IMG/VR virus record: IMGVR_UViG_3300043353_000061
Location: 1-59,076 of that record
Length of the DNA stretch: 59,076 nucleotides
Origin: a virus
Lineage: Duplodnaviria; Caudoviricetes
Reading direction: 5' to 3' (one strand)
The position numbers and the translations under genes were made by a program. This document shows, in pieces, positions 1-59,076 of the stretch (within the stretch, counting starts at the first letter, position 1; every line of letters begins with the position of its first letter). The notes under the pieces are model-generated. The model worked only from the letters and a program-made list of their open reading frames with translations, ran no database searches and was not told the origin of the DNA.

Positions 1-360
1 CCCCATGTCCTGAAGGAACGCGGAGAACGACTCACGCCACCGCCGGCAAACAGTTATGCCGCGACCGCCGTACCGCGGGTAATCGTGTGCCTTCGGGTTT
101 CGACACCGATTGTTCATACGCGACCACGTCCGATGCTCTGGCGTTTTGGCCCTACCGTGCGTTTTCAACCTTGCGGACCGGAGTTCTTGGTTGAGACAGC
201 CACACGAGAGAACGGTGCCCGATGCCACATGGCATCGCCGGACGACCTTCTCGCTACCGCACTTGCACCGATAGAGCGAGTGACCGGCCCTCTCCGAATC
301 GCCGATGTGGGTGAGCCTTGATTCGTGACTGGTCGTGTTCGTAGACTGGCCTTCAGCCAT
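1..360 (-). CDS. HNH-type homing endonuclease (YGGRGI family), truncated by window edge; not in ORF track
   Basis: Manual translation MAEGQST...CKCG...SCGC...THG...YPRYGGRGITVCRRWRESFSAFLQDMG. Confidence 0.85.
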   Translation of the reverse strand, partial: MAEGQSTNTTSHESRLTHIGDSERAGHSLYRCKCGSEKVVRRCHVASGTVLSCGCLNQELRSARLKTHGRAKTPEHRTWSRMNNRCRNPKAHDYPRYGGRGITVCRRWRESFSAFLQDMG

Positions 361-455
361 GACGTGCCCTCGTGCAAGCGTGGGTGCGGGATGGTCAGGG
401 CTGAGGGGTGCGTCAACACCTTTCAGCCCGCCACATTTTAGACGCTCGCCGGCCA

Positions 456-1001
456 TCAAGAATTCCCATTTAGTGCTGGAATTTCAGGGGTATAAAACAT
501 CCCGTCCGCTAACCGACGGTACTTGTCCCACGCCCGGCCCACCGCACCAGAGCCGGGGAAGATGTCCACGAACTCGTCGTCGGGCGTCATGCCGAGTAGG
601 TCGAACAGCCAAAAGCAGAACCCCTCCGGCTTGGCCCCGAAGAACCCTTTCTTGAGGGCGATGTTGCAGGACACGAAATCCCGCACCGTTGACTCCTTCC
701 TGGTCCGCTTGCGGCCACCGGCAAATATGACCGGCTCCCACGCATACGCCGGGTTCACCCCCGGCTTGAAACTGGCGAACGGCTTCACCCACGCCGCCAC
801 GCGAACGCGACCCGGTGCGAGCGGGAGGATCTGCCGTAGCGTGGGTGTGCTGAGGCTGTACGCCCATCCGTCAGGGAACTCGGCCTCCAGGCGGACGAAC
901 AGTTCCGCATGGCCCTGGAGCGTGTCGTACACCGCCGACTCAGGGTGGTCGTAGAACTTGGCCATCCCCAAATAGGGCGGGTCAGCGTATGCGAACTTCA
1001 T
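456..1001 (-). CDS. Amino (N6A/N4C) DNA methyltransferase, compact
   Basis: N-terminal YADPPY catalytic motif, C-terminal DIFPGSG SAM-binding motif. Confidence 0.8.
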   Translation of the reverse strand: MKFAYADPPYLGMAKFYDHPESAVYDTLQGHAELFVRLEAEFPDGWAYSLSTPTLRQILPLAPGRVRVAAWVKPFASFKPGVNPAYAWEPVIFAGGRKRTRKESTVRDFVSCNIALKKGFFGAKPEGFCFWLFDLLGMTPDDEFVDIFPGSGAVGRAWDKYRRLADGMFYTPEIPALNGNS

Positions 1002-1131
1002 TTCCGCCCTCCCTCTTGATCCAGACTCACCACGGCCTTCTGAAACTCCCGCTCGCTCACCACCCCCAACGCCTCCACCCTCACCCCCACGCCGGGCGGC
1101 AGCGCGGACCGGGGGACGTGGCGCGGGAGTC

Positions 1132-2211
1132 TCACGCTACTTCTCCCCTTGCGGCTTCGGTGATTCGTCGCCCGATCCACTCGGCGACTTGGGGCACGAC
1201 ACTGTTTCCGAGTCCTCGGATGGCATCTCGCACCAGCCCACGGGGAAGCCCATGTACCATTCGCACCACCTCGGGTTCAGCACCCCACCACCCCGACCCG
1301 ACAAATGGGCTGTTACGTCGATCAGGTTCACCTGGTGCCCGCCGTTCTCCGCCTTCGTCGCCGTCTTCCGTGGCCCCTTGTCCCCCGACGCTGCGTTCAG
1401 CGTCGGGGTGATCTTCCCCCGTGGCTTCCCGCACTTCACAAAATGGGTCAGCTCGCCCCTGCCTCCCCTCTCCCCGCTCGACGCCGTCAGTGTCGGCGTC
1501 GATTCGTGGCTCACAATCACCGCCGCTTGCGGCGGTGATTTCCTGTTCAGCTCGCCAGCCGAACCACTCCTCCGGTGGTCCGATGACAGGAGCGTCGGGG
1601 TCCAGCCGGTCAGCACGCCCAACAGGGTGGCCCGCTCCTTCCCCTTCTTCCCGCCATCTCTCTGGTAGCACCCGGAATCCGTCTCGCTGGCCCTGAGGGT
1701 AGGCGACGATGAAGACGCGAAAACGCTGCTGCGTGGAACCAAAGGCGGACGCCGGTATGCACGCCCATTCCGCGTCATACCCGCACTCGGCCAGCTCCCC
1801 AACAACGCATCCAATGGCGGCTTGTTCTTCTTCCTTCTCAGGGGCAAGCAAGCCTGGTACGTTCTCCACCACAACGAACGGCGGTCGTAGAACGCGAATG
1901 ATGCGGGCGAATTCGCTCCACAGGCCGGACCGCTCGCCTTTGAGTCCGGCCCGACGCCCGGCGAGGCTGACGTCCTGGCAGGGGAACCCGCCGCAGATGA
2001 CATCGACCTTGAACGCTTCGGGTTCGCCATCGGGGAACGTCCTCACGTCGTCGTGTCGGTGAACCGTGGGCCAGTGTTTCGCCAGCACTCGACGGCAATA
2101 CGGCTCAATCTCTACCTGCCACTTGCACACCATCCCGGCCCGCTCAAAGCCCAAGTCGAATCCGCCAATACCAGCGAAGAGGCTACCGAACGTCAACCTT
2201 GCTCCACTCAC
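1132..2211 (-). CDS. C5 cytosine DNA methyltransferase, main (alpha-like) chain
   Basis: LFAGIGG (I), GGFPCQD (IV), ENV (VI), QQRFRVF (VIII), GNSVVP (X); motif IX absent from this frame. Confidence 0.9.
   Translation of the reverse strand: MSGARLTFGSLFAGIGGFDLGFERAGMVCKWQVEIEPYCRRVLAKHWPTVHRHDDVRTFPDGEPEAFKVDVICGGFPCQDVSLAGRRAGLKGERSGLWSEFARIIRVLRPPFVVVENVPGLLAPEKEEEQAAIGCVVGELAECGYDAEWACIPASAFGSTQQRFRVFIVAYPQGQRDGFRVLPERWREEGEGAGHPVGRADRLDPDAPVIGPPEEWFGWRAEQEITAASGGDCEPRIDADTDGVERGEGRQGRADPFCEVREATGEDHPDAERSVGGQGATEDGDEGGERRAPGEPDRRNSPFVGSGWWGAEPEVVRMVHGLPRGLVRDAIRGLGNSVVPQVAEWIGRRITEAARGEVA
1137..2003 (-). CDS. Overlapping alternate-frame C5 methyltransferase (beta-like) chain
   Basis: Repeated PTLxAS units and motif IX-like LNPRWCEWYMGFPVGW; start may be 2003 or 2030. 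Confidence 0.7.
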   Translation of the reverse strand: MSSAAGSPARTSASPGVGPDSKASGPACGANSPASFAFYDRRSLWWRTYQACLPLRRKKNKPPLDALLGSWPSAGMTRNGRAYRRPPLVPRSSVFASSSSPTLRASETDSGCYQRDGGKKGKERATLLGVLTGWTPTLLSSDHRRSGSAGELNRKSPPQAAVIVSHESTPTLTASSGERGGRGELTHFVKCGKPRGKITPTLNAASGDKGPRKTATKAENGGHQVNLIDVTAHLSGRGGGVLNPRWCEWYMGFPVGWCEMPSEDSETVSCPKSPSGSGDESPKPQGEK

Positions 2212-2253
2212 GTTCGCCCCTCCGTCGGTGTGCCCGCCGCCGGGCGGGTGGTG

Positions 2254-2886
2254 TCAGGCCCGCCGGCGCGCTCCCGCCAGCATGTCGTCGAGCCGCTCCA
2301 AGTCTTCCGCGGTCGGCGGTGCGGCGTCGGCCTTCGCCAGCGCCGCCCGCGCCGCCGCCACCTCCCGGCAGTTCGGGTACTTCCGCTCGTACCCGGTGAC
2401 GGTCATCAGCGGCCGGTTCGCCTGTTCGCTGCTCTCCCGCATCCGCCGCCCGGCCTCGCACAGCACGCAGCACACCGCCGCCATGCGGGTGCAACTCCGC
2501 TCGCCGTCCGGATCGGCCGAAGGTGGCAACAGCACCTCCCGCCACCGGGCGTACTCGTCCAAGCCGGGGTGGGGCACGATCACCACTCCCGGACCGCGGC
2601 ACTCGATGCACACCCCGTCCGCGTACCCGCCCGGCTGGGGGCGGTCGGCGGCCTTCTGGCGGAGGTGCCGCACGGTGCCGATGATCAGGCCGCGGTGGTC
2701 GGCCGCCCACTTCGGCACGTCCTCCCGGCCGGTCAGGTACTCGGTCGCGGCGTGCAGATCGTCCGGGGTGAACAGGTGGACGAACTTGGCCCCCCAGGCG
2801 AGAACCGTCTTCGCCCCCTCGGGGCCGAACCCGAACGCGGTGGCGTGCTGCATCGCCCACACGTCGTACCAGTCGGGGACGCTCAC
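2254..2886 (-). CDS. Hypothetical replication-region protein with CxxC pairs
   Basis: Overlaps initiator stop; CIEC and CVLC motifs. Confidence 0.55.
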   Translation of the reverse strand: MSVPDWYDVWAMQHATAFGFGPEGAKTVLAWGAKFVHLFTPDDLHAATEYLTGREDVPKWAADHRGLIIGTVRHLRQKAADRPQPGGYADGVCIECRGPGVVIVPHPGLDEYARWREVLLPPSADPDGERSCTRMAAVCCVLCEAGRRMRESSEQANRPLMTVTGYERKYPNCREVAAARAALAKADAAPPTAEDLERLDDMLAGARRRA

Positions 2887-3728
2887 GGATCACCTCCCGG
2901 CGTGCGGCCGGATTCCATTTCCGCCCGCAGCCGGCGGGCTCGGTCGAGGGGGGATTCGCCCGCGGCGGGTGGCGGCGACCGCGGGGCCGGTGACGCCTTG
3001 CCGCCGTTCGCGGCGTTGTTCAGCCAGTTGACGAGGAACTTGGCCATGCCGCCGGCCGTCTTCCGCTTCTTCGGGTTGGCCTCGCACCAGCCGAGAGCCT
3101 TGCGGCATTCGGCCAGCACGTCGGTTCCGGGGTAGAGCGTCCGCCAGCGGTCGAGCTGTTCTCCCGTCAGCGGCCAACTCTTCGGTCCGTCGCCGATCGC
3201 CGGGAAAGTGAGAACCGGCGGCGGCGATGGTGGCTTGTCCACCTCGCCGCTGTCTTTTCTCGTACCCGACCCCGCACTCGAACCCGACCCCGAACCCGAC
3301 CCCGAACCCGGTACGGATGTAAACGGTTGCGTGCAGTTGTTTGCATCCGTTTTCAATTGCGCGCATCCGTTTACAATTGCAAGTTGAGGTGCCGTCTCAA
3401 CGCCTTCCGGTGGTGGTGGCCACTTCGAGTCCTTGTTCCGCGGGGAGCCGAGCTTTCGGAACAGGATGTACTGCTTGCCCGACACGGAGTAGAGAGCGAT
3501 CAGCCCGGCCGTCTCGCACTCGGCGATCCAACGGGGAATGTCGGCCTCTCTCACTTTGTCGATCTGCAAGGGGTACAACCGGCTCCTCAAGACACCCGGT
3601 CTTCCGTCGTACCGACCGAAGTCGTCCACCACGCTCATCAGCCGTCTGTAAAACACCTCAGCTTGGAACGAAAGCGAACACACAGCCTCGCTGTCGAGTA
3701 TGCCCTCCCTAAGTAGTCTTGATGGCAT
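2883..3728 (-). CDS. Phage replication initiator / replisome organizer
   Basis: N-terminal RLLREGILDSE..LSFQAEVFY..VDDFGR winged-helix type domain, GS linker, C-terminal KFLVNWL domain. Confidence 0.75.
   Translation of the reverse strand: MPSRLLREGILDSEAVCSLSFQAEVFYRRLMSVVDDFGRYDGRPGVLRSRLYPLQIDKVREADIPRWIAECETAGLIALYSVSGKQYILFRKLGSPRNKDSKWPPPPEGVETAPQLAIVNGCAQLKTDANNCTQPFTSVPGSGSGSGSGSSAGSGTRKDSGEVDKPPSPPPVLTFPAIGDGPKSWPLTGEQLDRWRTLYPGTDVLAECRKALGWCEANPKKRKTAGGMAKFLVNWLNNAANGGKASPAPRSPPPAAGESPLDRARRLRAEMESGRTPGGDP
3263..3381. repeat. Tandem CCCGA(A/C) hexamers and GCATCCGTTT repeats inside the initiator gene (candidate iterons)
   Basis: Direct reading of repeats; lambdoid origins lie inside the initiator gene. 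Confidence 0.45.
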
Positions 3729-3743
3729 CGAACTGGCTCCTTT

Positions 3744-4016
3744 TCATCTGCCAAGAGGTCGAACGCTGACGGCTTCCCACTTGCTGCCGTCGTCGGTGGC
3801 CGTCAGCTTGTACAAGATGTCGGGGATGCCGCCGGCGTACACCTCGATTCGGGTCACGTCCGGCATCAGGAAGGTCGCCACCTCCAGACACCCCGTCATG
3901 TCGGTGGACGCGAGCGGCGGGATGTCCAACCGCATGGCGAACTCGTCGATCACCCGCCACGACAGCCAGCGGGTGAGCATCCGCCGGCAGGTCACGCTCT
4001 GAGTCACCGGGTTCAA
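3744..4016 (-). CDS. Hypothetical protein
   Basis: ORF fits operon packing, upstream GGAGG. Confidence 0.6.
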   Translation of the reverse strand: MNPVTQSVTCRRMLTRWLSWRVIDEFAMRLDIPPLASTDMTGCLEVATFLMPDVTRIEVYAGGIPDILYKLTATDDGSKWEAVSVRPLGR

Positions 4017-4029
4017 TCGTCACCTCCTG

Positions 4030-4752
4030 TTAACGGCAGTTGTCGAGGTAAACCACTTCCAGGTCGTCGCGGACCTTCGCCATCACTTCCGCCACGACGC
4101 TATGCACGAGCTGTTTGGACACGCCGAACGACGCCGCGACCTCCTTCAGCGTCTTCGCCGACCCGCCGGCCATCCCGTACCGCATGGCGAACATCTGCCG
4201 TTTCCGCGGGCTCGACACCCGCCGGCGGAGCACGTCGGCCACGGCCGTCCGCAGCCGACTGCCTTGGCACCGCCTGACGGGGTCGAGGGACGGGTCGGCG
4301 GGCGACTCGACGACCACGAACGGGCCGGCATCGGAGTCCCCCAGCCGGGTCGTGTCCCCGCTCATCACCCGCAGGCCGGCACGGCGGGCGGGGCACCACT
4401 CCGTCACCGCCCGCCCCACCACGGCGCGGCACCACAGGGACCAGTAGCTGGTGAACGCCGCCCCACGGGTCGGGTCGTACTTGGCCGCCGCCCGCACCGC
4501 CGCCAGTCGGCACAACTGGCCCACCTCCGACGGATCGAACCGGGCCTGCCTCGCGGCGAGAGCGACCGACGGCCACATGGCGTACAACAGGTTCTCGGGG
4601 TGCGGCCACTCGGCGAGCGTCGATTCCACCAGCGCCACGCCGTCCGGGCTAAGCCGCACCCGCCACCGCCGGCCGTCCACCCACTCGGGGACGCCGAACG
4701 GGCCGACCAGCGGCGGCATGAGCGGGTCGTGGTTCCTGTACGGCACCCCCAT
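4030..4752 (-). CDS. Sigma-70 family factor-like protein
   Basis: Region 2-like RAAAKYDPTRGAAFTSY and region 4 HTH TLKEVAASFGVSKQLV. Confidence 0.75.
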   Translation of the reverse strand: MGVPYRNHDPLMPPLVGPFGVPEWVDGRRWRVRLSPDGVALVESTLAEWPHPENLLYAMWPSVALAARQARFDPSEVGQLCRLAAVRAAAKYDPTRGAAFTSYWSLWCRAVVGRAVTEWCPARRAGLRVMSGDTTRLGDSDAGPFVVVESPADPSLDPVRRCQGSRLRTAVADVLRRRVSSPRKRQMFAMRYGMAGGSAKTLKEVAASFGVSKQLVHSVVAEVMAKVRDDLEVVYLDNCR

Positions 4753-4833
4753 CTCTACCCCACTCCTTCGCCCCTTTCGGGGAACCCCGCCCGCCGGCCG
4801 CGAGCCGGCGTGATCCGCTCCGGGCGGGTCGTG

Positions 4834-4971
4834 TCACTCAGTCGCGGACAATCGGCCGATGAAGAACGCTCCGACGCACAGCACGGCCACGATCACCGTG
4901 GCGATCAGACAGCACCAAAGTAGGCACCCTCGCAACTCGGCGTTGATGCCACGGACGTCAGCCGGTCCCAT
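4834..4971 (-). CDS. Small membrane protein
   Basis: Single hydrophobic helix. Confidence 0.45.
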   Translation of the reverse strand: MGPADVRGINAELRGCLLWCCLIATVIVAVLCVGAFFIGRLSATE

Positions 4972-5242
4972 CAGTGCCTCCTTCGTGCGGGTTCCCGCAC
5001 CCGTCGAACGCCTCCCGCGCCGCTTCTCCAATCCCGAACCGCTCGCACTTCTCGACAACCGCCGCGATGCGGTGCAGCCCGCCCGTCGGGTCGCAGTACC
5101 AACCGGGGTTATCAGCCTCGATCCGCTTGCGGTCGATCTCGGACCATCCGCACCCGTAGCACCCCCACGGACCGTACTGGATGCCGACGTCGATATCGAC
5201 GGAATCGCGGTCACACTCCTCGTCGCACTCGGGGCAGTTCAT
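4958..5242 (-). CDS. Zinc-ribbon protein
   Basis: CPEC...CYGCG. Confidence 0.6.
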   Translation of the reverse strand: MNCPECDEECDRDSVDIDVGIQYGPWGCYGCGWSEIDRKRIEADNPGWYCDPTGGLHRIAAVVEKCERFGIGEAAREAFDGCGNPHEGGTDGTG

Positions 5243-5252
5243 GTGACATCTC

Positions 5253-5606
5253 CTAGTAGTCGCACTCGCAAGTACACTGGCACTTGAGGTATTCACGCAA
5301 CGCCTCCGCCACCGCAATCACGTCGTCCCGGATGTGGTCGTCCTCTTCCGGCTGCATCAGTGGCGACGGCTCATCCTCGTGGAAGTGACGCATGAGCAGC
5401 CGGTCACACGCCGAGCGAAGTTCGCTGTTGGCCAGGATTGGCGATGCCACCCCCGATGGATGTTCGGCGAGGTAGGCGCGGGCGATCATGGCCGCGTCCG
5501 TAGACCGCTGTGCAGGCTGCTCGTGCATGTCGCACGGCCACGGGTAGGCGTCGGCCGGATTCGGGTCCGACCACCGTTTCACTGCCGCTTGAAGTTCCGG
5601 CGTCAT
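5253..5606 (-). CDS. Hypothetical protein
   Basis: Overlaps stop of upstream gene, GGAG RBS. Confidence 0.55.
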   Translation of the reverse strand: MTPELQAAVKRWSDPNPADAYPWPCDMHEQPAQRSTDAAMIARAYLAEHPSGVASPILANSELRSACDRLLMRHFHEDEPSPLMQPEEDDHIRDDVIAVAEALREYLKCQCTCECDY

Positions 5607-6430
5607 GTCGTCTCCTGTGAAGTCGTTTGTAATCTGGCCCATGTAATCGCGGCATCGGACAGGGCGGCGTGAGCGTCTTCGCGGGTGGTGTAACGGTCGT
5701 CTCGCTCTGGGTAAGGCGACTCCCCTTCGACTCGGGAGGGTTCCCCGATGAGCACTCGGAATAAGCCAATCGGCAAACGGTCCGGCTGGTTCTCATCCCC
5801 ACGGGCCGTTCGCTGACCCCACGACCACCTGCCGTTATGCAACTCCGCCGCCTCCATATCGGTGAGCGCCACCCGCGTGACCGGGTGGGCGGCCACGACC
5901 TTCAGGCCGATTCCGTGGGTGCGTCCGGTGGTGAAGCAGGCGTGGCAACGGTCATGAACCTCGGAGCGGTTGTCCCATACTCTCCCGTATCCATCGCACC
6001 GCTGGCACACATCGCACCCACACCAGTCGGCCACGCGGCATCGCACCTCGGTCACGAACCCACGTTCCCAAACGCAACATCGGCTGCCCACGTAACACTC
6101 CGGCCTAGCCCAATGGGGGATCAGATTGACCAAGTCGGGGATGTGCCAATCGGCTCTACCCCTCATTAACTCTGCCTCTCGATACCGCAACCGGCACCAG
6201 TAGGAGCAGCCAACGCAATCGGCGTGCTCCGATCGCATCGCCATCCAGAAATCCGGCGTGCCTTGTGCCGCTTCCACCTTCGCCATTTCAATCTGAATTC
6301 TGATAAACTCGGCCCACTCACCCTGCCCGTTCTCGTCCAACCAATCGGCGAAAACGAGTCTGGGAAGGCCGTCGTCCGGTGCCGCGACGATGGCCGCGAT
6401 GAATGCAGACTGTTCGGGCGCGGTGTTCAT
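5603..6430 (-). CDS. TIGR02996 (repeat-companion) domain protein with DnaJ-like zinc finger insert
   Basis: AFIAAIVAAPDDGLPRLVFADWLDENG..AEFIRIQ, RGF motif, CQRCDGYG/CHAC. Confidence 0.85.
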   Translation of the reverse strand: MNTAPEQSAFIAAIVAAPDDGLPRLVFADWLDENGQGEWAEFIRIQIEMAKVEAAQGTPDFWMAMRSEHADCVGCSYWCRLRYREAELMRGRADWHIPDLVNLIPHWARPECYVGSRCCVWERGFVTEVRCRVADWCGCDVCQRCDGYGRVWDNRSEVHDRCHACFTTGRTHGIGLKVVAAHPVTRVALTDMEAAELHNGRWSWGQRTARGDENQPDRLPIGLFRVLIGEPSRVEGESPYPERDDRYTTREDAHAALSDAAITWARLQTTSQETT

Positions 6431-6440
6431 GCTGGCGCCC

Positions 6441-6881
6441 TCAGATGACGTAGTGGTCCCATTCCATCGACAGCAACTCGCCGTAGAACGGCAGCGGGCA
6501 GGTGGCGAAATACTCCTTGATCCATCGCAACTTGGCCCACACCTCTTCGCCGCACTCGGTGTTGAGCACCCCCGCGAGCGATTCGACTTTTCCGAGCGGC
6601 CAGTTGGAACTCTCAACCAACTCGTCCCGCAACCTCTGCCGGAACACCTCGACTGAATCGTCAGTCTTCTGTTGGTTGCACCGCGAGCAGGCGTACACGA
6701 GGTTGGCCAAGTCGTTGTGGCCGTTGTCTGCCCACGGGTGAACATGGTCGATGTGACTGCCGGATCGCATAGACGTGTTCCCGAACACCATCTCCCCGCC
6801 GCAGTACCAGCAGTAACCGCCAGTCTTGGCCCAGACAGCGGCCTTCGTGTCCTTGCTGATGAAAACTCGTCTTCTCGCCAT
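6441..6881 (-). CDS. HNH endonuclease
   Basis: CWYCG...IDHVHP...NLVYACSRCNQQK. Confidence 0.88.
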   Translation of the reverse strand: MARRRVFISKDTKAAVWAKTGGYCWYCGGEMVFGNTSMRSGSHIDHVHPWADNGHNDLANLVYACSRCNQQKTDDSVEVFRQRLRDELVESSNWPLGKVESLAGVLNTECGEEVWAKLRWIKEYFATCPLPFYGELLSMEWDHYVI

Positions 6882-6917
6882 GACGCCACCTCCGATGTTG
6901 CCAATGGAAACACGGGA

Positions 6918-6946
6918 ACTATACCCCGGTCTGTAGCCATTGGCAA
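6918..6946 (-). promoter_or_regulatory. Sigma-70 promoter TTGCCA-N17-TATAGT with overlapping operator
   Basis: 17-nt spacing; GTTGCC-N3-GGCAAC-like palindrome over the -35. Confidence 0.7.
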
Positions 6947-6991
6947 CATGCGGAAGCAAGGAATTGTTCGCAACTTTCAACGACGGCGAGC

Positions 6992-7195
6992 TTACTTCGG
7001 CTTCTTCTTGAGAACGGATTTGATGAGCAAGGCGGTGCCGCGGTCGATTCGCCGCTCGCCCTTGATCCAGCGGAGCGCGGTGGATCGGTGAACCCCCAGC
7101 TTCTTTGCAAGCTGGTTCGCGTTCGTAACGCCGTTGGCCTCCATCAGATCGGCCAACTCGCCCTTTTGCATACCGACCGGCGTGTTCGGACTCAT
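6992..7195 (-). CDS. Small Cro/XRE-like HTH regulator (leaderless)
   Basis: NQLAKKLGVHRSTALRW; TACTAT 7 nt before the ATG. Confidence 0.8.
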   Translation of the reverse strand: MSPNTPVGMQKGELADLMEANGVTNANQLAKKLGVHRSTALRWIKGERRIDRGTALLIKSVLKKKPK

Positions 7196-7258
7196 GCATT
7201 CCATAGTACCCATGACGTTGCCTTTGGCATCGTGGTTCACCGAACCCCACGTCGAACT

Positions 7259-7561
7259 CTACACCACCACCTGCCACACTGCCGCAGCTCTCCCGCTCCG
7301 CGTCTTCCGCGTCTGCCCCGTGTCCACGATCCGACCACCCAGGGCCAGCTCGCGGAACCGGGCCGAGCACGTCTGGTGACGCAGGCCGGTGAGCACCTCG
7401 CACTCATCGCAAGTCAGGCCGTCGGGGGCGTCACGGATGGCGGACAACACTACCATCCTGAGCCGGTTCGCGTCGGGCTTGATCGACTCCGCAGCGGCGA
7501 CAGACGTCGGGCTGTGCCTCTGCGCCGGCGGGTCGTCGAACAGGATGGGTTGTCTTCTCAC
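7259..7561 (-). CDS. Winged-helix DNA-binding protein
   Basis: GLTCDE...HQTCSARFREL...RKTRSGR, common phage family. Confidence 0.75.
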   Translation of the reverse strand: MRRQPILFDDPPAQRHSPTSVAAAESIKPDANRLRMVVLSAIRDAPDGLTCDECEVLTGLRHQTCSARFRELALGGRIVDTGQTRKTRSGRAAAVWQVVV

Positions 7562-7580
7562 GGCGGTCGCCTCCTGGTGG

Positions 7581-7766
7581 TCACTCAGTCGGTTGCGGCT
7601 TTCCGTCTGTTGCCTTCTTTGCCCGCGTCCTTCTCGCCATCCGGATCAGCACCTTCTGGAATTCGGCATCGGTCAGGTGCCCCCAGATGTGGAGCAACTT
7701 CGCCGACTTGATGAAGCGGGCTTCGAGGTCTTCCTTCGGCCACGCCATGATTTTCGCCGCGCTCAT
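7581..7766 (-). CDS. Hypothetical protein
   Basis: GGAGG RBS, operon position. Confidence 0.5.
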   Translation of the reverse strand: MSAAKIMAWPKEDLEARFIKSAKLLHIWGHLTDAEFQKVLIRMARRTRAKKATDGKPQPTE

Positions 7767-7780
7767 GTCGCCCTCCTGGG

Positions 7781-8458
7781 TCACTTGGTGATGGCTTCCG
7801 CCGCGATCCTGCGGTGTTCCGGGGCCACGTCCCAGAACCCGGCGTCCGGCTTGTACTTGCCGCCGTGCTTGTCGTTCAGCCAGGCCACCACCTTCGGCCA
7901 CTCCCGCTTGCTCTTGCTCAGCCGGTCGAAGAATGCGTCGTCGTCCTCCCACAGCGGCACGGCGGTCGCCACGCTGGTGACGGGGTGTTGGGGCAGTGGC
8001 GGGCGTTGTTGCGGTGGATGAGTCAGTGCCGGTTGCTGGCGTTGCTGCGGCGCACGGCTCGCGTGGTTGCCGTCGTTGCCGTCGTCGTCGTCATCCGCCG
8101 TGATGCCCAGCACCGCTTGCAGTCCGTAGCGCCTCGCATACGTGAGCGCCGCCCCCGTGCTCTGCGGGTCGGCCTTGATGGGCCGCAGACCGATCGTGCT
8201 GCGGACATACTCGCCGCTCTCGTGGATGAGCATGGTGGACAACGCCGGGCCGACGCCATCCACCTCGCACGGCAGTTGCACCACCCCCAGCTTGAACTTC
8301 GCCAGCACCGGCTTCACCGTGTCCAGCACGGTGGCCAGGTCCGCGAACCGGCTCTTGAAGTGCGGGTTCACGCTGTCCTTCGGCGGGTTCCGCATCTCCG
8401 CTTGCGCCGCCACCAGCGCGGCGAACAGCTTGGAAACGGTTGCAGATTGCTCGACCAT
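7781..8458 (-). CDS. erf: ERF-family single-strand annealing protein
   Basis: NPHFKSRFADL, PQSTGAALTYARRYGL, DDD motif. Confidence 0.9.
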   Translation of the reverse strand: MVEQSATVSKLFAALVAAQAEMRNPPKDSVNPHFKSRFADLATVLDTVKPVLAKFKLGVVQLPCEVDGVGPALSTMLIHESGEYVRSTIGLRPIKADPQSTGAALTYARRYGLQAVLGITADDDDDGNDGNHASRAPQQRQQPALTHPPQQRPPLPQHPVTSVATAVPLWEDDDAFFDRLSKSKREWPKVVAWLNDKHGGKYKPDAGFWDVAPEHRRIAAEAITK

Positions 8459-8479
8459 GCCATCTCCTCCAGTGTTGCC

Positions 8480-8770
8480 TCAGAACGGAATCCAGGTGTC
8501 GAAACATTTTTCGGTGCAGTGGTCGCCATGCACCCGCGGGGACCACGGCCACAGACGCTTGCGGCACGACGCGCAACGCTGAACGAAGAACCGCCGACCG
8601 AGATGCCACCGCACGTCGGCCAGCCAGTCCCGCAGCGGGGCGAGCCAGGACAAGCGGTATTCGATGTGATCCGGGTCGTAGATGTATTCGCCGCACCGGG
8701 GACAGAACGGCCCGTGCTCGTCGTACCCGCAGCCGAACAGCCGACAACGGAACCGTTTGAGCATGTTCAT
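8480..8770 (-). CDS. Cys-rich hypothetical protein
   Basis: CRLFGC, CPRCG, CASC. Confidence 0.55.
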   Translation of the reverse strand: MNMLKRFRCRLFGCGYDEHGPFCPRCGEYIYDPDHIEYRLSWLAPLRDWLADVRWHLGRRFFVQRCASCRKRLWPWSPRVHGDHCTEKCFDTWIPF

Positions 8771-8843
8771 CCCCCTGGAAAAACCGGGCGGCGACACATT
8801 GCCACCGCCCGGCCTGTCGAACCCACCGCCACGAGCGATGGAC

Positions 8844-9230
8844 TCACGCACCTTGCATCTGTCGCACCGGCAGCCCGCCCGCCACGATCACGTCCTGAAC
8901 GGCGTCCTTGTGCTTGCAGGAGTTGCGGCGGAAACCCATCCGCCCCGCGTCGCAACTGCACCGCTGCACCGGCCCGACCGTCACCCGGTACGGCTGCTCC
9001 TGCTCGTCGTCCGTCACGTTCACCAGCGCGAACGTGCGGCACCGGGGGAACTCCGGCTGAATCTCCTCCACCCCGTACACGTCCAGCTCCGACCCGCCGC
9101 CCTTGATCGGCCGCTGACTCACGCTCAGCATCCCGTCCCCGCCGCCGCCCGGCGTGCAGACGAACACCCACTTCCGCCAGCCGTAGGTGAGCGTGTCCGG
9201 CATCTGCCCGTGGTACACCTTGCCGATCAT
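8844..9230 (-). CDS. SWIM zinc-finger protein
   Basis: YRV...CSCD...CKH. Confidence 0.7.
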   Translation of the reverse strand: MIGKVYHGQMPDTLTYGWRKWVFVCTPGGGGDGMLSVSQRPIKGGGSELDVYGVEEIQPEFPRCRTFALVNVTDDEQEQPYRVTVGPVQRCSCDAGRMGFRRNSCKHKDAVQDVIVAGGLPVRQMQGA

Positions 9231-9252
9231 GGTTCGCCCTCTGTCTGAAAGA

Positions 9253-9420
9253 TGCCCGGTGGGGGAGTCGAACCGCCCATCCTCCGCTCAGTTGCGGTCG
9301 CTCTCTTCGAGGGGGAGCGGGTGCAGGTGTTGCCCGGTCGTCGCTGTTGGGTCGCGCGCCACTTACCAGCGACTTCCGCACCTGCCGCCTTGTCCTCTTT
9401 CTCCGTTGAGCTAACCGGGC
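9253..9420 (-). ncRNA. tRNA-like RNA with ~90-nt structured insertion
   Basis: Acceptor GCCCGGT/ACCGGGC+A, TAGCTCAA D-arm start, GGCGG-TTCGACT-CCCCC T-arm; intergenic. Confidence 0.7.
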
Positions 9421-9425
9421 GTGTC

Positions 9426-9746
9426 TCACTCGTCGTCGTAGCCTGTCGCCTTTTGCAGTTGCTTCACGGTCCACTTGTCAACGCACGCCTTGAAGATCGA
9501 CACCGCCTGCGTTCTCGCCTTGTGGCGTGCTTCCGTCGTCAACTCTTCGAGCAGATGCACCTTCTCTTGCATCCTGGCCCACTCTTCGACCACCTTCGCC
9601 AGTGGCGTCTTTCCCGCCCCCGGAAGACTCTTGAGTCTGCCCAACAGTTCGGCCGTGTACTTGTCGTCTAGCTCGATGGTTCCCAAGAACTCCAGCAGAC
9701 CCTTCGGTAAATCTCTCAGTCGCGTCTTCGATTTTGCCTTCGCCAT
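9426..9746 (-). CDS. Hypothetical protein
   Basis: Helical basic ORF, coupled to upstream gene. Confidence 0.6.
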   Translation of the reverse strand: MAKAKSKTRLRDLPKGLLEFLGTIELDDKYTAELLGRLKSLPGAGKTPLAKVVEEWARMQEKVHLLEELTTEARHKARTQAVSIFKACVDKWTVKQLQKATGYDDE

Positions 9747-9964
9747 TACTTGCCCTCGAAATACTTTGTGACCTCCCGGCGGACGTACCGGATTCCGCAC
9801 CCGCTGAACCCGACCGCCATGAGCGTGCGGCGCGAACCGTCTTCGACATTCTGAAGGGCCAGCCAGTACACCCCGCCGTTCTCGTACACGAACACCATCC
9901 CGTTCTCGGACACCTTGCGAGCGTGAGCGGTGGCCTTCTCGATGATGGTTTCGGTCGCGGTCAT
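9746..9964 (-). CDS. Hypothetical protein
   Basis: First gene after promoter at 9990-10018. Confidence 0.55.
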   Translation of the reverse strand: MTATETIIEKATAHARKVSENGMVFVYENGGVYWLALQNVEDGSRRTLMAVGFSGCGIRYVRREVTKYFEGK

Positions 9965-9989
9965 CGGTCGGCCCTCGGGTGATGCCACT

Positions 9990-10018
9990 ACTATACCCCC
10001 GATAGTTGCACCGTGCAA
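9990..10018 (-). promoter_or_regulatory. Sigma-70 promoter TTGCAC-N17-TATAGT with TTGCA-N3-TGCAA operator
   Basis: 17-nt spacing; palindrome at 10006-10018. Confidence 0.7.
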
Positions 10019-10064
10019 AGTGTACGGCTGTACAAAGTCCGGCGAATTACCGACTTCGCTTTCA

Positions 10065-10262
10065 TCATCCCTTCGGGAGCTTTTCGCGGATGAGCGCGGC
10101 CGCTCTTACGTCGATGGGCACGAGGTCGCGCAGCCACCGGGAGGTGGTGCTGGGACTCATGCCGATCAGCTTGGCGAGCGCGTACCCGCTCTTCACCCCG
10201 TTGGCCGACATGCGGCGTTTCAGGGTGGCTGAGGTCATGCCGACTTTCGGTGAAGGACTCAT
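10065..10262 (-). CDS. Small Cro/XRE-like HTH regulator (leaderless), paralog of 6992-7195
   Basis: YALAKLIGMSPSTTSRW; TACGAT 7 nt before the ATG. Confidence 0.8.
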   Translation of the reverse strand: MSPSPKVGMTSATLKRRMSANGVKSGYALAKLIGMSPSTTSRWLRDLVPIDVRAAALIREKLPKG

Positions 10263-10353
10263 AGCAATCATCGTATCCGCCTTTTGCACGCTGCAATTAG
10301 CCACCAGTCAGACTCCGGCCCCCGTGCGGTGTTCACGCGGCCCCCGCCGAATC

Positions 10354-10701
10354 CTACCCGGCTGTGGGCGTCGGGTCAGTCGCGTACAGCTTCGCCGTGA
10401 GCAGCGTGACGAGCTGCCGCAGGTGGGCCGGCGAGTGTTCGGCCAACTTGTCGGCCAGGGCGTCCACCACTTCCACGATCTTGGACGGTTGCGCCGTCAG
10501 ACTGACCAAGTAGTCGCTCGCGTGGCCGGCACACACGCCCATCTGGTGCACGACGCTCACGCTCACATCGCCCGTGTCCGGGTGGTAGTTCGCACTCACC
10601 TTGCCCTCGTTGGGGCGGCGGGCGTAGACGTGGCCCGGCTCCCAGGGTTCGGGGAGGGGGAGGGCGGCGCACGCTTCTCTCAGGTTTATCACAGTGCTCA
10701 T
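10354..10701 (-). CDS. Hypothetical protein
   Basis: ORF with RBS, GC3-biased. Confidence 0.55.
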   Translation of the reverse strand: MSTVINLREACAALPLPEPWEPGHVYARRPNEGKVSANYHPDTGDVSVSVVHQMGVCAGHASDYLVSLTAQPSKIVEVVDALADKLAEHSPAHLRQLVTLLTAKLYATDPTPTAG

Positions 10702-10847
10702 TGGTCATCTCCTCGGTTTGGGTTTCCGTCCGGTCAGGCACTCCCGCGCCAACAACAGCAGGGCGAAGAGAATGAAGACATAGAAACCGACCAATACGTC
10801 GGCGGCCGGGTCGTTGGTGGACCACAGGCGGATAGTTGTTGCGATCA

Positions 10848-11240
10848 TCAGGCCGGCTCCGTGAGCTGGATGCCGAGGGCGCGGCAGATGTCCCGCACCT
10901 GAGCGCGGCTTACAATGTCGTGAGGCCAATGGATGTAGTCCTCCGCCTCACCGATGAACCCGCTGCTGCCGTACTTTTCATCCACGTCGATGGTGAACGC
11001 CGGGTTCAAGTCGTTGTGAAGGACCGTCCAGAACGTCGGCTCGTCGGCGTCTTCGTTCAGGAACCCAACCGCCTTCAGCCACTCCGCCGTCACCGGCTCA
11101 TTCGAGTCTGATGGCGGGAGCAGTTCGAGCAGGCGGCGGGCGGACGCCAGGTGGTGACGGTCCACATCAGACATCCGCTCCCTGCCGTCGAGGAAGGCGA
11201 TCATGATTTTTGCATGATGCCGCAGTTCGTCGTCGCTCAT
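10848..11240 (-). CDS. Hypothetical protein
   Basis: PVTAEWLKAVGF...RDICRALGI, phage-type. Confidence 0.6.
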   Translation of the reverse strand: MSDDELRHHAKIMIAFLDGRERMSDVDRHHLASARRLLELLPPSDSNEPVTAEWLKAVGFLNEDADEPTFWTVLHNDLNPAFTIDVDEKYGSSGFIGEAEDYIHWPHDIVSRAQVRDICRALGIQLTEPA

Positions 11241-11647
11241 CACCGTGACCTCCCCGGATGACTCAGGCTGTTCGTCCTGCCGAACACCCCCACCACCGGC
11301 GGCGGCACCCAGGCCAGGCAGCGGGCGATGACGGCCTCTACTTGGTCCATCAGGTCGCACGCCTGCCGGTAACTCACCGGCCCGCGACCCCGCACGATCA
11401 CTGAGGGAGTGGGCCACTTTCCCGACACCGACTCGTCCGATGCGATCAGGCGGAGGGACACCACCGTCCGCAGGGGTGGGGCGTCCTTGTCCGCGTAGGC
11501 CACCGCCGCGTGCAGTTGCACCAGCCACCCCCGCAGATCCTCGACGCTCACCAGCTCGACCCCGACCCGCGTGCCGCACTCGATCAGCCCGGAGCTGCGG
11601 CATCTGGCGAACAGGTCGTTCTCGGCGGCGGGTTTCGTGCGGGTCAT
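11240..11647 (-). CDS. Hypothetical protein
   Basis: Coupled to the sigma gene. Confidence 0.55.
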   Translation of the reverse strand: MTRTKPAAENDLFARCRSSGLIECGTRVGVELVSVEDLRGWLVQLHAAVAYADKDAPPLRTVVSLRLIASDESVSGKWPTPSVIVRGRGPVSYRQACDLMDQVEAVIARCLAWVPPPVVGVFGRTNSLSHPGRSR

Positions 11648-12501
11648 GAGGGCTGCTCCGTGGCGGGTTCGCACGTTCGCCTCCCCTTGCACGGCGGGAT
11701 GAACTTCCGCTTCCGCCAGTTCCACAACGTTTGCACCGACGCCTCACGCGGCCGGCGGCAGTGCGGGCAGGCCACCAGCACGGAACCCGCTTTCTCTGTC
11801 GGCTTCGCCTTGCGGTAGCCGTCGGCCGACAGCCCCAGGGCCGCCAGGCACCGCGTCACGCCCGCCGTCGGCTCGTCCTCGTACCTCGCCGGGGCCGGCG
11901 GCGTGGTCGTCACACCGGCCCGATCGAGGACCGCCCTGTGCATCTGGCTCACCCGGCTCTCGCTCACCCCCAGCCGGACGGCGATCTCCCGCATCCCAAC
12001 CTCGTCCACGTAGTACCACGCCATCAGCCGGCGCTCGGCGGCGGCGAGCGCCCCGAACAGCCTCTTGCACACCGACAGGAACTCGGCCTCCACGCCGTCG
12101 GTCGGCTCCGGATCGCGGTGGACCGGGTCGATGCGGTAGGCGTCCGCGGCGTTCCGCGTGTGGGTGACGTCCGCCCCCCGGCGGCAAAGGAACTGCCGCC
12201 GGTTCAGGGTGGTGAACGTCTCCATCTTCGCCAGCGGCAACCCACGCTGCACGTCCAGCCGCGGCGCGAAACTGGCCACCCGCATCGCGTCGAGCACGGC
12301 CCCCCGGATGCGGGGGGTGAAGTAGGTGCATGGCTTGCCGATCGCCGGGTCGTAGTTCGCCGCCGCCCTCAGCACCGCCGCCCGCGCCTCTTGTGCCAGG
12401 TCGTCCGCGTCCAGCGGGCTTTGCGGGTGCCGCCGTGCCGTCAACTCCGCGTGCCGTCTGATGAACCGCTCGCACGCCGTTACTGCTTCCTCGCCAGTCA
12501 T
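11644..12501 (-). CDS. FliA/WhiG-like sigma factor with C-terminal Cys-rich extension
   Basis: DDLAQEA..YDP..TYFTPRIRGAVLDAMR; region 4 MREIAVRLGVSESRVSQMH; CPHC tail. Confidence 0.85.
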   Translation of the reverse strand: MTGEEAVTACERFIRRHAELTARRHPQSPLDADDLAQEARAAVLRAAANYDPAIGKPCTYFTPRIRGAVLDAMRVASFAPRLDVQRGLPLAKMETFTTLNRRQFLCRRGADVTHTRNAADAYRIDPVHRDPEPTDGVEAEFLSVCKRLFGALAAAERRLMAWYYVDEVGMREIAVRLGVSESRVSQMHRAVLDRAGVTTTPPAPARYEDEPTAGVTRCLAALGLSADGYRKAKPTEKAGSVLVACPHCRRPREASVQTLWNWRKRKFIPPCKGRRTCEPATEQPS

Positions 12502-12752
12502 GAACACCCCTCCTCTGGTTTCACTTCCTTCGCCCACGCGAGCGGCAGCCCGTGCCGCCGCGCCCACTCGATCAGGTGCCTCCGCAGAATCCGCCGGTCC
12601 CGCCCCCTGGACGGCAGGCGGTGGCATTTCAGGTCGCCCGTGTCGCAACACCGCACGATGGTCGCCTGGGAGAACTCGAACAACTCGGCCACCATCGTGG
12701 GACTGAACACCGGGCGGTCGGCTAACGGCAGTTTGCTACGTCCGCACGCCAT
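12498..12752 (-). CDS. Excisionase/MerR-like HTH protein
   Basis: VFSPTMVAELFEFSQATIVRCCDTGDLKCHRLP..RRI. Confidence 0.75.
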   Translation of the reverse strand: MACGRSKLPLADRPVFSPTMVAELFEFSQATIVRCCDTGDLKCHRLPSRGRDRRILRRHLIEWARRHGLPLAWAKEVKPEEGCS

Positions 12753-12770
12753 CGGTCCGCCCTCTGGGGT

Positions 12771-13004
12771 TCACGCCACAAGTGGTAACTTCGCACTCGC
12801 CCGCTCCGCGTACCGCTCCACCCGCGAATCCACCTCCGCCGCCTGCTCGTCCGTCAACTTCGCGTTACACCCCTGCTGGTGCAGGAAGTAGATGTGCGAG
12901 AGTGCGGCTTTGCAGTCGTCACACTTGCCGGGCTTCTCGCACCAGACGAGGGCGCGGCAGAGGAGGCACGGGCGGAACTTCGTGTCGATGAGTTTGGTTT
13001 TCAT
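12771..13004 (-). CDS. Small Cys-rich protein
   Basis: CLLC, CDDC. Confidence 0.5.
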   Translation of the reverse strand: MKTKLIDTKFRPCLLCRALVWCEKPGKCDDCKAALSHIYFLHQQGCNAKLTDEQAAEVDSRVERYAERASAKLPLVA

Positions 13005-13570
13005 TGGCCAGCCTCCACAGTCGTAGCGGCATGGCGGTCCACCAATTCGAGTCCGGTGGGGGTCGGGTAGTACAGACCATCGTGGGCGAAGATCAGCCCC
13101 CGCTTGTACAGCGAGCGGGAGGACCGCAGCGAGGAGGGCGGGGCGTACAGGTGGCTCGACAGGAACCGCAGGTCGGCCAACTCGTCGGCGGTGAGCGGGG
13201 TGCCGTCGATGGGTGCGGGCGTGAGGGGTCCGGAGCAGGACCGCCGGGGCATCTTGGCCTCAGATTCCGGAGCCTCCGGCCCCTTCACGAACTTGTCCAC
13301 GGCGCGGATGAGCCGGTCGGCGGCCTGAACCGCGTCCACAATGTCCCGATCCGTGATCGGGGTCGTCCCGTAGGCGAAATGTCCCTGGAACAGCTTTGCC
13401 GCGATCTGTAACACCTCGTCGCGGTACTCCTGCCGCTTCCACTGCTCGGTCTGGTCGAGCCGCTCGGTGGGCAGCGCGTCCGGCGTGTCCAGGTCCACCG
13501 TCGAGCCGGGTGGGGTCGAATGTGTCGGGCAGGTCGGCATGTTCAGTGGTCTGTCGATCAGGTCGGGCAT
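13001..13570 (-). CDS. Hypothetical protein
   Basis: Operon packing; C-terminal wHTH-like LYKRGLI..YYPTPTG. Confidence 0.55.
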   Translation of the reverse strand: MPDLIDRPLNMPTCPTHSTPPGSTVDLDTPDALPTERLDQTEQWKRQEYRDEVLQIAAKLFQGHFAYGTTPITDRDIVDAVQAADRLIRAVDKFVKGPEAPESEAKMPRRSCSGPLTPAPIDGTPLTADELADLRFLSSHLYAPPSSLRSSRSLYKRGLIFAHDGLYYPTPTGLELVDRHAATTVEAGQ

Positions 13571-13583
13571 GGGTCTCACTCCG

Positions 13584-13817
13584 TTACTTGTTTCCGAGGA
13601 TGATTTGAGTCGTCCCGCGTTCCCGTCCGGCCTTCGTGTACGCCACACCGCCATCGTCGTCGGACAGGTACACCCACTCCGCCACGACGGTGCTGATGTG
13701 GCACACCGCCCAGCACCCGTTGCCGTCGTCCAGCTCTTCCTTGTTCACCACCACCTTCAAGTTGCCGTGCTTCTCCTTCAGCTTTTCCAACTGGCGAATG
13801 AGCTGGGTGACTGTCAT
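13584..13817 (-). CDS. Hypothetical protein
   Basis: MTVTQLIRQLEKL..GNLKV phage-type start. Confidence 0.6.
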   Translation of the reverse strand: MTVTQLIRQLEKLKEKHGNLKVVVNKEELDDGNGCWAVCHISTVVAEWVYLSDDDGGVAYTKAGRERGTTQIILGNK

Positions 13818-13895
13818 GGCGCGTGCGGCTCCTTCCGGGCACACTGTGGGCGTGCCCGCGTCGGTCGGGTGGGGTGATTGGTGGTTGTGTTGCTA

Positions 13896-14162
13896 CTACT
13901 TGGCGGGCGTCTTCTTCCGCAACTTCGCCACCGCCTTCCGCCCGCCGTAGGCGTAAGCCTCTACTTCCGCATACGGCAGATACCGCTTGTTCCCGTGCCC
14001 CGGCCCGTCGGGCACCAGAACGGTGAATACCTTCTTCGTCATCAACAGCCGCACCGTCTGATACTCCAGGCCGAGCAGCACCGCCGCCGTAGCCGGCCGC
14101 ACCCGCAACGGCTTCACCTCCGTCGCTCCCTCGACCACCTTCGTTGTTCCATTCGTTCTCAT
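13896..14162 (-). CDS. Excisionase-like HTH protein
   Basis: VRPATAAVLLGLEYQTVRLL; divergent from the RHH gene. Confidence 0.65.
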   Translation of the reverse strand: MRTNGTTKVVEGATEVKPLRVRPATAAVLLGLEYQTVRLLMTKKVFTVLVPDGPGHGNKRYLPYAEVEAYAYGGRKAVAKLRKKTPAK

Positions 14163-14298
14163 CGGGTCGTTTCATTCCGGGAAGTTGTTGGCACCGACAC
14201 ACACCACGGTACACGCCAACAACTTCCGCGTCAACTCATTTCAACACGAATGGACGGAATCCCGCGAACCTGCTATTTTCAACAGTTGTCCCGCACGC

Positions 14299-14547
14299 AT
14301 GGGCACCATCATGACTGCACCGCGAAAGCCGAAGGCCGAAGCACCCCCGCCGAAGACGCCGCGGAAGACGATGCCCGTGCAGGTGGCCACGGACATCGCT
14401 TACATGTGCGGGGTGATCGCGGCCCACGACGAGGTGACGGTGGGCACGCTGCTCAACGACTACCTGCGTCCTTACGTCGAGACGAACTATAGGCGGGTTC
14501 TGGCGGAGATTTCCGAGCGCGTGAAGAAGCTTGACGAGGCCGGTTGA
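14299..14547 (+). CDS. Ribbon-helix-helix regulator
   Basis: TMPVQV strand followed by two helices. Confidence 0.65.
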   Translation: MGTIMTAPRKPKAEAPPPKTPRKTMPVQVATDIAYMCGVIAAHDEVTVGTLLNDYLRPYVETNYRRVLAEISERVKKLDEAG

Positions 14548-14994
14548 CGACCAGTTCGACCTCTCCCTTCGGCGACACCACCAGAGCCAACACGCACACC
14601 CAGCCGGGCTGAGACAGGTCCGCGTATTCTCTCAACAGCTTCGCAAGCTGCTTCTTCTTGGTCATCATGGCTCGTCCTTGGAGAGGCGGCGGGGCGCGAA
14701 CGGATACGAAAGCTCCGTCCGTGTCGAGCCGGGGGTGCATGAAAAACGTGTCGCGGTGGTAGGCCGAACAGTGTTTTTGGACTTTCCTGACAGACTTGTC
14801 TAGGGAAAACCCGATCCGAATTCGGCTTCTCCCGACACCAAATCCGACATCGAAGATTCACCGAATTCTCACGGCTCGCAGGCTAAGGGAGCCGGGCGGT
14901 TGGTGCCGCCCGGACACCGCATACCCGTCTTCTCACGGTCAGGCCGGCGGCTTGCAGGTGCCGGCGTATCCACTCCCTGATGTCCACGGCGTTC

Positions 14995-15228
14995 CTAGCC
15001 TCCTGTGGCCTTGGCGATTTTGGGCGGACTCATCACCCGCCGGGTCGCGTCGGACGCCAGCGATTGCAGGCGGACCAGTTCATTCCGTAACTCGACCGGG
15101 TTGGACGCCCGGTGCTCGTCCCGCAGCAGCTCGTTGATCCGCTGCCAGACGTCGCCGGTGAAAGCGAGTAAGGCGTTCGTGTCGCTGACGGCTTTGGCGT
15201 GCCACTGGAGCAGTTCGGCGTCAAGCAT
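14995..15228 (-). CDS. Hypothetical protein
   Basis: Helical ORF. Confidence 0.5.
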   Translation of the reverse strand: MLDAELLQWHAKAVSDTNALLAFTGDVWQRINELLRDEHRASNPVELRNELVRLQSLASDATRRVMSPPKIAKATGG

Positions 15229-15230
15229 GG

Positions 15231-15662
15231 CTAAGCTCCGAGAGGTTCCCGCATGATCCGTCGGCCGAGCGAATCGGCCGTTTCGTCATCCGCCAGCCGG
15301 TCCGGGCCGTTGTCGTACCAATCGCTCTGCTCTTCGGCGTTGGCGTGCAGGTCCGTCACCGTCTCGCGGTCGTCCACTTCGGGCAGGTCCAGTTCACCGC
15401 GGGCAATCAGCGTGATGGTGGCCAACAGATGCCGGCAAGGAACCCGAGCCGGGCAGTCACACGAGGTCGGGCCGCTCGGCCCGCAGTCCACCCGGTAGCG
15501 GCGTTCGCTGCTGTCGGTGTGCGACCACCAAAAAGCGCCATCGCTGCTGCTCACGGTGTACTCGTCGTGCCGATTGCCCTCGCTGACCGCGACCACCAGC
15601 AGGTGCCGGGTGAGCGACGAGAGAACCTTGAGCGTGCGGCGGGTTTTGGTCATCGTCGTCAT
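15231..15662 (-). CDS. SWIM zinc-finger protein
   Basis: YRV...SCDCPARVPCRH. Confidence 0.7.
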   Translation of the reverse strand: MTTMTKTRRTLKVLSSLTRHLLVVAVSEGNRHDEYTVSSSDGAFWWSHTDSSERRYRVDCGPSGPTSCDCPARVPCRHLLATITLIARGELDLPEVDDRETVTDLHANAEEQSDWYDNGPDRLADDETADSLGRRIMREPLGA

Positions 15663-15700
15663 CGCATCTCCCCCGTGCGTGTGTGTTGGGTCACTTCGCC

Positions 15701-15922
15701 TCACTCCGCCTTGTACTGCGGGGCCTTCTTCGCCCACTCCACCACCGCCTTCAGCTTGGCGATGGACTGCTCCGCGTCCCGGATCAGGTTCGCCACCGCG
15801 TCGGGCTGGTACTCGTAGCCGTCCTGATCCACCAGCAGCCCGTCGGGCTTCACCGCCAGCGTGTCGCCGTCCAGATACGACAACAGGTTCGTTAGGTCGT
15901 CGCGGGTCAGATCGGTCGTCAT
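15701..15922 (-). CDS. Hypothetical protein
   Basis: GGAG RBS. Confidence 0.55.
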   Translation of the reverse strand: MTTDLTRDDLTNLLSYLDGDTLAVKPDGLLVDQDGYEYQPDAVANLIRDAEQSIAKLKAVVEWAKKAPQYKAE

Positions 15923-15948
15923 GGCAATCTCCGTTGGCTTGTGTTGGG

Positions 15949-16098
15949 TCACTTCCACCAGCCGAACCAGTTCACCGGGCGTTCTCCCGAAAGTCGGCAT
16001 TCCAGTTGGTACAGCCCGTAGCAGCCCGCACCCACGAAGGTCAGGACGGTCAGGGTGACGAGGAAAGCGAAGGCGGCGATCATTGCAGTTGGCCTCAT
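15949..16098 (-). CDS. Small membrane protein
   Basis: One TM helix. Confidence 0.45.
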   Translation of the reverse strand: MRPTAMIAAFAFLVTLTVLTFVGAGCYGLYQLECRLSGERPVNWFGWWK

Positions 16099-16148
16099 CA
16101 GGCACCGCGTTACGGTGCGACGGGTGGCGGTCCCCGTTTCGGCCTGAG

Positions 16149-16325
16149 TTAGATGGGCGAGAAGTGCCCGTAATCGCGTAGGTGACGGAAGCGAAGGTAG
16201 GACATCAGGTTCCCGAGCTTGATGTCTAACAGGGTGGGGAATCCGCTGTTCGCCTGGATATCCAGCCACCCGCGTTCGGCTTGGATTTCGCGGATGCGGC
16301 GGATCATGGTGAGGGTCGCGTTCAT
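16149..16325 (-). CDS. Hypothetical protein
   Basis: First gene of leftward operon, GGAG RBS. Confidence 0.5.
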   Translation of the reverse strand: MNATLTMIRRIREIQAERGWLDIQANSGFPTLLDIKLGNLMSYLRFRHLRDYGHFSPI

Positions 16326-16500
16326 GGTCGGCTCCGGTCGGGGGTGGTGTTGGCTTGTCTGCACTTACTCTACACAAGCGGTTAACCGCTGTCAACCGCG
16401 TCTGACAAGATTTTCGGACTTCTTGTTTTGTTACCGCGAACCGCCGGACGTGGTATCCTTGTCCTGTCCCAACAGGAGGGCTGCGTGTACGATGATTACC

Positions 16501-16716
16501 ATGAGCAAGAAGAAACAGAACAGCGGTAAGCACTCCGCACCGCGTCGTGCCGTTCAGTTCCCGGCCGCCTGGATCGAGGCCGCCGAACAGGAAGCGTCCA
16601 CCCGGCCCGCGCCGGTCATGTGGTACATCGTCGAACTCATCAAGAAGGACTTGGAAGCGAAAGGGAAGAGAACGCCGCCGACACCTTGGCCGCCAGCCGG
16701 CACCGCTCCGAAGTGA
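16501..16716 (+). CDS. Ribbon-helix-helix-like regulator
   Basis: RRAVQFP strand plus two helices; divergent; GCGGTTAACCGC palindrome at 16378-16389. Confidence 0.6.
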   Translation: MSKKKQNSGKHSAPRRAVQFPAAWIEAAEQEASTRPAPVMWYIVELIKKDLEAKGKRTPPTPWPPAGTAPK

Positions 16717-16749
16717 TCCCTAACCGATACTGTACAAGTGTGAGGTGCG

Positions 16750-16790
16750 ATCCGCTCGCCGTCAACCCGGCCGGGCGGATTTTCTGTTTC
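16750..16790 (+). terminator. Probable intrinsic terminator
   Basis: ATCCGCTCG...CGGGCGGAT stem followed by TTTCTGTTT. Confidence 0.5.
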
Positions 16791-16895
16791 GTGCCTAAGT
16801 GTTTCGTCTTCGGGGAGTTGGGGCGGAACTACCTGTTCGGGCGTACAGATTTTCTTGACTTCGGCTTGCCATCGTTGATGGTTTGGAAGTGAAAA

Positions 16896-17345
16896 GGGCT
16901 GAGAGGTTCTAACCCCCTCAGCCCCGGTGGTTCAGCGGTGACGGCCGCGAAACCACACCCGTGAGATTCTAGTATCCACCACGGGTTGTGCGTTTTCAAG
17001 CCGACACTTCCGAATCCCCCACCGATAGCCCCAGATTGGGCGAGCCTGTGACGCCGAAGGTTCCCTTGCGAGGGTCGGCGTAGCCCTGCCACCAGCTTCG
17101 TCGGTGGCAAACGGTGACCCGGTTGCGGGTTGCCGAACCGTCAGTGCCCGTTGACTCCGAGCCTTAAAACGGGAACAACGCTGAACGGCAGGCAGGGTGA
17201 AAGCCCCGGATGCCTGAACAAAACACCGGGGACGGTCAATGCGTACTACCGGCTCCATACCGGGAACGTCCGACCGCCACCGATTCCGCAAGGGGTCGGT
17301 GTGCACCTACCTCACCTCCCAAGAATGTCCACAGGAGTAGGGCAC
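16896..17345 (+). ncRNA. Candidate large structured noncoding RNA
   Basis: About eleven consecutive stem-loops, no credible ORF; strand tentative. Confidence 0.5.
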
Positions 17346-17418
17346 TCAGGACAGCGTGAGCGACAACCATCACCCACAGCCGACCCCGCCGCCCGGCGGG
17401 ATACCGGAGGGAGTGCCG

Positions 17419-17814
17419 ATGAGCGACATGAGCGAGGAGACGCGGGCACAGTTGCGGACGGCGTTCGTGGCCCTCCTGTCGGCCACGGATGGTGGCATGG
17501 TGGCGGTGCGGGTGGACCGGCAGAGGGACAAGCCAGTCGATGTGGAGATGTGGGGAAGTCCAAGTGCGACCGTTCACCTCACCACCGAGAAACAACTCGC
17601 CCTTTCCGTCCTGCTCGGCGACCAAACGGTGTCGGTCGCCTACGTCCTCGACAAGTGCCAGGACGACGGGTCGTTCGTGCTGCGGTCGGCCGACGAGGTG
17701 CGGGCGGAGGAGCGGGAGCGGATTCTGTCCGCCGTGTGCGAACGGTACGAGCACTTCGCCGGCGACGAACACCCGAGCGCCGTGATTGACCTCGTCTCGG
17801 CCGCGTGCCGCTAG
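17419..17814 (+). CDS. Hypothetical protein
   Basis: GGAG RBS, GC3-biased ORF (alternative start 17356). Confidence 0.6.
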   Translation: MSDMSEETRAQLRTAFVALLSATDGGMVAVRVDRQRDKPVDVEMWGSPSATVHLTTEKQLALSVLLGDQTVSVAYVLDKCQDDGSFVLRSADEVRAEERERILSAVCERYEHFAGDEHPSAVIDLVSAACR

Positions 17815-17841
17815 GCGGCCCCGTCCAGCCGGGCGGCCACG

Positions 17842-18867
17842 TCAACCGGCCTGCTCCCGAGAAGCCACGTCCCGTAGCCCGGCGATATTCTGTCCGACGT
17901 GTGAATAGGTCCGTTCGATCATGCCGATACTCGTGCCCACCAGCGCCGCCACCCGCGCTGCTGGCACCCCGGCCTCCAGCCGCTCGGTGATGTAGGCGTG
18001 TCGCGTCGCGTACACCGTCGGGGCTGTGATGCCGGTCGTCGCCATGATCGCCCGCCATCGGCTGTTCACGTTGCCCATCGTTAACTTGTGCCCGCGGTGG
18101 TTGCGGAACAGCAGGCCGGAGCCGTACTTCACCCGCTGGCGGGTGAGGGCGAGCACCGCCGCCGGGGAGAAGATGATCGTCCGCAGCTTGCCGCTCTTGG
18201 CCGTCTTGTGGTCCCTCAACACCGCCTGCGCGTTCCGCCAGTCGATCCCCTCGACGGTCAGCCCCCGCACCTCCCCCGGCCGGGCGCCGCTCTCCCACAG
18301 CACCCGCAAAAAAGCCGCATAGTCGCCAACCGCCGCCGCCTCAGCCCTGACGAACTCGGCGGCGCTCACCAGGCAGTCGGCCCCGCGGTACTCGGCCGGC
18401 GGGATTCGCACCCGGAACGCGGCACACCCTGCCCACCGCACGAACGCCTGCGCCGCCGCCAAGGTCTGCCGGACGGTGCCCCGCCGCCACCCCTCCCGGC
18501 CCGCTTCCCGCTCCACCTCCAGCGGGTCGAGGTGTTCGACGTTTCTCGCCCCGAATGTTCGAACAAGCCATGCCAGCCGGTCGGCGACATCCGTGGCGGT
18601 CTTCTGCTTGATCCTGTGCCGCACGTCCGCCACGTACTTCGGCACCAGCCCGGCCACGGTGCCCGCCCTGACGCGCTCAGAGGCCCGTGGTTGCGCGTTC
18701 GCCGGCACCCCCGCCGCTTTCAGTGCCTCGCCGAGATCGGCCGCCAGACGCGCCAATTTGGCCACCGCTTCCGCCTCGTCGGGACCCAGATTCACAAGCT
18801 TGCCCCCGTGCTTCGTGTAGTAGGCGCCGCGTCCGTTGCGCTGCCACACTTTTGCCGGCCGCCCCAT
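17842..18867 (-). CDS. int: Tyrosine integrase
   Basis: SGARPGE (R), KTAK, YATRH (HxxR variant), VGTS..MIERTY. Confidence 0.92.
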   Translation of the reverse strand: MGRPAKVWQRNGRGAYYTKHGGKLVNLGPDEAEAVAKLARLAADLGEALKAAGVPANAQPRASERVRAGTVAGLVPKYVADVRHRIKQKTATDVADRLAWLVRTFGARNVEHLDPLEVEREAGREGWRRGTVRQTLAAAQAFVRWAGCAAFRVRIPPAEYRGADCLVSAAEFVRAEAAAVGDYAAFLRVLWESGARPGEVRGLTVEGIDWRNAQAVLRDHKTAKSGKLRTIIFSPAAVLALTRQRVKYGSGLLFRNHRGHKLTMGNVNSRWRAIMATTGITAPTVYATRHAYITERLEAGVPAARVAALVGTSIGMIERTYSHVGQNIAGLRDVASREQAG

Positions 18868-18884
18868 ATTCGCCTCCTTGCGAA

Positions 18885-19090
18885 ATGGTGTCGTTTGGTG
18901 TGCCGGTACGCTCAGGATCGCGCATAACGCCTGAAAACGCTAGGCGGGATCGTAGAACTTTCTTGTCCGAACTCTTTAACGGACAAAGGTTTACGTCGAT
19001 CCGTCCGGCGTGCGTTCCGGCTGAAAACGTAGGGGGTATAGACGGAAGTGCGGGGTGCGCCAAGCGGAACGGGTTTGGTGTTCGGGGAGT
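18885..19090. other. Probable attP region
   Basis: Noncoding, next to int; repeated GTTTGGTGT and CTGAAAACG flanking a TTGTCCG..CGGACAA inverted repeat. Confidence 0.5.
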
Positions 19091-19157
19091 GGTCAGAATG
19101 TGGGCGGGGAACGACTTGGGTGGACCCGTCCCCTTACCCCTCATACCGGCGAGATGT

Positions 19158-19679
19158 TTACAGACTGGAGAAGTCAACGACGCGGGCGGGAAGTGGTTTG
19201 AGCGGTGCCGCTTTCCGCATCCGGTTGATAGCCTTCTTCGCCTTGCGGAGCGTCACCTTTTTGCCCCCTTCGAACTCCGCGGCCTCGTGGCAAGACCTGC
19301 ACACCGGAACCAGATAGCGGATTTGCTTCCCGGACAAGTCGTTGGCATGGTATCGGTTGTGGTGGACCTGCTCTGCCGGGTTCGAACACGCCACGCACCG
19401 CCGCCCCTTCGCGGCAAACACCCTTGCCCGCACCTGCTTCCACAGATCGCTTGCCAAGTATTCGGCGTAGGTGGAGAACCCCATCGCTTTGAGGTTCCGC
19501 TGCCGGCTGGCGTAGTCGTTGCCGTACACCTCTGGTGCGTTCCCGGCCTTCGAACGCTTGCCGTTCTCGGTGCGGCAGTCGGCGCACCACAGCATTACCT
19601 TCCCGTTCGCTTTCAGGAAGGCTTCCGACGGCTTGTCTTGTTGGCACTTGAGGCAGGATTTCAACATGCGATGAACCAT
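19158..19679 (-). CDS. HNH endonuclease with N-terminal zinc finger
   Basis: CLKC..CADC; CVAC..VHHNRY..VCRSCH. Confidence 0.8.
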   Translation of the reverse strand: MVHRMLKSCLKCQQDKPSEAFLKANGKVMLWCADCRTENGKRSKAGNAPEVYGNDYASRQRNLKAMGFSTYAEYLASDLWKQVRARVFAAKGRRCVACSNPAEQVHHNRYHANDLSGKQIRYLVPVCRSCHEAAEFEGGKKVTLRKAKKAINRMRKAAPLKPLPARVVDFSSL

Positions 19680-19781
19680 CGGAGAGGCGGGGAATTTTGG
19701 TCCCCCTGCCTCTCTTCGTAACCGTTCCCGCTATTGCCACGTCTGTCAAGAAAATCTGAACGTCCGACGGGGGGTGAAGTG

Positions 19782-19807
19782 GGCGTCGGGAGCCGTCCCC
19801 CGACGCC
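19782..19807. terminator. Hairpin ending the lysis-region operon
   Basis: GGCGTCGGG..CCCGACGCC stem just past stop at 19819. Confidence 0.45.
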
Positions 19808-19818
19808 GGGAAGGTGCG

Positions 19819-20199
19819 TCAGGCCGCGAGGTGTTCGGCCACCACCGCGTCGAAGTCGGCGACCGTGTGCGCGCCGGCCGCCATCATCCGCACCGGCACC
19901 GCCTTGTCCGGGAACAGGGCGTTCCAGATGGAATCCATGACCGCCCCGTCGAGCTTGTCCACCACCATCGACAGGATCGCCTTCACGAACGGCATGTGCA
20001 GCTTGGCGATCTCCGCTTGCAGGAAGGTGTGCAGCCACGACTTGAGGGCGTCGGGGGCGTTGCCCACCAGCGCCGTCGGCACCGTCGGGTTGAGGCGGTC
20101 GAGGAAGCTCTTGGCCAGGGCCGCCACCCACGCGAACTGCGGGGGCAGGAACGTCGTCAGGGCGGTCAGGATCGCGCCCGCAATCGTCTTCCAGTCCAT
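19819..20199 (-). CDS. Membrane-associated protein (holin candidate)
   Basis: Hydrophobic N-terminus, amphipathic helices. Confidence 0.6.
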   Translation of the reverse strand: MDWKTIAGAILTALTTFLPPQFAWVAALAKSFLDRLNPTVPTALVGNAPDALKSWLHTFLQAEIAKLHMPFVKAILSMVVDKLDGAVMDSIWNALFPDKAVPVRMMAAGAHTVADFDAVVAEHLAA

Positions 20200-20255
20200 C
20201 GTCGTTACCTCGTGAGGTTGGGTCTATTGTGACCGGCCGCGGGCCGGGTTGGTGG

Positions 20256-20468
20256 TCAGGCGTAGCCCTTCTTGGCACGCCGCTTGGCAATCCGCTTGCG
20301 AAAAGCCCGCGTGTCGTCGCGTGTCGTGGACCGACTCCGCCCGCCGTTCGATTTGAAGTGGCCGGGGTCGGCCGGCGGTGTGTAGCGGTGGACCTGATCG
20401 AACGGCAGGTAGGACATCTCGGCCGCGAGAACGGCGGCAGCGAGTACGGGCATGGGTGGTCGGTTCAT
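20256..20468 (-). CDS. Small basic protein
   Basis: Operon packing. Confidence 0.4.
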   Translation of the reverse strand: MNRPPMPVLAAAVLAAEMSYLPFDQVHRYTPPADPGHFKSNGGRSRSTTRDDTRAFRKRIAKRRAKKGYA

Positions 20469-20513
20469 CGCTTCTCCAAATGGTGCCGGTAACTACCGAC
20501 AGATTGGACCACT

Positions 20514-20813
20514 TCAAGAACTCCCAGACGTGTACCGCAGCGGTTGCCACGCGGGGAGCTGCACCGGGGCAACGGGCGTGTCGATCTGTCGCCCCCACTC
20601 GCCCGCCAGCCGCTCGACCTCGGCCGGGCTGGTGGACCGGGGCCAGGTGGTCGTGCGGCCCTTGTAGGTGGCGTGCCAGGCGGCGGGGGTGACGGACACC
20701 TGCACCGGCTCGACGGTGGGGCTGAAGGCGGGCGGATCACGGTAAGCCGGCGGGTCGCGGTAGGCGGGCGGCTCGGCGGTCATCGTCACGAGCAGGATCA
20801 GCGTCAGCATCAA
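20514..20813 (-). CDS. Small secreted Pro-rich protein
   Basis: Signal-peptide-like start, PPAYRD repeat. Confidence 0.55.
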   Translation of the reverse strand: MMLTLILLVTMTAEPPAYRDPPAYRDPPAFSPTVEPVQVSVTPAAWHATYKGRTTTWPRSTSPAEVERLAGEWGRQIDTPVAPVQLPAWQPLRYTSGSS

Positions 20814-20819
20814 CTCTCC

Positions 20820-21665
20820 TTAGTTGGCGGTCGGGGGTCCAGCGTCCTGGGGGTCGTCAGAGACACATTCAACGATGCACACGTCGGGCTGGTCGCCGTT
20901 GGCGAACAGGTGTTGCTCGTCCAAGTACACGCGGCCGTTGCCCCACGGACCCCAGTCCTTCCGCCACGAGTTCGGGTTGTCCAGCACCCACCGCCCGTCG
21001 GGGAGCAACTTCACCCCGTCAGCGTGGTTGCAGTGGTTCCCCGGTCCGCGGTCGTGACCGGCCACGCCGTACTTGTCGAATCGCTCGAAGTTGTTGCCCA
21101 CCATGTAGCCGTACACCGGGATCATCGGTTTCGGTAGCAACAGGGCGGTGATGATGTCGGCGTAGCTCGTCACCTGATACGCCTTCGCCAGCTTGAACCG
21201 AGCTGCCTCCGCCTTTGCCGTCGCGGGCATCCGACTTTGGTAGATGGGGTCTTGGCCGACCGTCGAGAACAGGCAGGTGCCCGTACTCATCCCGGCCGCG
21301 ATCCCGTCCGAAATCACCGCCCCTTCGTCCTGGTTGCCGTTGATGAGCGAGTAGAAGAATGCCGGCGAAAGCAGGAGCGGTTTCATACCCGCGATCGCCC
21401 GCGCCTTGCTCATCCCCATCGCCCACCCGTTCCCGACACAACTGCCGTGTTGCCCCTGGTCGAAGATGCCGAACACCGGGTCGAACGCCCGCCGGTCGAT
21501 CTCCTGCCAATCCTTCTTGTCGAACACCGGGAAGTGGTCCGCGAACCGCGGCAGCGCCTTGAACAGCCCGCCCGCGTCCGGCCGGCTGGCCAGCTTGCGG
21601 ACGTGTCCGTTGTGGTCCGTGAACTCGTCGGGCGTGTCGCCCGGCATCGCTTTCAACTGGCTCAC
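20820..21665 (-). CDS. Papain-like (C1 family) cysteine peptidase
   Basis: DQGQHGSCVG (Q/C), GNHC (H), NSW..WG..G (N). Confidence 0.88.
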   Translation of the reverse strand: MSQLKAMPGDTPDEFTDHNGHVRKLASRPDAGGLFKALPRFADHFPVFDKKDWQEIDRRAFDPVFGIFDQGQHGSCVGNGWAMGMSKARAIAGMKPLLLSPAFFYSLINGNQDEGAVISDGIAAGMSTGTCLFSTVGQDPIYQSRMPATAKAEAARFKLAKAYQVTSYADIITALLLPKPMIPVYGYMVGNNFERFDKYGVAGHDRGPGNHCNHADGVKLLPDGRWVLDNPNSWRKDWGPWGNGRVYLDEQHLFANGDQPDVCIVECVSDDPQDAGPPTAN

Positions 21666-22333
21666 TTCAGCACCCCCTTGAGTTTGGCCGCGAGGTCGGC
21701 GTCGGTGGCCGGCAGCGGGAACGCCGTCACCACCTTGCCCGCGTCGTCGAACACCAGCACGCACGACGGCCCCACCTTGGCGTCGGCCATCGCCGCGTCG
21801 TAGTTCTTGGCCTTCAGCTTCTCGGCGTCGGAAACGCTGCCGTACAGCCGGCACTTGCCCGCCGTCTTGAGCTGCCGGGCGGTCGGCCCGTCCGTCACCA
21901 TCACCGCCTTCGGGTCTGGGGCGGACTCGTTCACGATCATCACGGCCCACGTGCCCTGGGTGACGGGAACGGGTGGCGTTGGCGGCACGGGCGGTGGGAC
22001 GGGCGGCGCCGGCTGCCCGGCGACGGTGAACGTCGTACACACGCCCTCCAACTCGCCCGCCGTCCACCAACTGACCACGAACGCGGCGCCCGGCTTGGCG
22101 TCGTCCGGGCACTGGAACACGTACCGCCGCTCCCCCTTCTTCGGGGCCAGCTCCTCGAAGAACGCCTGCTCGTCGGTGAAGTTCCGTGCCAGCCCGATTT
22201 CCTTGTCCGTCTTCACGATGACGCGGATGAGTTGGCCGGGCTTGACGGCCTTTTCTTTGGGCACTTCGGGCGGTGCCGCGACCGCGAGAGCAGACGTCGC
22301 CAGCACGAGCAGTAATGCAGACGGACCACGCAT
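21662..22333 (-). CDS. Secreted protein: signal peptide, beta domain, Pro linker, thioredoxin-like C-terminus
   Basis: MRGPSALLLVLATSALAVA; PAPPVPPPVPPTPP; PSCVLVFD..GKVV. Confidence 0.7.
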   Translation of the reverse strand: MRGPSALLLVLATSALAVAAPPEVPKEKAVKPGQLIRVIVKTDKEIGLARNFTDEQAFFEELAPKKGERRYVFQCPDDAKPGAAFVVSWWTAGELEGVCTTFTVAGQPAPPVPPPVPPTPPVPVTQGTWAVMIVNESAPDPKAVMVTDGPTARQLKTAGKCRLYGSVSDAEKLKAKNYDAAMADAKVGPSCVLVFDDAGKVVTAFPLPATDADLAAKLKGVLK

Positions 22334-22356
22334 CGGTTCTCCCGTTGAGGTTGGGG

Positions 22357-23512
22357 TCAGCACTTTCCCTTGTCGCAATCCGGCCGGCTGGTCACTTCCT
22401 CGTAGCAAGCCGCGCAGTAGTAACTCCGGCACTGAGAGCACCCGCCGACCGAATGAGATTCGTCCGTCTCGCACCCGCACTCCTCGCAGGTTTGGGCGGT
22501 CGTGTCGTCATCGCCGGTCTCGGCTTCCATCACGTCCTCCAGTGGTCGATCAGGCACAGGGCCGCGGCCACCAGCCCGAGCACCAGCAGCGCGGCGGACA
22601 GGTACAGGCGGCCGAGCCAGGGGTAAAGGATGTCACTCACGGGTCGGCTCCGGCTTGGGCGGCGGTTGTTGCGTGTAGTCTTCCCACTCGGTGTCGGCGC
22701 GCATGTCGGCGACCTCTGCCGCCACGTCCACCCCACGCCAAGCGTCAGGGAACATGGCCGCGATCTTGTTCAGTGCCGCGATCGGGTCGGCCTTCTCCCC
22801 GAGATACTTTCCCATTTCCCCATCCCCCTCAGTTGTTCGGCATCCGCATCGGCACCATCGCGGGCTTCGCACGCTCCCGCAGCCTGGACAGGTCAAACCT
22901 GTGGTCACTGATCGGGCGGAACGGCGGGGTCATGGCCCAACTCCGCTCCCACGGCCCCACCAGCCCCAGCGCCTTTCCAGTCTGCCACACGATTGCGCCA
23001 TTGGTGTCGCAACTCATCCAAGCGGCGGCGGAGTCGGTGACGGGGTTCGGCTGGGCGATCAGCCAGAGGGCGGCAAAGAGGGTCACGATCTCTTGCGTGG
23101 TGGGCACGGGTCTCCCTCGTAGGCCAGACAGGAGCGGACGCGCTCCAGGAACGCGAACAGGCGGTTGCGGTGCCGGTTCCTGCGAACCCACCCGGCGAGC
23201 CACGTCCCCCAAAGCAATGACGTGGCGATGAACCCGATGATGAAGGCGTCGTAGGCGTCCATTACTTCCTCGGTTTCTTCCGTCGGAGGATTCTCCTCAG
23301 CACGCGGCTCGGATTTGGCCTCGTCATTTACGTCGCTTCCTTCGCTCCGCCTTGTCCCGTGCCGTCGGTTCATCCGGCTCTTTCACCGGCCGGTCGCACA
23401 CCCACCGGCCGCCCTCGAACCGGCACTCGCACGGGTCCATCGGGGCGCGGGCGTAAACGCAGCGGCAGTGCGCCCAACGGTCGATCACGGCCAGTTGTTC
23501 GGCGAGGGTCAC
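22357..23512 (-). other. Cluster of small ORFs (zinc-finger and membrane peptides)
   Basis: Tightly packed ORFs ending at 22357, 22530, 22633, 22829, 23083 and 23324; several have TM segments. Confidence 0.45.
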
Positions 23513-23598
23513 TTCCGCCTCCGGAACAACCACGCGGTGCCGAACGCGATGCCGGACAGCAGGATCAGGACGGCGGCGGTGGCGGCCGGCTCGCTCAT
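23509..23598 (-). CDS. 29-aa membrane peptide MSEPAATAAVLILLSGIAFGTAWLFRRRK
   Basis: Manual translation; GTGA overlap with next ORF. Confidence 0.45.
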   Translation of the reverse strand: MSEPAATAAVLILLSGIAFGTAWLFRRRK

Positions 23599-23613
23599 GG
23601 TTCACCCGTGGGT

Positions 23614-24051
23614 TCATTTCGCGTCCGGCGTCCTCAACTCGTGCGAGCCGGTGGACGGCTCCGGCATCCCCTTGCTCGTCAGCCAGTCCACCGTCTGCTC
23701 GAGCTTCGACCGCAGCCGGACGATTTCCTTCTCGTGCCGCAGGCGGGCGGACTCGGCCGTGGCCCGCACCTGCACCAATTCCTTCTTGCAGTCCCGCTCG
23801 GCGTCCCGCGAGGTGGACACCTCGGCCACCAGCCGAGTCTCGACCGCCTTGGCCCGCGCCGCCTCGTCCTCCAGCGCCTTCACCTTGGCGGCCCACCCGC
23901 CCACCGCCGCCTCGACTTCGAGCTTTTTCACCCCCGTGCGGTAGTTCAGGTAGGCGGCCCAACTGGTACCGAGGACGGTGATGAAGGCCGACGCGATCCC
24001 AACCCACGTGAGGGCTTGCCCGCCAACATCCAACTGGTCCGCGAACATCAT
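23614..24051 (-). CDS. Membrane-anchored coiled-coil protein (lysis accessory candidate)
   Basis: N-terminal TM, heptad coiled coil, GGAGG RBS. Confidence 0.65.
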   Translation of the reverse strand: MMFADQLDVGGQALTWVGIASAFITVLGTSWAAYLNYRTGVKKLEVEAAVGGWAAKVKALEDEAARAKAVETRLVAEVSTSRDAERDCKKELVQVRATAESARLRHEKEIVRLRSKLEQTVDWLTSKGMPEPSTGSHELRTPDAK

Positions 24052-24093
24052 CGGTCAACCTCCGGAGGGCACAGCGGGTCAGGTCAAGGCACT

Positions 24094-25863
24094 TCAGCCG
24101 CGGAACAGCTTGCCCCACCGCTCCATCTCGGCCCAGTGTGCGGCGGTGAACACGGGCTTGCCGCCCGGCATCGGCGGGTCGGTCGGGTTCGGGTCAACGG
24201 GCGGGTCGTCGGGGTCAGGATCGGGCACTGGGGTCGGTGTGGTGGACCTCAGCGGGTAGCACTCCAGCCGGTCGATAGGTTGGAATTTCGTGTCGCCCGG
24301 TTTGGCGATGTACATCCTCAGCGACGGGACCACGTCGCCCCTCGTGCCGGTGAACCCGAGCCACACCGGGTAGCCCTTCCCCTCTTCTACCTGCTGGAAC
24401 AGGTCCGTGAACTTCGGCCCGCCCGGACCGTTGTCCGCCTCCCCCGACAGGACGGTTTTCCCGCACCATTGGCCGAACAGTGCCCCCTCCCCCTCGAAGT
24501 GGAACAGGGCCGGGCCGGTGAAACTCGGCACGTACAGGAACGAGAAGTCCATCGCCACGTTGGGCGGGGCGAACCCCCCTTTCGGCGTTGCGTTCCCGCC
24601 ACCCCAAAAGCCGTTGGGGGGGCGCTGGAGGCTGGTGAACTTCGGCGGGGTGGAGAACGGGTCTTGAGTGTCCCACTCCCGGCAGAGGGTGACGCCCTTG
24701 ACAGCGGTGTCGTACTTCGAGGTGTCGGCGAGTGGAGTGGCCTTCTCGATCTGATCGAGCGGCGGGAATTCGGGGACGTTCAGCCACGGCGTCGGCGTGG
24801 GGGCGGGCGGCGGGGACGGTGGCGGAGGGGCCGGCGGGTCGAACGCCGCCGCCCACTTCGCCAACTGTTCGCCGGTGAACGGGGTCTTCGTCTCGGTGTT
24901 GCCGCTCTGCACCAGCCCCGGTGACGGCACGCCCGCCAGGTCGATCACGTCGCCAGCCTTCTCCGGGCTGACGGTGTTGTCAACCACTTGGCAGTTGACC
25001 ACCCCGGTCAGGTTGAAACAGGTGTAGTGGGACTGGATGGTGTTCCGGCGGATGGTCACGTTCGTGGAGGGGGAGGCGCCGTCCTGGTTGTAGACGTTGA
25101 TCGCCCACCCCTTCGACACGATCTGGTTGTCCTCGTACACCGCGTTCGTCACCCCGTCGCCCGTCGCCCCGCCGCCGGTGCCGTCCCACCCGCAGTCGAA
25201 GCACAGGTTGCGGCTGATCTGCGGCCCGACGATCATCCCGGTACACTCCGGCACCGGCGAGCCGTCCGCCTGCTTGGGGAAGATGGCCACGCTCGTCTTG
25301 TAGTCGCCGTTCAGGTGAATCGCCGCGTCGTCCGCGTGGTACAACTCGTTGTCGGTGATGACCGGGTTCTTGCAACTGTTGCCGCCGTACACGTTGTGCT
25401 GGCCGTGCGGTCTGGCACACTTGTTGAACGTGAACGTGAAGTCGTCGCACGCCGTGAAGTGGGTGTTACACCACGCTGCGTCCGTCTGCTCGGTCCGTGT
25501 GACCGTCACCCCGTTGGCGAACCCGAACCACATGTTCGTGGACGAACACTCGCCGAACTTGCCGCCAATGATGACCGTCCCGCGTGCCTCCTCCCGCCGG
25601 TTGAAGGGCAACTCCATCCGGATGCAGTGCGCACCCTTGGCAGCCCCGCCGGTGATTGCCCCGATCACCGCGTCCGGGTCGAACGTCAACTTCACCGGCC
25701 CCACCCGGATCTTGTCGGGGAACGTGTACGGGGTGCCGTCCCCCTTGGCGACGTTTACCTCGTCGTTCGCGGCCGGCGTCCAGCGGTCCAGCGTCCGCCA
25801 CGGCTTGCCTTTCGACCCGTCCCCGCCGGACGCGGCGGCGGAGTCAACGTAATAGGTCGCCAT
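24094..25863 (-). CDS. Right-handed beta-helix (pectin lyase fold) protein, candidate depolymerase/receptor-binding protein
   Basis: TYYVD..GDGS..PWRT start, parallel beta-helix repeats, Pro-rich linkers. Confidence 0.8.
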   Translation of the reverse strand: MATYYVDSAAASGGDGSKGKPWRTLDRWTPAANDEVNVAKGDGTPYTFPDKIRVGPVKLTFDPDAVIGAITGGAAKGAHCIRMELPFNRREEARGTVIIGGKFGECSSTNMWFGFANGVTVTRTEQTDAAWCNTHFTACDDFTFTFNKCARPHGQHNVYGGNSCKNPVITDNELYHADDAAIHLNGDYKTSVAIFPKQADGSPVPECTGMIVGPQISRNLCFDCGWDGTGGGATGDGVTNAVYEDNQIVSKGWAINVYNQDGASPSTNVTIRRNTIQSHYTCFNLTGVVNCQVVDNTVSPEKAGDVIDLAGVPSPGLVQSGNTETKTPFTGEQLAKWAAAFDPPAPPPPSPPPAPTPTPWLNVPEFPPLDQIEKATPLADTSKYDTAVKGVTLCREWDTQDPFSTPPKFTSLQRPPNGFWGGGNATPKGGFAPPNVAMDFSFLYVPSFTGPALFHFEGEGALFGQWCGKTVLSGEADNGPGGPKFTDLFQQVEEGKGYPVWLGFTGTRGDVVPSLRMYIAKPGDTKFQPIDRLECYPLRSTTPTPVPDPDPDDPPVDPNPTDPPMPGGKPVFTAAHWAEMERWGKLFRG

Positions 25864-25930
25864 CGTCGTGCCCTCTGTGGTCGTGTCGTCAGTCGGCGGG
25901 CGGCGTATAACGATTGCCCACCCGTTGAGG

Positions 25931-27679
25931 TCACACCGCCTGCACGAACGGGAACGTCCCGGCCGGCGCGTCCCACACCACCACCGGCGTCCAACTGCTG
26001 CTGATTGGCACCGCCGCCGAGTAGACGCCGCTCGCCGACCCGTCCTCGAACGTCTGCCCGGTGGTGTGCGGGATGAGCACCGCCCCGGTGGCCGCGTCGT
26101 ACACCGTCCATCCGAGTGTCGCCGTTTGCCCGGTGTAGTCCGGCCCGTAGGGGGCCGCGAACGCCCGGCTGGTCACGCCGGAACCGGGCAGGCTCGCGTA
26201 GGTCTTGGTGCCGCTCGTGTACCCGCTCCCGGAAACGGTCAGCGTCCGCAGGGCGGCGGTGGTCGGGGTGTAGGTGAACGTCGTCGTCGTCTGCCCGGAC
26301 AGGACGGTGGGGCTGCTCGGCGAGAACGACCCGCCCGCCCCGCCGTCCGACAGGGTGAGGGATGTGTCCGCCCCGACCGAGGCTGACGCGGTGACGGTGA
26401 ACGTCGTGCTGGCCACCGAGACGGTGCCGTAGGTCGGGCCGGTGATGGTGAGCGACGGCGCGGCCGACGTGGTCACGGTGAGCGTGTTCGAGTTCGCCGT
26501 CGCGGCGGCGTTGTCCGTCACCACCACCCGGAAGTAGGCCGCCGTGCTGGGGGTCATCCCCGTGATTGCCCAACTGCCGGTGGTGCCGGCCGCCGGGTTG
26601 GTCGAGGCGGTCGCGGGGGTGGACACCCCCGTCACGTTCGTCCACCCGGTCGAGCCGTTCGCCGAATACTGCAACTGGTTCGAGTAGGGGGACGTGCCGC
26701 CGCTGTTCGTGGCCAGGCTGAGCGTGGCGGTCGAACTCGTTACCGCACTGCTGGAGAGCGTGCCGGCCGTCGGACCCCCGGCGCCGACGGTGAAGGTGGC
26801 CGTCGCCCCGTTACTCGCGTCGGTGACGGTCTGGGCGCCGTTGGTCGAGCCGGTGAAGGTGCCGCTCGACGCGGTCGCCGTCGTCACCGCCTGAGAGCCG
26901 ATGGCGTTGCCGCTGCCCGTAATCGTGAACACCGGGGCCACCGTCGTCCACTGCGTGAGCGTGCCGGTGAAGGCGAGGGCTTGGCCGGTCGTGCCGCTCG
27001 TCGGGCTGACGGCGAACGTCGCCCCGGCACAGTCCAGCACGGTCGAGCCGCTGACGTTGCCCGAGTCCAGGTGCCACAGGTTTTGAATGTTGCTCGCGGT
27101 GTTCGACCACGCGGTCGTCGGGGCGGTGAACGACGTGGCGAGGGCGGCGGTGAAGACCCCCACCTCGTCGAGTTGGCCGGACCAGAAGCCGGTCGCAATA
27201 CCGTTGTTGGAGTACGCACCGACCAGAACGCGGTCGGTGCCGCCGGTGGCGGGGGCGTAGCTGCCGGACACGCTCATCCCGCTCGGCACCGCCCCGTCCA
27301 CCGACAGGGAGGCGGTCGTGCCGGTGACGACCAGCCGGACGTGGTGCCACGCCCCGTCGTTGTAGGTGGCCGACGACACCACGTTGGCGTTGGAGTTGTA
27401 GCCCCGCACGTTGAAGTAAATGTTGCCGGTAGCCATCCCGATGACGATGTTCGCGTTCGTGCTGTTCGTCAGGGCGATCACCGCCTGGAACGCCGAACTG
27501 CTGGACGTCTTCACCCGCGCGTCGATGGTGAAGCTCGCCCCGGCCGAGAACGAGAGCGTCGTCCCGGACGGCGTGGCGTACTGGCTCGTGCCGTTGAGCA
27601 CCAGCGCCGAGCCGAACGCGGCCGGCACGCTCGTGGTCGTGAACGTCGGGGATGCGGTCAGGGTCAGGTTGTTGGCCAT
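25931..27679 (-). CDS. LamG/concanavalin A-like and FN3/Ig-like domain virion protein
   Basis: NDGAWHHV, FWSGQLDEV, Thr/Ser-rich beta repeats. Confidence 0.8.
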   Translation of the reverse strand: MANNLTLTASPTFTTTSVPAAFGSALVLNGTSQYATPSGTTLSFSAGASFTIDARVKTSSSSAFQAVIALTNSTNANIVIGMATGNIYFNVRGYNSNANVVSSATYNDGAWHHVRLVVTGTTASLSVDGAVPSGMSVSGSYAPATGGTDRVLVGAYSNNGIATGFWSGQLDEVGVFTAALATSFTAPTTAWSNTASNIQNLWHLDSGNVSGSTVLDCAGATFAVSPTSGTTGQALAFTGTLTQWTTVAPVFTITGSGNAIGSQAVTTATASSGTFTGSTNGAQTVTDASNGATATFTVGAGGPTAGTLSSSAVTSSTATLSLATNSGGTSPYSNQLQYSANGSTGWTNVTGVSTPATASTNPAAGTTGSWAITGMTPSTAAYFRVVVTDNAAATANSNTLTVTTSAAPSLTITGPTYGTVSVASTTFTVTASASVGADTSLTLSDGGAGGSFSPSSPTVLSGQTTTTFTYTPTTAALRTLTVSGSGYTSGTKTYASLPGSGVTSRAFAAPYGPDYTGQTATLGWTVYDAATGAVLIPHTTGQTFEDGSASGVYSAAVPISSSWTPVVVWDAPAGTFPFVQAV

Positions 27680-27680
27680 G

Positions 27681-29099
27681 TCAGACGCTCACCACGTTGG
27701 AGGGTTGGCCACTGGTTCCGTCGGGCGTCACGCCCCGCACCCGGTAGTAGCCCGTCGAGAGCGGGGTGTACGGCACCTGCGAGTCGAGCACGCCCGCCGT
27801 CTCGGTCGTGTACGCCAGCCCCGCCGCCGACCGCTCGACGGTGTACGACGCGGCCCCCGCCGCCCCCCGCCACCGCAGGGTGCCGCTCGACAGGCTCAGT
27901 GTCGTCACGCCGGGCACCAGCCACGCGGGAGCGGTTCGGCCCCGGAAGTCGTGCGCCCACTGCCGCAGGGCGAGCACCTTGCTTTGGTTGGTCGCGTTGC
28001 CGAACAGCAAGTCGTAGGGCAGGCTGTCCTGCCCGACGTAGTTGTTCGCGTTCTCCCACCCGTAGGTGTCCGCGTGGGCGGCGAGCGCCCACCAGCCGGA
28101 GCCGGCCATCTGACTCCGGCCCGTCACCATCGCGGCGAGGAACGTGGCCAGTGCCGTGCCGCCGCGGTTGTTGTTCCAGTCCCACTCGCCCGCGATAAAT
28201 GGTTTCGTGGCGGCGGCACACGTGCTGATGTCGGTGGCCAACTGCGTCGTGCTGAGCGGGTAGTAGTGGTCGCTGTGCAGGTCGAGGTCGGAGTAGGCCA
28301 GGCTCGTCGCGTCCCACCCGTCGGCCGCCGGGAACGCCCCGTCGAGGACTAGCTGTCGAGGGGCAATCGACTTCAAGTAGGTCGCCAGGCTCCGCGCCCA
28401 CGCCCCCCGGTTCCCGATCTCGTTACCCGTCTCCCACGCCATGATGGTCGGGTCGTCGCAGTACCGCAGGCCGGTCAGCGTGTTCCGCCGCGTGACGAAC
28501 GCCTGCACGCAGGACTTCCACCGGGTCGTGGTGGTGGAGAGTGCGTAGAAGTCGGCGTTCGTGCCGGCCCCACCCAGGGCCGTGCTCCACTTGATCGGAC
28601 TGCCGACGTAGTAGTCGTACCCCTCCCGGTCGCTCAGCACCGGGATGAGCCGCAGCCCGTAGTCGCGGGCGCGGGCCACGGCGTAATCCGCCACCACCAT
28701 CGCCGCCTCGCTCGGGGTGGCCGCGAGCGCTTCGGTGCTCGTCGGGAAGACGCTGTTCGTGTACCCGAAGGTCGGCCCGAGCGAGTACCCGCGGACCACC
28801 TGACAGCCCATCGCCACGGCCGTGGCGTACCCGTCGTCCACCTGCTTGCGGCTGGGGTAGTAGGTGCCGCCGGGCGGGGTCGGCTGCCACGTCGCCGAGT
28901 GGCTCAGCCCCAACCACATGAAGTTGACGGAGACGAACGGGTCGAAGCGTACGCCCCCGACGTACAGCCCCGCCCCGCTCCGGGTGACGAACGGGCCGAC
29001 GGGTTTGCGGGCCACCGCCCGCGTGGGGGCCGTGCGGCGGCTGACGGCCGCCGGGGGGGTCACCGCCTCCGGATACGGGCTGCGGAGGATGAGGCTCAC
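27681..29099 (-). CDS. Glycoside hydrolase family 5 (mannanase-like) with C-terminal FN3-like module
   Basis: DDPTIMAWETGNE (acid/base), HYYP, FIAGEW (nucleophile). Confidence 0.85.
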   Translation of the reverse strand: MSLILRSPYPEAVTPPAAVSRRTAPTRAVARKPVGPFVTRSGAGLYVGGVRFDPFVSVNFMWLGLSHSATWQPTPPGGTYYPSRKQVDDGYATAVAMGCQVVRGYSLGPTFGYTNSVFPTSTEALAATPSEAAMVVADYAVARARDYGLRLIPVLSDREGYDYYVGSPIKWSTALGGAGTNADFYALSTTTTRWKSCVQAFVTRRNTLTGLRYCDDPTIMAWETGNEIGNRGAWARSLATYLKSIAPRQLVLDGAFPAADGWDATSLAYSDLDLHSDHYYPLSTTQLATDISTCAAATKPFIAGEWDWNNNRGGTALATFLAAMVTGRSQMAGSGWWALAAHADTYGWENANNYVGQDSLPYDLLFGNATNQSKVLALRQWAHDFRGRTAPAWLVPGVTTLSLSSGTLRWRGAAGAASYTVERSAAGLAYTTETAGVLDSQVPYTPLSTGYYRVRGVTPDGTSGQPSNVVSV

Positions 29100-29632
29100 G
29101 CGGACCTCCGCAGCGTGACGCCCTTGTAGGTGCTGATGCCGCTGACGGTGATCTTCAGCACGTCACCCGCGGCCAGCGTGACGGGGAGCGAGGTGCTGCT
29201 GAAGGACGTGGTGTCGGCGGCGAGGGCTTTGGTGTAGGCCAGCGTGCCGGTGCCTCCAACGCTCGGCGAGGCGGCCAGCGTCATGGCTTCCGGGGCCACG
29301 AAGTAGGCGTCGCCGTTGTCGGTGAAGCTGACGGACACGTCTTTGGGGGCGGCGAAGGCCAGGGCCGTGCGGAGGGCGGCGGCGTCGGCCAGGGCCAGGA
29401 GCGAGCGGCCGAACGTGGTGGTGGTCAGGGCGGCAATCGCCGTCAGGTCGCTGTCGAGGGGTTGGTAGCCGGCCGCGGCGGCAGCGGCAGCCAGGGATAG
29501 TATGCCGGCGACGGTCGCCTTCTTGCTCGACCCGGCCGGGTCGTCGGTCGTGTCGGACACGTCGCAAATATAAATCAAATCGCCCGCCGCCGGGGTGGCG
29601 CTCGTCAGGTCGGAGAGCTTCGTGTCGGCCAC
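29096..29632 (-). CDS. Tail fiber-associated protein
   Basis: ADTKLSDL start; QPLDSDLTAIAAL..FGRSLL fiber motif. Confidence 0.7.
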   Translation of the reverse strand: MADTKLSDLTSATPAAGDLIYICDVSDTTDDPAGSSKKATVAGILSLAAAAAAAGYQPLDSDLTAIAALTTTTFGRSLLALADAAALRTALAFAAPKDVSVSFTDNGDAYFVAPEAMTLAASPSVGGTGTLAYTKALAADTTSFSSTSLPVTLAAGDVLKITVSGISTYKGVTLRRSA

Positions 29633-29643
29633 TGGTCGCGTCC

Positions 29644-29922
29644 TCAGCATTCGAGGGTGTTGACGGCCACGCTCACGCACATGGTGTCCGCGCCGTTCGT
29701 GGCTTCCACCGTGACCGTGACCGTCGTGCCGGCCGTTCCGCCGCTCACCCGGAAGGCGACCACGTTCTCGGTGCTGACCACGTCCGGCGTGCCGAGGGTC
29801 AGGCCGGTCGCCGACACCGTGGCCGCCGTGACGGGGGTGGCGGCGAACTCCGGGACTTCGGAGAAGTCCACGCCGACCGGCAGGGAGTCGTGGACGCCGC
29901 GGGTGTACATGCCCACGTTCAT
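29644..29922 (-). CDS. Small beta-rich fiber-tail adaptor-like protein
   Basis: VDFS..VSGGTAG..VTV pattern; ATGA overlap. Confidence 0.65.
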   Translation of the reverse strand: MNVGMYTRGVHDSLPVGVDFSEVPEFAATPVTAATVSATGLTLGTPDVVSTENVVAFRVSGGTAGTTVTVTVEATNGADTMCVSVAVNTLEC

Positions 29923-30071
29923 CGGCCGACCCTCACCGTGAACGTCCGCGTCGGGTTCCGCACCGTGAACACGAGCGTCGGGTACAAGACCGTCACGCCA
30001 CCCTGCAACAGCAGGCTGCCGCCGTCCTGCAACAGCAGCCGCGAGCCGTCTTGCAGGAGGAGGTACGCCAT
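29919..30071 (-). CDS. 50-aa LLLQDG-repeat virion peptide; not in ORF track
   Basis: MAYLLLQDGSRLLLQDGGSLLLQGG...; late motif 21 nt upstream. Confidence 0.65.
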   Translation of the reverse strand: MAYLLLQDGSRLLLQDGGSLLLQGGVTVLYPTLVFTVRNPTRTFTVRVGR

Positions 30072-30092
30072 GCCCAAAGCATGGCACCGACC

Positions 30093-30105
30093 GGGGAACC
30101 GGCGT
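30093..30105 (-). promoter_or_regulatory. Late-promoter motif ACGCCGGTTCCCC (fiber operon)
   Basis: Exact copy, N9-CATGCT-N6-ATG. Confidence 0.8.
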
Positions 30106-30107
30106 CC

Positions 30108-30656
30108 TCAGCACGTCGGCGACACCCTCAACACCTCTTGCCGTGCCGCGCTCCGCCCCGGCGCCCACGCCCGCCGGATCACAAACCGCCGACCATTCCC
30201 CCACTGCCGCTTGGCCCAGGCCACCACCCCCCGGCGGGCGCTCTGTTCGCTCGGGAACGGCCGGCAGCCGGGCGTCTCCTCCGCCTCGCACGCCCACTGG
30301 TATTCGGGGTGCCGGCCGATCACCCGGCCGCCCTCCCCGCAGGCGTCCACCTCCGCCCACCACCCACCGGGCGCCCGCCACACCACCCAGCCTTGAGTTT
30401 GCCGCAGGTGCCACACCTTCCGCCAGTTGGTGCCGAACGTGGCCTTCCAGTGGCGAATCAGGGTCTGAGCTGCGGCACGGGCGGTGGGCATCCCGGAGCA
30501 GATGCGTTTCTGGAAGAACCGCGCATGAAACGTGCCGCTCGTCTTGTCCGGGTACACCCCGTGGTAGCCGGTGTCGCTCTGGGGTCGGGTGTCGCGCAGG
30601 TACAGCAGGTCCGAGGCGGTGACTGGTAAAGGGTCGGGCTGTGTCTCGCAGGGCAT
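30108..30656 (-). CDS. AP2-like DNA-binding protein
   Basis: TGYHGVY..TFHAR..GMPTARAAA, plus a second degenerate unit. Confidence 0.55.
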   Translation of the reverse strand: MPCETQPDPLPVTASDLLYLRDTRPQSDTGYHGVYPDKTSGTFHARFFQKRICSGMPTARAAAQTLIRHWKATFGTNWRKVWHLRQTQGWVVWRAPGGWWAEVDACGEGGRVIGRHPEYQWACEAEETPGCRPFPSEQSARRGVVAWAKRQWGNGRRFVIRRAWAPGRSAARQEVLRVSPTC

Positions 30657-30808
30657 GGGGCGACCGCTCCGGGGGCGTGGTACAATGGGGTACACGTCTC
30701 GGAGCGGTCGCGGTAACACGGCGGCGGGGGTATTGCTGTGGCGGCGTGCCCCCGTCGTCGAACTCGAGTCTTGCACACCGGGCGGAACCGGCAGTTCAGT
30801 TCGGCGCC

Positions 30809-32122
30809 TCACCCCCGCTCGAGCACCGTCTGGTAGCCGCTCTCGGGGCGCACAACCCAGCCCTGTGACTGGAGCCATTCGACCGCCAGCCGGCCCTTGC
30901 CCTCGTACCCTCCCGCCCCTTTCGGCGTGTCGTCGAAGACGATCAGCCCACGATCGGACATCAGCCGTTCGCCCGCCTGCGCTTCCGTCAGCCCGTGCTC
31001 GGCGCATCCCGGCCGGTCCGTGTCCAAACTGTCGAGATAGGCCAGGTCGATGGGTTCGGTGCGGTTGAGCAGGTACGTCACGCTGTCGGCCTCGACCACG
31101 CTCACCCGCGACCACCGGCCGCACAGCGAACGTGACGTCGCGCAGTGCCCCGCGTCGTTGTCCACGCTCACCAGCTCGCCCCCGTGCGTTTCCAGCACCG
31201 CCCCGCACAGCCAGGTGAAGTAGCCGGCGCTCCAGTCGTCGGGCGACCGCACGCACCCCGTTTCCACAACCCGCGGGTGAGGGAAGCGTTCCCGCAGTTC
31301 CGCGAACAGCCATTCCGTCGTTGCCGCCCGCTGCCCCAACTTCTCACGCACCACCCGGCCCACGTCCACCGGCCGGCGACCCGCCGCCATCACCTCGCGC
31401 ACGCCGATGTCGGCCATCCCCCGCCCGCACCCGCCCACCCCGGCGAGCGACGGGGCTTCGCCGAACACGAACCGGAACGGGAACGCGGTCATCACCACCG
31501 TGCCCGGCACCCCGTACAAGCCGGCCAGGTGCGACATGCCGCTATCGTTGCCGTACGAGTGGTCGGCGTTGGCCACCGCGCTCGTCACCCACGCGGGCGA
31601 CTTGTCCCAATGCACCTCGCAGGACCGGCCGAACAGCGCCCGCAGGCGGGGCCGCTTGTGGTTCTCGCCGATCACGACGACCCGCCCGCCGAGCCGTTCG
31701 GCGAACTCCCGCCAGCGGTCCTCCGGCCAGTCGCGTGGCTTGTCGTTGTGCGCGTACGGGGCGATCAGCGCGTACCCCGGCGGGATGACGGGCGGCGGGC
31801 GTTTGACGGCACGCGGGCGGGCGGGGGCGAACGGGGGCAGGTCGCTCGACTTGGCGATGTTGTCGCAATACCACTGCGCCCGGCTCGCACAGGTGCCGGC
31901 CGCCGCCGCCCGCGTCTGGCCGTCGTAATCGGCGGCGGCGTCGATGCCCGTTTCGCCGCGGAACGGCAGGACCGTCACGCCGGGGTGCGACACGCCGGGG
32001 AACCACTCGCTCTTGCGGCAGTGGTAGACGACCTCGCGGCCGGCGTCGGCCAGGCCGCAGGCGGCGTAGAGGCCGGTGACGGCGTCGCCGATGCCGTGGG
32101 CGGAGAGGTGGATGTGGATCAT
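30809..32122 (-). CDS. GT9-like glycosyltransferase fused to class I SAM methyltransferase
   Basis: GIGD, RDWP, GNDSGMSHLAG; VVETG, IDLAYLDS, IVFDD. Confidence 0.82.
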   Translation of the reverse strand: MIHIHLSAHGIGDAVTGLYAACGLADAGREVVYHCRKSEWFPGVSHPGVTVLPFRGETGIDAAADYDGQTRAAAAGTCASRAQWYCDNIAKSSDLPPFAPARPRAVKRPPPVIPPGYALIAPYAHNDKPRDWPEDRWREFAERLGGRVVVIGENHKRPRLRALFGRSCEVHWDKSPAWVTSAVANADHSYGNDSGMSHLAGLYGVPGTVVMTAFPFRFVFGEAPSLAGVGGCGRGMADIGVREVMAAGRRPVDVGRVVREKLGQRAATTEWLFAELRERFPHPRVVETGCVRSPDDWSAGYFTWLCGAVLETHGGELVSVDNDAGHCATSRSLCGRWSRVSVVEADSVTYLLNRTEPIDLAYLDSLDTDRPGCAEHGLTEAQAGERLMSDRGLIVFDDTPKGAGGYEGKGRLAVEWLQSQGWVVRPESGYQTVLERG

Positions 32123-33240
32123 GCCCCGCTCGCCTCCAGCGCCCGGAACAGGTCGAGCCGCCGCTGCAACCCGCCCGCCTGCTGGGTCAGCCCGGCCGGG
32201 TGGACGAACGGGGGGAGGGGCGGGCCGAGCAGTTCCCACCCCCGGTCACGCCAGTGCTGCCAGTGGGTCGCCGGGTGCGGCAGGTCGTGCAGTTGCCACC
32301 CCGCCCGGAACGTCGTCGCCTTGCTCCACAGTTCTTCGCTGATCCAGTGCTTCGGGATCGGGCGCAGTGGCGGCTCCCAATAGCCGGCGTGCGTCGGCCG
32401 CAGGACCACCAGCCCGCTGTTCCAGTGGATATCCTCGGCCCCGTCGGGAACGCCCACCCCCTGCGAGTCGCACACTTCGCGGAGCTTCGCGGCGAACTGC
32501 GGCATCAGCCCGTGGGCGCTCAGGTCGTCGGAAATGCTCACCCCGATGCGGCCGGGGGGAACCACGTCGAACAGGTCGGGGGCGTCCCGCCGCACCCACA
32601 CGTCGGCGTCCATGCAGATCGTCCCGCCGGGATAGTGCGGGACGAAGTCCTTGAACCGGAACTTCTCCAGCATGAACCAACTCTGCGTTGTGTCGCCCAG
32701 CACCACGTAATCCGCCCCCATCCGCTCGGCGTACCGCTGCTGACTGGCCCGCGTCAGGTCGTGCGTCCGCAACCCCTCGTCGCCCACCGCCACCGTGATG
32801 ACCAGGCGGGGGCGGGTCGGGGTGAGCGTTGGCGGCGGGACGGGTTGCCAGCGGGGGAGTTGACCGGGGACCGGATAGGGATTGGGCGGAACGAGGATGT
32901 AGGGATTCGGGTCGGGGGCGGCGGTCATCTTGGCGGCGGACGCAGAGTAGCCCGGACATTTCTCGCCGCACCCCTGGCACGGACACACCACCGGGCCGAG
33001 CGGCTGAGCCGGGTGGGTGCAGTGCGACCACTTCCGCCGGTGGTCCAACTTCAGTCCGTTCCGTTCGGCCCCGGTCAACTCGTCGCCGACGTGGACGCAG
33101 GGCAGCGACACGCGGGCTGGGGCTGGTGCCGGCCGCTTCGGGGCATTCGCGTGATTCCGCCTGCCGCCGTTGCCGGCGTTCAGGTCGCACCTGTGGCACC
33201 ACGAGCCGGGCGAGCAGGCGTGTGGGATTGCGACGGCCAA
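32119..33240 (-). CDS. GT-A fold glycosyltransferase with Cys-rich N-terminus
   Basis: YAERMGADY, MDADVWV (DxD), WNSGLVV. Confidence 0.78.
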   Translation of the reverse strand: MAVAIPHACSPGSWCHRCDLNAGNGGRRNHANAPKRPAPAPARVSLPCVHVGDELTGAERNGLKLDHRRKWSHCTHPAQPLGPVVCPCQGCGEKCPGYSASAAKMTAAPDPNPYILVPPNPYPVPGQLPRWQPVPPPTLTPTRPRLVITVAVGDEGLRTHDLTRASQQRYAERMGADYVVLGDTTQSWFMLEKFRFKDFVPHYPGGTICMDADVWVRRDAPDLFDVVPPGRIGVSISDDLSAHGLMPQFAAKLREVCDSQGVGVPDGAEDIHWNSGLVVLRPTHAGYWEPPLRPIPKHWISEELWSKATTFRAGWQLHDLPHPATHWQHWRDRGWELLGPPLPPFVHPAGLTQQAGGLQRRLDLFRALEASGA

Positions 33241-33253
33241 GTCAGCCCCCTCG

Positions 33254-33841
33254 TCACAGCCGTGAAATGTACACGTCGGCCTCGCCGCTCACGTACTCGT
33301 CCACCCCGGCGAACAGCACCCGCCCGACGTACTGGTCCGGGTCGAACCCGTCGGCGCACGACGCGGTCGTGTACAGCCGGCCGTCGTCCGGCGCCGTGGA
33401 CCAACCCGGTTCGAGCGTACCCCCGTCGTCGAACGCGAAGTGCGTCAGCCCGTTCCCGAAGAAGATGACGATTGCCAGGTCGTCGCCGGAACAGGAGAAG
33501 CCCATCCGCAACTGCCGGATGTCGGAGCCGGTGCTGCCGAGGCACGCGGTCACGCTCCCGCACGGGGACGTGGGGGTTAGGGGGTCCAGGCGGTAGCTGT
33601 TCGCCAGCCCCATGTCGGGGGTCTGGTTCAAGAAGCTGATGACGAGCGGGTAGGGGATCGTGAAGGGTTGGGCGCACGACCCGCAGGTGACTACCAGTGG
33701 GCACGCATCGCCCGCATCTTCTAAATTCGCATACGGGCCGGTCGTCGCCCCGTCGGGGGGCGTGTACACGCCGTCCTCGTCGGCCTCCACGCCGACCGGC
33801 CCGTCGGCCGTACACCAGTAGGTCGTCGGACAACAGGACAT
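33254..33841 (-). CDS. Cys-rich putative tail-tip protein
   Basis: MSCC start, location. Confidence 0.55.
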   Translation of the reverse strand: MSCCPTTYWCTADGPVGVEADEDGVYTPPDGATTGPYANLEDAGDACPLVVTCGSCAQPFTIPYPLVISFLNQTPDMGLANSYRLDPLTPTSPCGSVTACLGSTGSDIRQLRMGFSCSGDDLAIVIFFGNGLTHFAFDDGGTLEPGWSTAPDDGRLYTTASCADGFDPDQYVGRVLFAGVDEYVSGEADVYISRL

Positions 33842-33844
33842 GGC

Positions 33845-34777
33845 TCAGCCCTCGCCCGGCGGGGAGACGATGTTAAACGTGATGGTGACGAACCCGCCGC
33901 CGCTGGTGTCGAACGAGTCGGTGGTCGCGCCGGAGCCGCTGTCCGACCCGGTGTCCGCGCCCACCAGCGACCACGTCGCCGTCTCCCCGACGAACAACTG
34001 GCACTCGGCGGTGTAACTGCCGTCGGGTACGTAGATCAGGATGTTCCCGGAGCTGTTGGTGACGTAGTCGGTCAGGCCCACCGTGATGGTGCGGACGAGC
34101 GAGCCGCCCCCGGTCATAATCAGGTTGACGAGAATGGTGTTCAGCGCGGCCGGCGGTGGGGGCGGCGACGTGCCGCCGATGATCTCCGTCACACCGCACG
34201 CCGGGTCACAGTACCCCGACTCCCGGCACTCCACCGTCCCGTCGGCCAGTCCCCACCGCTGGGCGATGCCGGCCACGCCGATGATCGCCCCGTACTCGTC
34301 CACGAGGGGGATCAGGCACGGGTCGCCGAGCGGGTACTCGCCGCTCGCAGCCTCCGCCGCCGGCGCCTCGAACTCCCACGTGCCCGCCACCGTCGGAGAT
34401 TTCCGCATCATCACCATCGACCCCGTCGCCACCGTGCCCGTGTACCCCGCCTCCGGCTCCGCGACGTAGGCGTCGAACTCCCCGAACCGCGACCCGTCCA
34501 CCCAGCTCCCCGTGGCCGTCTGCACCCGCTCCACCCACGAGTACGCCCGGTGGTCCCCGTCCACGCCCGACCCCGCCGACCCGCCGCCGCCGTGGCCGAG
34601 GATCTCGGCGAAGAAGAAGTTGTCGAAGGATTTGGAATCAATCCCGATGATCTGCCCCTGCATTCGGCCGGGGCGGTCGATCGTGAGGGGGGCACTCACC
34701 ACGTCCACCCGCAAGCCGTACCGCTGGTACGCCTTCATCATCTCCCGCATCAGGGCGACTTCGGCGGCGTCGAGCAT
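33845..34777 (-). CDS. Putative tail protein
   Basis: Location; YSWVE motif; beta-rich C-terminus. Confidence 0.6.
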   Translation of the reverse strand: MLDAAEVALMREMMKAYQRYGLRVDVVSAPLTIDRPGRMQGQIIGIDSKSFDNFFFAEILGHGGGGSAGSGVDGDHRAYSWVERVQTATGSWVDGSRFGEFDAYVAEPEAGYTGTVATGSMVMMRKSPTVAGTWEFEAPAAEAASGEYPLGDPCLIPLVDEYGAIIGVAGIAQRWGLADGTVECRESGYCDPACGVTEIIGGTSPPPPPAALNTILVNLIMTGGGSLVRTITVGLTDYVTNSSGNILIYVPDGSYTAECQLFVGETATWSLVGADTGSDSGSGATTDSFDTSGGGFVTITFNIVSPPGEG

Positions 34778-34780
34778 GGG

Positions 34781-35953
34781 TTACGGGATGGCGTAGGTGG
34801 GGTCGTCGGCGTGTCGGAACAGGTGCGTGAAGTTGGTCGATTCCAGGGCGGTGACGCCGTTGTAGCTGCCACGGGTGGTGGAATCCCCGGCGGTAGCGAG
34901 ATACCAGTACCGGGTTTTGCGCCAGGGGAACAAGTGGTGCCCGTACTTGGGGTCGGGGGTCGGCCCGCTCACCACCCGCTTGACCGCCGCCGGGTCGCGG
35001 GGAGGGTCCATGTAGTCGAAGGAGAGGGTGTAGTCGGCCGCCCACGACCCGAACTCCGAATCGGTCCGAACCGGCAGTTGGTAGCTGTGCTCCTCCAGGG
35101 CGCTGAACAGCAGCGTGCCGGCCTTGTACCGCGAAGCCGTGCCGGGGAACGGGGCGTCGTTCACCGTCCCCAACTGCCGCACCAGCCGGACCGGCAGGGG
35201 CATCATGAACGAGTCGTAGTGCGCCTCGTCGAAGTCCATCCGCCCGCACGTGTACTCGATGGGCACCGCCCGCCAGGTGATCTGGAATTTAGTCACGTTC
35301 CGGCGGACGTATTGGGTGCCGTTGAAGGCGGACGCCGACCCGCTCCCCGCGGTCGGGCCGTCGCCCCCACCTTCCGCCCAATACAGGCTCGCCGCGTCCC
35401 CGGCGCCCTCGGCGGTGATGAGGTCGAGCTGGACCGACTTGCCGACGGTCCCCACGTTCCGCATCCACTCCTTGCCGATGTAGTTGTCCGCCCACGTCGG
35501 GTCGGTGTCGGCCCACTGCCGCCCCCACACCGGCTTGAACCGCACGAGGATGTCCACCTGCGTATACCGGGTGGTGAACGCCGGGGAGTACCCCTCGAAG
35601 CCGACGCTATCCTCTTTGGCTTTATTCGCGCCGACCGTCTGATGTTGCGCGAGCGGGTTCCACAGGAGCGGGGCGACGCTATCGGCCCACAGCCACGGGA
35701 ACCGCGGGTGCTGAACCGGCACCGCCTCCCGGTGCAGGCGGTACGGCGAGGCGAAGTCCGCCCAGCTCCAGCCGAGGATCTGTTGCAGGCAACTCCGCAC
35801 CTTGTTCGAGGTGGTGGTGATGAGCAGGGCTTCCTCGCTGTTCTGGAGCGAGTGCGCCCCCGACCCGCCGGGGTTCTCCTTCGCCACCTTCTCCCGCCAA
35901 TCGTCCAGGTCCCACAGGTCGGCCGGCTTCTCCGGCAGGATGATGACCGGCAC
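34781..35953 (-). CDS. Putative tail hub/baseplate protein
   Basis: HPRFPWL, GTVN..FPG..GTLLF patterns; location. Confidence 0.6.
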   Translation of the reverse strand: MPVIILPEKPADLWDLDDWREKVAKENPGGSGAHSLQNSEEALLITTTSNKVRSCLQQILGWSWADFASPYRLHREAVPVQHPRFPWLWADSVAPLLWNPLAQHQTVGANKAKEDSVGFEGYSPAFTTRYTQVDILVRFKPVWGRQWADTDPTWADNYIGKEWMRNVGTVGKSVQLDLITAEGAGDAASLYWAEGGGDGPTAGSGSASAFNGTQYVRRNVTKFQITWRAVPIEYTCGRMDFDEAHYDSFMMPLPVRLVRQLGTVNDAPFPGTASRYKAGTLLFSALEEHSYQLPVRTDSEFGSWAADYTLSFDYMDPPRDPAAVKRVVSGPTPDPKYGHHLFPWRKTRYWYLATAGDSTTRGSYNGVTALESTNFTHLFRHADDPTYAIP

Positions 35954-35956
35954 GTG

Positions 35957-36475
35957 TCACCTCCCCGCGAAGTAGGCGATGTAGGTCACGGACTCGGAGG
36001 CGTGCGAGTCGAGCACCTTCACGTCCTTGTGGGTGGCGTCCACCGGGTAGCCCGTCGTGCCTACCGGGTCGCCGACCGCGTGTCCCGGCCCGCCCGGAAG
36101 GATGGTGCGGGTGTGGGCCGCGGCCCCGAAGTCGAGCAGGTGCTGGTTCGCCGCGGCGTTGCCGATGGTCAACTTGCCGGTCGTCGAGGTGATCGTGATG
36201 TAGCAGGCGACGAGTGTCGTCAGGCTGACGGTCCCGCTGGTGCCGTCCGGGCTGTCCAGCGCCTGCAGGTCAATGGTGGCGCTGGTGCCGAAGGTGAGCG
36301 TGCCCGACTTGAACCCGATCTTCTGGACGCGGTTGGTGATGGCCGCGTCGTCGTACCAGTCCGGCTGGCTGTATTCCTTCACCTTCGGCACGGCGCGGCT
36401 GAACGCCGTCGCGCCGATCGTGCAGGACGTCTCGACCCCCGTCGTCAGCTCGAATGAGGCGTTGGATACGGCCAT
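35957..36475 (-). CDS. Putative virion structural protein
   Basis: Beta-rich; start fixed by late motif spacing. Confidence 0.65.
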   Translation of the reverse strand: MAVSNASFELTTGVETSCTIGATAFSRAVPKVKEYSQPDWYDDAAITNRVQKIGFKSGTLTFGTSATIDLQALDSPDGTSGTVSLTTLVACYITITSTTGKLTIGNAAANQHLLDFGAAAHTRTILPGGPGHAVGDPVGTTGYPVDATHKDVKVLDSHASESVTYIAYFAGR

Positions 36476-36493
36476 GTGGTGAGCATGGCCGTT

Positions 36494-36531
36494 GCCGGGG
36501 AACCGGCGTCGGGGCACGCCGGTTCCCCGGC
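36494..36531. promoter_or_regulatory. Back-to-back late-promoter motifs forming a 16-bp inverted repeat
   Basis: Copies at 36497-36509 (-) and 36516-36528 (+), each 21 nt from an ATG. Confidence 0.85.
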
Positions 36532-36549
36532 GGCACTCACTCTGGTGGC

Positions 36550-37023
36550 ATGGCGTCCACGAACATCATCGACAGCGTGCAGCAGTTGTTCGCCGGCTTG
36601 GCCACGTTCAGCGGCAAGCCGAGTGCCCTGTGGCTCGGCCCGGTGTGGCCGACCTACGCCGGCTCGTTCACCAACCTGCCGTTCATCCAGTTCAACCACG
36701 ACGGCACCGAGGACGAAACCGACTTCGAGTACACGCAGTTGGAGATGTGGCCGTTCACGTTCGAGATTCGGGCGGAGACCGCCCAGCAGTGCATCCTCAT
36801 CCACGACCGGGTGAAGTTGAACGGCCAGAACCCCGAGGCGCAAGCCGGCTTCCGCTACGCGGCCACGATGACCATGCCGCCGGGCTACTCGTTCAAGGAG
36901 TTCCGCCCGGTCGGAAAGTGGCGGATCAACCCCGTCCCGGCCCAGACCGGGCCGTCCGGCGCCCCGCTCCACCTGCTCACCTTCCAGATGGAATTGCACG
37001 TCCAGCGGGTCACGTTCAGCTAG
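36550..37023 (+). CDS. Tail terminator-like protein
   Basis: Size, LPFI..FTFEIRA pattern, position before tube gene. Confidence 0.6.
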   Translation: MASTNIIDSVQQLFAGLATFSGKPSALWLGPVWPTYAGSFTNLPFIQFNHDGTEDETDFEYTQLEMWPFTFEIRAETAQQCILIHDRVKLNGQNPEAQAGFRYAATMTMPPGYSFKEFRPVGKWRINPVPAQTGPSGAPLHLLTFQMELHVQRVTFS

Positions 37024-37026
37024 CCG

Positions 37027-37039
37027 ACGCCGGTTCCCC
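37027..37039 (+). promoter_or_regulatory. Late-promoter motif (tail tube)
   Basis: Exact copy, N9-GAAGGT, then a 29-nt leader. Confidence 0.75.
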
Positions 37040-37083
37040 CCGCCGGGTGAAGGTGCGGTAGCACACCCACCGGATTCACCCTC

Positions 37084-37569
37084 ATGGCTCACCTTCCTGT
37101 CGCCGGCTCATGGGGGCGGGTCAACCTCGTGAAGGTCGCCCCATCACTGACCACTCCCGTGTTCACGTGGTCGGGGAGTACGGTCGTCGCCCGCCTGACC
37201 TCGTGGCGTGCCCGCGAGTCGAAGGCCGGCGGCACCCCGTCGGTGCTCGACTTCGAGAGCACGGCCGACGCCGAGGGCGTGCTGTACCCGACGCCCATCC
37301 GCGGCGGCACGGCCGAGATGCCATCGATTGATGTCGAGGGGAACGCGGACATCGACGCCACGTCCGGCACCCTCACCATCCTGCCAATGAACGCGGCCGT
37401 GGTGGTGGACTTCCTGATTTTCAAGACGGGCACCATCGGCTACGTCGGCGTGCCGTGCGTGGTGCAGTCGTTCGAGATCGGCGGCAAGGTGGACGACAAG
37501 ACGTTCACCTTCCGGGCCACGTTCGTGGCGGGCGCGCCGCTCAAGAACTACATCGACGTAACCCCGTGA
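37084..37569 (+). CDS. Tail tube protein (putative)
   Basis: 161 aa beta-rich, precedes chaperone and tape measure. Confidence 0.65.
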   Translation: MAHLPVAGSWGRVNLVKVAPSLTTPVFTWSGSTVVARLTSWRARESKAGGTPSVLDFESTADAEGVLYPTPIRGGTAEMPSIDVEGNADIDATSGTLTILPMNAAVVVDFLIFKTGTIGYVGVPCVVQSFEIGGKVDDKTFTFRATFVAGAPLKNYIDVTP

Positions 37570-37573
37570 GGCT

Positions 37574-38152
37574 ATGAGTACAGAACACCCGCTCCCGGTG
37601 TCCGACTTGTTGGGCAACGACGGGCCGTTGCCGGAGATTCACTTCAACGGGCAGGTGTATCCCGTCGGGCTGCCGTGCCCGGAGGTGGTCGCCACCGCCG
37701 AGAGTGTGGTGCCGGCGATGGCACTGGCCAACCTGAAGGGCACCCAGGCGTTCGCCGACCCCGCCGAGTACGCGAAGGACGAGGCCCGCATCAAGGCGGC
37801 CGTGCGGGGCAAGGAGTATGGGTTCGGTCGCCCACTGTTCGCCGAGGTGATCGGCGGGGCCGATGGCAACAAGGTCATCCTGTGGGCGTGCCTGCGACTG
37901 AAGACGCCGGGCGTCACGCTCAAGGACGTGGCGGACATGCTGCGCGACGAGACCGCGTCCGTGGAGCTGGAAGCGGCCCTGGAGGTGGTCGCCCCGGCTT
38001 TTTTCTCGACCGCGGCCGAGCGGATGGAGGCACCGCCGCGGGACCGGCAGGCGATGGCGGACACGATGGCGAAGCAGGCGCTGGCGAGCGTGCTGGAGCA
38101 GAAACTCCGCCGCCTGACGGCTCTGGCCTCGAACTCCTCCCCGGCCCCCTGA
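37574..38152 (+). CDS. Tail assembly chaperone (G-like)
   Basis: Position; T TTT TTC slippery heptamer at 37999-38005. Confidence 0.65.
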   Translation: MSTEHPLPVSDLLGNDGPLPEIHFNGQVYPVGLPCPEVVATAESVVPAMALANLKGTQAFADPAEYAKDEARIKAAVRGKEYGFGRPLFAEVIGGADGNKVILWACLRLKTPGVTLKDVADMLRDETASVELEAALEVVAPAFFSTAAERMEAPPRDRQAMADTMAKQALASVLEQKLRRLTALASNSSPAP

Positions 38153-38445
38153 AGGCTTACGCCGCCCTGCTGTTCGACGGCATGGGCGGGGCGAACGGCC
38201 TGCTGCCGCACGAGTTCAAGCGGTACACGTTCGACCAGATCGAGGCGTGGTGGCTGCGGCCGATGGCGGCCATGCGGAAGGCGACTGAGAGGGCGCAAGG
38301 CGGGAAGGCGGTCGAGGCGCCCGCCCCCGGCCCGATGACGATGGAGCAGTTCCGCGCCACGTTCGGCGACGTGTACCGCGACAAACCCGACGACTGGTGG
38401 GCGGGGGCGCTCGCCAAGTGGAACCGGGAGGCGGCCAGTGGCTGA
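37999..38445 (+). CDS. -1 frameshift extension of tail chaperone (T-like)
   Basis: -1 frame is open from slippery site to 38445; LLPHEFKRYTFDQI segment. Confidence 0.55.
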   Translation, partial: FFLDRGRADGGTAAGPAGDGGHDGEAGAGERAGAETPPPDGSGLELLPGPLKAYAALLFDGMGGANGLLPHEFKRYTFDQIEAWWLRPMAAMRKATERAQGGKAVEAPAPGPMTMEQFRATFGDVYRDKPDDWWAGALAKWNREAASG

Positions 38446-39565
38446 CCCACGACAGCAGGCGGAGAACGCGATCAAGGCCGAGCAAGAGGCGAAAGCCGTT
38501 GCGAAGGCTCTGGAAGCACTCCGCAAGGAACTCGACCCGACCCGGCAGGCACTCCAGAACACGGAGAAGGCCGCGGGCGGGTTCCGCGCCGTCGTCAGCG
38601 GCCTACAGTCGGTGGCCTCGATGGGCGGCCAACCGGCCGCAGCAATCAGCGCCGTGGGCGGGCAGTTCGGCAAACTGCTGTCGATGGCCGGGCCGTGGGG
38701 GGCGGCGGCCGGCATGTTCGTGGAAACGCTGAGTAGTCTCCCCCAGATGTTCAAGTCGGCCGGGGACAGCATCGCTGGATACGTCGGGAAGTTGAACCCG
38801 ACGGCCGCGGCCCGGTGGACGCAGGCGTGGGACGACATGGCTGCGGCGATCGGCGGCTACCTCATGCCCATTTTGGAGAACATGACGGGGGTGGTGAGGT
38901 TCTTCGGGGACGCCATCGCGGGGTGGCAGCCCATCATTCAACCCATCATCGACCAGGCCATGCGTCTGGCTGGGTCGTTCGGCTCGGCCTTCGGCGGGGT
39001 GATCGACAGCCTGATGGAGTTCTCGGCGGTCGGCGTGCAGGTGCTGGTGCCGTTCCTCCAGATCATGACCGACATCAACGCCGGCCCGCTCCGGCTGGTG
39101 GTCATCGGCCTGCAGGCGTTCAGCATGTGGCTGCACAACGTCGCCCAACAGTTGGCCCTGTTCTTCGGGATCGACCTGCCCAAGTTCAACGGGTCAAGCG
39201 CCGGCATGGCTGCCCGATCAACGGGGGTCAGTTCGGTTCAGGCGATGCTGACGAACCTTCAGACGCGGGCGTTCGCGCTCGGCGGGAGCAGCGGCAAGGG
39301 GGCCGACCCGGCGTTGCAGGCGGCGAACTTCCTGGAGAAGATCCTGGGCTGGATCGAAAAGACGCTCCCCGCGGAACTGAAGGCCCGAGCCAAAGAGATT
39401 GTTGACGCAATCACGACCGCGGCCAAGCAGGTGCCCGGCCAGGGCGCGGTCGGTCTGGCGTCGGGCGCCGTCAACGTGCAGTCCGGAATGAACAACGCCG
39501 TCGAGAACGCGAAGTTCGGCCTCCGACAACTGGGGTCGATACTGATGCCGCGGTTCGCCACGTGA
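38438..39565 (+). CDS. Short tape measure protein
   Basis: Ala/Gly-rich helical protein after chaperones. Confidence 0.7.
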   Translation: MADPRQQAENAIKAEQEAKAVAKALEALRKELDPTRQALQNTEKAAGGFRAVVSGLQSVASMGGQPAAAISAVGGQFGKLLSMAGPWGAAAGMFVETLSSLPQMFKSAGDSIAGYVGKLNPTAAARWTQAWDDMAAAIGGYLMPILENMTGVVRFFGDAIAGWQPIIQPIIDQAMRLAGSFGSAFGGVIDSLMEFSAVGVQVLVPFLQIMTDINAGPLRLVVIGLQAFSMWLHNVAQQLALFFGIDLPKFNGSSAGMAARSTGVSSVQAMLTNLQTRAFALGGSSGKGADPALQAANFLEKILGWIEKTLPAELKARAKEIVDAITTAAKQVPGQGAVGLASGAVNVQSGMNNAVENAKFGLRQLGSILMPRFAT

Positions 39566-39566
39566 G

Positions 39567-40136
39567 TCACTTGGCCGGCTGGATGTCGATCGCGTCTATG
39601 ATCGGCCTGCTCAGCACCAGATCGGTCGCGGCGCCTTTCACCCGGATAATGTCACCGGCTTTGTGTTTTTTGAGTTGGTCTTTGGTTGCAGCCGTCGAGC
39701 ACTCGATTTCGACGTGGTCGAATGAAAAACCTTGGGCAAAAAGCGGATCGAGTTGAGCCTCCAGCTTACCGCCAGTCCCGCTGTTTACAGACTTCAGTTT
39801 GCCAGTGACCGTTACGCCTTGTTGCCGATACTTGTCAGCAGCCGTTGCCGCGTTCGCCTTCCATTCCTTGATCATCTCATCGGCCGTCATTTCCGGATAA
39901 GTGCGGTTGCCGGCCAGCTGACGCTCTACCTGTTGTTGACTGACGACCGCGTTGTTCACCGGCGCCGCGGTGAAGAACATGGCGAACACGCCAAACGCCG
40001 TCACCCCGCCGCACAGGAGAAGAATCGCCCCGACGACCACCAGGATCAGCCACAGGGCGACGGAATTGCCGGCTGATCGGCGGGCCGGCTTCTCGTAATC
40101 GCCGCTGTCGTCTTCATCGCGTCGTCGTCGGCTCAT
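39567..40136 (-). CDS. Membrane-anchored OB-fold (tRNA_anti-like) protein, possible superinfection exclusion
   Basis: RRRRDEDD start, TM with LLLCGG, N..AADKY...VTVTG, GDIIRVKG. Confidence 0.7.
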   Translation of the reverse strand: MSRRRRDEDDSGDYEKPARRSAGNSVALWLILVVVGAILLLCGGVTAFGVFAMFFTAAPVNNAVVSQQQVERQLAGNRTYPEMTADEMIKEWKANAATAADKYRQQGVTVTGKLKSVNSGTGGKLEAQLDPLFAQGFSFDHVEIECSTAATKDQLKKHKAGDIIRVKGAATDLVLSRPIIDAIDIQPAK

Positions 40137-40194
40137 GGCGTCACCCCTGTGGGAAGGTGACGGAGTTGTAGGCAAAGTGGTTCGGTCGAAAAGG

Positions 40195-40437
40195 TTATTC
40201 CGATGGGATGAGATCGGCGGGTGTACATCCCAACGCGCTGGCGAGCCGCTGTAGCGTCGAAATGGTCGGCTCACGTTCGCCCCGTTCCAGCCGGGCGAAC
40301 GCACTGTAGGCCATCCCTGAAGCCGTGGCGGCGTCTTGGATGGACAGGCCGACTTCCTCCCGCTTCTCGCGGAGTCGAACGCCGAACGCCACCGCAACGG
40401 GGTTCGTGTCTTTCTTCTTCTTCGCCACGGCAAGCAC
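40195..40437 (-). CDS. XRE-family repressor
   Basis: FGVRLREKREEVGLS..ARLERGEREPT..LASALG. Confidence 0.88.
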   Translation of the reverse strand: MLAVAKKKKDTNPVAVAFGVRLREKREEVGLSIQDAATASGMAYSAFARLERGEREPTISTLQRLASALGCTPADLIPSE

Positions 40438-40458
40438 GCGGGGTTCCTCCGGAAAAAG

Positions 40459-40500
40459 TACCTACTGGTATTGCCTACGGCTACCAATTGGTACTAGTAT
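40459..40500. promoter_or_regulatory. Divergent promoter with TACC-N4-GGTA operators
   Basis: TACCTACTGGTA 40459-40470, TACCAATTGGTA 40482-40493; TTGCCT and TAGTAT boxes. Confidence 0.65.
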
Positions 40501-40597
40501 ACACCCGCTTCGGTCGGAGGTCGGCCGGAAGCAAAGTTGCCGGGGAGGTGTTACTAGCACCTCCCCGGCGTTCACCAATCCGTGTGGGGACTGGCTC

Positions 40598-40894
40598 ATG
40601 GTGATGTTATCCACGGACAGAGCGGCGGGAAAGGCGAGATGCGAGGCGGAGAGACGGCGGCGGGCGAGGAACAGCGTCACGAACAGACGACTTCATCGGC
40701 TGGTGGCGATGCTAGAGCGGGTGAAGGTGCTGGCGGACGATCTGGCGGAAGAGGTGGTGGGCGAGCCGATGCGGGGCTACATGGCGATCGGCGAGAGCCT
40801 GAACCTGCAAGAAGACCTCATCGTGATCGCGTACCAGGCGAACGTCGGGATGGGGTTCATCGACTCCGTCATCCTGTCGCCGGACGACAAGTGA
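40598..40894 (+). CDS. Hypothetical protein under a hairpin leader
   Basis: Divergent from XRE; GC3-biased. Confidence 0.6.
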   Translation: MVMLSTDRAAGKARCEAERRRRARNSVTNRRLHRLVAMLERVKVLADDLAEEVVGEPMRGYMAIGESLNLQEDLIVIAYQANVGMGFIDSVILSPDDK

Positions 40895-40966
40895 CCTGCT
40901 GACCTACCGGGCCGGCGGGTTGTCGGCCCATAGTTCCCACACCAACCACTTTCAGTACCAGACCAC

Positions 40967-41836
40967 ATGAGAAAGCCGTTCCACCGCTGCGTGTCTCCAA
41001 ACTGCGAAAAGATCGCTCAATACCGCGGGTGCGGGATGTGCGATAACCACTATAGAAAGGCGAGGTACACTCCCGCCCCGCCGATGCTGTGCAAGCACTC
41101 CGGTTGCGGCGAGCGGGCGCGCCCCAACCGCAATCGTTTCTGTGCTGCCCACTTCGTAAGTAATCGCAAGCCATGCCAAGTGGAGGGGTGTGGGAAGAGG
41201 CGCCACGGGCGCGGCTATTGTTTTTCCCACTACATGATGCTGGTGAAATACGGCGACCCGCTGAAAAGGATGGTGTCTCCAAAGGGGTTCTCGCAAGGGA
41301 AGACGTGCTGTATGGTCGGGTGTGTCACACCCACTAAGAAACTGATATTTGTCGAATTGAAATTCTACTGCAAAGCTCACTACACGCGACTCCGCAAGTA
41401 CGGCGACCCTCACTTCATCATGAAACCTCGCAGGGTGCCGAAGGAGGAGAAAAAACAGCGGCGGGCTGACGCTTGCAGGAGGTACAACAAAACGCCCCAC
41501 GGCCGGATGCGTCTCCAGTTTAACAAGGCGAAAGTTCGGGCCGCCAAGTACGGCTGCGACTCGGTGACGGGTATCCCGCAAGAAGTGTTCATCGCGCTCC
41601 ACAGCCGTACCCACTGTGCGATCTGCGGACAGTTCATGCCCGAGAATGACCGGACCCTAGACCACATCGTCGCGCTGAGTGAAGGGGGCGCGAACTCGCC
41701 GAACAACCTGCAGACGGTTCACTTGGTTTGCAACTGCCGGAAGGGAGGAGCCAGAGGGAGAAGGGCCAAGCAGTACGTGCCGCCGCCAGCGAAAAAAGTG
41801 ACTCACAGCTCGGTTGCGGCATCGCCCGGAACTTGA
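40967..41836 (+). CDS. HNH endonuclease with tandem Cys/His zinc-finger repeats
   Basis: Repeated C..GC...C..HY units; CAICG..LDHIVAL..NLQTVHLVCN. Confidence 0.85.
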   Translation: MRKPFHRCVSPNCEKIAQYRGCGMCDNHYRKARYTPAPPMLCKHSGCGERARPNRNRFCAAHFVSNRKPCQVEGCGKRRHGRGYCFSHYMMLVKYGDPLKRMVSPKGFSQGKTCCMVGCVTPTKKLIFVELKFYCKAHYTRLRKYGDPHFIMKPRRVPKEEKKQRRADACRRYNKTPHGRMRLQFNKAKVRAAKYGCDSVTGIPQEVFIALHSRTHCAICGQFMPENDRTLDHIVALSEGGANSPNNLQTVHLVCNCRKGGARGRRAKQYVPPPAKKVTHSSVAASPGT

Positions 41837-42213
41837 AGGACGGAGCAGGTCAGGCTGATGCGTGCCGCCAGAATGCCGCCGTACTCGGCGTGGCCGGTGC
41901 CGCCGGTGACGGACAGATAACGCCCCTCGAACGCCTTTAGCCCTGGGACGGTCTGGGAGACGTAGAGGCGGACGTCGGGCCTGTTCAGCTCCGGCTGTTC
42001 TCCCGCCACCTTGCACGAATCCCGGTCGTTGAACGTGCCGGATGGGAAGTCCCGCCCGCCTGCGGTGGTGGTCATGAGCACATCAACCGCACTGCACCCC
42101 GTGACGGTGCTCCACGTGAGAACGGTCCCGCCGGAAACGCTGGCCGACGCCTTCTCGATCCGTACGACCGCCGTTGAAGGGAGCATGCCGAACAGGATGC
42201 GGCCGAGGGCCAT
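41803..42213 (-). CDS. Head closure protein (putative)
   Basis: Position after adaptor, beta-rich 136 aa. Confidence 0.6.
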   Translation of the reverse strand: MALGRILFGMLPSTAVVRIEKASASVSGGTVLTWSTVTGCSAVDVLMTTTAGGRDFPSGTFNDRDSCKVAGEQPELNRPDVRLYVSQTVPGLKAFEGRYLSVTGGTGHAEYGGILAARISLTCSVLQVPGDAATEL

Positions 42214-42219
42214 GAGCGT

Positions 42220-42888
42220 TCACGCGATGAGGAGTTTGCGGTAGTTCTTCAGCATGCCGGCGACCACGGGGGAGATGAAGTCTGCGGCCCCTTCCTTTTT
42301 CCGGCTGATGACGTCGGTGTTGATGGTGATCGAAGCGCCGTCCATCGAAGCTGAGGTCACAAGGCCCACCCCCCTCCCGCCCGTCCCCAGGTTGTACCGG
42401 GCCAACGCTTCCATCAGCGCTGCTTCCTGTGCCGCGGACAGCGCGGCGGTCGTGTCGGCGGTATACACCACCTTCAGCGTCCCGGTGTCCGCTCCGATGG
42501 TGCCCGCCAGACGGTCGGGGGCACGCCGCACCTCGTATGGCCAGTTGCACCCCAGGCGGACGATCGCCGTTGATCCGGCTTTCGCCTGCATGTAGTCGGT
42601 GTCTAATTCGAGGAGTGTGTCCGACGCGAACTCGCGGCTGTCGTCCAGGTACACCGCCGACACCGTGACCGGCACGTTGCACCCGACGTCGCGGACGCTG
42701 ACACTATCGCCCCCATTCGGGCCGAGGTACTCGGTGTGCCCGGTGGCGAAGTCGGCCGTTTCCGGATCCCACCCCAAGTAGTCCTTGACCGCTTGTGCGG
42801 CGGCGCTCACGAGCTGAGTCAGGCGGGCATCACGGTCCGTAGACGAGATGCCGAGTTCCGACTTGAAAAGCGGCAACGAGAGCAACAT
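42220..42888 (-). CDS. Head-tail connector/adaptor (gp6-like)
   Basis: LSL..FKSELGI..D..L..L..AA..V..YLG; LKNYR end. Confidence 0.75.
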   Translation of the reverse strand: MLLSLPLFKSELGISSTDRDARLTQLVSAAAQAVKDYLGWDPETADFATGHTEYLGPNGGDSVSVRDVGCNVPVTVSAVYLDDSREFASDTLLELDTDYMQAKAGSTAIVRLGCNWPYEVRRAPDRLAGTIGADTGTLKVVYTADTTAALSAAQEAALMEALARYNLGTGGRGVGLVTSASMDGASITINTDVISRKKEGAADFISPVVAGMLKNYRKLLIA

Positions 42889-42909
42889 GCCCCAACGATG
42901 GCCCGACTT

Positions 42910-42922
42910 GGGGAACCGGCGT
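42910..42922 (-). promoter_or_regulatory. Late-promoter motif (adaptor)
   Basis: Exact copy, N9-CATCGT-N6-ATG. Confidence 0.8.
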
Positions 42923-42925
42923 GCG

Positions 42926-43102
42926 TCAACCCATGATCTGCTTCCACACCCACAGCAGAGCCGCGAACAGCACCGGGACGACCACCACCGCGGCCAGCAG
43001 CATGAACGCCCCGCCGATAGCCATCCGCCTCCACATCGCTTTCACCTCGGCGTTGTGCTCGGCTTCCATCTTCTGGCACCGCTTGTCGAAATCGCTCAGC
43101 AT
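42926..43102 (-). CDS. 58-aa membrane protein; not in ORF track
   Basis: MLSDFDKRC...AIGGAFMLLAAVVVVPVLFAALLWVW; GAGG RBS. Confidence 0.55.
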   Translation of the reverse strand: MLSDFDKRCQKMEAEHNAEVKAMWRRMAIGGAFMLLAAVVVVPVLFAALLWVWKQIMG

Positions 43103-43173
43103 GTGAACACCTCACAAACGGACAACGGGCGCGGAGGACTCACCCCCACGCCCGAAGTGTACCACGCGCAGCG

Positions 43174-43428
43174 TTACTTGCACTGCCACCGCTTCGCGTC
43201 CTGCACGCCGCTCACGACCGTCAGCGCCCCGGCGTCGTTCCGCACGAGGGCCGAGACGTCGGTGCCGGAGTTCAGCCCGAACGCGAGCGCCTCGTAACTG
43301 GTGCCGCTGCTCAGCCCCCGTTCCGGGTCGTCCGGGCCGACGAAGGTCAGGCAGTGGCCCGCGGACGGCTTGCCGTGCTCTGGCTTGCCGTGCGCCGCCT
43401 TGGGTTCGGTGTGGGTCGCCTTGCTCAT
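43174..43428 (-). CDS. Hypothetical protein
   Basis: GAGG RBS. Confidence 0.5.
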   Translation of the reverse strand: MSKATHTEPKAAHGKPEHGKPSAGHCLTFVGPDDPERGLSSGTSYEALAFGLNSGTDVSALVRNDAGALTVVSGVQDAKRWQCK

Positions 43429-43481
43429 CGGATCGCCTCGCGGTGTGATCGGGCGATAGGGGAATAGCACCCGCCGTGCCA

Positions 43482-44246
43482 TCACGCGCGGAGCTGGAAC
43501 ACCTTGAACGAGCGGAGCAGCATGGTGGGCCGGTCCGTCGCGTCTGACTGGACCACGATTGACGGGTAGATCAGTGCGGCCTTCGGGATGTTGGCGGTGG
43601 CGATCGCAGTGCCGACCGCGGCACCCGCCACGAAAGGCTGATAAGTATCGAGTACACCGTCGTAGAACCCGCCGAGCTTCACCCGCGTGGCGTCCACGAG
43701 GGTCGTGCCCGTCGCGGTGGTGCCCGTGCCGGCCTTGTCCGCCGTCACCACGGCCGCCAGCAGACCGCCGTCGAGGATCTGGTAGCCCAGCCGGTTGTTC
43801 GTCGTTTGGGCACCCGCCGCGATGATCGTGGTGTCGGATGCCGCGAGGCCGACGTAGAGTTGCAACTTCGTCACCGGCGGGGTGGCGGCGGACACGCTGA
43901 AGTCGGCCTCCCACCAGAGCGACTTGTTCGCGGCCGGCAGGAACCCGGCCTTGAGCGCCTGCAGGTTCACCCCCTGGTTGTCGGTGGTGGCCCCGCTGTC
44001 GATGAGCAGCGCCCCCGGCACGGTGGTGGAAGCCGCCGCGGTGCCGCTCGTCGATTGCGTCAGCGTCCACTCGTTCGTGGCGTCGTACCGGGTGGCGTTG
44101 TACTCCCACAGGATGCCGATGCTCGGGTCGAACAGTTGCTCCCACAGCGGGCAGTTCCGCCAGAGGTTGGTCGGCGCCGTCGGGTTGAGTGCCGGGTCGT
44201 ACACCGACACCCGCCCGTCGCCGTAAGTGTTGCCCTGGGTCGGCAT
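43482..44246 (-). CDS. Lectin-like beta-sandwich virion protein
   Basis: Thr/Ala-rich beta strands, head module. Confidence 0.6.
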   Translation of the reverse strand: MPTQGNTYGDGRVSVYDPALNPTAPTNLWRNCPLWEQLFDPSIGILWEYNATRYDATNEWTLTQSTSGTAAASTTVPGALLIDSGATTDNQGVNLQALKAGFLPAANKSLWWEADFSVSAATPPVTKLQLYVGLAASDTTIIAAGAQTTNNRLGYQILDGGLLAAVVTADKAGTGTTATGTTLVDATRVKLGGFYDGVLDTYQPFVAGAAVGTAIATANIPKAALIYPSIVVQSDATDRPTMLLRSFKVFQLRA

Positions 44247-44291
44247 CGAAAAGTCTCCGTAGCGGGTGTCAGTAGGTGAGCGGACTCAGTT

Positions 44292-44810
44292 TCAGGCGGT
44301 CAGCGACTCGGCGCCCTTGTCGGTCAGGCGGACGCGGAACTCGAACAGGCTCTCGGCCTCGGACCGCTTGATGTCGCGGCGGGCGTAGCGGGTCTCCCGG
44401 CCGTCAGCGGCGTCGCCGTTCTCCAGCCACTCCCACACGTCCTTTTCCTTGTTGACGCACACTTCGAGCTGGTACTTCTGGTAGCGGGCCCGTTCGGGCA
44501 GCTTGTCCGCCTTGATCGCCGCGAACGGCCCGTGGTGCCGCTGCTTCGGCCCGGTCCACTCCATGCCGCCCTCGATGAGAACGGCCGGCGGCGGCAGGTG
44601 GGCGCCGTTGTGGACGGTAACAGCGGTGGCCGGGTTGCCGGTGGTCACGTACTTGGTGCGGCCGAACTCGATCTCGCCCCGCAGCCAGGCGAGGGCAATC
44701 ACCTTCGGGTCCGCCGCCACCTTGTTCAGCGGCACCTCGCCCTCGGTGGCGAGGGTCAGCAACAGCTCGTCGGTGGACAGGGATTCTTTCGTCGCGGTAG
44801 CCGTAGCCAC
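44292..44810 (-). CDS. Hypothetical head-module protein
   Basis: GC3-biased ORF. Confidence 0.55.
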   Translation of the reverse strand: MATATATKESLSTDELLLTLATEGEVPLNKVAADPKVIALAWLRGEIEFGRTKYVTTGNPATAVTVHNGAHLPPPAVLIEGGMEWTGPKQRHHGPFAAIKADKLPERARYQKYQLEVCVNKEKDVWEWLENGDAADGRETRYARRDIKRSEAESLFEFRVRLTDKGAESLTA

Positions 44811-44870
44811 AGGGGAGAACTCCGAAGGTGGGGAAAGGGGCGGGATCGGTTCCCGCCCCCGTCAAGCCTG

Positions 44871-45356
44871 CTAATCGATGATCGCGCTCGGAGGCGAGGC
44901 TTGCGGATAGCGGGGGCCGGTCAGGATGTACAGCACGGCGATGAGGTCGGCGTTGCTGCCGGGGGTGGCGATGCCCACCCGCACGCAGTCGAACCCGCCG
45001 TCCACGTCGAGGCTGGACGCATCGACTTCGATCACGTTGAACTTGTTCGCGGTCGCCGTCAGGTTGTACGTGTCGGAGGTGACGGTGTTGGCCGTCAGCA
45101 GGTCGGCCGTCAGGGCGGTGCCCGACCAGTATTTCGTGAAGCTCAGCGCCTTCGCGCCCGTCGCCGCCACGTCGGTGGCCTGGAGGAGCGTCACCGCCGG
45201 GGTGCCGCCGGCCCACGCCCCCTGCATGATGACGATGGTCAGGTGGGAGTACCCTTTGAGGCTCACGTAGTCCCCGGCGACCGCCGCCCCGGTGGTGTCG
45301 ATGGGGACGGCCCCCACGACGATTTTCGCGTTCTCGACCAGCCGCATGTTCGACAT
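44871..45356 (-). CDS. Head decoration/cement-like protein
   Basis: Directly after capsid gene; GDYVSLKGY, LDVDGGFDCVRV, PRY. Confidence 0.7.
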   Translation of the reverse strand: MSNMRLVENAKIVVGAVPIDTTGAAVAGDYVSLKGYSHLTIVIMQGAWAGGTPAVTLLQATDVAATGAKALSFTKYWSGTALTADLLTANTVTSDTYNLTATANKFNVIEVDASSLDVDGGFDCVRVGIATPGSNADLIAVLYILTGPRYPQASPPSAIID

Positions 45357-45429
45357 GGGAATCGTCCCCGTGGGGGTGGTGTGGTGGGTGGTGTTTCAGT
45401 TCGGCAAGGCGCCAACACGCAGCCCCCGA

Positions 45430-46617
45430 TTAGCGGGTGGCAAGCAAAACGATCGGACTCTGGGTGTTCGTTCCGTTCAGCGGAGTCAACGCACTTGCCT
45501 GCCACGGGGCGGCATCCAACCGGAAGATCGTGCGGAACGCCTGCTCGTCGCTGGTGAAGTACACGTGCATCGAGGTCAGGGATTGCATCCCCTGGGTGAT
45601 GCTGACGATCTGCGACAGGTCCACCAGCGCGATGTCGCCGACGGTGCCGAGGGTGCTGGCGAACTCGATCTCCATGATCGGGGCGCCCATCAGCGTCGAG
45701 TACGGGGCGCCCGACACCCCGCCCGGCGGCATGAAGGTCGTGACGCCCGCGGTGCCGATGCCGAGGGTCATCAGGTACAGTTGCGGCAGGACGTCCTGGT
45801 TGATGAGCCACACGTAGTTGCCGGTCGGGCCGAGCGCGAACCGACGCGCCCACATCTTGGCGATGTTCGCCGTGGTGATGGTTGCGGCCAGTTGACCCGA
45901 TTCGGCCGCCACGCTCACCGCGCACGGGGCGTTGATGAGGCCGAGCGGCTGGCCCGCACCCGTGCCGCGGAAGATGGCGTTGTTGGCCGCGAACCCGATC
46001 TCCAGGGCGAAGACGCGGGTCAGGTATGTCTCCAGGGTGGTGGACGTGTCCTTGATGAGTTCGTCCGTCACCCGCGCCAGGCAGGCCAGCTTGTTCAGTT
46101 GCAGGCGGAGTTGCCCGAAGGTCGGGGCGCTCGCCGTGATGGTCGAACCCTCGGCGACCCAGTACGCACGGACACCACCCCAGCGGGAGCCGGTCGCCCG
46201 GCTGGATTCGGCGTTCCGCGGGAACACCATCGTGTTGCCGGCGGAGGTGTACTGGTCCGTCTTGGCGAGCAGGTTGTTTTCGTTGTAAACCCGCTCGAAG
46301 ATGTTCGAGGAGAACGTCGGCGGCACGAGGAACCCGCCGTCACTGCCGACCAGCTCGCCCATCCCGGTGGCCGCCTTCACCACCCGCTCGTCGCTGAACG
46401 CCTTCTTGATGAAGGCGCTCCCCTCGGTCCGCGAGGGGCTTTGCCGCACCTCGTGGAGGAAGTGGGAGTAGCTCTTGAACCCCCACATCCCTTCGACGTC
46501 GCGGTCGCGGGCGGTGGCGGGGACGGTGGCGAGCGGTTCCGGCGGCGTCCCGCGGTCGGGGGTGCGGTTGATGTCGGCCGCCAGCTTGGCCGCTTTCTCT
46601 TTGGTCAGGGTGCTCAT
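45430..46617 (-). CDS. Major capsid protein (HK97 fold)
   Basis: DGGFLVP, WVAEG, GTGAGQPLG, FTSDEQAFR. Confidence 0.93.
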   Translation of the reverse strand: MSTLTKEKAAKLAADINRTPDRGTPPEPLATVPATARDRDVEGMWGFKSYSHFLHEVRQSPSRTEGSAFIKKAFSDERVVKAATGMGELVGSDGGFLVPPTFSSNIFERVYNENNLLAKTDQYTSAGNTMVFPRNAESSRATGSRWGGVRAYWVAEGSTITASAPTFGQLRLQLNKLACLARVTDELIKDTSTTLETYLTRVFALEIGFAANNAIFRGTGAGQPLGLINAPCAVSVAAESGQLAATITTANIAKMWARRFALGPTGNYVWLINQDVLPQLYLMTLGIGTAGVTTFMPPGGVSGAPYSTLMGAPIMEIEFASTLGTVGDIALVDLSQIVSITQGMQSLTSMHVYFTSDEQAFRTIFRLDAAPWQASALTPLNGTNTQSPIVLLATR

Positions 46618-46657
46618 GCGATCTCCGAAAGTGGCCCTCGCGGGCGGGGGTTGTGGG

Positions 46658-48037
46658 TCACTCGCCCTTGAGTTCGGCGTAGGCCGCGGCGATGGTCTGC
46701 AGGGCCGCCAGTTCGTCCTTGTCCACCAGCGTTTGCCCCGGCGGGATGACTTTGGCCTTGCGAACGAGGGCCGCGGGGTACGGGTTGCCGCTGGCCTTCA
46801 CCAGCCGGTCGGGGCGCCACTGGATGCCGTCGAACGCCTGGGACTTCATCACGCCCGTGTCGTCGTCCGTCTCGACGGGTTCGGGTTCCGCGTCCGGGGC
46901 TTCCTCGGCCATCTCTTCGCCCCCCTGGCTCGCGGCCACCTTCTCGGCGGCGGCCTTCGCCTTGGCGGCGACCGCACGCCCGGCCTCGCACAGCTTGGCC
47001 AGGTCTTTCAGCCCTTGCGGGTGCTCGCCCGACTCGCCCATCTGCTCGGCCGCCGCGCAGGCGTCCTCGATCCCCTGTGCGAGCTGGAACAGGCTGGCCG
47101 GGGTCGGCTTCATGTCGGGGGCGGTGGGGGCGGCGTCTTCGGGGGGCGGGGTATCGACCGGAGCGGCATCGACGGGCGGGGTCACGTCAGCCCCCGGCTC
47201 GTCGTCGTACATGCCCGCTTTGTTCACCCGCTTGGGGGCCGTCTTGGTCATGGTGGCTCCTCGGCCGGTGACGCGGTTGTTGGGCTTGAGGTTCAGCACG
47301 TCGGCGAGCGGCCGGGCCGCCTTGCGGATGATGTCGGACGTGGTCGCGGTGTCGCAGAGTCGCAGCGCCTTCTCGGCGCGTGCCATGACCTCGTCTGACG
47401 CTTGCACGTACCCGGCGAACTTGTTCACCGGCAGCTCGCAGGCGGCGGCGTAGCCGATGGCCCGCGACTTGATGAAGTGGAAGGCGTCGCGGTTTTTCAG
47501 CAGTTCGGATTTGCCGAGCGACTTGTACCACCCGCTCACCGGCTGGAACTCGAAGCTCACGCCGGAGAAGACCGAAGGGACCAGCGGGGCCAGTTCCTGG
47601 CTCAGCCGGTAGCACTCGTCCGCGTCGTAGGTGCCGTCGAGTTTCCCCGTCGCCGGGTCATACTTCCGCAGGGTGTGGTTCTCGGCGTCGGCGTAGCTCT
47701 TGAAGAACGTGGTCACGCCGAACGGCAGGGCGATCTCGCCGAGCGTGTCGTCCGGCTGCCCCGCCTTGTTCAGCCGGGGCACCACCTTGTATTCCACTTC
47801 CGCGGTGCCAATGGGCTGGCGGTGCTCGAAGTTGACCAGCCGCTCGTGGACGCTCTCGAAGTCGCTCCAGTCGATGCCGGCCGGGTCAACGCGGTCCCCT
47901 TGCAGGTCCGGTTCGGGGTAGGTGATGAGCGCTTCGGGGGTCGTCCCACTGCCCGCCGCGCTCTTCGTGACGCGGTCGCCCGGCCAGCGGTGGAACGCTG
48001 GCATCGGGGATGCGAACACGCGGCGGGGCAGGTCCAT
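46658..48037 (-). CDS. Prohead protease with acidic scaffold-like C-terminus
   Basis: DLQGDRV, NFEH..PIG, SGVSFEF, PVN. Confidence 0.75.
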   Translation of the reverse strand: MDLPRRVFASPMPAFHRWPGDRVTKSAAGSGTTPEALITYPEPDLQGDRVDPAGIDWSDFESVHERLVNFEHRQPIGTAEVEYKVVPRLNKAGQPDDTLGEIALPFGVTTFFKSYADAENHTLRKYDPATGKLDGTYDADECYRLSQELAPLVPSVFSGVSFEFQPVSGWYKSLGKSELLKNRDAFHFIKSRAIGYAAACELPVNKFAGYVQASDEVMARAEKALRLCDTATTSDIIRKAARPLADVLNLKPNNRVTGRGATMTKTAPKRVNKAGMYDDEPGADVTPPVDAAPVDTPPPEDAAPTAPDMKPTPASLFQLAQGIEDACAAAEQMGESGEHPQGLKDLAKLCEAGRAVAAKAKAAAEKVAASQGGEEMAEEAPDAEPEPVETDDDTGVMKSQAFDGIQWRPDRLVKASGNPYPAALVRKAKVIPPGQTLVDKDELAALQTIAAAYAELKGE

Positions 48038-48058
48038 GACGGGAGTTTCCCCGCCGCG

Positions 48059-48071
48059 GGGGAACCGGCGT
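48059..48071 (-). promoter_or_regulatory. Late-promoter motif (protease-capsid operon)
   Basis: Exact copy, N9-GAAACT-N6-ATG. Confidence 0.8.
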
Positions 48072-48838
48072 CAGGACGTGGGGGCTGGGAGTTGGGACGC
48101 GGGCTGAGACTTGGCCCAGAGGAGGGCGGCGACGGAGACGAGATGGTCGGCCCTTCCCAGTGACGCGAACTCGACGAAATCGAAGTTGTCGCGGTCGGTC
48201 CGAACCGTGTCGAGCAATGGCCACAGCGGCCCGACGGACTCGCGGCTTATCCGGTGCCACCGACCGCCGCTCACCGCACCCGACAGCACCACCTCCCACA
48301 CCGGGTGAGCCGCCACGATTGCCGGGCCGTGGGCGAGCACTTCCCACCCGCTCGCGTCGCAGACGGGGCAGTCCGGCACGCCACTGCGGGGGTAGCCGAA
48401 GTAACCGCCCTCACAGTGGCGGCATTTCACACCGCACCAGACGCCCAGAGGGCAGCGCACTTCGTGAATGAACCCGCGATCAGTCAGGCCGGTTGCGATG
48501 GGGGTTAGGACACCCCGTGAGTCGCCTTCGCCGTACCACTGCAACACGCGATCGGCGGAGTACGCCGGGTGGCCGAGGCCGGGGATGTGAAACCACTCCC
48601 GTGCCCCGCCAAAGAACAGGTCGCGCATCCGGGCGACTTGAGCGTTCCATCGGTCGCTCCCGACGGGAATGCCGGCCCTATTCGCTCGGTCGTTGTTGGA
48701 CAACTCGCACTGGATTCGGATCAGTTCCGCCCGCTCCACTTCCCCGTTCTCCTCGAAGTGGTCGGCCAGCACCAACCGGGGCAGGTCGTCATCGGGCGAT
48801 GCGAGGACGGCTTGCAGCAGTGCTTGACGGGTGTCCAT
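48071..48838 (-). CDS. TIGR02996 domain protein with zinc finger insert (second copy)
   Basis: ALLQAVLASPDDDLPRLVLADHFEENG..AELIRIQCE; RGF; CRHCEG/CPVC; TACACT 7 nt before the ATG. Confidence 0.85.
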   Translation of the reverse strand: MDTRQALLQAVLASPDDDLPRLVLADHFEENGEVERAELIRIQCELSNNDRANRAGIPVGSDRWNAQVARMRDLFFGGAREWFHIPGLGHPAYSADRVLQWYGEGDSRGVLTPIATGLTDRGFIHEVRCPLGVWCGVKCRHCEGGYFGYPRSGVPDCPVCDASGWEVLAHGPAIVAAHPVWEVVLSGAVSGGRWHRISRESVGPLWPLLDTVRTDRDNFDFVEFASLGRADHLVSVAALLWAKSQPASQLPAPTS

Positions 48839-48946
48839 AGCCCGAAGTGTACACGGCACTTGAAGTGGTGCTATAATTCGGGGCCGGTGGGTGCTACCAA
48901 CACACCACCGGCCCCTGAACACACCCAACCTTCTGAGAGGCCGGGC

Positions 48947-49477
48947 ATGTCTGAAGAACAGTCTACCGTCGAATACCGAGAGGTCGCCGGATTCCCGATG
49001 TATCGAGTCGGGAGGGACGGGAGCGTGTGGAGCCGTTGGCGTGCTAAACGATCCGGTGTCTCTCCGGATGCGGGGTGGGGCAGGCTAAAGCCAATTCGTC
49101 TCAGCAGTGGGCATTTCGTTGTCCGGTTGGGCAGGAAGAACCCCCGGTATGTTCATCGCCTTGTTCTGGAAGCGTTCACAGGCCGATGCCCAGAAGGTAT
49201 GGAGTGCTGCCATAACGACGGAGACCACGCGAATAACGCCGCAGTGAACCTGAGATGGGACACACGAAAATCGAACATCCATGACCAAATCAAGCACGGG
49301 GTGTTCGCCCGTGGGCAGGCGATGGCGAATGCAAAACTCAAGCCGGATTCAGTGCTTGCGATCCGTAAGGAGCGATCCGAACTTGGGATTCGCTACAAGG
49401 AATTGGCGCGCAAGTATGGCGTGAGTGAGAACCAAATCTATTTGGTGGTGAAAAGAAAGGCGTGGCGCCACATCTGA
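48947..49477 (+). CDS. NUMOD4-HNH homing endonuclease
   Basis: YRVGRDGSVWS, VHRLVLEAF, CCHNDG..N..NLRW; TGcTATAAT promoter at 48869-48877. Confidence 0.88.
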   Translation: MSEEQSTVEYREVAGFPMYRVGRDGSVWSRWRAKRSGVSPDAGWGRLKPIRLSSGHFVVRLGRKNPRYVHRLVLEAFTGRCPEGMECCHNDGDHANNAAVNLRWDTRKSNIHDQIKHGVFARGQAMANAKLKPDSVLAIRKERSELGIRYKELARKYGVSENQIYLVVKRKAWRHI

Positions 49478-49726
49478 CTCCACCCCACCCACAAACGCAA
49501 CAAGCCCCGGCGGTCCGGGGCTGAGGTGCGGGGTGGTGTTAGGGGGTGGTGTTTCTTCCTCCCCACCCGACTCGCCTCTCTCGGCCTGCTCCACCATCAC
49601 CCGTAAATGCTCCGGGTCGTGGTGCAGGTCCAGCAACTCGTCGGCGGTGTCGTCGTCCCCTTCGGCCCGCGCGATCAGCGTGGCGAGGACGGCGGGGGTC
49701 CAGGGTGAAGCGGTGGTGTCGGGCAT
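49349..49726 (-). CDS. Small acidic protein; 3' end overlaps HNH and is doubtful
   Basis: GGAG RBS, first ~60 aa look coding. Confidence 0.4.
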   Translation of the reverse strand: MPDTTASPWTPAVLATLIARAEGDDDTADELLDLHHDPEHLRVMVEQAERGESGGEEETPPPNTTPHLSPGPPGLVAFVGGVESDVAPRLSFHHQIDLVLTHAILARQFLVANPKFGSLLTDRKH

Positions 49727-49730
49727 TGGG

Positions 49731-52700
49731 TCAGGCTCCGGTGGGTTTCATCTGGCCCTTGCGGTTCTTCTTGTGCTCCCCGCCCGCCCTGCCGTCCACC
49801 TTCACGAAGTGGAACTCGCCCGCACCCGACGGGTGGAGCGTGTGGCTCCGCAACACGTCGTCCGGGTGGTGGTCTTGAGGCATATCGACCCGGTTCAGGT
49901 TCACCTTGGCTTTGGCGTTCAGGGCCAGCAGTTTCTCTTTGAACTCCGGCAGAGTCAGTTCGGGGTGCGACTTCTTCAGGTCGTCGTACACGTCGGAGAT
50001 GAACGCCTTGTTCGGACCGCTGCCGTACTCGGCGGTTCGTGCCGCCTCGTTCACCTTCGCGGCGATTTCGTCGTCGGTGTGGGACAGAAGAGTTTTGGCG
50101 GGTGTCATCGGCTTGCCTCCCGTGGCAGGTGCGGGAGTTTTGCCGGCGGGCGTCGGCTTGTCAATGTTCGTAGCCCCCACCTTCGCCTTGCCCAGCACAT
50201 ACTCCCCGCCCTTCCCTTCCACAATCCTGTGCCCGTGGCTCCGCACCGTGACGGGGGCACCCGTGGAGACGGAACTATCGCTCTCGTGGTGAACCGGGTT
50301 GAAGGGCACAGTTGACCCCACCTCGCCAATCCTCTCGGCTCCGACGTGCTCACCAGTCAGCAGCGAATCGGCGATCTCGGCGGCGTCGTGCTTCCCAAGT
50401 CTCACGGCGTCCCGGTGGGCGCTCTGTAGCCGGCGGGCGACGAGCCTACGGTGGTCACGATCACTCAGCCCTTCCTCAGCCCCGCTCACGTTGCCGAGTG
50501 CCACTTCCGCTGCGGACGTATCCTTGCCCGCTGCCTGGTGCTTGCCCACTTCCGCCGCGAGGGCTTGCGAGCGGGGGTGGGCGAAGGACAGGGACTCGCC
50601 GTCGGCGGTGGTCAGGGTGTGGGCGGGGGGCGGGGTGGGCGAAGACTCAGCCACCTTCCGTGCGTGTGCCGTCCCCTCGTTCTCGCTCTCCCCGTTGCCA
50701 CCCGGCCCCTTGCCGCCGCCGGTCAGGATCGGCGTGGCGTCCGGGTTCTTCCGCCGGCCCCACGCGGCCGACAGCTCGGCCCGCCGCGCCTTCTCGGCCG
50801 GCGTGAGCGAGCGGAACGGCTTGCGGTTGAGGGACGCCAGTTCGGCGTCGTCCGGGTGGGCCTGCGGCCCATCTGAGGTGGCTACTCCGCTTCCTGCTCC
50901 GTCGCTGGCGAGGTTGGCGATGGGATCGGCTGAGTGCGCACTTCCAGAATCCACCCCGACGGAAGGCTGATTGACGTTTTTTGTTCGTCCTGAATCAACG
51001 GTAGCGTCGCCGGCTGTTGATCCGTTTGGTTTTGCAAGTCCGAACTCCTGAAAGACTTGGTAAGACTCGGGGAACTTCTGTTTTAGTGTGTCTTCGTCTA
51101 CCGCTCCCGTCCACAGACACATACCGAACTCAGCGAACCCCTCGAACGTAGACGCCGCCCCCAAATTCGACAGCCCGCCGCCTGCCATCTCTTTTTCCCA
51201 CGCTTGCCTCCATTCTTCCGTATTACTGAATGAGAAGCTGTCACCGTCAATGACGTGAGCATATTCGTGGGCGTGGTTTTGTGCGAGGCGCTTTGGGTTC
51301 GTCTCCTTGCCTACAACCACCTCGCCGGTTTGACGGTTGTAAGCTGCTGGAACTGTCGCCCCCATCTGCTTCAGTCGCTTCAAACTCTCCTGCTCAGGGT
51401 GTTCTTTAATGAACTGATCCAAGAGATCACGTTCGTTGGACACCGTCAATTTAGATAGGTTTTTGGACAACAAGCCCGCAGCCTTATCCGACATCCGCGA
51501 ACACGCCGTCGCGGCCGCTTTTTTGTGGTCGTATTGATATCCTCTGGGAACGTCTGACGCATCGATATCGGCTACGAGACGGGCTTTTAATGCCTCCGTC
51601 ACCCCCTCCACCTTCTCCCCCGGCCCGACCCCCCGCTTCGGGAACTCATCCCGCGAAGCCTCAGGCTTGCCACCAGTGCCCCCCGCCGCCTGCCCCCACG
51701 CCCCGTACTGACCGCTCACCTTGTTCCCCGCCCGTTGCAGCGCATCCCCGACCCCGTGCCCCTTCTCCCGCCCGGCCTTGATCGCGTCCACGAGCCGTTG
51801 GGCGACGTCCATCTGTAGCCCGCTCACCTTCTGACCCAGCACCCGCAACAGCCCCTTCGCCTCCTCTTTGTTGAGTGCGTGGACGTGGGCGATCAGGTTC
51901 TTGGCCTGTTCCGGGTTGAGCTTGTTCGGGTCCGAAACAGCCATTGCCACGATGGTGTGGCTCTCGTGCTTCTGCTCGGCGGTCAACTCCTTGGCGCCGC
52001 CCTGGTGCGTCTGCACCCCCTCATCCGCCGCTTGGCCCGCCGACTGCCCCCGGTGCGTCTCGCCCTCCGCCGGCTTCACCCACACCACCTGCCGATTCCC
52101 AAGCCGGTTCGTGATGACCTTCCGCACGAGGTGACTTCGATCGCCCTTCGTCACCCGCTCCAGCTCCCACTCGTCTTCCACGTCCTGCAACAGTCGCTCA
52201 TACTCGTCGGGGTCGAACGCCTTCACCCACCGCAGCACGTCGCCCAGCCCTTCCGCCTCTGCTTCCGCCTCCAGCCGCTCTTCCGCTTCATCCGGCACCT
52301 CCTCCAACATCGTCGCAATCGGGTCGTCCAACTCCATCACAGCCGCCTTCACGACTCTCCAATTGCTCCATTCTGATACACAGGCTTCCAGTGCGTACAG
52401 GAACGCGCTGGCGGCGTCTTCTCTCGCCAACGACTTGACCCGCCGTGCCACGGGGATCGCCAGCCTACGGGCCACTGGGAGCGGTTCCAGGCGCCGTGCG
52501 GTCGGCAGGCGCTGGGCGACGGGGAGTTCGCGGGCAATCTGGGGGGCGATGGGGGTGGCGCGACGGCGTGCGATTGGCACAGCCGGCCTTGCCGCTACGA
52601 CCGTTGCCATCCGTCGTTTCAGCACCACCGCGACCTGTTGAAGTTCCTGCGGGTTGAGGGCACTCAGGGCGTCAATCAGGGCCGGCAGCTTCTCCGGCGT

Positions 52701-53327
52701 GATGGTCTCGGGCTGCGTCACCGCTTCGGCCACGGCTTGCCGCTTCTCGGGGACCGACGCCCCGAAGACGGCATCGAGGTCCGGGTTGTGCCGCAGGTTG
52801 GAATCGTCGGGGGGCGGGGGTGACGCACTTGGTGCCCCGAACGCCGCGTCGAGGTCGGGATTGTGGCGGGGGTCAGTAGACGGTGCCGACGCCGGCCGTG
52901 CGGTCTGCTCGGCCTCCGGCGCTCGTGTCAACTGCACCACCTTCTCCCGTGCCGCCTTGACCTTCGCATCGGCCTCTTTCAGTTTCGCTTGTAGCCCCTG
53001 GAGCTTCTCGTGGTTCTCTTTGGCCGCAATCGCTTGTTCCAATTGCCCCCGGATGGCTTCCACTTCGGCCTTGGCCTTCTTCGTCTCCTTGCGGAAGTGC
53101 CGGTCGTCGCTGTCGCGGTCGTCGCGGTTGCCGTAGGTCACGCCGGGGGCGACCCGCGACTGGTGCCGGCCGTCGTTGGGCCGGACCCATCGGTGCTTCT
53201 GCTTGTCGAAGACGAGGCCGGGGCGGGGTGGCGTGCCCTGGGCCTTGAGGAACGCCAGCCCGACCTCGGCGAGCGTGCGGGTGCGGACGTCCTCGAGGGC
53301 TTTGCGGATGTGGTCGGAGACGGTCAC
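49731..53327 (-). CDS. Large multidomain head-associated protein with zincin (HEYAH) domain
   Basis: Between portal and protease; HAHEYAHVID..EGFAE; GrpE-like FNPVHHE segment; start 53327 or 53420. Confidence 0.78.
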   Translation of the reverse strand: MTVSDHIRKALEDVRTRTLAEVGLAFLKAQGTPPRPGLVFDKQKHRWVRPNDGRHQSRVAPGVTYGNRDDRDSDDRHFRKETKKAKAEVEAIRGQLEQAIAAKENHEKLQGLQAKLKEADAKVKAAREKVVQLTRAPEAEQTARPASAPSTDPRHNPDLDAAFGAPSASPPPPDDSNLRHNPDLDAVFGASVPEKRQAVAEAVTQPETITPEKLPALIDALSALNPQELQQVAVVLKRRMATVVAARPAVPIARRRATPIAPQIARELPVAQRLPTARRLEPLPVARRLAIPVARRVKSLAREDAASAFLYALEACVSEWSNWRVVKAAVMELDDPIATMLEEVPDEAEERLEAEAEAEGLGDVLRWVKAFDPDEYERLLQDVEDEWELERVTKGDRSHLVRKVITNRLGNRQVVWVKPAEGETHRGQSAGQAADEGVQTHQGGAKELTAEQKHESHTIVAMAVSDPNKLNPEQAKNLIAHVHALNKEEAKGLLRVLGQKVSGLQMDVAQRLVDAIKAGREKGHGVGDALQRAGNKVSGQYGAWGQAAGGTGGKPEASRDEFPKRGVGPGEKVEGVTEALKARLVADIDASDVPRGYQYDHKKAAATACSRMSDKAAGLLSKNLSKLTVSNERDLLDQFIKEHPEQESLKRLKQMGATVPAAYNRQTGEVVVGKETNPKRLAQNHAHEYAHVIDGDSFSFSNTEEWRQAWEKEMAGGGLSNLGAASTFEGFAEFGMCLWTGAVDEDTLKQKFPESYQVFQEFGLAKPNGSTAGDATVDSGRTKNVNQPSVGVDSGSAHSADPIANLASDGAGSGVATSDGPQAHPDDAELASLNRKPFRSLTPAEKARRAELSAAWGRRKNPDATPILTGGGKGPGGNGESENEGTAHARKVAESSPTPPPAHTLTTADGESLSFAHPRSQALAAEVGKHQAAGKDTSAAEVALGNVSGAEEGLSDRDHRRLVARRLQSAHRDAVRLGKHDAAEIADSLLTGEHVGAERIGEVGSTVPFNPVHHESDSSVSTGAPVTVRSHGHRIVEGKGGEYVLGKAKVGATNIDKPTPAGKTPAPATGGKPMTPAKTLLSHTDDEIAAKVNEAARTAEYGSGPNKAFISDVYDDLKKSHPELTLPEFKEKLLALNAKAKVNLNRVDMPQDHHPDDVLRSHTLHPSGAGEFHFVKVDGRAGGEHKKNRKGQMKPTGA

Positions 53328-53331
53328 GGGG

Positions 53332-53613
53332 TCACTCCGCCGGTTCGTAGATGGCCGCGAAGATATCCGGCTTGCACGGGTAACATCCGCGGCCGTCTGG
53401 CTCGGCAATGACCCAGTCACCGGGAGCCACCGGCGTCTTGTGCCCGTGGGCCGTGACGCAGAACGCCTCGCACTTTTGGTTCGTCCCGCTGGCGTCCGGC
53501 TCGCTCCACTCGAACACCAGCGGGAGAATGTCGTTGTTGATGAATCGGTGGTTGTCGCCGCCGTCGCGGTACTGCATGGCTTCGACCACCACCGGCTTCT
53601 TGCGAAACTTCAT
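53332..53613 (-). CDS. Conserved phage protein (PGDYG-like)
   Basis: MKFRKKPVVVEA..PGDWVI..YPCKPDIF..YE. Confidence 0.8.
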   Translation of the reverse strand: MKFRKKPVVVEAMQYRDGGDNHRFINNDILPLVFEWSEPDASGTNQKCEAFCVTAHGHKTPVAPGDWVIAEPDGRGCYPCKPDIFAAIYEPAE

Positions 53614-55157
53614 ACCTTGCACACCTCCTCAACCAGCCCCGCGAAGTAATCACTCAGAGACTTTTGCACCTTGCCCGGTAGCGAGCCGGCGGACGCATCA
53701 CCCACGTCCGGCCCTTCCAAATCCCCCGGCGCGAACGGCTCGGCGTTCGGGTTGCCGCCGAGGAGTGCGGCCAGTGGGTCGGCGGGCGCTCCGGGTTGAG
53801 GTCCGCCCGGCATCCCGCCCGGTTGCGGGCTTTGCTTCTGCTGCATCGTCGCCGAGAACTCCGCGGGCGTCACGTCCCCCCACTCCACCGGCTTCATGTC
53901 CACCGAAGCGCGAATTTCATTAATCGTGTAGGTGTTCGCACTTGTGGCCCCCGTGAGCATTGCCCACTGCCGCTCTTTCTGGTCCGGGTCCATGAGCGGG
54001 GCGAGCTTGATTTCGACGCGGTAGTCAGGCCCCCAGTGCGGCAGGATCAAGTCCTTCGTCCACCGCTGCCCGATGCTGTTGGCCTCGCCGCCGAGAGAAC
54101 CCTCACGCCACGCACGGGCCGAAGCGTAAAAGCCTGAGTAGTCCGAATCCGCGAGATAAGCGCACACCGCCGGCACGCCGAACAGGGCCAGCACCGCCGC
54201 CGTGCCCTTCTCGTAGTTCTCCCCGAACGCCATTTTGTCCGGGGTGGAGCCGAGCATCTTCACATCGACACTTTCCCCATCCCCGACGAGGAACCGCTGC
54301 CCGCGGTTGGCCCCGACGAACTTCTCGGCAATCCGCTTGTCCATCTGCTCGAGCTGGTCCGGGCTGGCGCCCGCCATCGCAATCACGGCATCGAGACTCA
54401 GCCCCTTGTCCATCGCACCCTTGATCGCATCGATGGTGCCATTGAGCATGTCCACGAGCTTGTTCCCGCCGGTCAGCGGGCTGTGGCTGTCCCACGGGAA
54501 GATCGGGTGGGGTCGCTTGTGGAGGACCAATCTCTCCCTGGGGATAATCATCGTCCCGCCCGCGTTCCAGCCCAGGAACGGCCCGGTCGAGGTGTACTGG
54601 TACGCGCCACGCGGGTAGTCGGGCGACAGGCCGACGGTGGCGCTCAGGTAGTTCTTGCGGAGGTTCCAGAGTTCCGCCGGCTTGCGGTCGCCCTTGCCGG
54701 GATACCACATCACCGTGCCTTGCCCGAACAGGCAGCGGCACAGGGTGTATTCGGCCAGGAAGTCGGAGGCGGTGTCCTTCTCGTTCGGGTTGGCGAACAG
54801 CCGGCTAATCGGGTGGTCGTGTTCGACCGGCGTCCACTCGGATTCTCGACTGCCGGCGGCGCTGGACGCCTGAGACTTGCTGACCCGTCCCTTCTGCCGC
54901 TGGAGAACAACCACCTCGGCACCGGCCATCGCCGTCATCACCGTGTTCACCGCGATGTACACGGCGCTGTGAAAGCTCCGCGCCATCTGGTGCGCGTCGT
55001 CGGTCCACTGCGCGGGCGGGTCGCGCCGCCGCATCTCGGAGACGCGGAGGAGTTGCTGCCGGTCGGCCGGGGTGCCGGGGTCGTCCCGGAGTGCGGGCAG
55101 ACCGTAGGCGTTGCGGTTGCCGAGGCTGTCCACGGTCACGGTGGGAAGTGCGGCCAT
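53610..55157 (-). CDS. Portal protein
   Basis: HPISRLFANPN, LFGVP, TINEIRA. Confidence 0.9.
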   Translation of the reverse strand: MAALPTVTVDSLGNRNAYGLPALRDDPGTPADRQQLLRVSEMRRRDPPAQWTDDAHQMARSFHSAVYIAVNTVMTAMAGAEVVVLQRQKGRVSKSQASSAAGSRESEWTPVEHDHPISRLFANPNEKDTASDFLAEYTLCRCLFGQGTVMWYPGKGDRKPAELWNLRKNYLSATVGLSPDYPRGAYQYTSTGPFLGWNAGGTMIIPRERLVLHKRPHPIFPWDSHSPLTGGNKLVDMLNGTIDAIKGAMDKGLSLDAVIAMAGASPDQLEQMDKRIAEKFVGANRGQRFLVGDGESVDVKMLGSTPDKMAFGENYEKGTAAVLALFGVPAVCAYLADSDYSGFYASARAWREGSLGGEANSIGQRWTKDLILPHWGPDYRVEIKLAPLMDPDQKERQWAMLTGATSANTYTINEIRASVDMKPVEWGDVTPAEFSATMQQKQSPQPGGMPGGPQPGAPADPLAALLGGNPNAEPFAPGDLEGPDVGDASAGSLPGKVQKSLSDYFAGLVEEVCKV

Positions 55158-55178
55158 AGCCGTATGGTGGCATGGCGT

Positions 55179-55191
55179 GGGGAACCGGCGT
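55179..55191 (-). promoter_or_regulatory. Late-promoter motif (portal)
   Basis: Exact copy, N9-CACCAT-N6-ATG. Confidence 0.8.
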
Positions 55192-55358
55192 CAGTCGGAC
55201 GTGATGACGGTGGGGGTGTCGGCAACGGGTTCGAGCGGGGGGAGGCCGAATGCCGCCCGGATCTCGTCCGACGTGAACGGGAAGATCGAAGGCGCTGACT
55301 GCCCGCCCTCCTCTTCCACCACCTTCGGGCACCCGTTCACCACCTTGATTGCCTTCAT
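55191..55358 (-). CDS. Small protein resembling a portal C-terminal fragment
   Basis: FTSDEIRAAFGLPPLE. Confidence 0.4.
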   Translation of the reverse strand: MKAIKVVNGCPKVVEEEGGQSAPSIFPFTSDEIRAAFGLPPLEPVADTPTVITSD

Positions 55359-55360
55359 GG

Positions 55361-56785
55361 TCACATCCCCGCGAAGTATTTCCGGCCACTGTTCACGTAC
55401 ACAGAGACGTAACGTAGACAGTCGCAAGAATGGTCGTTGTGTTCGATGGGTTCGTCCTTCGCCTGATCCGGCTTCGGCACCTTCCAAGTGTACCCGACGA
55501 TTTCCTCGAGCAGAGACAGTGGCTTGCCTTCCGCCTTCAGTGTCGGATCGGGTCGGTGCCGGCGGGCGTCCGGGCGAAACATGATGCGGGGCTTCCCATC
55601 CGCCTGAACATCAAATAACCCCTGCACCAACTGAATCCCTTTGTCCCGGTCGCGTTTGTCGGCCGGGCTGGCGTGGACGCTGAACGGCTGAGACTTGCCC
55701 TCCACTGTCCGCTCGCCCTTGCAGTACTGGTTCCAGGTGGCGGTGTTCTCCGGGTCGTGGTCCGCGACCACCTTTTCCGGGGGCGGCTCGTCGCCATCGC
55801 TCACCAGTTTGGCACACTCCTTGGCCACCTCCTCCACCCGTGTCCGTGTCTTGTAAATCTCGCGGTACAGGTGCATCCGCTTGTCCCCATCAATGGCCCA
55901 CATCTGCACTACCAGCGGCTGCACGAACCCCCAGTCGATGCCCCACACCCGCCGCCACTCTTTGGGAGGTTCCCACCCGGCGGGGTGGTGATGCACTTGG
56001 GGATCATAGCCGTCGTACACCAGCCCTTCCGCCGACACCCACAGCCCACGCTCGAAGCGGTTGCGGCGGGCGCCGGTCATGCGGCCGAGTGTTTCCAGGT
56101 ACGCCTTGCCGGCCGGCGTCCAGTCGCCGTTCAGGTAGAACGCCGGGTTGTCCTTGTGCGTGCCGCTCAGCATGGTCAGCGGGCCGTCGCTCTGCCGGCG
56201 GTACAGCCAGTGCGTCGGCGTCGTCGGGTTGCAGTCCATCAGGATTTGCGGGCACGGCGTCTTGCCGTTCCGCAGTGACCGCAACAGCGTCTCGTAGGTC
56301 TCGAGCGTGACCCCCTCTTCCGTGGCTTCCTGAATGTAGATCGCGTCGTATTCGCTACTCAGCGTCTTGCCCGGATCGTCCAGCCCGGCGACCACCATCT
56401 CGGAGCCGTTCGGGAACTCGTAACTCTGCCGCACCCGTCGCGTCACCGGCCGGCGGGTGAGGACCGGGTGCCGCTCGCCGAGGATCTTCTCCCACGTCAC
56501 CAGCCCCGATTGCGTGAGGCTGGCCCGCGTGCCCCGGCAGAACAGCACCCGGCAGCCGGGGTGGGACTCGAGCAGGCGGTAACAGCGGGCGAGCAGTGCG
56601 TAGGACTTGCCCGTGCCGGCCGGGCCGGCGAGCAGCAGCTCCGGTGCGGTCGAGCGGTAGGCGTCCCGATTCGCCCCGTGGAACTGGAACCGCAGCAGGG
56701 GCGACCCGGCGAGCGACAGCAGCAACCCGTCCACCCGCTTGCGGTCGGCCGGGTTGAGGGCGGCGAGCAGGGCAGCGGGTGTCAC
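55361..56785 (-). CDS. terL: Terminase large subunit
   Basis: GPAGTGKS, IYIQEA, DCNP, GIDWG, DHSCDCLRY. Confidence 0.95.
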   Translation of the reverse strand: MTPAALLAALNPADRKRVDGLLLSLAGSPLLRFQFHGANRDAYRSTAPELLLAGPAGTGKSYALLARCYRLLESHPGCRVLFCRGTRASLTQSGLVTWEKILGERHPVLTRRPVTRRVRQSYEFPNGSEMVVAGLDDPGKTLSSEYDAIYIQEATEEGVTLETYETLLRSLRNGKTPCPQILMDCNPTTPTHWLYRRQSDGPLTMLSGTHKDNPAFYLNGDWTPAGKAYLETLGRMTGARRNRFERGLWVSAEGLVYDGYDPQVHHHPAGWEPPKEWRRVWGIDWGFVQPLVVQMWAIDGDKRMHLYREIYKTRTRVEEVAKECAKLVSDGDEPPPEKVVADHDPENTATWNQYCKGERTVEGKSQPFSVHASPADKRDRDKGIQLVQGLFDVQADGKPRIMFRPDARRHRPDPTLKAEGKPLSLLEEIVGYTWKVPKPDQAKDEPIEHNDHSCDCLRYVSVYVNSGRKYFAGM

Positions 56786-57072
56786 TCGCCCCTCACGCGG
56801 TAGCCGAGTTCGGTGGCGATCGGTTCGCCTTCCGCCGACTTCGCGGACGGGATGGCCGCCAGGAGTGCCGCCCGGCCGGCGTCGTAGCCGGCGCGGAATT
56901 CGGGCGTTCCGAAGTGGTGCCAGCCCGGCGTGAGGTCGGCCTCCTGTTGGGTGTACGCGAACCCTTCCACGCCCAACCGCCACCCGCCGAACCAGCGGAA
57001 GGCGGCCTGCTCTTGGGGGGTCGTAGTAGGTAATGCCGGCAGCATGACCGGCGACCTGTCTGGCTTGCTCAC
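56782..57072 (-). CDS. Hypothetical protein
   Basis: GTGA overlaps on both sides. Confidence 0.55.
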   Translation of the reverse strand: MSKPDRSPVMLPALPTTTPQEQAAFRWFGGWRLGVEGFAYTQQEADLTPGWHHFGTPEFRAGYDAGRAALLAAIPSAKSAEGEPIATELGYRVRGE

Positions 57073-57680
57073 TCGCCGCCCTCTGGAGTTGTGGCCGTCC
57101 CACCGAGTATCATCCGCACCAGTGCGATCTTCTCCGCCTCGGTCATGCCGTCCACCGGCTTGTCGTCATCCTTGAACAACCCGAGCTTCTTGCACAGCTT
57201 GTCGAGCGCGTCGAGCTTGCTGTACAGCTTGTACTCGACCTCCTCGACCTCCTCGACCAGATCATCGGACGCCTTCGACTTCACCTTCCGCCGCTTCACC
57301 TTGGCCACCTGGACGGCCTTCCGGGCGAGCGGGCGGATGCGGCTCGGCGGCTTCGCCCGGTCGAACTCGCCCTCGACCTCCTCGAACACCTCGCCGATGT
57401 CGGAGAACGCGACCGCCGCCAACTCCTTCAACACCTTCAGCCCGGAGATGCGGAGGTCGCGGGCGTACCCCTCCCGCATCGCCTGGAGTTCCGCCTGAAT
57501 GCTAGGGTTCGCTAGAAGCTTTGACGATTCGCACCGGGCCGTCCCGTAGGAGTGTTCGGGGAACGCCTTCAGGTAGGCCTGGGTGGCGTTGCCGTCGAAC
57601 GCGATGTACTCCTCGAGGAATCGCCGCTGTGACGTGGTGACTCCCAGGTCGCTCACCAACTTGGGCGTGCCCGTGGACAT
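57069..57680 (-). CDS. terS: Terminase small subunit
   Basis: QRRFLEEY..NATQAY, LKELAAVAFSDI, KLDALDKLCKKLGLF. Confidence 0.92.
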   Translation of the reverse strand: MSTGTPKLVSDLGVTTSQRRFLEEYIAFDGNATQAYLKAFPEHSYGTARCESSKLLANPSIQAELQAMREGYARDLRISGLKVLKELAAVAFSDIGEVFEEVEGEFDRAKPPSRIRPLARKAVQVAKVKRRKVKSKASDDLVEEVEEVEYKLYSKLDALDKLCKKLGLFKDDDKPVDGMTEAEKIALVRMILGGTATTPEGGE

Positions 57681-57683
57681 GGC

Positions 57684-57872
57684 TCAGGTATCTTGGCCCG
57701 TGGGCGGGGAACCGGCGTTGGGCTGGTGTTCGGCGGCGTGCAGGAAGTGCTGCCGGGTGTCACGCTCGCCGGCCTTGTACCCCGCGATGTACCCGAGTAT
57801 CGGGTAGCCAACCGCCATGAGGATCAGCAGGGCAAGAGTGCCCCGCGCCCGGTCTGCTTCGTTAAGTTGCAT
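57684..57872 (-). CDS. Small membrane protein
   Basis: One TM helix. Confidence 0.45.
   Translation of the reverse strand: MQLNEADRARGTLALLILMAVGYPILGYIAGYKAGERDTRQHFLHAAEHQPNAGSPPTGQDT
57706..57718 (-). promoter_or_regulatory. Late-promoter motif (terS)
   Basis: Exact copy, N10-CAAGAT-N9-ATG. Confidence 0.75.
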
Positions 57873-58110
57873 GGGGTTGGCACTCTGGTTTCGGCGGCCC
57901 CTGCTGGGCGTGTAACTGCTTGAGTTGTGGGTACAGTTCCTTGTACCTTCGCTCCGTCCAATCCCGCACCAGTTGGTCAACGATCTGCGTTACCGATCGC
58001 CCCTCGACGGTGGAGATCCATACCAACTTGTCCAAGACATCCACAACCATCCGCACCTGTCGCGTCTTGCCGCTCACAGTCGGCGGTCGTCCGGCCTTGC
58101 GCTTCGCCAT
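57862..58110 (-). CDS. Ribbon-helix-helix protein with GRP motif
   Basis: GRPP, TRQVRM, GRSVTQIVDQLVR. Confidence 0.65.
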   Translation of the reverse strand: MAKRKAGRPPTVSGKTRQVRMVVDVLDKLVWISTVEGRSVTQIVDQLVRDWTERRYKELYPQLKQLHAQQGPPKPECQPHAT

Positions 58111-58111
58111 C

Positions 58112-58618
58112 TCATTCCTCCATCAGTTTCGGGTCGAACAGCCCCAACCCCACATTTTCATCCCCCTCCTCGTCCCACTCGTCCGCCGCCGGCTGCACCC
58201 CCACCCCGTTCTTCCGCACCCACCACAGCACCTCAACCGCGTCCTGCGGGCTGTCCAGGGGCGGGCCATCCGCGAGCGGGTAGATTGACTCAGGGACGTA
58301 GCCGGAGAACAGGCACGCCTTGCACCCACCAGTGTTACACCCCTCGCAGTCCTTCGACGGCTTGAGCGCCCGCACGGCTCTAATCAGGTCCACCAGCACC
58401 AGCGGGATGAACTCGGTGCGGGATGCGATGTCCACCGGGGCAAAGAGGTAGTTCCCCCGCCGATCGACCGCCCTTCTTAGCAACCTCCCCGCCGGCCCTT
58501 TCACCACCTCGCTCAGCAGGTGGGTAGACATGCCCAGCAACCGCACGGCCGCTTCATACCGCCCTCGCTCGTCGGCCGGCGTGACCTGTCTCATGCGGAC
58601 CACCTCCGGGGGAAGCAT
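58112..58618 (-). CDS. Hypothetical protein with CxxC-CxxC
   Basis: CEGC..CKAC. Confidence 0.5.
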   Translation of the reverse strand: MLPPEVVRMRQVTPADERGRYEAAVRLLGMSTHLLSEVVKGPAGRLLRRAVDRRGNYLFAPVDIASRTEFIPLVLVDLIRAVRALKPSKDCEGCNTGGCKACLFSGYVPESIYPLADGPPLDSPQDAVEVLWWVRKNGVGVQPAADEWDEEGDENVGLGLFDPKLMEE

Positions 58619-58628
58619 ACCACGCGCC

Positions 58629-58751
58629 CTACTTCCAGAACGCCGGGAACCCCTGGAAGGCCCACGCGACCGCGCACACGGCGACCGCCAGGCCGATCAG
58701 GGCGAGGAAGCACCCGCACCCGATACAGCCGACGTCGGCATCGTCGCTCAT
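58629..58751 (-). CDS. Small membrane peptide
   Basis: One TM helix, ATGA overlap. Confidence 0.4.
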   Translation of the reverse strand: MSDDADVGCIGCGCFLALIGLAVAVCAVAWAFQGFPAFWK

Positions 58752-59053
58752 GTCAGCACCTCGCGGATGATGGCCATGTCTTTCGGCGTCCAACAGAACG
58801 CCGGGATGCCCGCGGCCGCGAACGCCGCGAGCCAAAGTTTCTGCTCCGGTCTCGGCTTCTTGCCCACCCGCTTCAGCTCGGCCACCCAGAGCGATTCGCC
58901 CCGCATCCCGACCAGATCGGGGAACCCCGTGGCGCTCACACGGCGGCTGTCAGGCACGGAGTACACCGTCCACCCCAACAGGTGAGCAAGTTGAATGACC
59001 TGCCTTTGAAACTCAGCCTCGGTTATCAACGGTATGCTTCCGTTTCCATTCAC
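58748..59053 (-). CDS. VRR-NUC domain nuclease
   Basis: EAEFQ, GFPDL, AELK, PEQKLW. Confidence 0.88.
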   Translation of the reverse strand: MNGNGSIPLITEAEFQRQVIQLAHLLGWTVYSVPDSRRVSATGFPDLVGMRGESLWVAELKRVGKKPRPEQKLWLAAFAAAGIPAFCWTPKDMAIIREVLT

Positions 59054-59076
59054 GCGAGTGGCACGTCGTACATAGA

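What the first reader, a model, noticed from the sequence alone, without database searches (positions are those of the whole stretch)
9253..9420. tRNA-shaped RNA with a large structured insertion and no canonical anticodon loop
Seen (minus strand): 7-bp acceptor GCCCGGT/ACCGGGC-A, TA-GCTC start and T-arm GGCGG-TTCGACT-CCCCC, but 168 nt long. Internal stems are GCAGGTG/CACCTGC and GTCGCTG/CAGCGAC. The 3' part GAGC-G-ACCGC-AACTGA-GCGG-AGGAT fits a D-stem 3' strand plus a 6-nt-loop pseudo-anticodon arm, so the insert may lie in the D-loop. It fills the gap between two early genes. Known: P1 C4 and P4 CI antisense RNAs are structured RNAs matured by RNase P. Inference: a processed regulatory or decoy RNA on a tRNA scaffold, for example a sponge for anticodon nucleases or an antisense regulator.
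Basis: partly seen in the sequence, partly recalled or inferred. Interest (0 to 1): 0.78.

Follow-up and report, generated by a model that had tools for sequence, protein, structure and literature searches.

The report
Valine-tRNA relic with a large insert
A soil phage carries a gene built on the body of a valine tRNA, but with a 97-base hairpin inserted in one loop and a ruined anticodon loop, so it cannot decode and is either a broken tRNA or a tRNA-shaped carrier for another RNA.

Summary
Minus strand 9420..9253 (168 nt) fills a non-coding 195-nt gap between two same-strand early genes of a 65% GC temperate phage. It has a perfect 7-bp acceptor stem, exact A-box and B-box consensus and discriminator A. 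The chance expectation for that combination is about 4e-7 per window.

New here: the body belongs to the phage tRNA-Val(UAC) family. Its first 18 nt are identical to four ARAGORN-called tRNA-Val genes in IMG/VR contigs. Outside the anticodon loop, 53 of 65 aligned positions match the closest one, which is the range seen among true tRNA-Val genes. Against them it has three differences:
- a 97-nt insert between G19 and G20 of the D-loop;
- a 6-nt loop AACUGA in place of CUUACAA (1 of 7 positions kept);
- an extra or mismatched C in the T-stem.

ARAGORN and Rfam do not call it, so it cannot decode. No homologue of the insert or of the whole element was found, the nearest relatives of the downstream gene lack it, and no RNA data exist.

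My best reading (0.4) is a non-decoding tRNA-like RNA cut from the early transcript by tRNA-processing enzymes. A plain dead tRNA gene is almost as likely (0.38).

The parts
9253..9420 (-). whole tRNA-Val-derived element, 168 nt (element position p = window 9421-p)
9414..9420 (-). 5' acceptor strand GCCCGGT
   Evidence: pair probabilities 0.68-1.0
9403..9413 (-). U8 A9, D-stem 5' strand GCUC and D-loop start AACGG (exact A-box TRGCNNARNGG, with G18 G19)
   Evidence: the first 18 nt are identical to 7 normal tRNAs in IMG/VR contigs
9306..9402 (-). 97-nt insert between G19 and G20 of the D-loop; predicted as one long imperfect hairpin
   Evidence: alignment A3; fold; no similar sequence elsewhere
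9347..9366 (-). 20-nt apical loop of the insert hairpin, closed by the 7-bp stem GUCGCUG/CAGCGAC
   Evidence: no significant target in the window
9299..9305 (-). G20 A21, D-stem 3' strand GAGC, G26
   Evidence: D-stem pair probability 0.95
9283..9298 (-). anticodon-like arm ACCGC-AACUGA-GCGGA: 4 bp plus an A.A mismatch, and a 6-nt loop without U33
9261..9278 (-). T-arm: GGG(C)GG / CCCCC stem with a bulged or mismatched C; loop UUCGACU (exact B-box)
9253..9260 (-). 3' acceptor strand ACCGGGC and discriminator A; no CCA is encoded
9426..9800 (-). upstream early ORF (124 aa); its stop codon lies 5 nt before the element
8844..9230 (-). downstream ORF (128 aa, CxC...CxH motif); GAGGG ribosome-binding site and ATG start 22 nt after the element

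Best explanation
The element is a gene derived from the phage tRNA-Val(UAC) family that no longer decodes.

Shown: the acceptor stem, D-stem, D-loop and T-loop contact nucleotides and the discriminator are those of working tRNA-Val genes. A 97-nt insert sits between G19 and G20 of the D-loop. The anticodon loop is replaced by a 6-nt loop, AACUGA, without U33.

Inferred: it has no promoter of its own and lies in the early operon, so it is transcribed as part of the polycistronic early RNA. It keeps the 7-bp acceptor stem and T-arm that tRNA end-processing enzymes recognise. RNase P would therefore cut at its 5' end (9421|9420). A 3' tRNA-processing nuclease plus the CCA-adding enzyme would finish the 3' end at 9253. 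This would release a roughly 170-nt tRNA-shaped RNA and separate the upstream message from the downstream one, whose ribosome-binding site starts just after the element.

Speculative: the tRNA body acts as a processing and stability carrier for the 97-nt hairpin. What the released RNA then does (decoy for tRNA-binding proteins, regulator) is unknown.
For: Body of tRNA-Val origin:
- The 5' 18-mer is identical in 7 IMG/VR contigs, all normal tRNAs at that site, 4 of them tRNA-Val(tac).
- The closest cultured relatives of those genes are annotated tRNA-Val(tac) genes of Streptomyces phages.
- Outside the anticodon loop, 53 of 65 aligned positions match L280 Val. True tRNA-Val genes match each other at 43-58 of 64-65, leaving out one near-identical pair at 63 of 64.

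Body kept, loop not:
- The loop keeps 1 of 7 positions, against 5-7 of 7 among true members.
- Fisher p = 7e-4, or 0.003 without the first 18 nt.
- This is the opposite of even, neutral decay.

Fold and setting:
- The cloverleaf dominates the folding ensemble.
- With the insert removed in silico, ARAGORN at default settings calls a tRNA with a 6-nt loop in 44 of 130 constructs.
- U8, A14, G18 G19, A21, G26, U54 U55 C56 and A58 are all present.
- The gap is non-coding.
- The only promoter-like site in 8700-10100 is upstream at 10019-9990, and no terminator-like site lies in the gap next to the element.

From papers (passages seen):
- A 7-bp acceptor stem is named as a major RNase P determinant, and a tRNA-like domain of Mycobacterium smegmatis YrlA is cut by RNase P and receives CCA (PMC4201824).
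- Bacterial RNase P also processes mRNAs and phage regulatory RNAs (PMC4919922).
Against: - No homologue of the whole element or of the insert was found in any collection searched.
- The relatives of the downstream gene that could be read lack the element at that place. L040 (63% identity) has another small ORF there. Contigs of run X5 that share the gene's start diverge right upstream of the ATG.
- The insert's fold is no better than that of shuffled GC-rich sequence.
- With the insert removed, ARAGORN accepts the body only up to 104% of its threshold, against 118% for a real tRNA. One chance construct elsewhere in the window reached 106%.
- An aptamer placed in the D-loop of E. coli tRNA-Tyr (between 16 and 18) gave no detectable RNA, while variable-loop fusions were stable (PMC5397188, passages).
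- The reference tRNAs were picked by identity of the first 18 nt, which inflates body identity. The ancestor may have been a different isoacceptor.
Confidence: 0.4

Rival explanations
1. It is a dead tRNA-Val gene: a recently disabled phage tRNA hit by three lesions (a 97-nt insertion in the D-loop, a scrambled and shortened anticodon loop, a T-stem defect). It has no selected function and has not yet been deleted. Any processing would be incidental.
For: - It is not conserved in the relatives that could be read.
- No homologue was found anywhere.
- The insert's fold is not significant.
- No target was found for the apical loop.
- It is not callable as a tRNA.
- An insertion in the D-loop destabilised an E. 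coli tRNA (PMC5397188).
Against: - Change is concentrated in the 7-nt anticodon loop (6 of 7), while the body is as conserved as in working genes and all stems but one position are intact. Even, neutral decay does not predict this.
- Phage genomes tolerate little useless DNA (general knowledge).
- The insert sits at the one D-loop place where natural tRNAs vary in length, and it leaves G18 G19 and A21 in place.
Confidence: 0.38
2. It is a sponge or decoy for a host tRNA-targeting defence nuclease or another tRNA-binding protein. The tRNA body attracts the protein, and the 6-nt loop without U33 cannot be cut or used. This is a special case of the best explanation.
For: - Intact L-shape nucleotides together with an abnormal anticodon loop.
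- Phage tRNAs have been proposed to evade anticodon nucleases through anticodon-loop changes (PMC10264068, title and abstract in the search listing only).
Against: - There is no direct evidence.
- A sponge needs abundance, but the element has no promoter of its own.
- No tRNA repair or defence-related gene was seen in the 60 ORFs scanned against Pfam.
- It is a single occurrence.
Confidence: 0.1
3. It is an intron-containing working tRNA: the 97-nt insert is spliced out and the rest decodes.
For: The insert's ends lie next to each other at the base of a hairpin. Archaeal tRNAs do carry D-loop introns; one example turned up in the archaeal locus L196.
Against: - After removal of the insert the anticodon loop still has 6 nt and no U33. 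ARAGORN reports a two-base anticodon.
- The phage is bacterial: it encodes sigma-70 factors.
- The junction is an internal loop, not a bulge-helix-bulge motif (structure).
- There is no group I intron or ribozyme match, and 97 nt is too short for one.
Confidence: 0.03
4. It is a chance resemblance in GC-rich non-coding DNA.
For: After arbitrary in-silico deletions, ARAGORN also calls weak tRNAs at 5 other places in the window (7 of the 20 hits among 392,320 constructs).
Against: The joint expectation of A-box, B-box and 7-bp acceptor is about 4e-7. There is 18-nt identity and 82% body identity to real tRNA-Val genes.
Confidence: 0.01

Closest known systems
Phage-encoded tRNA-Val(UAC) genes (IMG/VR contigs L277, L278, L280, L283; Streptomyces phages such as TunaTartare, Lululemon, GiJojo)
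   Same: - Same acceptor stem, U8 A9, D-stem GCUC/GAGC, D-loop AACGG..GA and G26.
- Same T-loop UUCGACU, discriminator A and no encoded CCA.
- The A27.A43 mismatch is shared with L277 and L278.
- 45-53 of 65 body positions are identical.
   Different: - A 97-nt insert between G19 and G20.
- A 6-nt loop AACUGA instead of CUUACAA, so no UAC anticodon.
- An extra or mismatched C in the T-stem.
- It stands alone in the early operon of a temperate phage rather than in a tRNA cluster.
Archaeal (and red-algal) tRNA genes with introns at non-canonical positions, including the D-loop
   Same: A tRNA body interrupted in the D-loop by a structured insert. One example was seen in passing in L196. Papers: PMC4090602 and PMC3241643, titles and abstracts in search listings only.
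   Different: - Those introns are removed at a bulge-helix-bulge motif by an archaeal or eukaryotic endonuclease.
- This element has no such motif (structure).
- Its host is bacterial.
- The tRNA left after removal would still be unusable.
tmRNA
   Same: A tRNA-like acceptor and T-arm module whose two halves are separated by a large internal segment; also found in phages.
   Different: - ARAGORN's tmRNA search is negative and Rfam is negative.
- Position 3:70 is C-G, not the G.U alanine mark.
- No tag reading frame: the only frame ending at the insert's UAA reads GGRCGSRW.
- It keeps a D-stem and an anticodon-like arm.
RNase P-processed phage regulatory RNAs (P1/P7 C4 antisense RNA; P4 CI recalled only)
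   Same: A phage early-region RNA that would owe its ends to tRNA-processing enzymes. C4 as an RNase P substrate is listed in PMC4919922 (passages and reference list).
   Different: Those RNAs mimic only part of a tRNA and have known antisense targets. Here there is a full cloverleaf, no target was found in the window, and Rfam gives no match.
Bacterial Y RNAs (YrlA) with a tRNA-like domain
   Same: A non-decoding RNA with tRNA-like D and T arms. The M. smegmatis YrlA is cut by RNase P and receives CCA (PMC4201824, passages).
   Different: - In YrlA the RNA's ends lie in the Ro-binding stem and the gene sits beside a Ro60 gene.
- Here the ends lie in the acceptor stem.
- No Ro60-type gene was seen among the ORFs scanned.
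- Rfam gives no match.
Engineered tRNA fusions and tRNA scaffolds (Spinach-tRNA fusions; Ponchon-Dardel scaffold, recalled)
   Same: A foreign structured RNA of about 100 nt carried on a tRNA body, total length about 170-180 nt (PMC5397188, passages).
   Different: Engineered cargo sits in the variable loop or anticodon stem. The one D-loop fusion tested (between 16 and 18) was not detectable in E. coli. Here the insert is natural and lies between 19 and 20.

Membership tests
canonical decoding tRNA | Recognised by tRNA detectors | tested here: not met
   ARAGORN finds 0 genes in the window. It also finds 0 with intron and relaxed options, and makes only forced calls at 70% of its threshold. 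The Rfam tRNA model gives no match, even at E<=10.
canonical decoding tRNA | 7-bp acceptor stem, discriminator base, T-loop UUCGANU, and the D-loop and T-loop contact nucleotides | tested here: met
canonical decoding tRNA | 7-nt anticodon loop with U33 and a three-base anticodon | tested here: not met
   The loop is AACUGA: 6 nt, with A at the second position. ARAGORN reports a two-base anticodon after insert removal.
canonical decoding tRNA | D-loop of about 7-11 nt | tested here: not met
   97 extra nt lie between G19 and G20.
phage tRNA-Val(UAC) family | Sequence homology of the tRNA body | tested here: met
   The 18-nt 5' identity and 53 of 65 positions outside the loop identical to L280, within the range of true members.
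phage tRNA-Val(UAC) family | Anticodon UAC with A35 and C36, the main valine identity marks (PMC9976931, passages) | tested here: not met
   1 of 7 loop positions is kept. A73, G20 and G45 are still present.
tmRNA | G3.U70 alanine mark, tag reading frame, detection by ARAGORN or Rfam | tested here: not met
   C3-G70; no tag-like frame; negative.
tRNA with an archaeal-type intron | Bulge-helix-bulge motif at both junctions, and a usable tRNA after removal | tested here: not met
   The junctions face each other across an internal loop in the predicted structure. The body left after removal has a 6-nt loop. The phage encodes bacterial sigma factors.
tRNA with a group I intron | Intron in the anticodon loop, at least about 200 nt, with a group I core | tested here: not met
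   The insert is 97 nt and lies in the D-loop. There is no Rfam intron or ribozyme match.
YrlA / Y RNA | Match to the family model and a Ro60 gene nearby | tested here: not met
   No Rfam match. No Ro60-type domain in the 60 ORFs scanned. Not every small ORF was scanned.
RNase P / tRNA-end-processing substrate (works like one; not a sequence family) | Cleavage at the base of the acceptor stem and CCA addition in cells or in vitro | not testable with these tools
   Only the structural prerequisites are shown. No RNA run holds the sequence.

The most novel reading that the evidence does not exclude
This is a natural tRNA-scaffolded RNA. The phage has turned a tRNA-Val body into a carrier that uses the host's RNase P, 3' processing, CCA addition and the nuclease resistance of the tRNA fold to release and stabilise a 97-nt hairpin from its early transcript. 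The hairpin projects from the elbow at the D-loop variable pocket. The anticodon loop was remodelled so that the RNA stays out of translation. The product acts in trans on a host tRNA-binding protein or a host RNA. It would be a phage counterpart of the tRNA scaffolds that engineers use, at a site (position 19/20) not known to accept large inserts.
Probability: 0.2. Interest if true: 0.8.

Novelty: new variant of a known kind. Interest (0 to 1): 0.45.

Why it matters
If the RNA is made and stable, it would show that a bacterial virus can use a tRNA body as a carrier for an unrelated structured RNA. It would also show that the D-loop between positions 19 and 20 tolerates a roughly 100-nt helix. 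That bears on tRNA-like decoys in phage-host conflict, on RNase P as a maker of phage regulatory RNAs, and on the design of tRNA scaffolds.

If it is only a broken tRNA, it is an ordinary relic. It is still a useful warning that standard tRNA finders miss such genes.

Either way, the link to phage tRNA-Val genes, whose closest cultured relatives are in Streptomyces phages, is a weak hint at an actinobacterial host for this uncultured soil phage.

Tried and rejected
**Homologue searches that found nothing useful**
- blastn of the 371-nt region against cultured phages found no match.
- At E<=10, phages gave 15 records and plasmids 13, all 20-40-nt pieces with E>=0.1.
- The exact 3' 22-mer had 0 matches in IMG/VR and 1 in genome contigs. 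That hit, in a Nocardioidaceae MAG (L041), has only the 3' part and no cloverleaf.
- Protein-guided searches with the two flanking ORFs and the portal protein found nothing in IMG/VR or genome contigs.
- ERF relatives (36 viral and 2 genome loci, about 40% identity) hold no copy.
- The one metagenome relative, L040, lacks the element upstream of the homologous gene.
- Covariance model R1 found only the element itself and its own reverse-complement hairpin in 332,388 bases.
- 0 of 401 sampled genomes of the class of L041's genome matched at E<=1e-6.
- The insert against 293 held loci (2.28 Mb) gave a best hit of 25 nt at E = 0.012.

**Search for analogues of the architecture**
- The pattern was A-box TAGCTCAACGG, then 113-143 nt, then the B-box. 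It gave 235 matches in 233 loci.
- 26 matches had at least 6 of 7 acceptor pairs. Of these, 19 are two adjacent normal tRNAs, 6 are one tRNA beside a partial copy, and 1 is an archaeal multi-intron tRNA.
- None is a bacterial or phage analogue.

**Sequencing runs**
- No RNA holder is listed.
- Contigs of four DNA runs gave only identical pieces of the same phage, or relatives that diverge upstream of the downstream gene's ATG.

**Target search**
- The apical loop's best duplex on minus-strand RNA is -33.2 kcal/mol. Fifteen shuffled loops gave best values of -29.6 to -33.7.

**Other leads dropped**
- T-arm-like fragments in intergenic gaps of Gordonia phage Cafasso and Arthrobacter phage Emotion do not fold as tRNA-like modules.
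- A second copy of ACCGGGCA inside the insert allows an alternative helix, but that fold is 14 kcal/mol worse. A repeated 8-mer within 168 nt is not unusual; that last point is my own estimate, not a tool result.
- No tRNA-like attP remnant was seen beside the integrase gene.

**Literature**
- Six full-text searches turned up no bacterial or phage tRNA-like RNA with a large D-loop insert.
- Supplementary tables of PMC10690425 (10,006 candidate viral structured RNAs) could not be seen and might list it.

**Not available**

Full report
**Setting**

The window is a single IMG/VR virus record of 59,076 bases, estimated 75% complete, with 61-71% GC. A soil metagenome run holds it. It is a tailed, temperate bacterial phage. 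Pfam and PHROGs identify:
- an HK97-type capsid, a portal and large and small terminase subunits;
- a tyrosine integrase and an ERF recombinase;
- two sigma-70 family proteins and several HTH regulators.

Nearly all genes are on the minus strand.

The element lies in a 195-nt gap (9231-9425) between a 124-aa ORF (9426-9800) and a 128-aa ORF (8844-9230). It is downstream of a CI/Cro-like HTH gene (10065-10304) and about 0.8 kb upstream of ERF (7781-8458). That places it in an early operon. The only promoter-like site in 8700-10100 is at 10019-9990, and no terminator-like site lies in the gap next to the element.

Yes.
- The unconstrained minimum-energy fold of the 168 nt is a cloverleaf. It has a 7-bp acceptor stem, a D-stem GCUC/GAGC enclosing a long hairpin, a 4-bp stem with the 6-nt loop AACUGA, and a T-arm with a bulged C.
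- This fold dominates the ensemble. Pair probabilities are acceptor 0.68-1.0, D-stem 0.95, anticodon-like stem 0.98-1.0 and T-stem 0.71-0.74.
- The gap is non-coding. GC content is 0.59-0.69 at every codon position in all six frames, against GC3 0.70-0.93 and GC2 0.41-0.55 in four neighbouring genes.

**Is it more than chance?**

For the tRNA body, clearly yes.
- The B-box GGTTCGANTCC occurs once in the window, here, against 0.24 expected.
- The A-box TRGCNNARNGG occurs 6 times on the two strands, and a 7-bp Watson-Crick stem at a fixed spacing has probability 1.9e-4.
- The three together, in register, are expected about 4e-7 times per window.

For the insert's structure, no.
- The insert alone has z = -1.68, and 13 of 200 shuffles fold as well.
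- The whole element has z = -1.95, and 10 of 200 do.

A second control gave a sobering result.
- With the insert removed in silico, ARAGORN at default settings calls a tRNA in 44 of 130 constructs. Of the 40 rows printed, 39 are 'tRNA-???' with a two-base anticodon.
- The same procedure over the whole window used 392,320 constructs. It gave 20 hits: 13 at this locus and 7 at five other places.
- The best constructs here pass only up to 104% of ARAGORN's threshold. One chance construct reached 106% and a real tRNA-Met reached 118%.
- ARAGORN's verdict alone therefore proves little. The box-plus-acceptor statistics and the homology below carry the case.

**Standard detectors**

ARAGORN finds no tRNA or tmRNA in the window. 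It also finds none with intron or relaxed settings, and makes only forced calls at 70% of its threshold. Rfam finds nothing at gathering scores. At E<=10 in 9100-9600 it finds only three unrelated plus-strand matches.

**What the body is**

- The first 18 nt occur exactly in 7 IMG/VR contigs. At each of those sites ARAGORN calls a normal tRNA: four tRNA-Val(tac) in contigs of 62-68% GC, and one each of Ile(gat), Thr(tgt) and Asn(gtt).
- The closest cultured relatives of those tRNA-Val genes are annotated tRNA-Val(tac) genes of Streptomyces phages, with 144 and 69 matching records.
- I aligned the element with six such genes. It equals a tRNA-Val body plus one block of extra sequence. The flanks AACGG and GAGAGC match the normal D-loop AACGG-GA-GAGC, so the insert is 97 nt between G19 and G20.
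- Outside the anticodon loop the element matches L280 Val at 53 of 65 positions and L277/L278 at 51 of 65. True tRNA-Val genes match each other at 43-58 of 64-65, apart from one near-identical pair at 63 of 64.
- The A27.A43 mismatch is shared with L277 and L278.
- In the anticodon loop the true genes keep 5-7 of 7 positions among themselves. The element keeps 1 of 7: AAC-UGA against CUUACAA.
- This contrast has Fisher p = 7e-4, or 0.003 if the first 18 nt used to find the relatives are left out.
- The remaining oddity is one extra or mismatched C in the 5' strand of the T-stem.

**Consequences for function**

- With a 6-nt loop lacking U33 it cannot read codons.
- The main valine identity marks A35 and C36 are gone, while A73, G20 and G45 remain (PMC9976931, passages). 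Charging by ValRS is therefore unlikely.
- It is not a tmRNA: position 3:70 is C-G, there is no tag frame, and the detectors are negative.
- It is not an archaeal-type intron. The two junctions face each other across an internal loop rather than forming a bulge-helix-bulge, the host is bacterial, and removing the insert would not restore a usable tRNA.
- It is not a group I intron or a known ribozyme.
- What remains intact is what tRNA end-processing enzymes read: a 7-bp acceptor stem stacked on a T-arm with a canonical T-loop, plus G18 G19.
- A 7-bp acceptor stem is described as a major RNase P determinant. The tRNA-like domain of the M. smegmatis Y RNA is cut by RNase P and receives CCA (PMC4201824, passages).
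- RNase P also cuts bacterial mRNAs and phage regulatory RNAs such as C4 (PMC4919922, passages and reference list).
- I therefore infer that the element is excised from the early transcript. This would leave an upstream message ending 5 nt after its stop codon and a downstream message starting 22 nt before its ATG, with its GAGGG ribosome-binding site. This step is inferred, not shown.

**Is it maintained or decaying?**

For maintenance:
- the body is as conserved as in working genes, while the loop is rewritten;
- the insert sits at the D-loop position where natural tRNAs vary in length, and it leaves all contact nucleotides in place;
- phage genomes rarely keep useless DNA (general knowledge).

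For decay:
- I found no homologue of the insert or of the whole element;
- the pattern search found no analogue of the architecture. Of its 235 matches, 26 had a compatible acceptor, and all 26 were tandem or partial tRNA duplicates or one archaeal intron-bearing tRNA;
- the downstream protein has nine homologues at 48-86% identity. The only one whose DNA I could read, L040, has a different small ORF in place of the element;
- contigs of run X5 that share the first 40 nt of the gene diverge immediately upstream;
- the apical loop has no better target in the window than shuffled loops do;
- a Spinach aptamer placed in the D-loop of E. coli tRNA-Tyr, at 16/18 rather than 19/20, gave no detectable RNA (PMC5397188, passages).

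No RNA run holds the sequence, so expression is untested (this is not evidence either way).

**Verdict**

- Observation: confirmed.
- Origin: a tRNA-Val-family gene with a 97-nt D-loop insert and a destroyed anticodon loop. I hold this with about 0.9 confidence.
- Present role, open: 0.40 for a non-decoding tRNA-like RNA that is processed out of the early transcript; 0.10 for the decoy sub-case; 0.38 for a dead relic.
- Precedent: six literature searches found no description of a bacterial or phage tRNA-like RNA with a large D-loop insert. The unseen supplements of PMC10690425 might list it.
- It rests on one sequence, so interest is moderate.

T4 species 1 and 2 RNAs and the Ponchon-Dardel tRNA scaffold are recalled comparisons that I did not check in any call.

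Noticed in passing
window 8844-9230 (-): The 128-aa protein just downstream has invariant C91, C93, C105 and H107 (a CxC...CxH pattern, zinc-finger-like) across nine homologues of 48-86% identity. All come from metagenomes. It has no Pfam or PHROG family.
   Followed up: partly
window 11644-12651 (-) and 4030-4752 (-): The temperate phage encodes two sigma-70 family proteins with regions 2 and 4.
   Followed up: no
window 49731-53420 (-): A 1229-aa ORF between the portal gene and the capsid-region genes has no Pfam match at E<=0.001.
   Followed up: partly
L176 5964-6146 (+), Patescibacteria MAG: A 5' fragment of a tRNA-Arg-like gene carries about 70 extra nt in its D-loop (AACGGA...TAGAGC). 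It lies directly upstream of an intact tRNA-Arg(tcg) with a very similar 5' half. It looks like a partial duplicate with a D-loop insertion.
   Followed up: no
L196 1440-1617 (+), uncultured archaeon: A 178-nt stretch has a perfect 7-bp acceptor, an A-box and a B-box, but ARAGORN makes no call. It is probably a tRNA with several introns, one of them in the D-loop.
   Followed up: no
L041 3995-4017 (+), Nocardioidaceae MAG: 23 nt are identical to the element's T-loop, 3' T-stem, 3' acceptor strand and discriminator. There is no matching 5' acceptor strand and no ARAGORN tRNA. An inverted copy of the T-loop region lies about 60 nt upstream. Unexplained.
   Followed up: partly
L042 601-625 (Gordonia phage Cafasso) and L043 601-627 (Arthrobacter phage Emotion): Unannotated intergenic gaps, on the same strand as the flanking genes, hold a T-arm plus 3' acceptor-like piece (GGGGG-TTCGACT-CCCCC-ACCGAGC-A in Cafasso). 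In Emotion the gap is 198 nt, just upstream of DNA polymerase I. Predicted folds do not give a clear tRNA-like module.
   Followed up: partly
window 9332-9339 (-), element positions 83-90: The insert contains a second copy of ACCGGGCA, the 3' acceptor strand plus discriminator. As the RNA is made, the 5' acceptor strand could first pair with this copy: the first 90 nt fold with an 8-bp terminal helix at -32.2 kcal/mol. In the full RNA this fold is 14 kcal/mol worse than the cloverleaf.
   Followed up: partly
window 39567-40487 (-): A 306-aa ORF has a weak match to the Pfam tRNA_anti-like OB-fold domain (E = 8.8e-5, 22.5 bits, just under the 23.5-bit cut-off).
   Followed up: no

Follow-up and report, generated by a model that had tools for sequence, protein, structure and literature searches.

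A predicted family of doubly pseudoknotted RNAs in phages and phage-like elements of Gemmatales planctomycetes

A region between two co-oriented genes of a phage genome can be assigned with high confidence, by sequence comparison, to a conserved RNA of the plus strand that has two pseudoknots and whose family is absent from Rfam 15. The genome is IMG/VR virus record IMGVR_UViG_3300043353_000061 (completeness estimate 75%), the whole 59,076 bp of which are referred to here as the window. Alignments, a covariance model and pair counts place the whole family member at 17024..17328 on the plus strand. A sequence-only reading of the window had proposed a structured RNA of about 450 nt at 16896-17345; the interval does fold beyond shuffled controls, but only 17024-17328 is conserved. 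Its suggestion of an unclassified large structured RNA has been borne out by compensatory changes in at least eight helices, those of two pseudoknots included, and by the absence of any Rfam match. The family comprises 22 distinct homologues, found by BLAST, pattern scans and a covariance model (R1) in 8 of 151 Gemmatales genomes (up to three copies per genome), five IMG/VR phage contigs and metagenome contigs, and every copy lies in phage-like DNA, that is, in phages, prophages or satellite-like elements of Gemmatales.

The window encodes an HK97-type capsid protein, portal, large terminase, ERF recombinase, sigma factor and tyrosine integrase, the last of these (17842..18867, minus strand; PF00589, E 3.4e-15) being convergent with the RNA unit. 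Integrase relatives fetched by alignment search, a set of at most 37% identity alongside which closer relatives of 55-61% identity were also detected, come almost only from metagenome-assembled genomes (MAGs) of Gemmataceae and other Planctomycetota, together with Limnoglobus roseus of the order Gemmatales, which makes a Gemmatales planctomycete the very probable host. The RNA was absent, by blastn and nhmmer, from the first 80 of the 80 + 34 integrase-relative loci fetched. ORF152 (see below) and the integrase, used as single queries, returned no close relatives in viral or genome contigs, and blastn of 16730-17400 against GenBank phages gave zero matches. A search for attP with 18850-19170 against 267 genomes yielded just weak matches of 21-39 nt in 8 of them, without a tRNA, and left attP unlocated. 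The RNA is flanked by two small genes on its own strand. The upstream one (16501..16716, plus strand; 71 aa, from the open reading frame list and with a GC3 signal) matched neither Pfam nor PHROG and, judged by eye, might encode a ribbon-helix-helix, cro-like regulator. The downstream one, ORF152 (17356..17814, plus strand; 152 aa from a GTG, GC3 0.86), more likely starts at ATG 17419, with GGAGGGAG just before it; it also matched neither Pfam nor PHROG, and its relatives were absent from viral contigs and from the five RNA-bearing phage records.

Homologues were recovered along several routes. An index of sequencing runs pointed to five other runs (fresh water, soil, sludge) containing 5-9% of the sampled words. 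When four runs were compared with 16400-17900, 10 of the 15 contig pieces listed fell in 17112-17330, at 80-98% identity and with flanks unlike those of the window; these contigs carried paired changes, namely 17191 G>C with 17214 C>G (in two runs) and 17193 C>G with 17212 G>C. With 17150-17340 as the query, BLAST matched 10 of 267 Gemmatales genomes; six places in five genomes were taken as homologues (E 1.3e-7 or better) and seven weak places were left aside (three in G049, one each in G071, G086, G122 and G266). A degenerate pattern derived from the first alignment matched 41 stretches, six of them in IMG/VR and 35 in contigs of JGI metagenomes. Flanking conserved blocks were present in 12, and the other 29, which lacked them, were dropped by eye as chance matches in coding DNA. 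A second pattern scan returned the same five viral contigs. Model R1, which describes the 3′ domain over 120 positions, matched the window at 17184-17306 with 124.6 bits, found 13 places in nine of the 151 Gemmatales genomes (three in G064, two each in G061 and G080), and re-found all five RNA-bearing viral records, one of them (G418) at two places. The weakest match, in Limnoglobus roseus (L184, 36 bits), was rejected, being a terminator hairpin of the host that is followed by a T-run. When R1 was applied to 151 genomes sampled across the phylum, it gave two weak matches only, the false one in L. roseus and one in G298 (30.9 bits).

No catalogued RNA family accounts for these sequences. At the gathering threshold, the 4227 models of Rfam 15 gave no match anywhere in the window, in keeping with an unclassified RNA, and their sole match in nine loci of other members (132 kb) was a tRNA 7 kb from the RNA. 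At E values up to 10, the window and locus L133 returned just noise of 10-12 bits (sR46, SCARNA6, HOTTIP_1 and Transposase-2, the last spanning only the GCAA hairpin). Literature searches listed nothing on such an RNA in planctomycete phages, although supplementary tables of large ncRNA surveys might include the motif, and a preprint on ncRNA mining, searched by term, returned none of Planctomycetes, Gemmata or terminase. The RNA thus appears new at the family level, having no homology to any catalogued RNA; ornate phage RNAs of unknown function do have precedents.

Homology across members runs from a conserved AUAGCC (17024) to CCCAAGAAUG (about 17327-17328). The interval 16896-17345 folds with a z-score of -4.79 on the plus strand and -3.22 on the minus strand against dinucleotide shuffles, none of 100 being as good on either strand, and structure is especially strong in the first hairpins (16896-17020), where 16886-17022 gives a z-score of -5.56. 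These hairpins had been read as part of the RNA. They are strongly structured, yet the 125 nt of 16896-17020 are missing from all other family members, and by this comparison the segment is specific to the lineage of the window's phage and outside the RNA family. It consists of hairpin 1 (GGGCTGAG...CTCAGCCC; 16896..16925, plus strand) and a long imperfect hairpin (16926..17018, plus strand), both predicted by folding and neither conserved. They recur only as near-identical pieces in two other metagenome runs: one X2 contig spans 16909-17059 with a single difference from the window, and one X4 contig, from another soil run, is identical over 16883-16935 with flanks that differ. Hairpin 1 also scores as terminator-like on the minus strand. 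Members occur in two sizes, about 305 nt for the long form and about 190 nt for the short one, which consists of the 3′ module only (P5 to tail) and is represented by four copies: L130, L149 with the identical L166, and the second G418 copy. The ends of the RNA, its strand and its expression itself are all inferred.

The fold is carried chiefly by covariation. In a full-length MAFFT alignment of 17 members, which was not fitted to structure, 57 pairs in nine helices were 89.0% paired (925 cells), compared with 36-49% when the same pairs were given slid partners. Both sides had changed in 29 of the 57 pairs, as against 10-21 in the slid controls, a result that answers the proposal of a homologue covariation check. 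The covariation score was 0.298 versus 0.068-0.093, and none of 500 shuffles reached it, although such shuffle controls overstate significance and independence because the sequences are few (22 distinct, from one bacterial order) and several are close relatives. Comparison across members supports the predicted helices PK1, PK2, P2, P4, P5 (a long-range helix), P6 and P9. All the stems listed in the sequence-only reading are present in the sequence, and five of them, ACGCCGA/TCGGCGT (P2), TGCCACC/GGTGGCA (PK1 stem 2), CCCGTT/AACGGG (P6), CAGGCA/TGCCTG (PK2 stem A) and CACCGATTCC-GCAA-GGGGTCGGTG (P9), show covariation or consistent pairing. Others from the same list fared worse: ACGGT/ACCGT was 69% paired and GGACG/CGTCC 16-52%, neither better than shuffles and the latter unconserved, and CCTAC/GTAGG lies outside the conserved part.

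The 5′ domain opens with the conserved AUAGCC, after which GCCC...GGGC could form a hairpin, P1 (17028..17041, plus strand). Its sequence is conserved; it was 77.6% paired with zero pairs altered on both sides, and P1 was set aside as unsupported. P2 (17051..17081, plus strand) comprises an outer helix (17051-57/17075-81) and an inner one (17063-66/17071-74) closed by a UGCG loop, with both-side changes in five of seven outer and all three inner pairs. Between P2 and P4 lies the first pseudoknot, PK1 (17082..17109, plus strand), in which stem 1 pairs AGC (17082-84) with GCU (17095-97) and stem 2 pairs UGCCACC (17087-93) with GGUGGCA (17103-09). The same arrangement is made from different sequences in 14 of the 17 members (it was not found in L134, L135 and L182), and in each of the 14 at most 17 of 300 shuffles were as good. 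P4 (17113..17134, plus strand) is a hairpin of GGUGACCCG and CGGGUUGCC with a GUUG loop, 89.3% paired and altered on both sides in four of nine pairs. The long-range helix P5 (17138..17188, plus strand) joins CCGUCAG (17138-44) to CUGAACGG (17181-88), with both-side changes in six of seven pairs, and encloses P6, where CCCGUU (17147-52) pairs with AACGGG (17168-73) on the plus strand; five of six P6 pairs changed on both sides, and in an X5 contig the helix is replaced by CGGUU...AACCG.

The second pseudoknot, PK2 (17189..17231, plus strand), is compact and highly conserved. Stem A pairs 17189-93 with 17212-16 and stem B pairs 17204-09 with 17226-31; the loops are a near-invariant AGGGUGAAAG (17194-17203) and an A-rich stretch (17217-25), both on the plus strand, and the near-invariant unpaired stretches in and around the pseudoknot are AGGGUGAAAG and GAACCAAACA. 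When 15 sequences of the 3′ domain were aligned with MAFFT, stems A and B were each 100% paired with two both-side changes each. A model-based alignment of 22 rows, one of which was still the rejected L. roseus sequence (alignment A4) when pairs were counted, gave 98.6% pairing over three helices versus 30-54% with slid partners, seven pairs altered on both sides, and no shuffle out of 500 that reached its covariation score. For PK2, 98.6-99% of cells were paired, and 28-54% with slid partners. Stem A was outside the covariance model, and pairing of 99-100% in stems A and B, with two and three both-side changes, identifies PK2, by comparison, as an H-type pseudoknot; PK1, built from different sequences in its 14 members, is of the H type too. 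Contigs from other sequencing runs repeat the compensatory changes of PK2, and the second G418 copy carries the variant CCUCUG/CAGAGG. On the 15 sequences RNAalifold chose a nested GGG/CCC hairpin, the GGG-TGAAAG-CCC of the sequence-only reading; that hairpin is 94% paired but shows no double change, its CCC strand covaries with a downstream GGG, and the crossing PK2 alternative fits better.

Downstream of PK2 comes a variable middle region (17232..17277, plus strand), in which most members have GGCUCC. It is followed by P9 (17278..17301, plus strand), a hairpin of the form CACCGAUUCC-GCAA-GGGGUCGGUG, 96-97.5% paired, whose closing pair occurs as C-G, G-C, U-A and G-U. The RNA ends in a C-rich 3′ tail (17302..17328, plus strand) that terminates in CCCAAGAAUG, is conserved in most members and has no demonstrable pairing partner. 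Pairing of a 5′ loop with the 3′ tail was suggestive in single sequences (8 bp in L133) and inconsistent across members, and a GGUGA/UCACC pairing of the PK2 loop with the tail was no better than shuffles.

Several features all point to a plus-strand RNA, as had been surmised from G-T pairs and the GCAA loop. In 16 of 21 rows one pair of P9 is U-G, for which the opposite strand would have an A-C mismatch, and G-U pairs in P4 and P2 would likewise be mismatches there. Hairpin loops include GAAA, GCAA and GAGA (GNRA type), and both pseudoknots have an A-rich third loop. The conserved part folds with a z-score of -3.13 on the plus strand and -0.87 on the minus strand. The orientation of the neighboring genes agrees, since in nearly all loci the RNA is co-oriented with its neighbors.

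The genes around the RNA vary greatly. A co-oriented gene begins 20-105 nt past P9 in 12 of 18 loci, and the remaining six have no convincing gene start close behind the RNA. The genes that come first downstream show no relation to each other: they encode a sigma region-4 protein (L189, L190, L192), RusA (L140, L175), the small terminase (L132) or unknown proteins, ORF152 included. On the upstream side, a helicase family common to five loci lies 25-1124 nt away in four, and in L158 the RNA starts 20 nt past a helicase gene. A tyrosine integrase lies about 440-480 nt upstream of the RNA in L189, L190 and L192. The proximity to an integrase pointed out for the window is thus shared with these three loci, and is not general, as an integrase is beside the RNA in these four only. 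L192 and L189 have a compact, satellite-like layout, in the order integrase, operator-like repeats, RNA, sigma-like gene, strong intrinsic terminator, HTH-prohead protease, probable capsid and small terminase; the terminator lies about 610 nt downstream of the RNA, before the head genes. In G418, 32 kb separate two diverged copies, each of which stands at the head of co-oriented genes: the full copy heads a two-gene cassette that is reversed between the large terminase and the portal, and the short diverged copy is in the early region. No protein is common to all carriers of the RNA, the helicase family of five loci being the most widely shared, and among the five RNA-bearing phage records the window's sigma factor has a weak match in one and ORF152 in none. 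ARAGORN called no tRNA or tmRNA in the window and none at the RNA in 12 loci, and a tRNA occurred within the fetched 16 kb in only one of the 12, 7 kb from the RNA.

These arrangements are best accommodated by a cis-acting leader or intercistronic RNA, a reading to which, with all cis roles taken together, we would give slightly less than an even chance. In the window the RNA may be part of a longer rightward transcript consisting of the putative ribbon-helix-helix gene, the lineage-specific hairpins, the RNA and ORF152. A possible promoter was read by eye at 16855..16883 (plus strand), with TTGACT at 16855-16860 and a poor -10 hexamer; this weak candidate was not called in a consensus promoter scan of the window, and the X4 contig has TCTTGAC at an equal distance upstream of its identical 16883-16935 copy. 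Promoter scans upstream of the RNA in the window, L192, L189 and L140 called none, and the upstream 170 nt of members share no common motif by eye. Within such a transcript, the RNA would influence in cis how the co-oriented genes that follow it are expressed. Favoring a cis element are the tight co-oriented placement before unrelated genes, the near-zero gap in L158, the RNA-sigma-terminator-head layout and the two diverged copies in G418, which are much like paired put or nut sites.

Among cis roles, the single best guess, held tentatively and by analogy, is antitermination of the kind known from put and EAR elements, in which the RNA would bind the transcribing RNA polymerase and make it resistant to terminators. 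The put RNAs of phage HK022 are about 70 nt long, with two stem-loops and no pseudoknot; they reside in the early operon transcript, co-oriented with the genes that they control, possibly twice per genome, and need no conserved neighboring protein gene. The RNA described here resembles putL and putR, and loosely the lambda nut sites, in being phage-borne, co-oriented, able to occur twice in one genome and free of a conserved protein neighbor. It differs in its length of 190-305 nt, its two pseudoknots and its lack of sequence likeness to put, and antitermination is putative here. EAR, the eps-associated RNA, is a processive antitermination element of Bacillales that is structured, pseudoknotted, cis-acting and placed inside a long operon. 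The present RNA may play a comparable role as a structured, pseudoknotted cis element in a long operon; however, it matches neither EAR nor any other Rfam model, and host phylum, size and context differ. The guess is further weakened by the size and complexity of the fold, by the far smaller, unknotted put, and by the window itself, where P9 is not followed by a terminator and none stands between the RNA and ORF152 for an antiterminator to overcome. Folds so elaborate are more typical of ribozymes, riboswitches and ornate trans-acting RNAs. Other cis roles (transcript processing, stabilization and translation control) are together a little less probable than antitermination.

A stand-alone, trans-acting phage ncRNA, in the manner of GOLLD, ROOL or phi29 pRNA, is possible, if distinctly less probable than the cis roles as a group. 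Such an RNA would serve some partner, from phage or host, as scaffold, decoy or assembly factor, and it would explain the complexity of the fold (two pseudoknots and about nine helices), the strongly conserved unpaired nucleotides, the frequent position just ahead of head and packaging genes, and the retention of the RNA in very different mobile elements, including the compact elements of integrase, RNA, sigma, protease, capsid and small terminase. GOLLD and ROOL, for which cryo-EM structures have been reported, are intricate RNAs of 500-800 nt, often in prophages and usually beside tRNA genes; they share with the present RNA a large size, an intricate fold and carriage by mobile elements, whereas the present RNA has no Rfam match, is accompanied by a tRNA in only one of 12 loci and occurs, among the genomes searched, in Gemmatales only. 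The two diverged copies within one phage genome and, in 12 of 18 loci, the short distance to the gene that follows are unexpected of a trans-acting RNA, as are the absence of a terminator after P9 and of a conserved protein partner: the helicase family alone is shared, by five loci, and neither the window's sigma factor nor ORF152 is common to the five phage records.

It is unlikely that the RNA represents a new catalytic class, self-cleaving or other, with a role in processing polycistronic phage transcripts between genes. Intergenic regions of phages commonly contain small ribozymes, and hammerhead, twister, HDV-like, hatchet and pistol ribozymes share with the present RNA an intergenic, co-oriented position and a pseudoknotted core with invariant unpaired bases, here near-invariant single-stranded purines. 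Conversely, no known family matches even at E values up to 10, the RNA is three to five times larger than these self-cleaving classes, and no cleavage site or conserved signature of one could be identified. A hammerhead-like pair in L135, CUGAUGAG...CGAAAC, was discarded for its wrong topology and its absence from other members.

A more speculative and rather doubtful reading is that Gemmatales phages and capsid-encoding satellites control gene expression through a new class of large RNA and without a protein factor. The RNA could then work as a machine that binds polymerase or ribosomes, or be a large ribozyme of a new kind, and the AGGGUGAAAG/GAACCAAACA pseudoknot would be its active center, with the 5′ domain as an optional module. 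Few bacterial RNAs are large, intricate and strongly covarying, and those studied have mostly proved to be ribozymes, riboswitches or unusual assemblies. The phages and RNA biology of the source phylum are almost unexplored; unrelated mobile elements have retained the RNA, and a phage sometimes carries it in duplicate. Should it act on RNA polymerase or process transcripts, phages would have a new means of timing their gene expression; a role in trans would make it a further class among the few ornate phage RNAs. Its compact, highly conserved pseudoknot core is directly amenable to mutation and compensatory rescue.

A riboswitch-like sensor of a metabolite, ion or signaling nucleotide that gates the next gene is improbable. 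The RNA does lie 5′ of a gene in 12 of 18 loci, its pseudoknot has pocket-like features with invariant loop nucleotides, and the 3-bp GGG/CCC alternative pairing competes with PK2 stem B. Against this, the downstream genes have no common, ligand-related function, no conserved expression platform in the form of a terminator or a sequestered start site was found, and no riboswitch model matched. Short strings (GGGUGAA..CC, CCGAACC.GUCAG and UCCGACA) together with the pseudoknot have what we take to be a resemblance to the c-di-AMP riboswitch (ydaO-yuaA); that likeness was rejected, as neither the window nor L133 matched a riboswitch at E values up to 10, and the downstream genes are unrelated to c-di-AMP biology.

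Even less probable is a site acting at the DNA level, such as attP, cos or pac, or a replication or single-strand origin with hairpins in DNA. It would suit the single gene that separates RNA and integrase in the window, the place of the RNA immediately behind an integrase in L189, L190 and L192 and its place behind helicase genes in four loci, and the element of L130 is cut inside P4, right beside host genes, like half of an att site. Such a site would be held at a fixed position relative to Rep, integrase or terminase and be split upon integration; instead, neighbors vary, the distance to the small terminase ranges from 86 nt to tens of kb, and intact copies lie inside integrated elements beside their own integrases. 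Crossing compensated helices, strand-specific G-U pairs and GNRA loops are unexpected in protein-binding double-stranded DNA sites, and no tRNA is at or beside the RNA. The single-stranded DNA origin entertained in the sequence-only reading, a matter that covariation alone does not decide, fits poorly with pseudoknots whose third loops are A-rich, with phages that are tailed and have dsDNA genomes, and with the variety of gene contexts.

Finally, the gap encodes no protein, as the lack of a convincing open reading frame had already indicated. The genes on either side have GC3 values of 0.8-0.95, and the gap (about 16840-17240) has no codon-position periodicity of GC. In the conserved part, stops interrupt all six frames in the window and in 5 of 17 members overall, and indels of 1 nt as well as a deletion of 10 nt occur in the core, the most conserved block. 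Chance GC-rich hairpins or an unrecognized protein-coding gene, to which the 60-70% GC of the window genome, its chance long open frames on both strands and one minus-strand frame of 124 aa overlapping the region in the window and L129 might point, are already refuted, as far as computation can do so, by these features and by conservation with compensatory changes. Adjacent variable columns covary, with no pattern of period three.

The RNA is carried by a compact element found in genomes G062 and G064 (L192:6000-13635, and the loci L189 and L190), in which a tyrosine integrase is followed by the RNA, a sigma-like gene, an intrinsic terminator, an HTH-prohead protease fusion, a 455-aa probable capsid protein and a small terminase. 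The element, of which G064 has two occurrences, resembles capsid-forming phage satellites in its layout. The stretch that separates the integrase from the RNA contains, at L192:7530-7590, an 11-nt unit (GACCCGACCCTT-like) repeated four times in tandem and then a palindrome, and ACCTTTAAAGGT palindromes are present in both L192 and L189; these repeats and palindromes look like operators or iterons.

Two copies of the RNA, diverged from each other, are also found in a single IMG/VR phage record, G418. The full-length copy (G418:C1:46988-47111, equivalent to L205:8989-9112, minus strand) stands at the head of a two-gene cassette that is inserted in reverse orientation between the large terminase and portal genes. 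The other consists of the 3′ module only and is located in the early region (G418:C1:14720-14832, equivalent to L206:8721-8833, minus strand); its stem B, part of the pseudoknot PK2, is changed to CCUCUG/CAGAGG.

In genome G244, a copy lacking the 5′ domain and cut within hairpin P4 (L130:8003-8160, minus strand) adjoins a host PD40/DPP-IV-like gene and that gene's terminator; it lies at the border of an element that encodes an SNF2 helicase, a sigma factor and a DNA methylase. This truncated copy may represent either a degraded relic or one half of an att site. The attP of the window was not located; upstream of the integrase, 21-nt direct repeats (18919-18939 and 19009-19029, 76% identical) and a pile-up of four weak BLAST matches from three Gemmatales genomes (18985-19024) may form part of it.

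Another pair of direct repeats, 18 nt long, 78% identical and 70 nt apart (16768-16785 and 16838-16855), is positioned upstream of the window's hairpins. They end in GATTTTCT, the second copy continues into a TTGACT hexamer, and they may be regulator sites. On the minus strand, the lineage-specific hairpin 1 (16895-16925) and the TTTTCACTT that comes after it together score like a terminator, with no minus-strand gene end nearby. Within the RNA itself, an ATG frame of 33 codons (17239-17340) shares the reading frame of ORF152, the co-oriented gene behind it, and ends at a TAG 15 nt ahead of that gene's GTG start; the rise in GC3 signal begins at this frame. Since it lies within the conserved RNA, the frame is probably due to chance.

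A covariance-model match (36 bits) in the Limnoglobus roseus chromosome (L184:1501-1611) was rejected as a family member, as it comes from an intrinsic terminator of the host; the hairpin of this terminator, CCCGATCCC-GCAA-GGGGTCGGG with a T-run, closely resembles the RNA's GCAA hairpin P9. In genome G081, a divergent family member is followed, after approximately 230 nt, by the gene for a 200-aa protein matching the RNA polymerase alpha C-terminal domain (PF03118, E 4e-6; L193:7209-7811, minus strand).

Follow-up and report, generated by a model that had tools for sequence, protein, structure and literature searches.

A repeated 13-bp element marks a putative phage-specific class of late promoters with mostly leaderless messages

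The window, a DNA stretch of 59,076 nucleotides from an uncultivated soil phage that forms a contig estimated to be 75% complete, holds eight exact copies of one 13-mer, ACGCCGGTTCCCC, each set before a late transcription unit and phased to a short hexamer and a start codon. We read these sites as a phage-specific late promoter class that makes mostly leaderless mRNAs and is probably read by a phage sigma factor. Taken whole, and weighted toward its promoter and leaderless parts, this statement seems to us rather probable. From the sequence, it is highly probable that the 13-mer sites are real late promoters and, if they are, leaderless starts are strongly to be expected; that a phage sigma is their reader we hold to be an even call.

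An invariant 13-mer and its phased hexamer

The original prediction listed eight exact 13-mers and saw none in the early region. An exact scan returned all eight at the predicted positions (Table 1), where 0.03 are expected by chance and none of 100 shuffles reached eight. Copies are confined to 30–58 kb, with none in 1–30 kb. When up to three mismatches were allowed, the window held no copy with one mismatch and one copy with two (20567, minus strand, within a gene); the three-mismatch class did not exceed chance, and the scan gave 48 matches in total against 59 expected. Degenerate copies were likewise at background (23, versus 34 for a reversed-core control). All eight 13-mers are directed at the downstream gene, and four of the sites fill intergenic gaps of 33–37 nt that contain nothing else. 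Searches of the window found no other repeated motif of the kind that a second, middle promoter class would leave, no tRNA gene and no Rfam family; a FliA-type consensus gave one chance-like match only, inside a gene. Pieces from the other three of four soil DNA sequencing runs are identical to the window phage and so offer no variation for a conservation test.

A hexamer of the form NANNNT lies 9–10 nt past the 13-mer at every site, for which the chance is about 4e-11 for eight of eight (NANNNT occurs at a given position with p=0.0256, and offsets of 9 and 10 are both counted). An A at position 2 and a T at position 6 are the trait of sigma-70-family -10 elements, and NANNNT is found at 8/8 sites in the window and 9/10 in the distant relative G002. 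The start codon follows in register: at six of the eight sites the ATG is exactly 21 nt past the 13-mer, with the hexamers originally predicted, and the ATG stands 6 nt from the hexamer at six sites and 9 nt and 29 nt from it at the remaining two. The 13-mer starts at the place where a -35 hexamer with a 16-nt spacer (17 nt in G002) would start, but the conserved core, GGTTCCCC, covers -29 to -22; an upstream element that sigma region 4 reads is expected 16–18 bp from the -10 hexamer.

The genes that follow the 13-mers also differ from others in how they begin. As had been proposed for six of them, they have no Shine-Dalgarno sequence (0/8), which is present in 44 of the 80 other called genes (55%; Fisher p=0.0055), at a cut-off of -6 kcal/mol or stronger for the anti-Shine-Dalgarno duplex and with some of the 80 comparison starts being uncertain calls. 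Every one of the eight opens with ATG, versus 51 of 88 called genes overall. Among the labels first given to these genes, terS, portal and head-tail adaptor were confirmed by PHROGs/Pfam, and 'protease' (the 459-aa protein), 'tube', 'terminator' and 'tail' returned no family match. The 'fiber' label depends on a weak Gp77 fiber-tail adaptor match just below the cut-off and on a Laminin_G/tail-fiber protein later in the same operon.

Promoters of the sigma-70 type are distributed differently, with five in 1–19 kb (1.9 expected) versus one in 19–59 kb. The promoter that opens the leftward early operon exemplifies the class with which the late promoters contrast.

Table 1. Putative late promoters of the window, features used for comparison, and sites in the relative G002. 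Leaders and transcription starts are predicted.
Feature	Position	Strand	Elements	Genes and remarks
Late promoter 1	57680..57718	-	13-mer 57706-57718; spacer 10; CAAGAT 57690-57695; ATG 57680, 25 nt past 13-mer and 9 nt past hexamer	Predicted to drive terS (57069-57680; Pfam Terminase_2 match) and terL (55361-57103; PHROG/Pfam match); predicted leader about 3 nt
Late promoter 2	55157..55191	-	13-mer 55179-55191; CACCAT 55164-55169; ATG 55157, 6 nt past hexamer	Portal (Pfam/PHROG); intergenic gap just 33 nt
Late promoter 3	48037..48071	-	13-mer 48059-48071; GAAACT 48044-48049; ATG 48037	459-aa head-module protein, then major capsid protein (45430-46617)
Late promoter 4	42888..42922	-	13-mer 42910-42922; CATCGT 42895-42900; ATG 42888	Head-tail adaptor (phrog_442)
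Late promoter 5	37027..37086	+	13-mer 37027-37039; spacer 9; GAAGGT 37049-37054; ATG 37084, 44 nt past 13-mer	161-aa protein, then three further + strand genes to 39565; sole leadered site; predicted start near 37061, predicted leader about 23 nt
Late promoter 6	36516..36552	+	13-mer 36516-36528; CACTCT 36538-36543; ATG 36550	157-aa protein; back to back with promoter 7
Late promoter 7	36473..36509	-	13-mer 36497-36509; CATGCT 36482-36487; ATG 36475	172-aa phrog_22694 protein, then about six more - strand genes to about 30108
Late promoter 8	30069..30105	-	13-mer 30093-30105; CATGCT 30078-30083; ATG 30071	50-aa ORF, Gp77-like fiber-tail adaptor candidate, large Laminin_G/tail-fiber-like proteins to about 24 kb
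Canonical sigma-70-type promoter	16367..16395	-	TTGACA-N17-TAGAGT	Head of leftward early operon
Sigma-like protein A	4030..4752	-		240 aa; Sigma70_r4 by Pfam
Sigma-like protein B	11644..12501	-		285 aa; Sigma70_r2 and r4, no sigma3
82-aa ORF	57862..58110	-		Weakly ribbon-helix-helix (ParG-like); last gene before first late promoter
Integrase	17842..18867
G002 site	8405			Before terL; counterpart of promoter 1
G002 site	11315			Before portal; counterpart of promoter 2
G002 site	19489			Before homolog (29% identity) of the 459-aa head protein; counterpart of promoter 3
G002 site	25513	-		Before phrog_442 adaptor; counterpart of promoter 4
G002 site	26741			Before 26801-27229, homolog of the 161-aa protein; long leader of similar sequence
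G002 site	25735			Operon after it holds phrog_22694 protein; counterpart of promoter 7

Conservation in a distant relative

G002, a 43-kb contig that is 49% complete, is a distant relative whose capsid and portal proteins are 58% and 26% identical to those of the window phage. It carries ten CGGCAGGTTCCCCC sites with the same core and geometry, NANNNT standing at offset 10 in nine of them versus none for a reversed-pattern control, and at five sites a start codon comes 6–8 nt past the hexamer. For six of the eight promoters in the window, a G002 site precedes a gene of the same family (packaging, portal, the 459-aa head protein, the phrog_442 adaptor, the phrog_22694 operon and the 161-aa protein), though gene order and strand have been rearranged. 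Flank and spacer are invariant within each phage and differ between the two: ACGCC-GGTTCCCC with a spacer of 9 in the window, CGGCA-GGTTCCCCC with a spacer of 10 in G002.

A second relative, G001, lacks both the motif and a sigma homolog, and no homolog of either window sigma was found in the 43 kb of the 49%-complete G002 contig; across the three genomes, then, the window phage has both, G001 neither, and G002, on a 49%-complete contig, the motif only. The genes that directly precede the first late promoter are not homologous between the window and G002, and no conserved regulator gene is visible there. Deposited phages gave no DNA match to 30–50 kb of the window and two portal matches only, at 24%. 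The exact motif with its geometry occurs in no other IMG/VR contig, and a generalised pattern produced ten single, chance-like matches there. Of 25 planctomycete prophage loci found by capsid, none had the motif enriched. The G002 14-mer had more than 124 matches in IMG/VR, mostly single, with the motif geometry in G002 alone among the matches listed. Tandem copies of this 14-mer at two loci (L145 and L203) appear to lie within coding sequence and were set aside.

Candidate readers of the element and competing explanations

On the reading we prefer, the 13-mers would be the upstream recognition element, at about -34 to -22, of phage-specific late promoters, and NANNNT a minimal -10 that keeps only A-11 and T-7, the two bases taken up by region 2 of sigma-70-family proteins as the DNA melts. 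The predicted start of transcription lies 7 nt past the hexamer T; it would be the A of the ATG in six sites and would precede the ATG by about 3 nt and about 23 nt in the other two, so that seven of the eight late transcription units would open with a leaderless mRNA. The original proposal of promoters with leaderless starts gains from the phasing, from the missing Shine-Dalgarno sequences, from a motif confined to late genes where sigma-70-type promoters are absent, and from the conservation of core, geometry and gene positions in G002; its transcript starts stand as predictions. Because the -10 hexamers are weak, with no T at -12, activity without a dedicated factor is doubtful.

Such a factor may be encoded by the phage itself. 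The early operon, with its genes for two orphan two-domain sigma factors, would be served by canonical TTGACA/TATAGT promoters, presumably read by the host main sigma. One of the two phage sigmas, we infer, replaces the host sigma on the RNA polymerase core and reads the 13-mer through its region 4. Sigma A is the favoured candidate, since its region 2 is SigA/RpoS-like: region 2 (residues about 81–120) and region 4 (about 166–229) align to SigA/RpoS structures. It has a single homolog, 47% identical, on a 1.6-kb contig, and a metagenome scan with it gave at least two loci, weak and uninformative. Sigma B is a second candidate; it is nearest to FliA/WhiG, at about 32%, with nothing closer in a set of 5.8 billion proteins, and has no relatives in IMG/VR. 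Its C-terminal module spans about 90 aa and contains four Cys; Atlas look-alikes of the module all fall below TM 0.5, and a zinc-finger reading of it is only a lead. The link between sigma and motif consists in their co-presence in one genome. Thirteen invariant bases exceed the usual -35 element, and a core at -29 to -22 is nearer to the -10 than a classical -35, a position that fits an activator or composite site as readily as a sigma region 4 site.

That phages have late promoter sets of their own, read by phage sigmas or activators, is textbook knowledge, and phage sigmas for late or middle promoters include T4 gp55, SPO1 gp28 and gp33/34 (for SPO1, see also PMC13401047), and phiEco32 gp36. 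The window phage resembles phage-sigma systems in its own early sigma genes, its non-host element repeated before late blocks and its host-type early promoters. It differs from them in a contiguous, invariant 13-mer that extends to -22 and is coupled to a minimal A-11/T-7 hexamer, in the predicted leaderless start of most units, and in sigmas that are orphans (32% to FliA/WhiG; a single 47% match) whose tie to the motif is inferred.

The original prediction had a phage factor bind across the -35 and spacer and pointed to T4 MotA boxes. Put more broadly, a phage activator could bind the 13-mer in late promoters and replace -35 recognition for the host sigma, by MotA/AsiA-like sigma appropriation or class II activation, while the phage sigmas serve other genes. 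The MotA box sits near -30, in place of the -35 element, and the core at -29 to -22, whose centre is near -26 to -30, would accord with this, as would the suitability of NANNNT for a housekeeping-type region 2. Candidate small DNA-binding proteins are at hand as well, namely several HTH proteins and the ribbon-helix-helix-like 82-aa ORF, a lesser candidate regulator, and the 43-kb, 49%-complete G002 contig has no sigma homolog. As in T4 middle promoters, which combine a MotA box with sigma appropriation by AsiA (PMC5312081), a conserved box replaces the -35, lying between the classical -35 and the spacer, and a -10 hexamer is kept. Unlike them, the window showed no MotA or AsiA homolog in PHROGs/Pfam scans, its -10 has no T at -12 and the genes served are late structural ones. 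These scans, of the 88 window ORFs, revealed no MotA- or AsiA-like family, although distant analogues may exist; the lack of homology between the genes before the first late promoter in the two phages leaves no conserved activator candidate; and, as there is no second repeated motif, the two sigma genes would be left without a visible cognate promoter class. We consider an activator unlikely, and a phage sigma at least as likely as a MotA-like factor.

A host alternative sigma, of which planctomycetes carry many of the ECF type, or a host activator, exploited by both phages, is quite improbable. In favour of a host factor, core and geometry are common to two phages with no visible regulator in common, and two-domain or ECF-type sigmas typically have stringent promoters. 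The host is probably a planctomycete, not an actinobacterium: the nearest prophage capsids and a clade-typical domain indicate Planctomycetota, and the implicit actinophage framing of the original prediction finds no support. Yet the core with its geometry is not enriched in five planctomycete genomes (5 matches versus 8 for the control), which need not include the host. The motif, moreover, is without an AAC-type -35, the ECF consensus, in the transcribed orientation, and flanks and spacing that are invariant within each phage and differ between them would better fit phage-specific cognate factors.

Less probable still are repressor sites of the L5 'stoperator' type that silence prophage late genes, possibly alongside a promoter function. 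The phage is temperate, as its integrase indicates, and its sites, like those of L5/Cluster A, are 13-bp, asymmetric, set in short intergenic gaps and oriented with transcription (8/8). In L5, stoperators are 13 bp long and asymmetric, lie in short spaces between genes in an orientation that follows transcription, and number more than twenty genome-wide, in promoters and intergenic spaces, where they act negatively (PMC9283540). The passages of PMC9283540 that describe them mention no phased -10 hexamer or start codon. The window differs in having eight invariant sites, at late units only, each phased to NANNNT and a start codon; an elongation block needs no such phasing, and PHROGs/Pfam matches included no L5-type repressor family (HTH plus stoperator domain).

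Least probable is action in RNA or translation, as for the Cluster K start-associated sequences (SAS), or a promoter for a single-subunit RNA polymerase of the phage, whose gene would lie in the quarter of the genome that the contig lacks: the tight start-codon association, the ATG preference and the 75% completeness would allow it, but the 13-mer stops 21 nt short of the ATG, a Shine-Dalgarno sequence is missing, neither model gives the phased A-11/T-7 hexamer a role, the window gave no Rfam match and no polymerase gene in PHROGs/Pfam scans, and a single-subunit polymerase is unusual in a temperate, integrase-bearing phage. The SAS is an asymmetric 13-bp repeat in one orientation, strongly prefers ATG and is absent from the host genome; it lies 3–7 bp from the start, has an AGGAG Shine-Dalgarno core and precedes non-structural genes only (PMC3203893). 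The window motif shares with it an asymmetric 13-bp repeat of one orientation tied to start codons, ATG preferred, and differs in its distance from the ATG, the missing Shine-Dalgarno core and its structural genes.

Novelty and implications

That this is not a described system, as was first supposed, is too strong, since phage late promoter sets and leaderless phage messages are known. Leaderless mRNAs also arise from -10-proximal starts in mycobacteria. Phage transcripts are often leaderless (PMC5312081), and the window sites look like leaderless mRNA starts in that an NANNNT hexamer stands 6 nt before the ATG and a Shine-Dalgarno sequence is missing; unlike known cases, leaderless starts are predicted systematically, at the first gene of seven of the eight late units in one phage. 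Novelty lies in the motif itself and the fact that it does not vary, in the systematic use of a leaderless design and in the probable host clade. A literature search for the core motif gave only unrelated papers among the matches listed, and a search for a published start-site map for Planctomycetota found none.

The general picture of phage temporal control would stay as it is. If confirmed, the window would hold a compact regulon of eight identical elements, each paired with a minimal -10 and with the start codon as +1, in which a promoter takes up about 35 nt between genes. It would serve as a system for the recognition of an extended -35/spacer element by a small phage sigma or an activator, would test to what extent a -10 can be reduced to A-11 and T-7, and would test leaderless translation in the likely host phylum. 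The diverged phage pair, with related but distinct motifs, is a natural specificity swap, and the promoter–factor pairs are candidate orthogonal expression tools for high-GC bacteria.

More tentatively, orthogonal promoter–sigma pairs may run the whole virion programme in a planctomycete temperate phage lineage. A two-domain sigma, possibly with a zinc-binding module, would read a contiguous 13–14-bp element spanning the -35 and spacer, mRNAs would start with the AUG, and the promoter would evolve jointly with its reader from phage to phage. If true, this would give a first view of phage transcription control and leaderless translation in Planctomycetota, together with ready-made orthogonal parts.

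A repeated 13-mer with mostly fixed spacing to the start codon

The original prediction placed eight exact copies of a 13-mer ahead of the late units, and we recovered all eight copies of ACGCCGGTTCCCC, at 30093, 36497(-), 36516(+), 37027, 42910, 48059, 55179 and 57706(-), against 0.03 expected. This observation is solid: the 13-mer is the sole outstanding long k-mer of the genome, and no copy with one mismatch occurs in the window. On the motif strand, every copy is followed by NANNNT, a minimal -10-like hexamer (A-11, T-7), which begins 9 nt from the motif end in seven sites and 10 nt from it at 57706. A given position of this genome matches NANNNT with a frequency of 0.0256, so a match at offset 9 or 10 in eight of eight sites has a chance probability of about 4e-11. 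The predicted distance of exactly 6 nt between hexamer and ATG was likewise found in six sites, and the remaining distances are 9 nt at 57706 and 29 nt at 37027. At four sites, the space between neighbouring genes is just 33-37 nt and is wholly occupied by the motif site; the upstream stop codon abuts or overlaps the 13-mer, and the ATG forms the end of the gap. A search with a relaxed core (6/8 matches) plus hexamer gave 23 non-exact copies versus 34 with the core reversed, which is background; the 13-mer class is thus all-or-none.

A 3-mismatch copy, CTGCCGGTTCCGC, lies at 30782-30794(-) in a 152-nt intergenic gap ahead of the gene starting at 30656, with the hexamer AAGACT at offset 9. This copy may be a chance match, or else a weak ninth site whose leader would measure ~100 nt. 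Promoters 6 and 7, the 13-mers at 36516 and 36497, stand back to back (36497-36528), inverted around a 6-nt centre to form a 32-nt near-palindrome, with 75 bp between their predicted starts. In one run, two assembly contigs with a 5-base overlap join at 36525-36529.

The motif-led genes were also expected to lack a Shine-Dalgarno sequence, and they do. Scored as the duplex between the anti-Shine-Dalgarno sequence and the 18 nt upstream of the start, none of the eight reaches the threshold of -6 kcal/mol, versus 44 of 80 other called genes, some of whose starts are uncertain calls from this analysis (Fisher p=0.0055). Many of those 44 carry a plain GGAGG. ATG is the start codon of all eight motif-led genes, versus 51 of 88 called genes overall.

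Gene layout and two predicted promoter classes

The window is a complete IMG/VR virus record (59,076 bp, linear, ~66% G+C, estimated completeness 75%), and its genes, called with a codon-usage model and annotated against PHROGs and Pfam, identify a temperate, tailed phage. The early region encodes an Erf recombinase, a replication initiator, a methyltransferase, several HTH proteins and two sigma-like proteins, here called A and B.

Annotated features of the window, with positions in nucleotides and domain limits in residues
Feature	Position	Strand	Remarks
Early/replication region	~16.4 kb to 0.4 kb	leftward	PHROGs/Pfam annotation
Protein A, 240 aa	4030-4752		alignment to SigA/RpoS structures: region 2 (81-120), region 4 (166-229)
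Protein B, 285 aa	11644-12501		Sigma70_r2 and r4; closest FliA/WhiG at ~32%, otherwise orphan
Integrase	17842-18867	-	PHROGs/Pfam annotation
Long block	36475 to ~19 kb	-	includes Laminin_G/tail-fiber-like proteins
Short block	36550-39565	+	beyond virion module
Head-tail adaptor	42220-42888	-	virion module
Major capsid	45430-46617	-	virion module
459-aa protein		-	virion module
1229-aa protein	49731-53420	-	virion module, after portal; no family match
Portal	53610-55157	-	virion module
terL		-	virion module, after terS
terS	57069-57680	-	virion module
RHH-like ORF, 82 aa	57862-58110		last gene ahead of first late promoter, 57706(-); ParG E=0.096

A consensus scan located five sigma-70-type promoters in 1-19 kb versus 1.9 +/- 1.5 expected, and one in 19-59 kb, at or below expectation. 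The early operon is headed by TTGACA-N17-TAGAGT; further in, early promoters read TTGCCA or TTTGCA with TATAGT, and leaders and Shine-Dalgarno sequences are present. By this distribution, the early genes look to be served by host-type promoters and the late 28 kb by the 13-mer class only.

Between late units lies an island of lower GC (0.61; 39567-41836) that encodes an HTH_3 protein (40195-40437-), an HNH endonuclease (40967-41836+) and a tRNA_anti-like/Sie-like protein, and that contains the strongest terminator-like hairpin of the window, at 40539-40569(-). The island resembles a moron or immunity insert.

Recurrence in relatives and clues to the host

No near relatives were found among deposited phages, and a capsid search of IMG/VR returned three relatives above 50% identity. 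G002 (L010; 43 kb, 49% complete, 72.6% G+C), whose capsid and portal are 58% and 26% identical to those of the window, carries ten copies of CGGCAGGTTCCCCC. The two motifs have the 8-nt core GGTTCCCC in common and differ in the 5' flank. NANNNT stands at offset 10 in nine of the ten G002 sites (none in a reversed-pattern control), and the remaining site reads TACTAT at offset 12. Five sites have an ATG or GTG 6-8 nt past the hexamer; leaders are longer in the remaining five, ~30-36 nt among those measured, with a GGGGGAG Shine-Dalgarno sequence in at least two.

When sites are paired through the family of the gene downstream, six of the eight window promoters have G002 counterparts, namely those of the packaging genes, the portal, the 459-aa head protein, the phrog_442 adaptor, the phrog_22694 protein operon and the 161-aa protein (37084). 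Promoter positions match despite the different gene order and strand in the two phages. The sole leadered promoter of the window serves the 161-aa protein, and its G002 counterpart is also long-leadered, with similar sequence. A partly self-complementary, GCACACCC..CCGGGGGA-like leader element is common to the leadered promoters of both phages (window 37055-37083; G002 26765-26800, 35198-35227 and 40684-40715). Both also encode a very large protein after the portal; the G002 copy (1646 aa, L097:13269-18206 +) ends in a C-terminal ART-PolyVal ADP-ribosyltransferase domain.

The provirus G001 (L259-L261; 77% complete, capsid 64% identical) lacks the core motif and any homolog of protein A or B. 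It has an 11-13-nt repeat of its own, (C)TTACGCGCCTAA(C), in nine mostly intergenic copies (for example 2837+, 35340+, 46426+ and 46529-), some beside hairpins, with a geometry unlike that of the window promoters. G001 further contains a 9-bp tandem array, AGCCGCGCG/TCAGCCGCG, at 26113-26269, and a 41% homolog of the island HTH protein beside two copies of its repeat. Among the IMG/VR contigs searched, the motif arrangement occurred only in the window and G002.

Of 25 loci with the nearest prophage capsids (47-52% identity), 19 lie in Planctomycetota MAGs and none in an actinobacterium. TIGR02996 'rpt_mate_G_obs' domains occur in two window proteins (5603-6430 -, in a stretch the gene caller had treated as intergenic, and 48071-48928 -) and one G002 protein (L097:10415-11299 +), with E values of 1e-16 to 1e-22. 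This domain matched in four of five of those planctomycete genomes versus none of 14 control genomes. Together, the capsid and TIGR02996 clues are suggestive of a planctomycete host. Among the sequencing runs listed, the phage DNA occurred in soil metagenomes only and in no RNA run; short, low-depth contigs identical to it (window 36000-55999) in three further soil runs from different studies indicate that it is not confined to one sample.

Candidate readers and a proposed sigma-driven scheme

Comparison of the two phages supports the promoter reading of the 13-mers well; the start sites are predicted, and the reader protein is a candidate. Protein A has one homolog (47% identity). In the alignment with SigA/RpoS, its region 2.3 motif retains F, Y, R and the second W, and differs at two positions presumed to read T at -12. 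On these presumed residue roles, its region 2.3 would fit promoters with C or G at -12. The model of protein B contains confident sigma2 (1-78) and sigma4 (133-199) domains joined by a disordered linker without sigma3. After region 4, protein B carries an appended module of ~90 aa (11644-11940 -) with four cysteines (CPHC...C...C) and a basic patch, modelled with moderate confidence as helix-helix-hairpin-helix. The module is possibly a domain that binds zinc and contacts DNA; its Atlas structural look-alikes all fell below threshold. Within the part that encodes region 2, the two sigma genes have in common a 34-nt stretch (4471-4504 and 12346-12379) of 85% identity, consistent with paralogs. 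At the position of the RHH-like ORF, G002 encodes an unrelated Cys-rich protein.

The sites could also be served by a MotA-like activator acting with host sigma, or be read by a host alternative sigma; a scan of the same five planctomycete genomes for core plus geometry gave no enrichment (5 matches versus 8 in the control). L5-type stoperators are described as asymmetric 13-mers that lie in short stretches between genes and are oriented according to transcription (PMC9283540); the window sites match them in these respects, but not in their whole-genome spread. Stoperator function would, moreover, require no phasing such as these sites show. A translation-level signal like the Cluster K SAS, which lies 3-7 bp from the start and contains AGGAG (PMC3203893), agrees with the window sites in neither distance nor sequence.

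Among the matches listed, literature searches with the 8-mer core gave nothing on the motif, all being unrelated to phage or bacterial promoters. For Planctomycetes, searches covering leaderless mRNA and start sites likewise found nothing, the matches concerning Sinorhizobium. The original remark that this is not recognisable as a described system goes too far, as late promoter sets specific to a phage are already known and so are phage messages without a leader. Phage transcripts are described as often leaderless (PMC5312081).

The most economical reading remains a sigma-driven, leaderless scheme in four steps. Host-type promoters would drive the early operon, sigmas included, and a phage sigma, with protein A favoured, would then load onto the RNA polymerase core. 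Region 2 would capture the minimal hexamer at A-11 and T-7, and region 4, possibly with extra contacts, would read the 13-mer, whose start falls where that of a -35 element would be, given a 16-nt spacer. Transcription would begin on the A of the ATG, with predicted starts at 30071, 36475, 36550, 42888, 48037 and 55157, and near 57683 and 37061 at the two other sites; ribosomes would bind directly to the 5'-AUG. Eight promoters of this kind, one per 3.5 kb on average, would supply the virion genes without one long antiterminated transcript.
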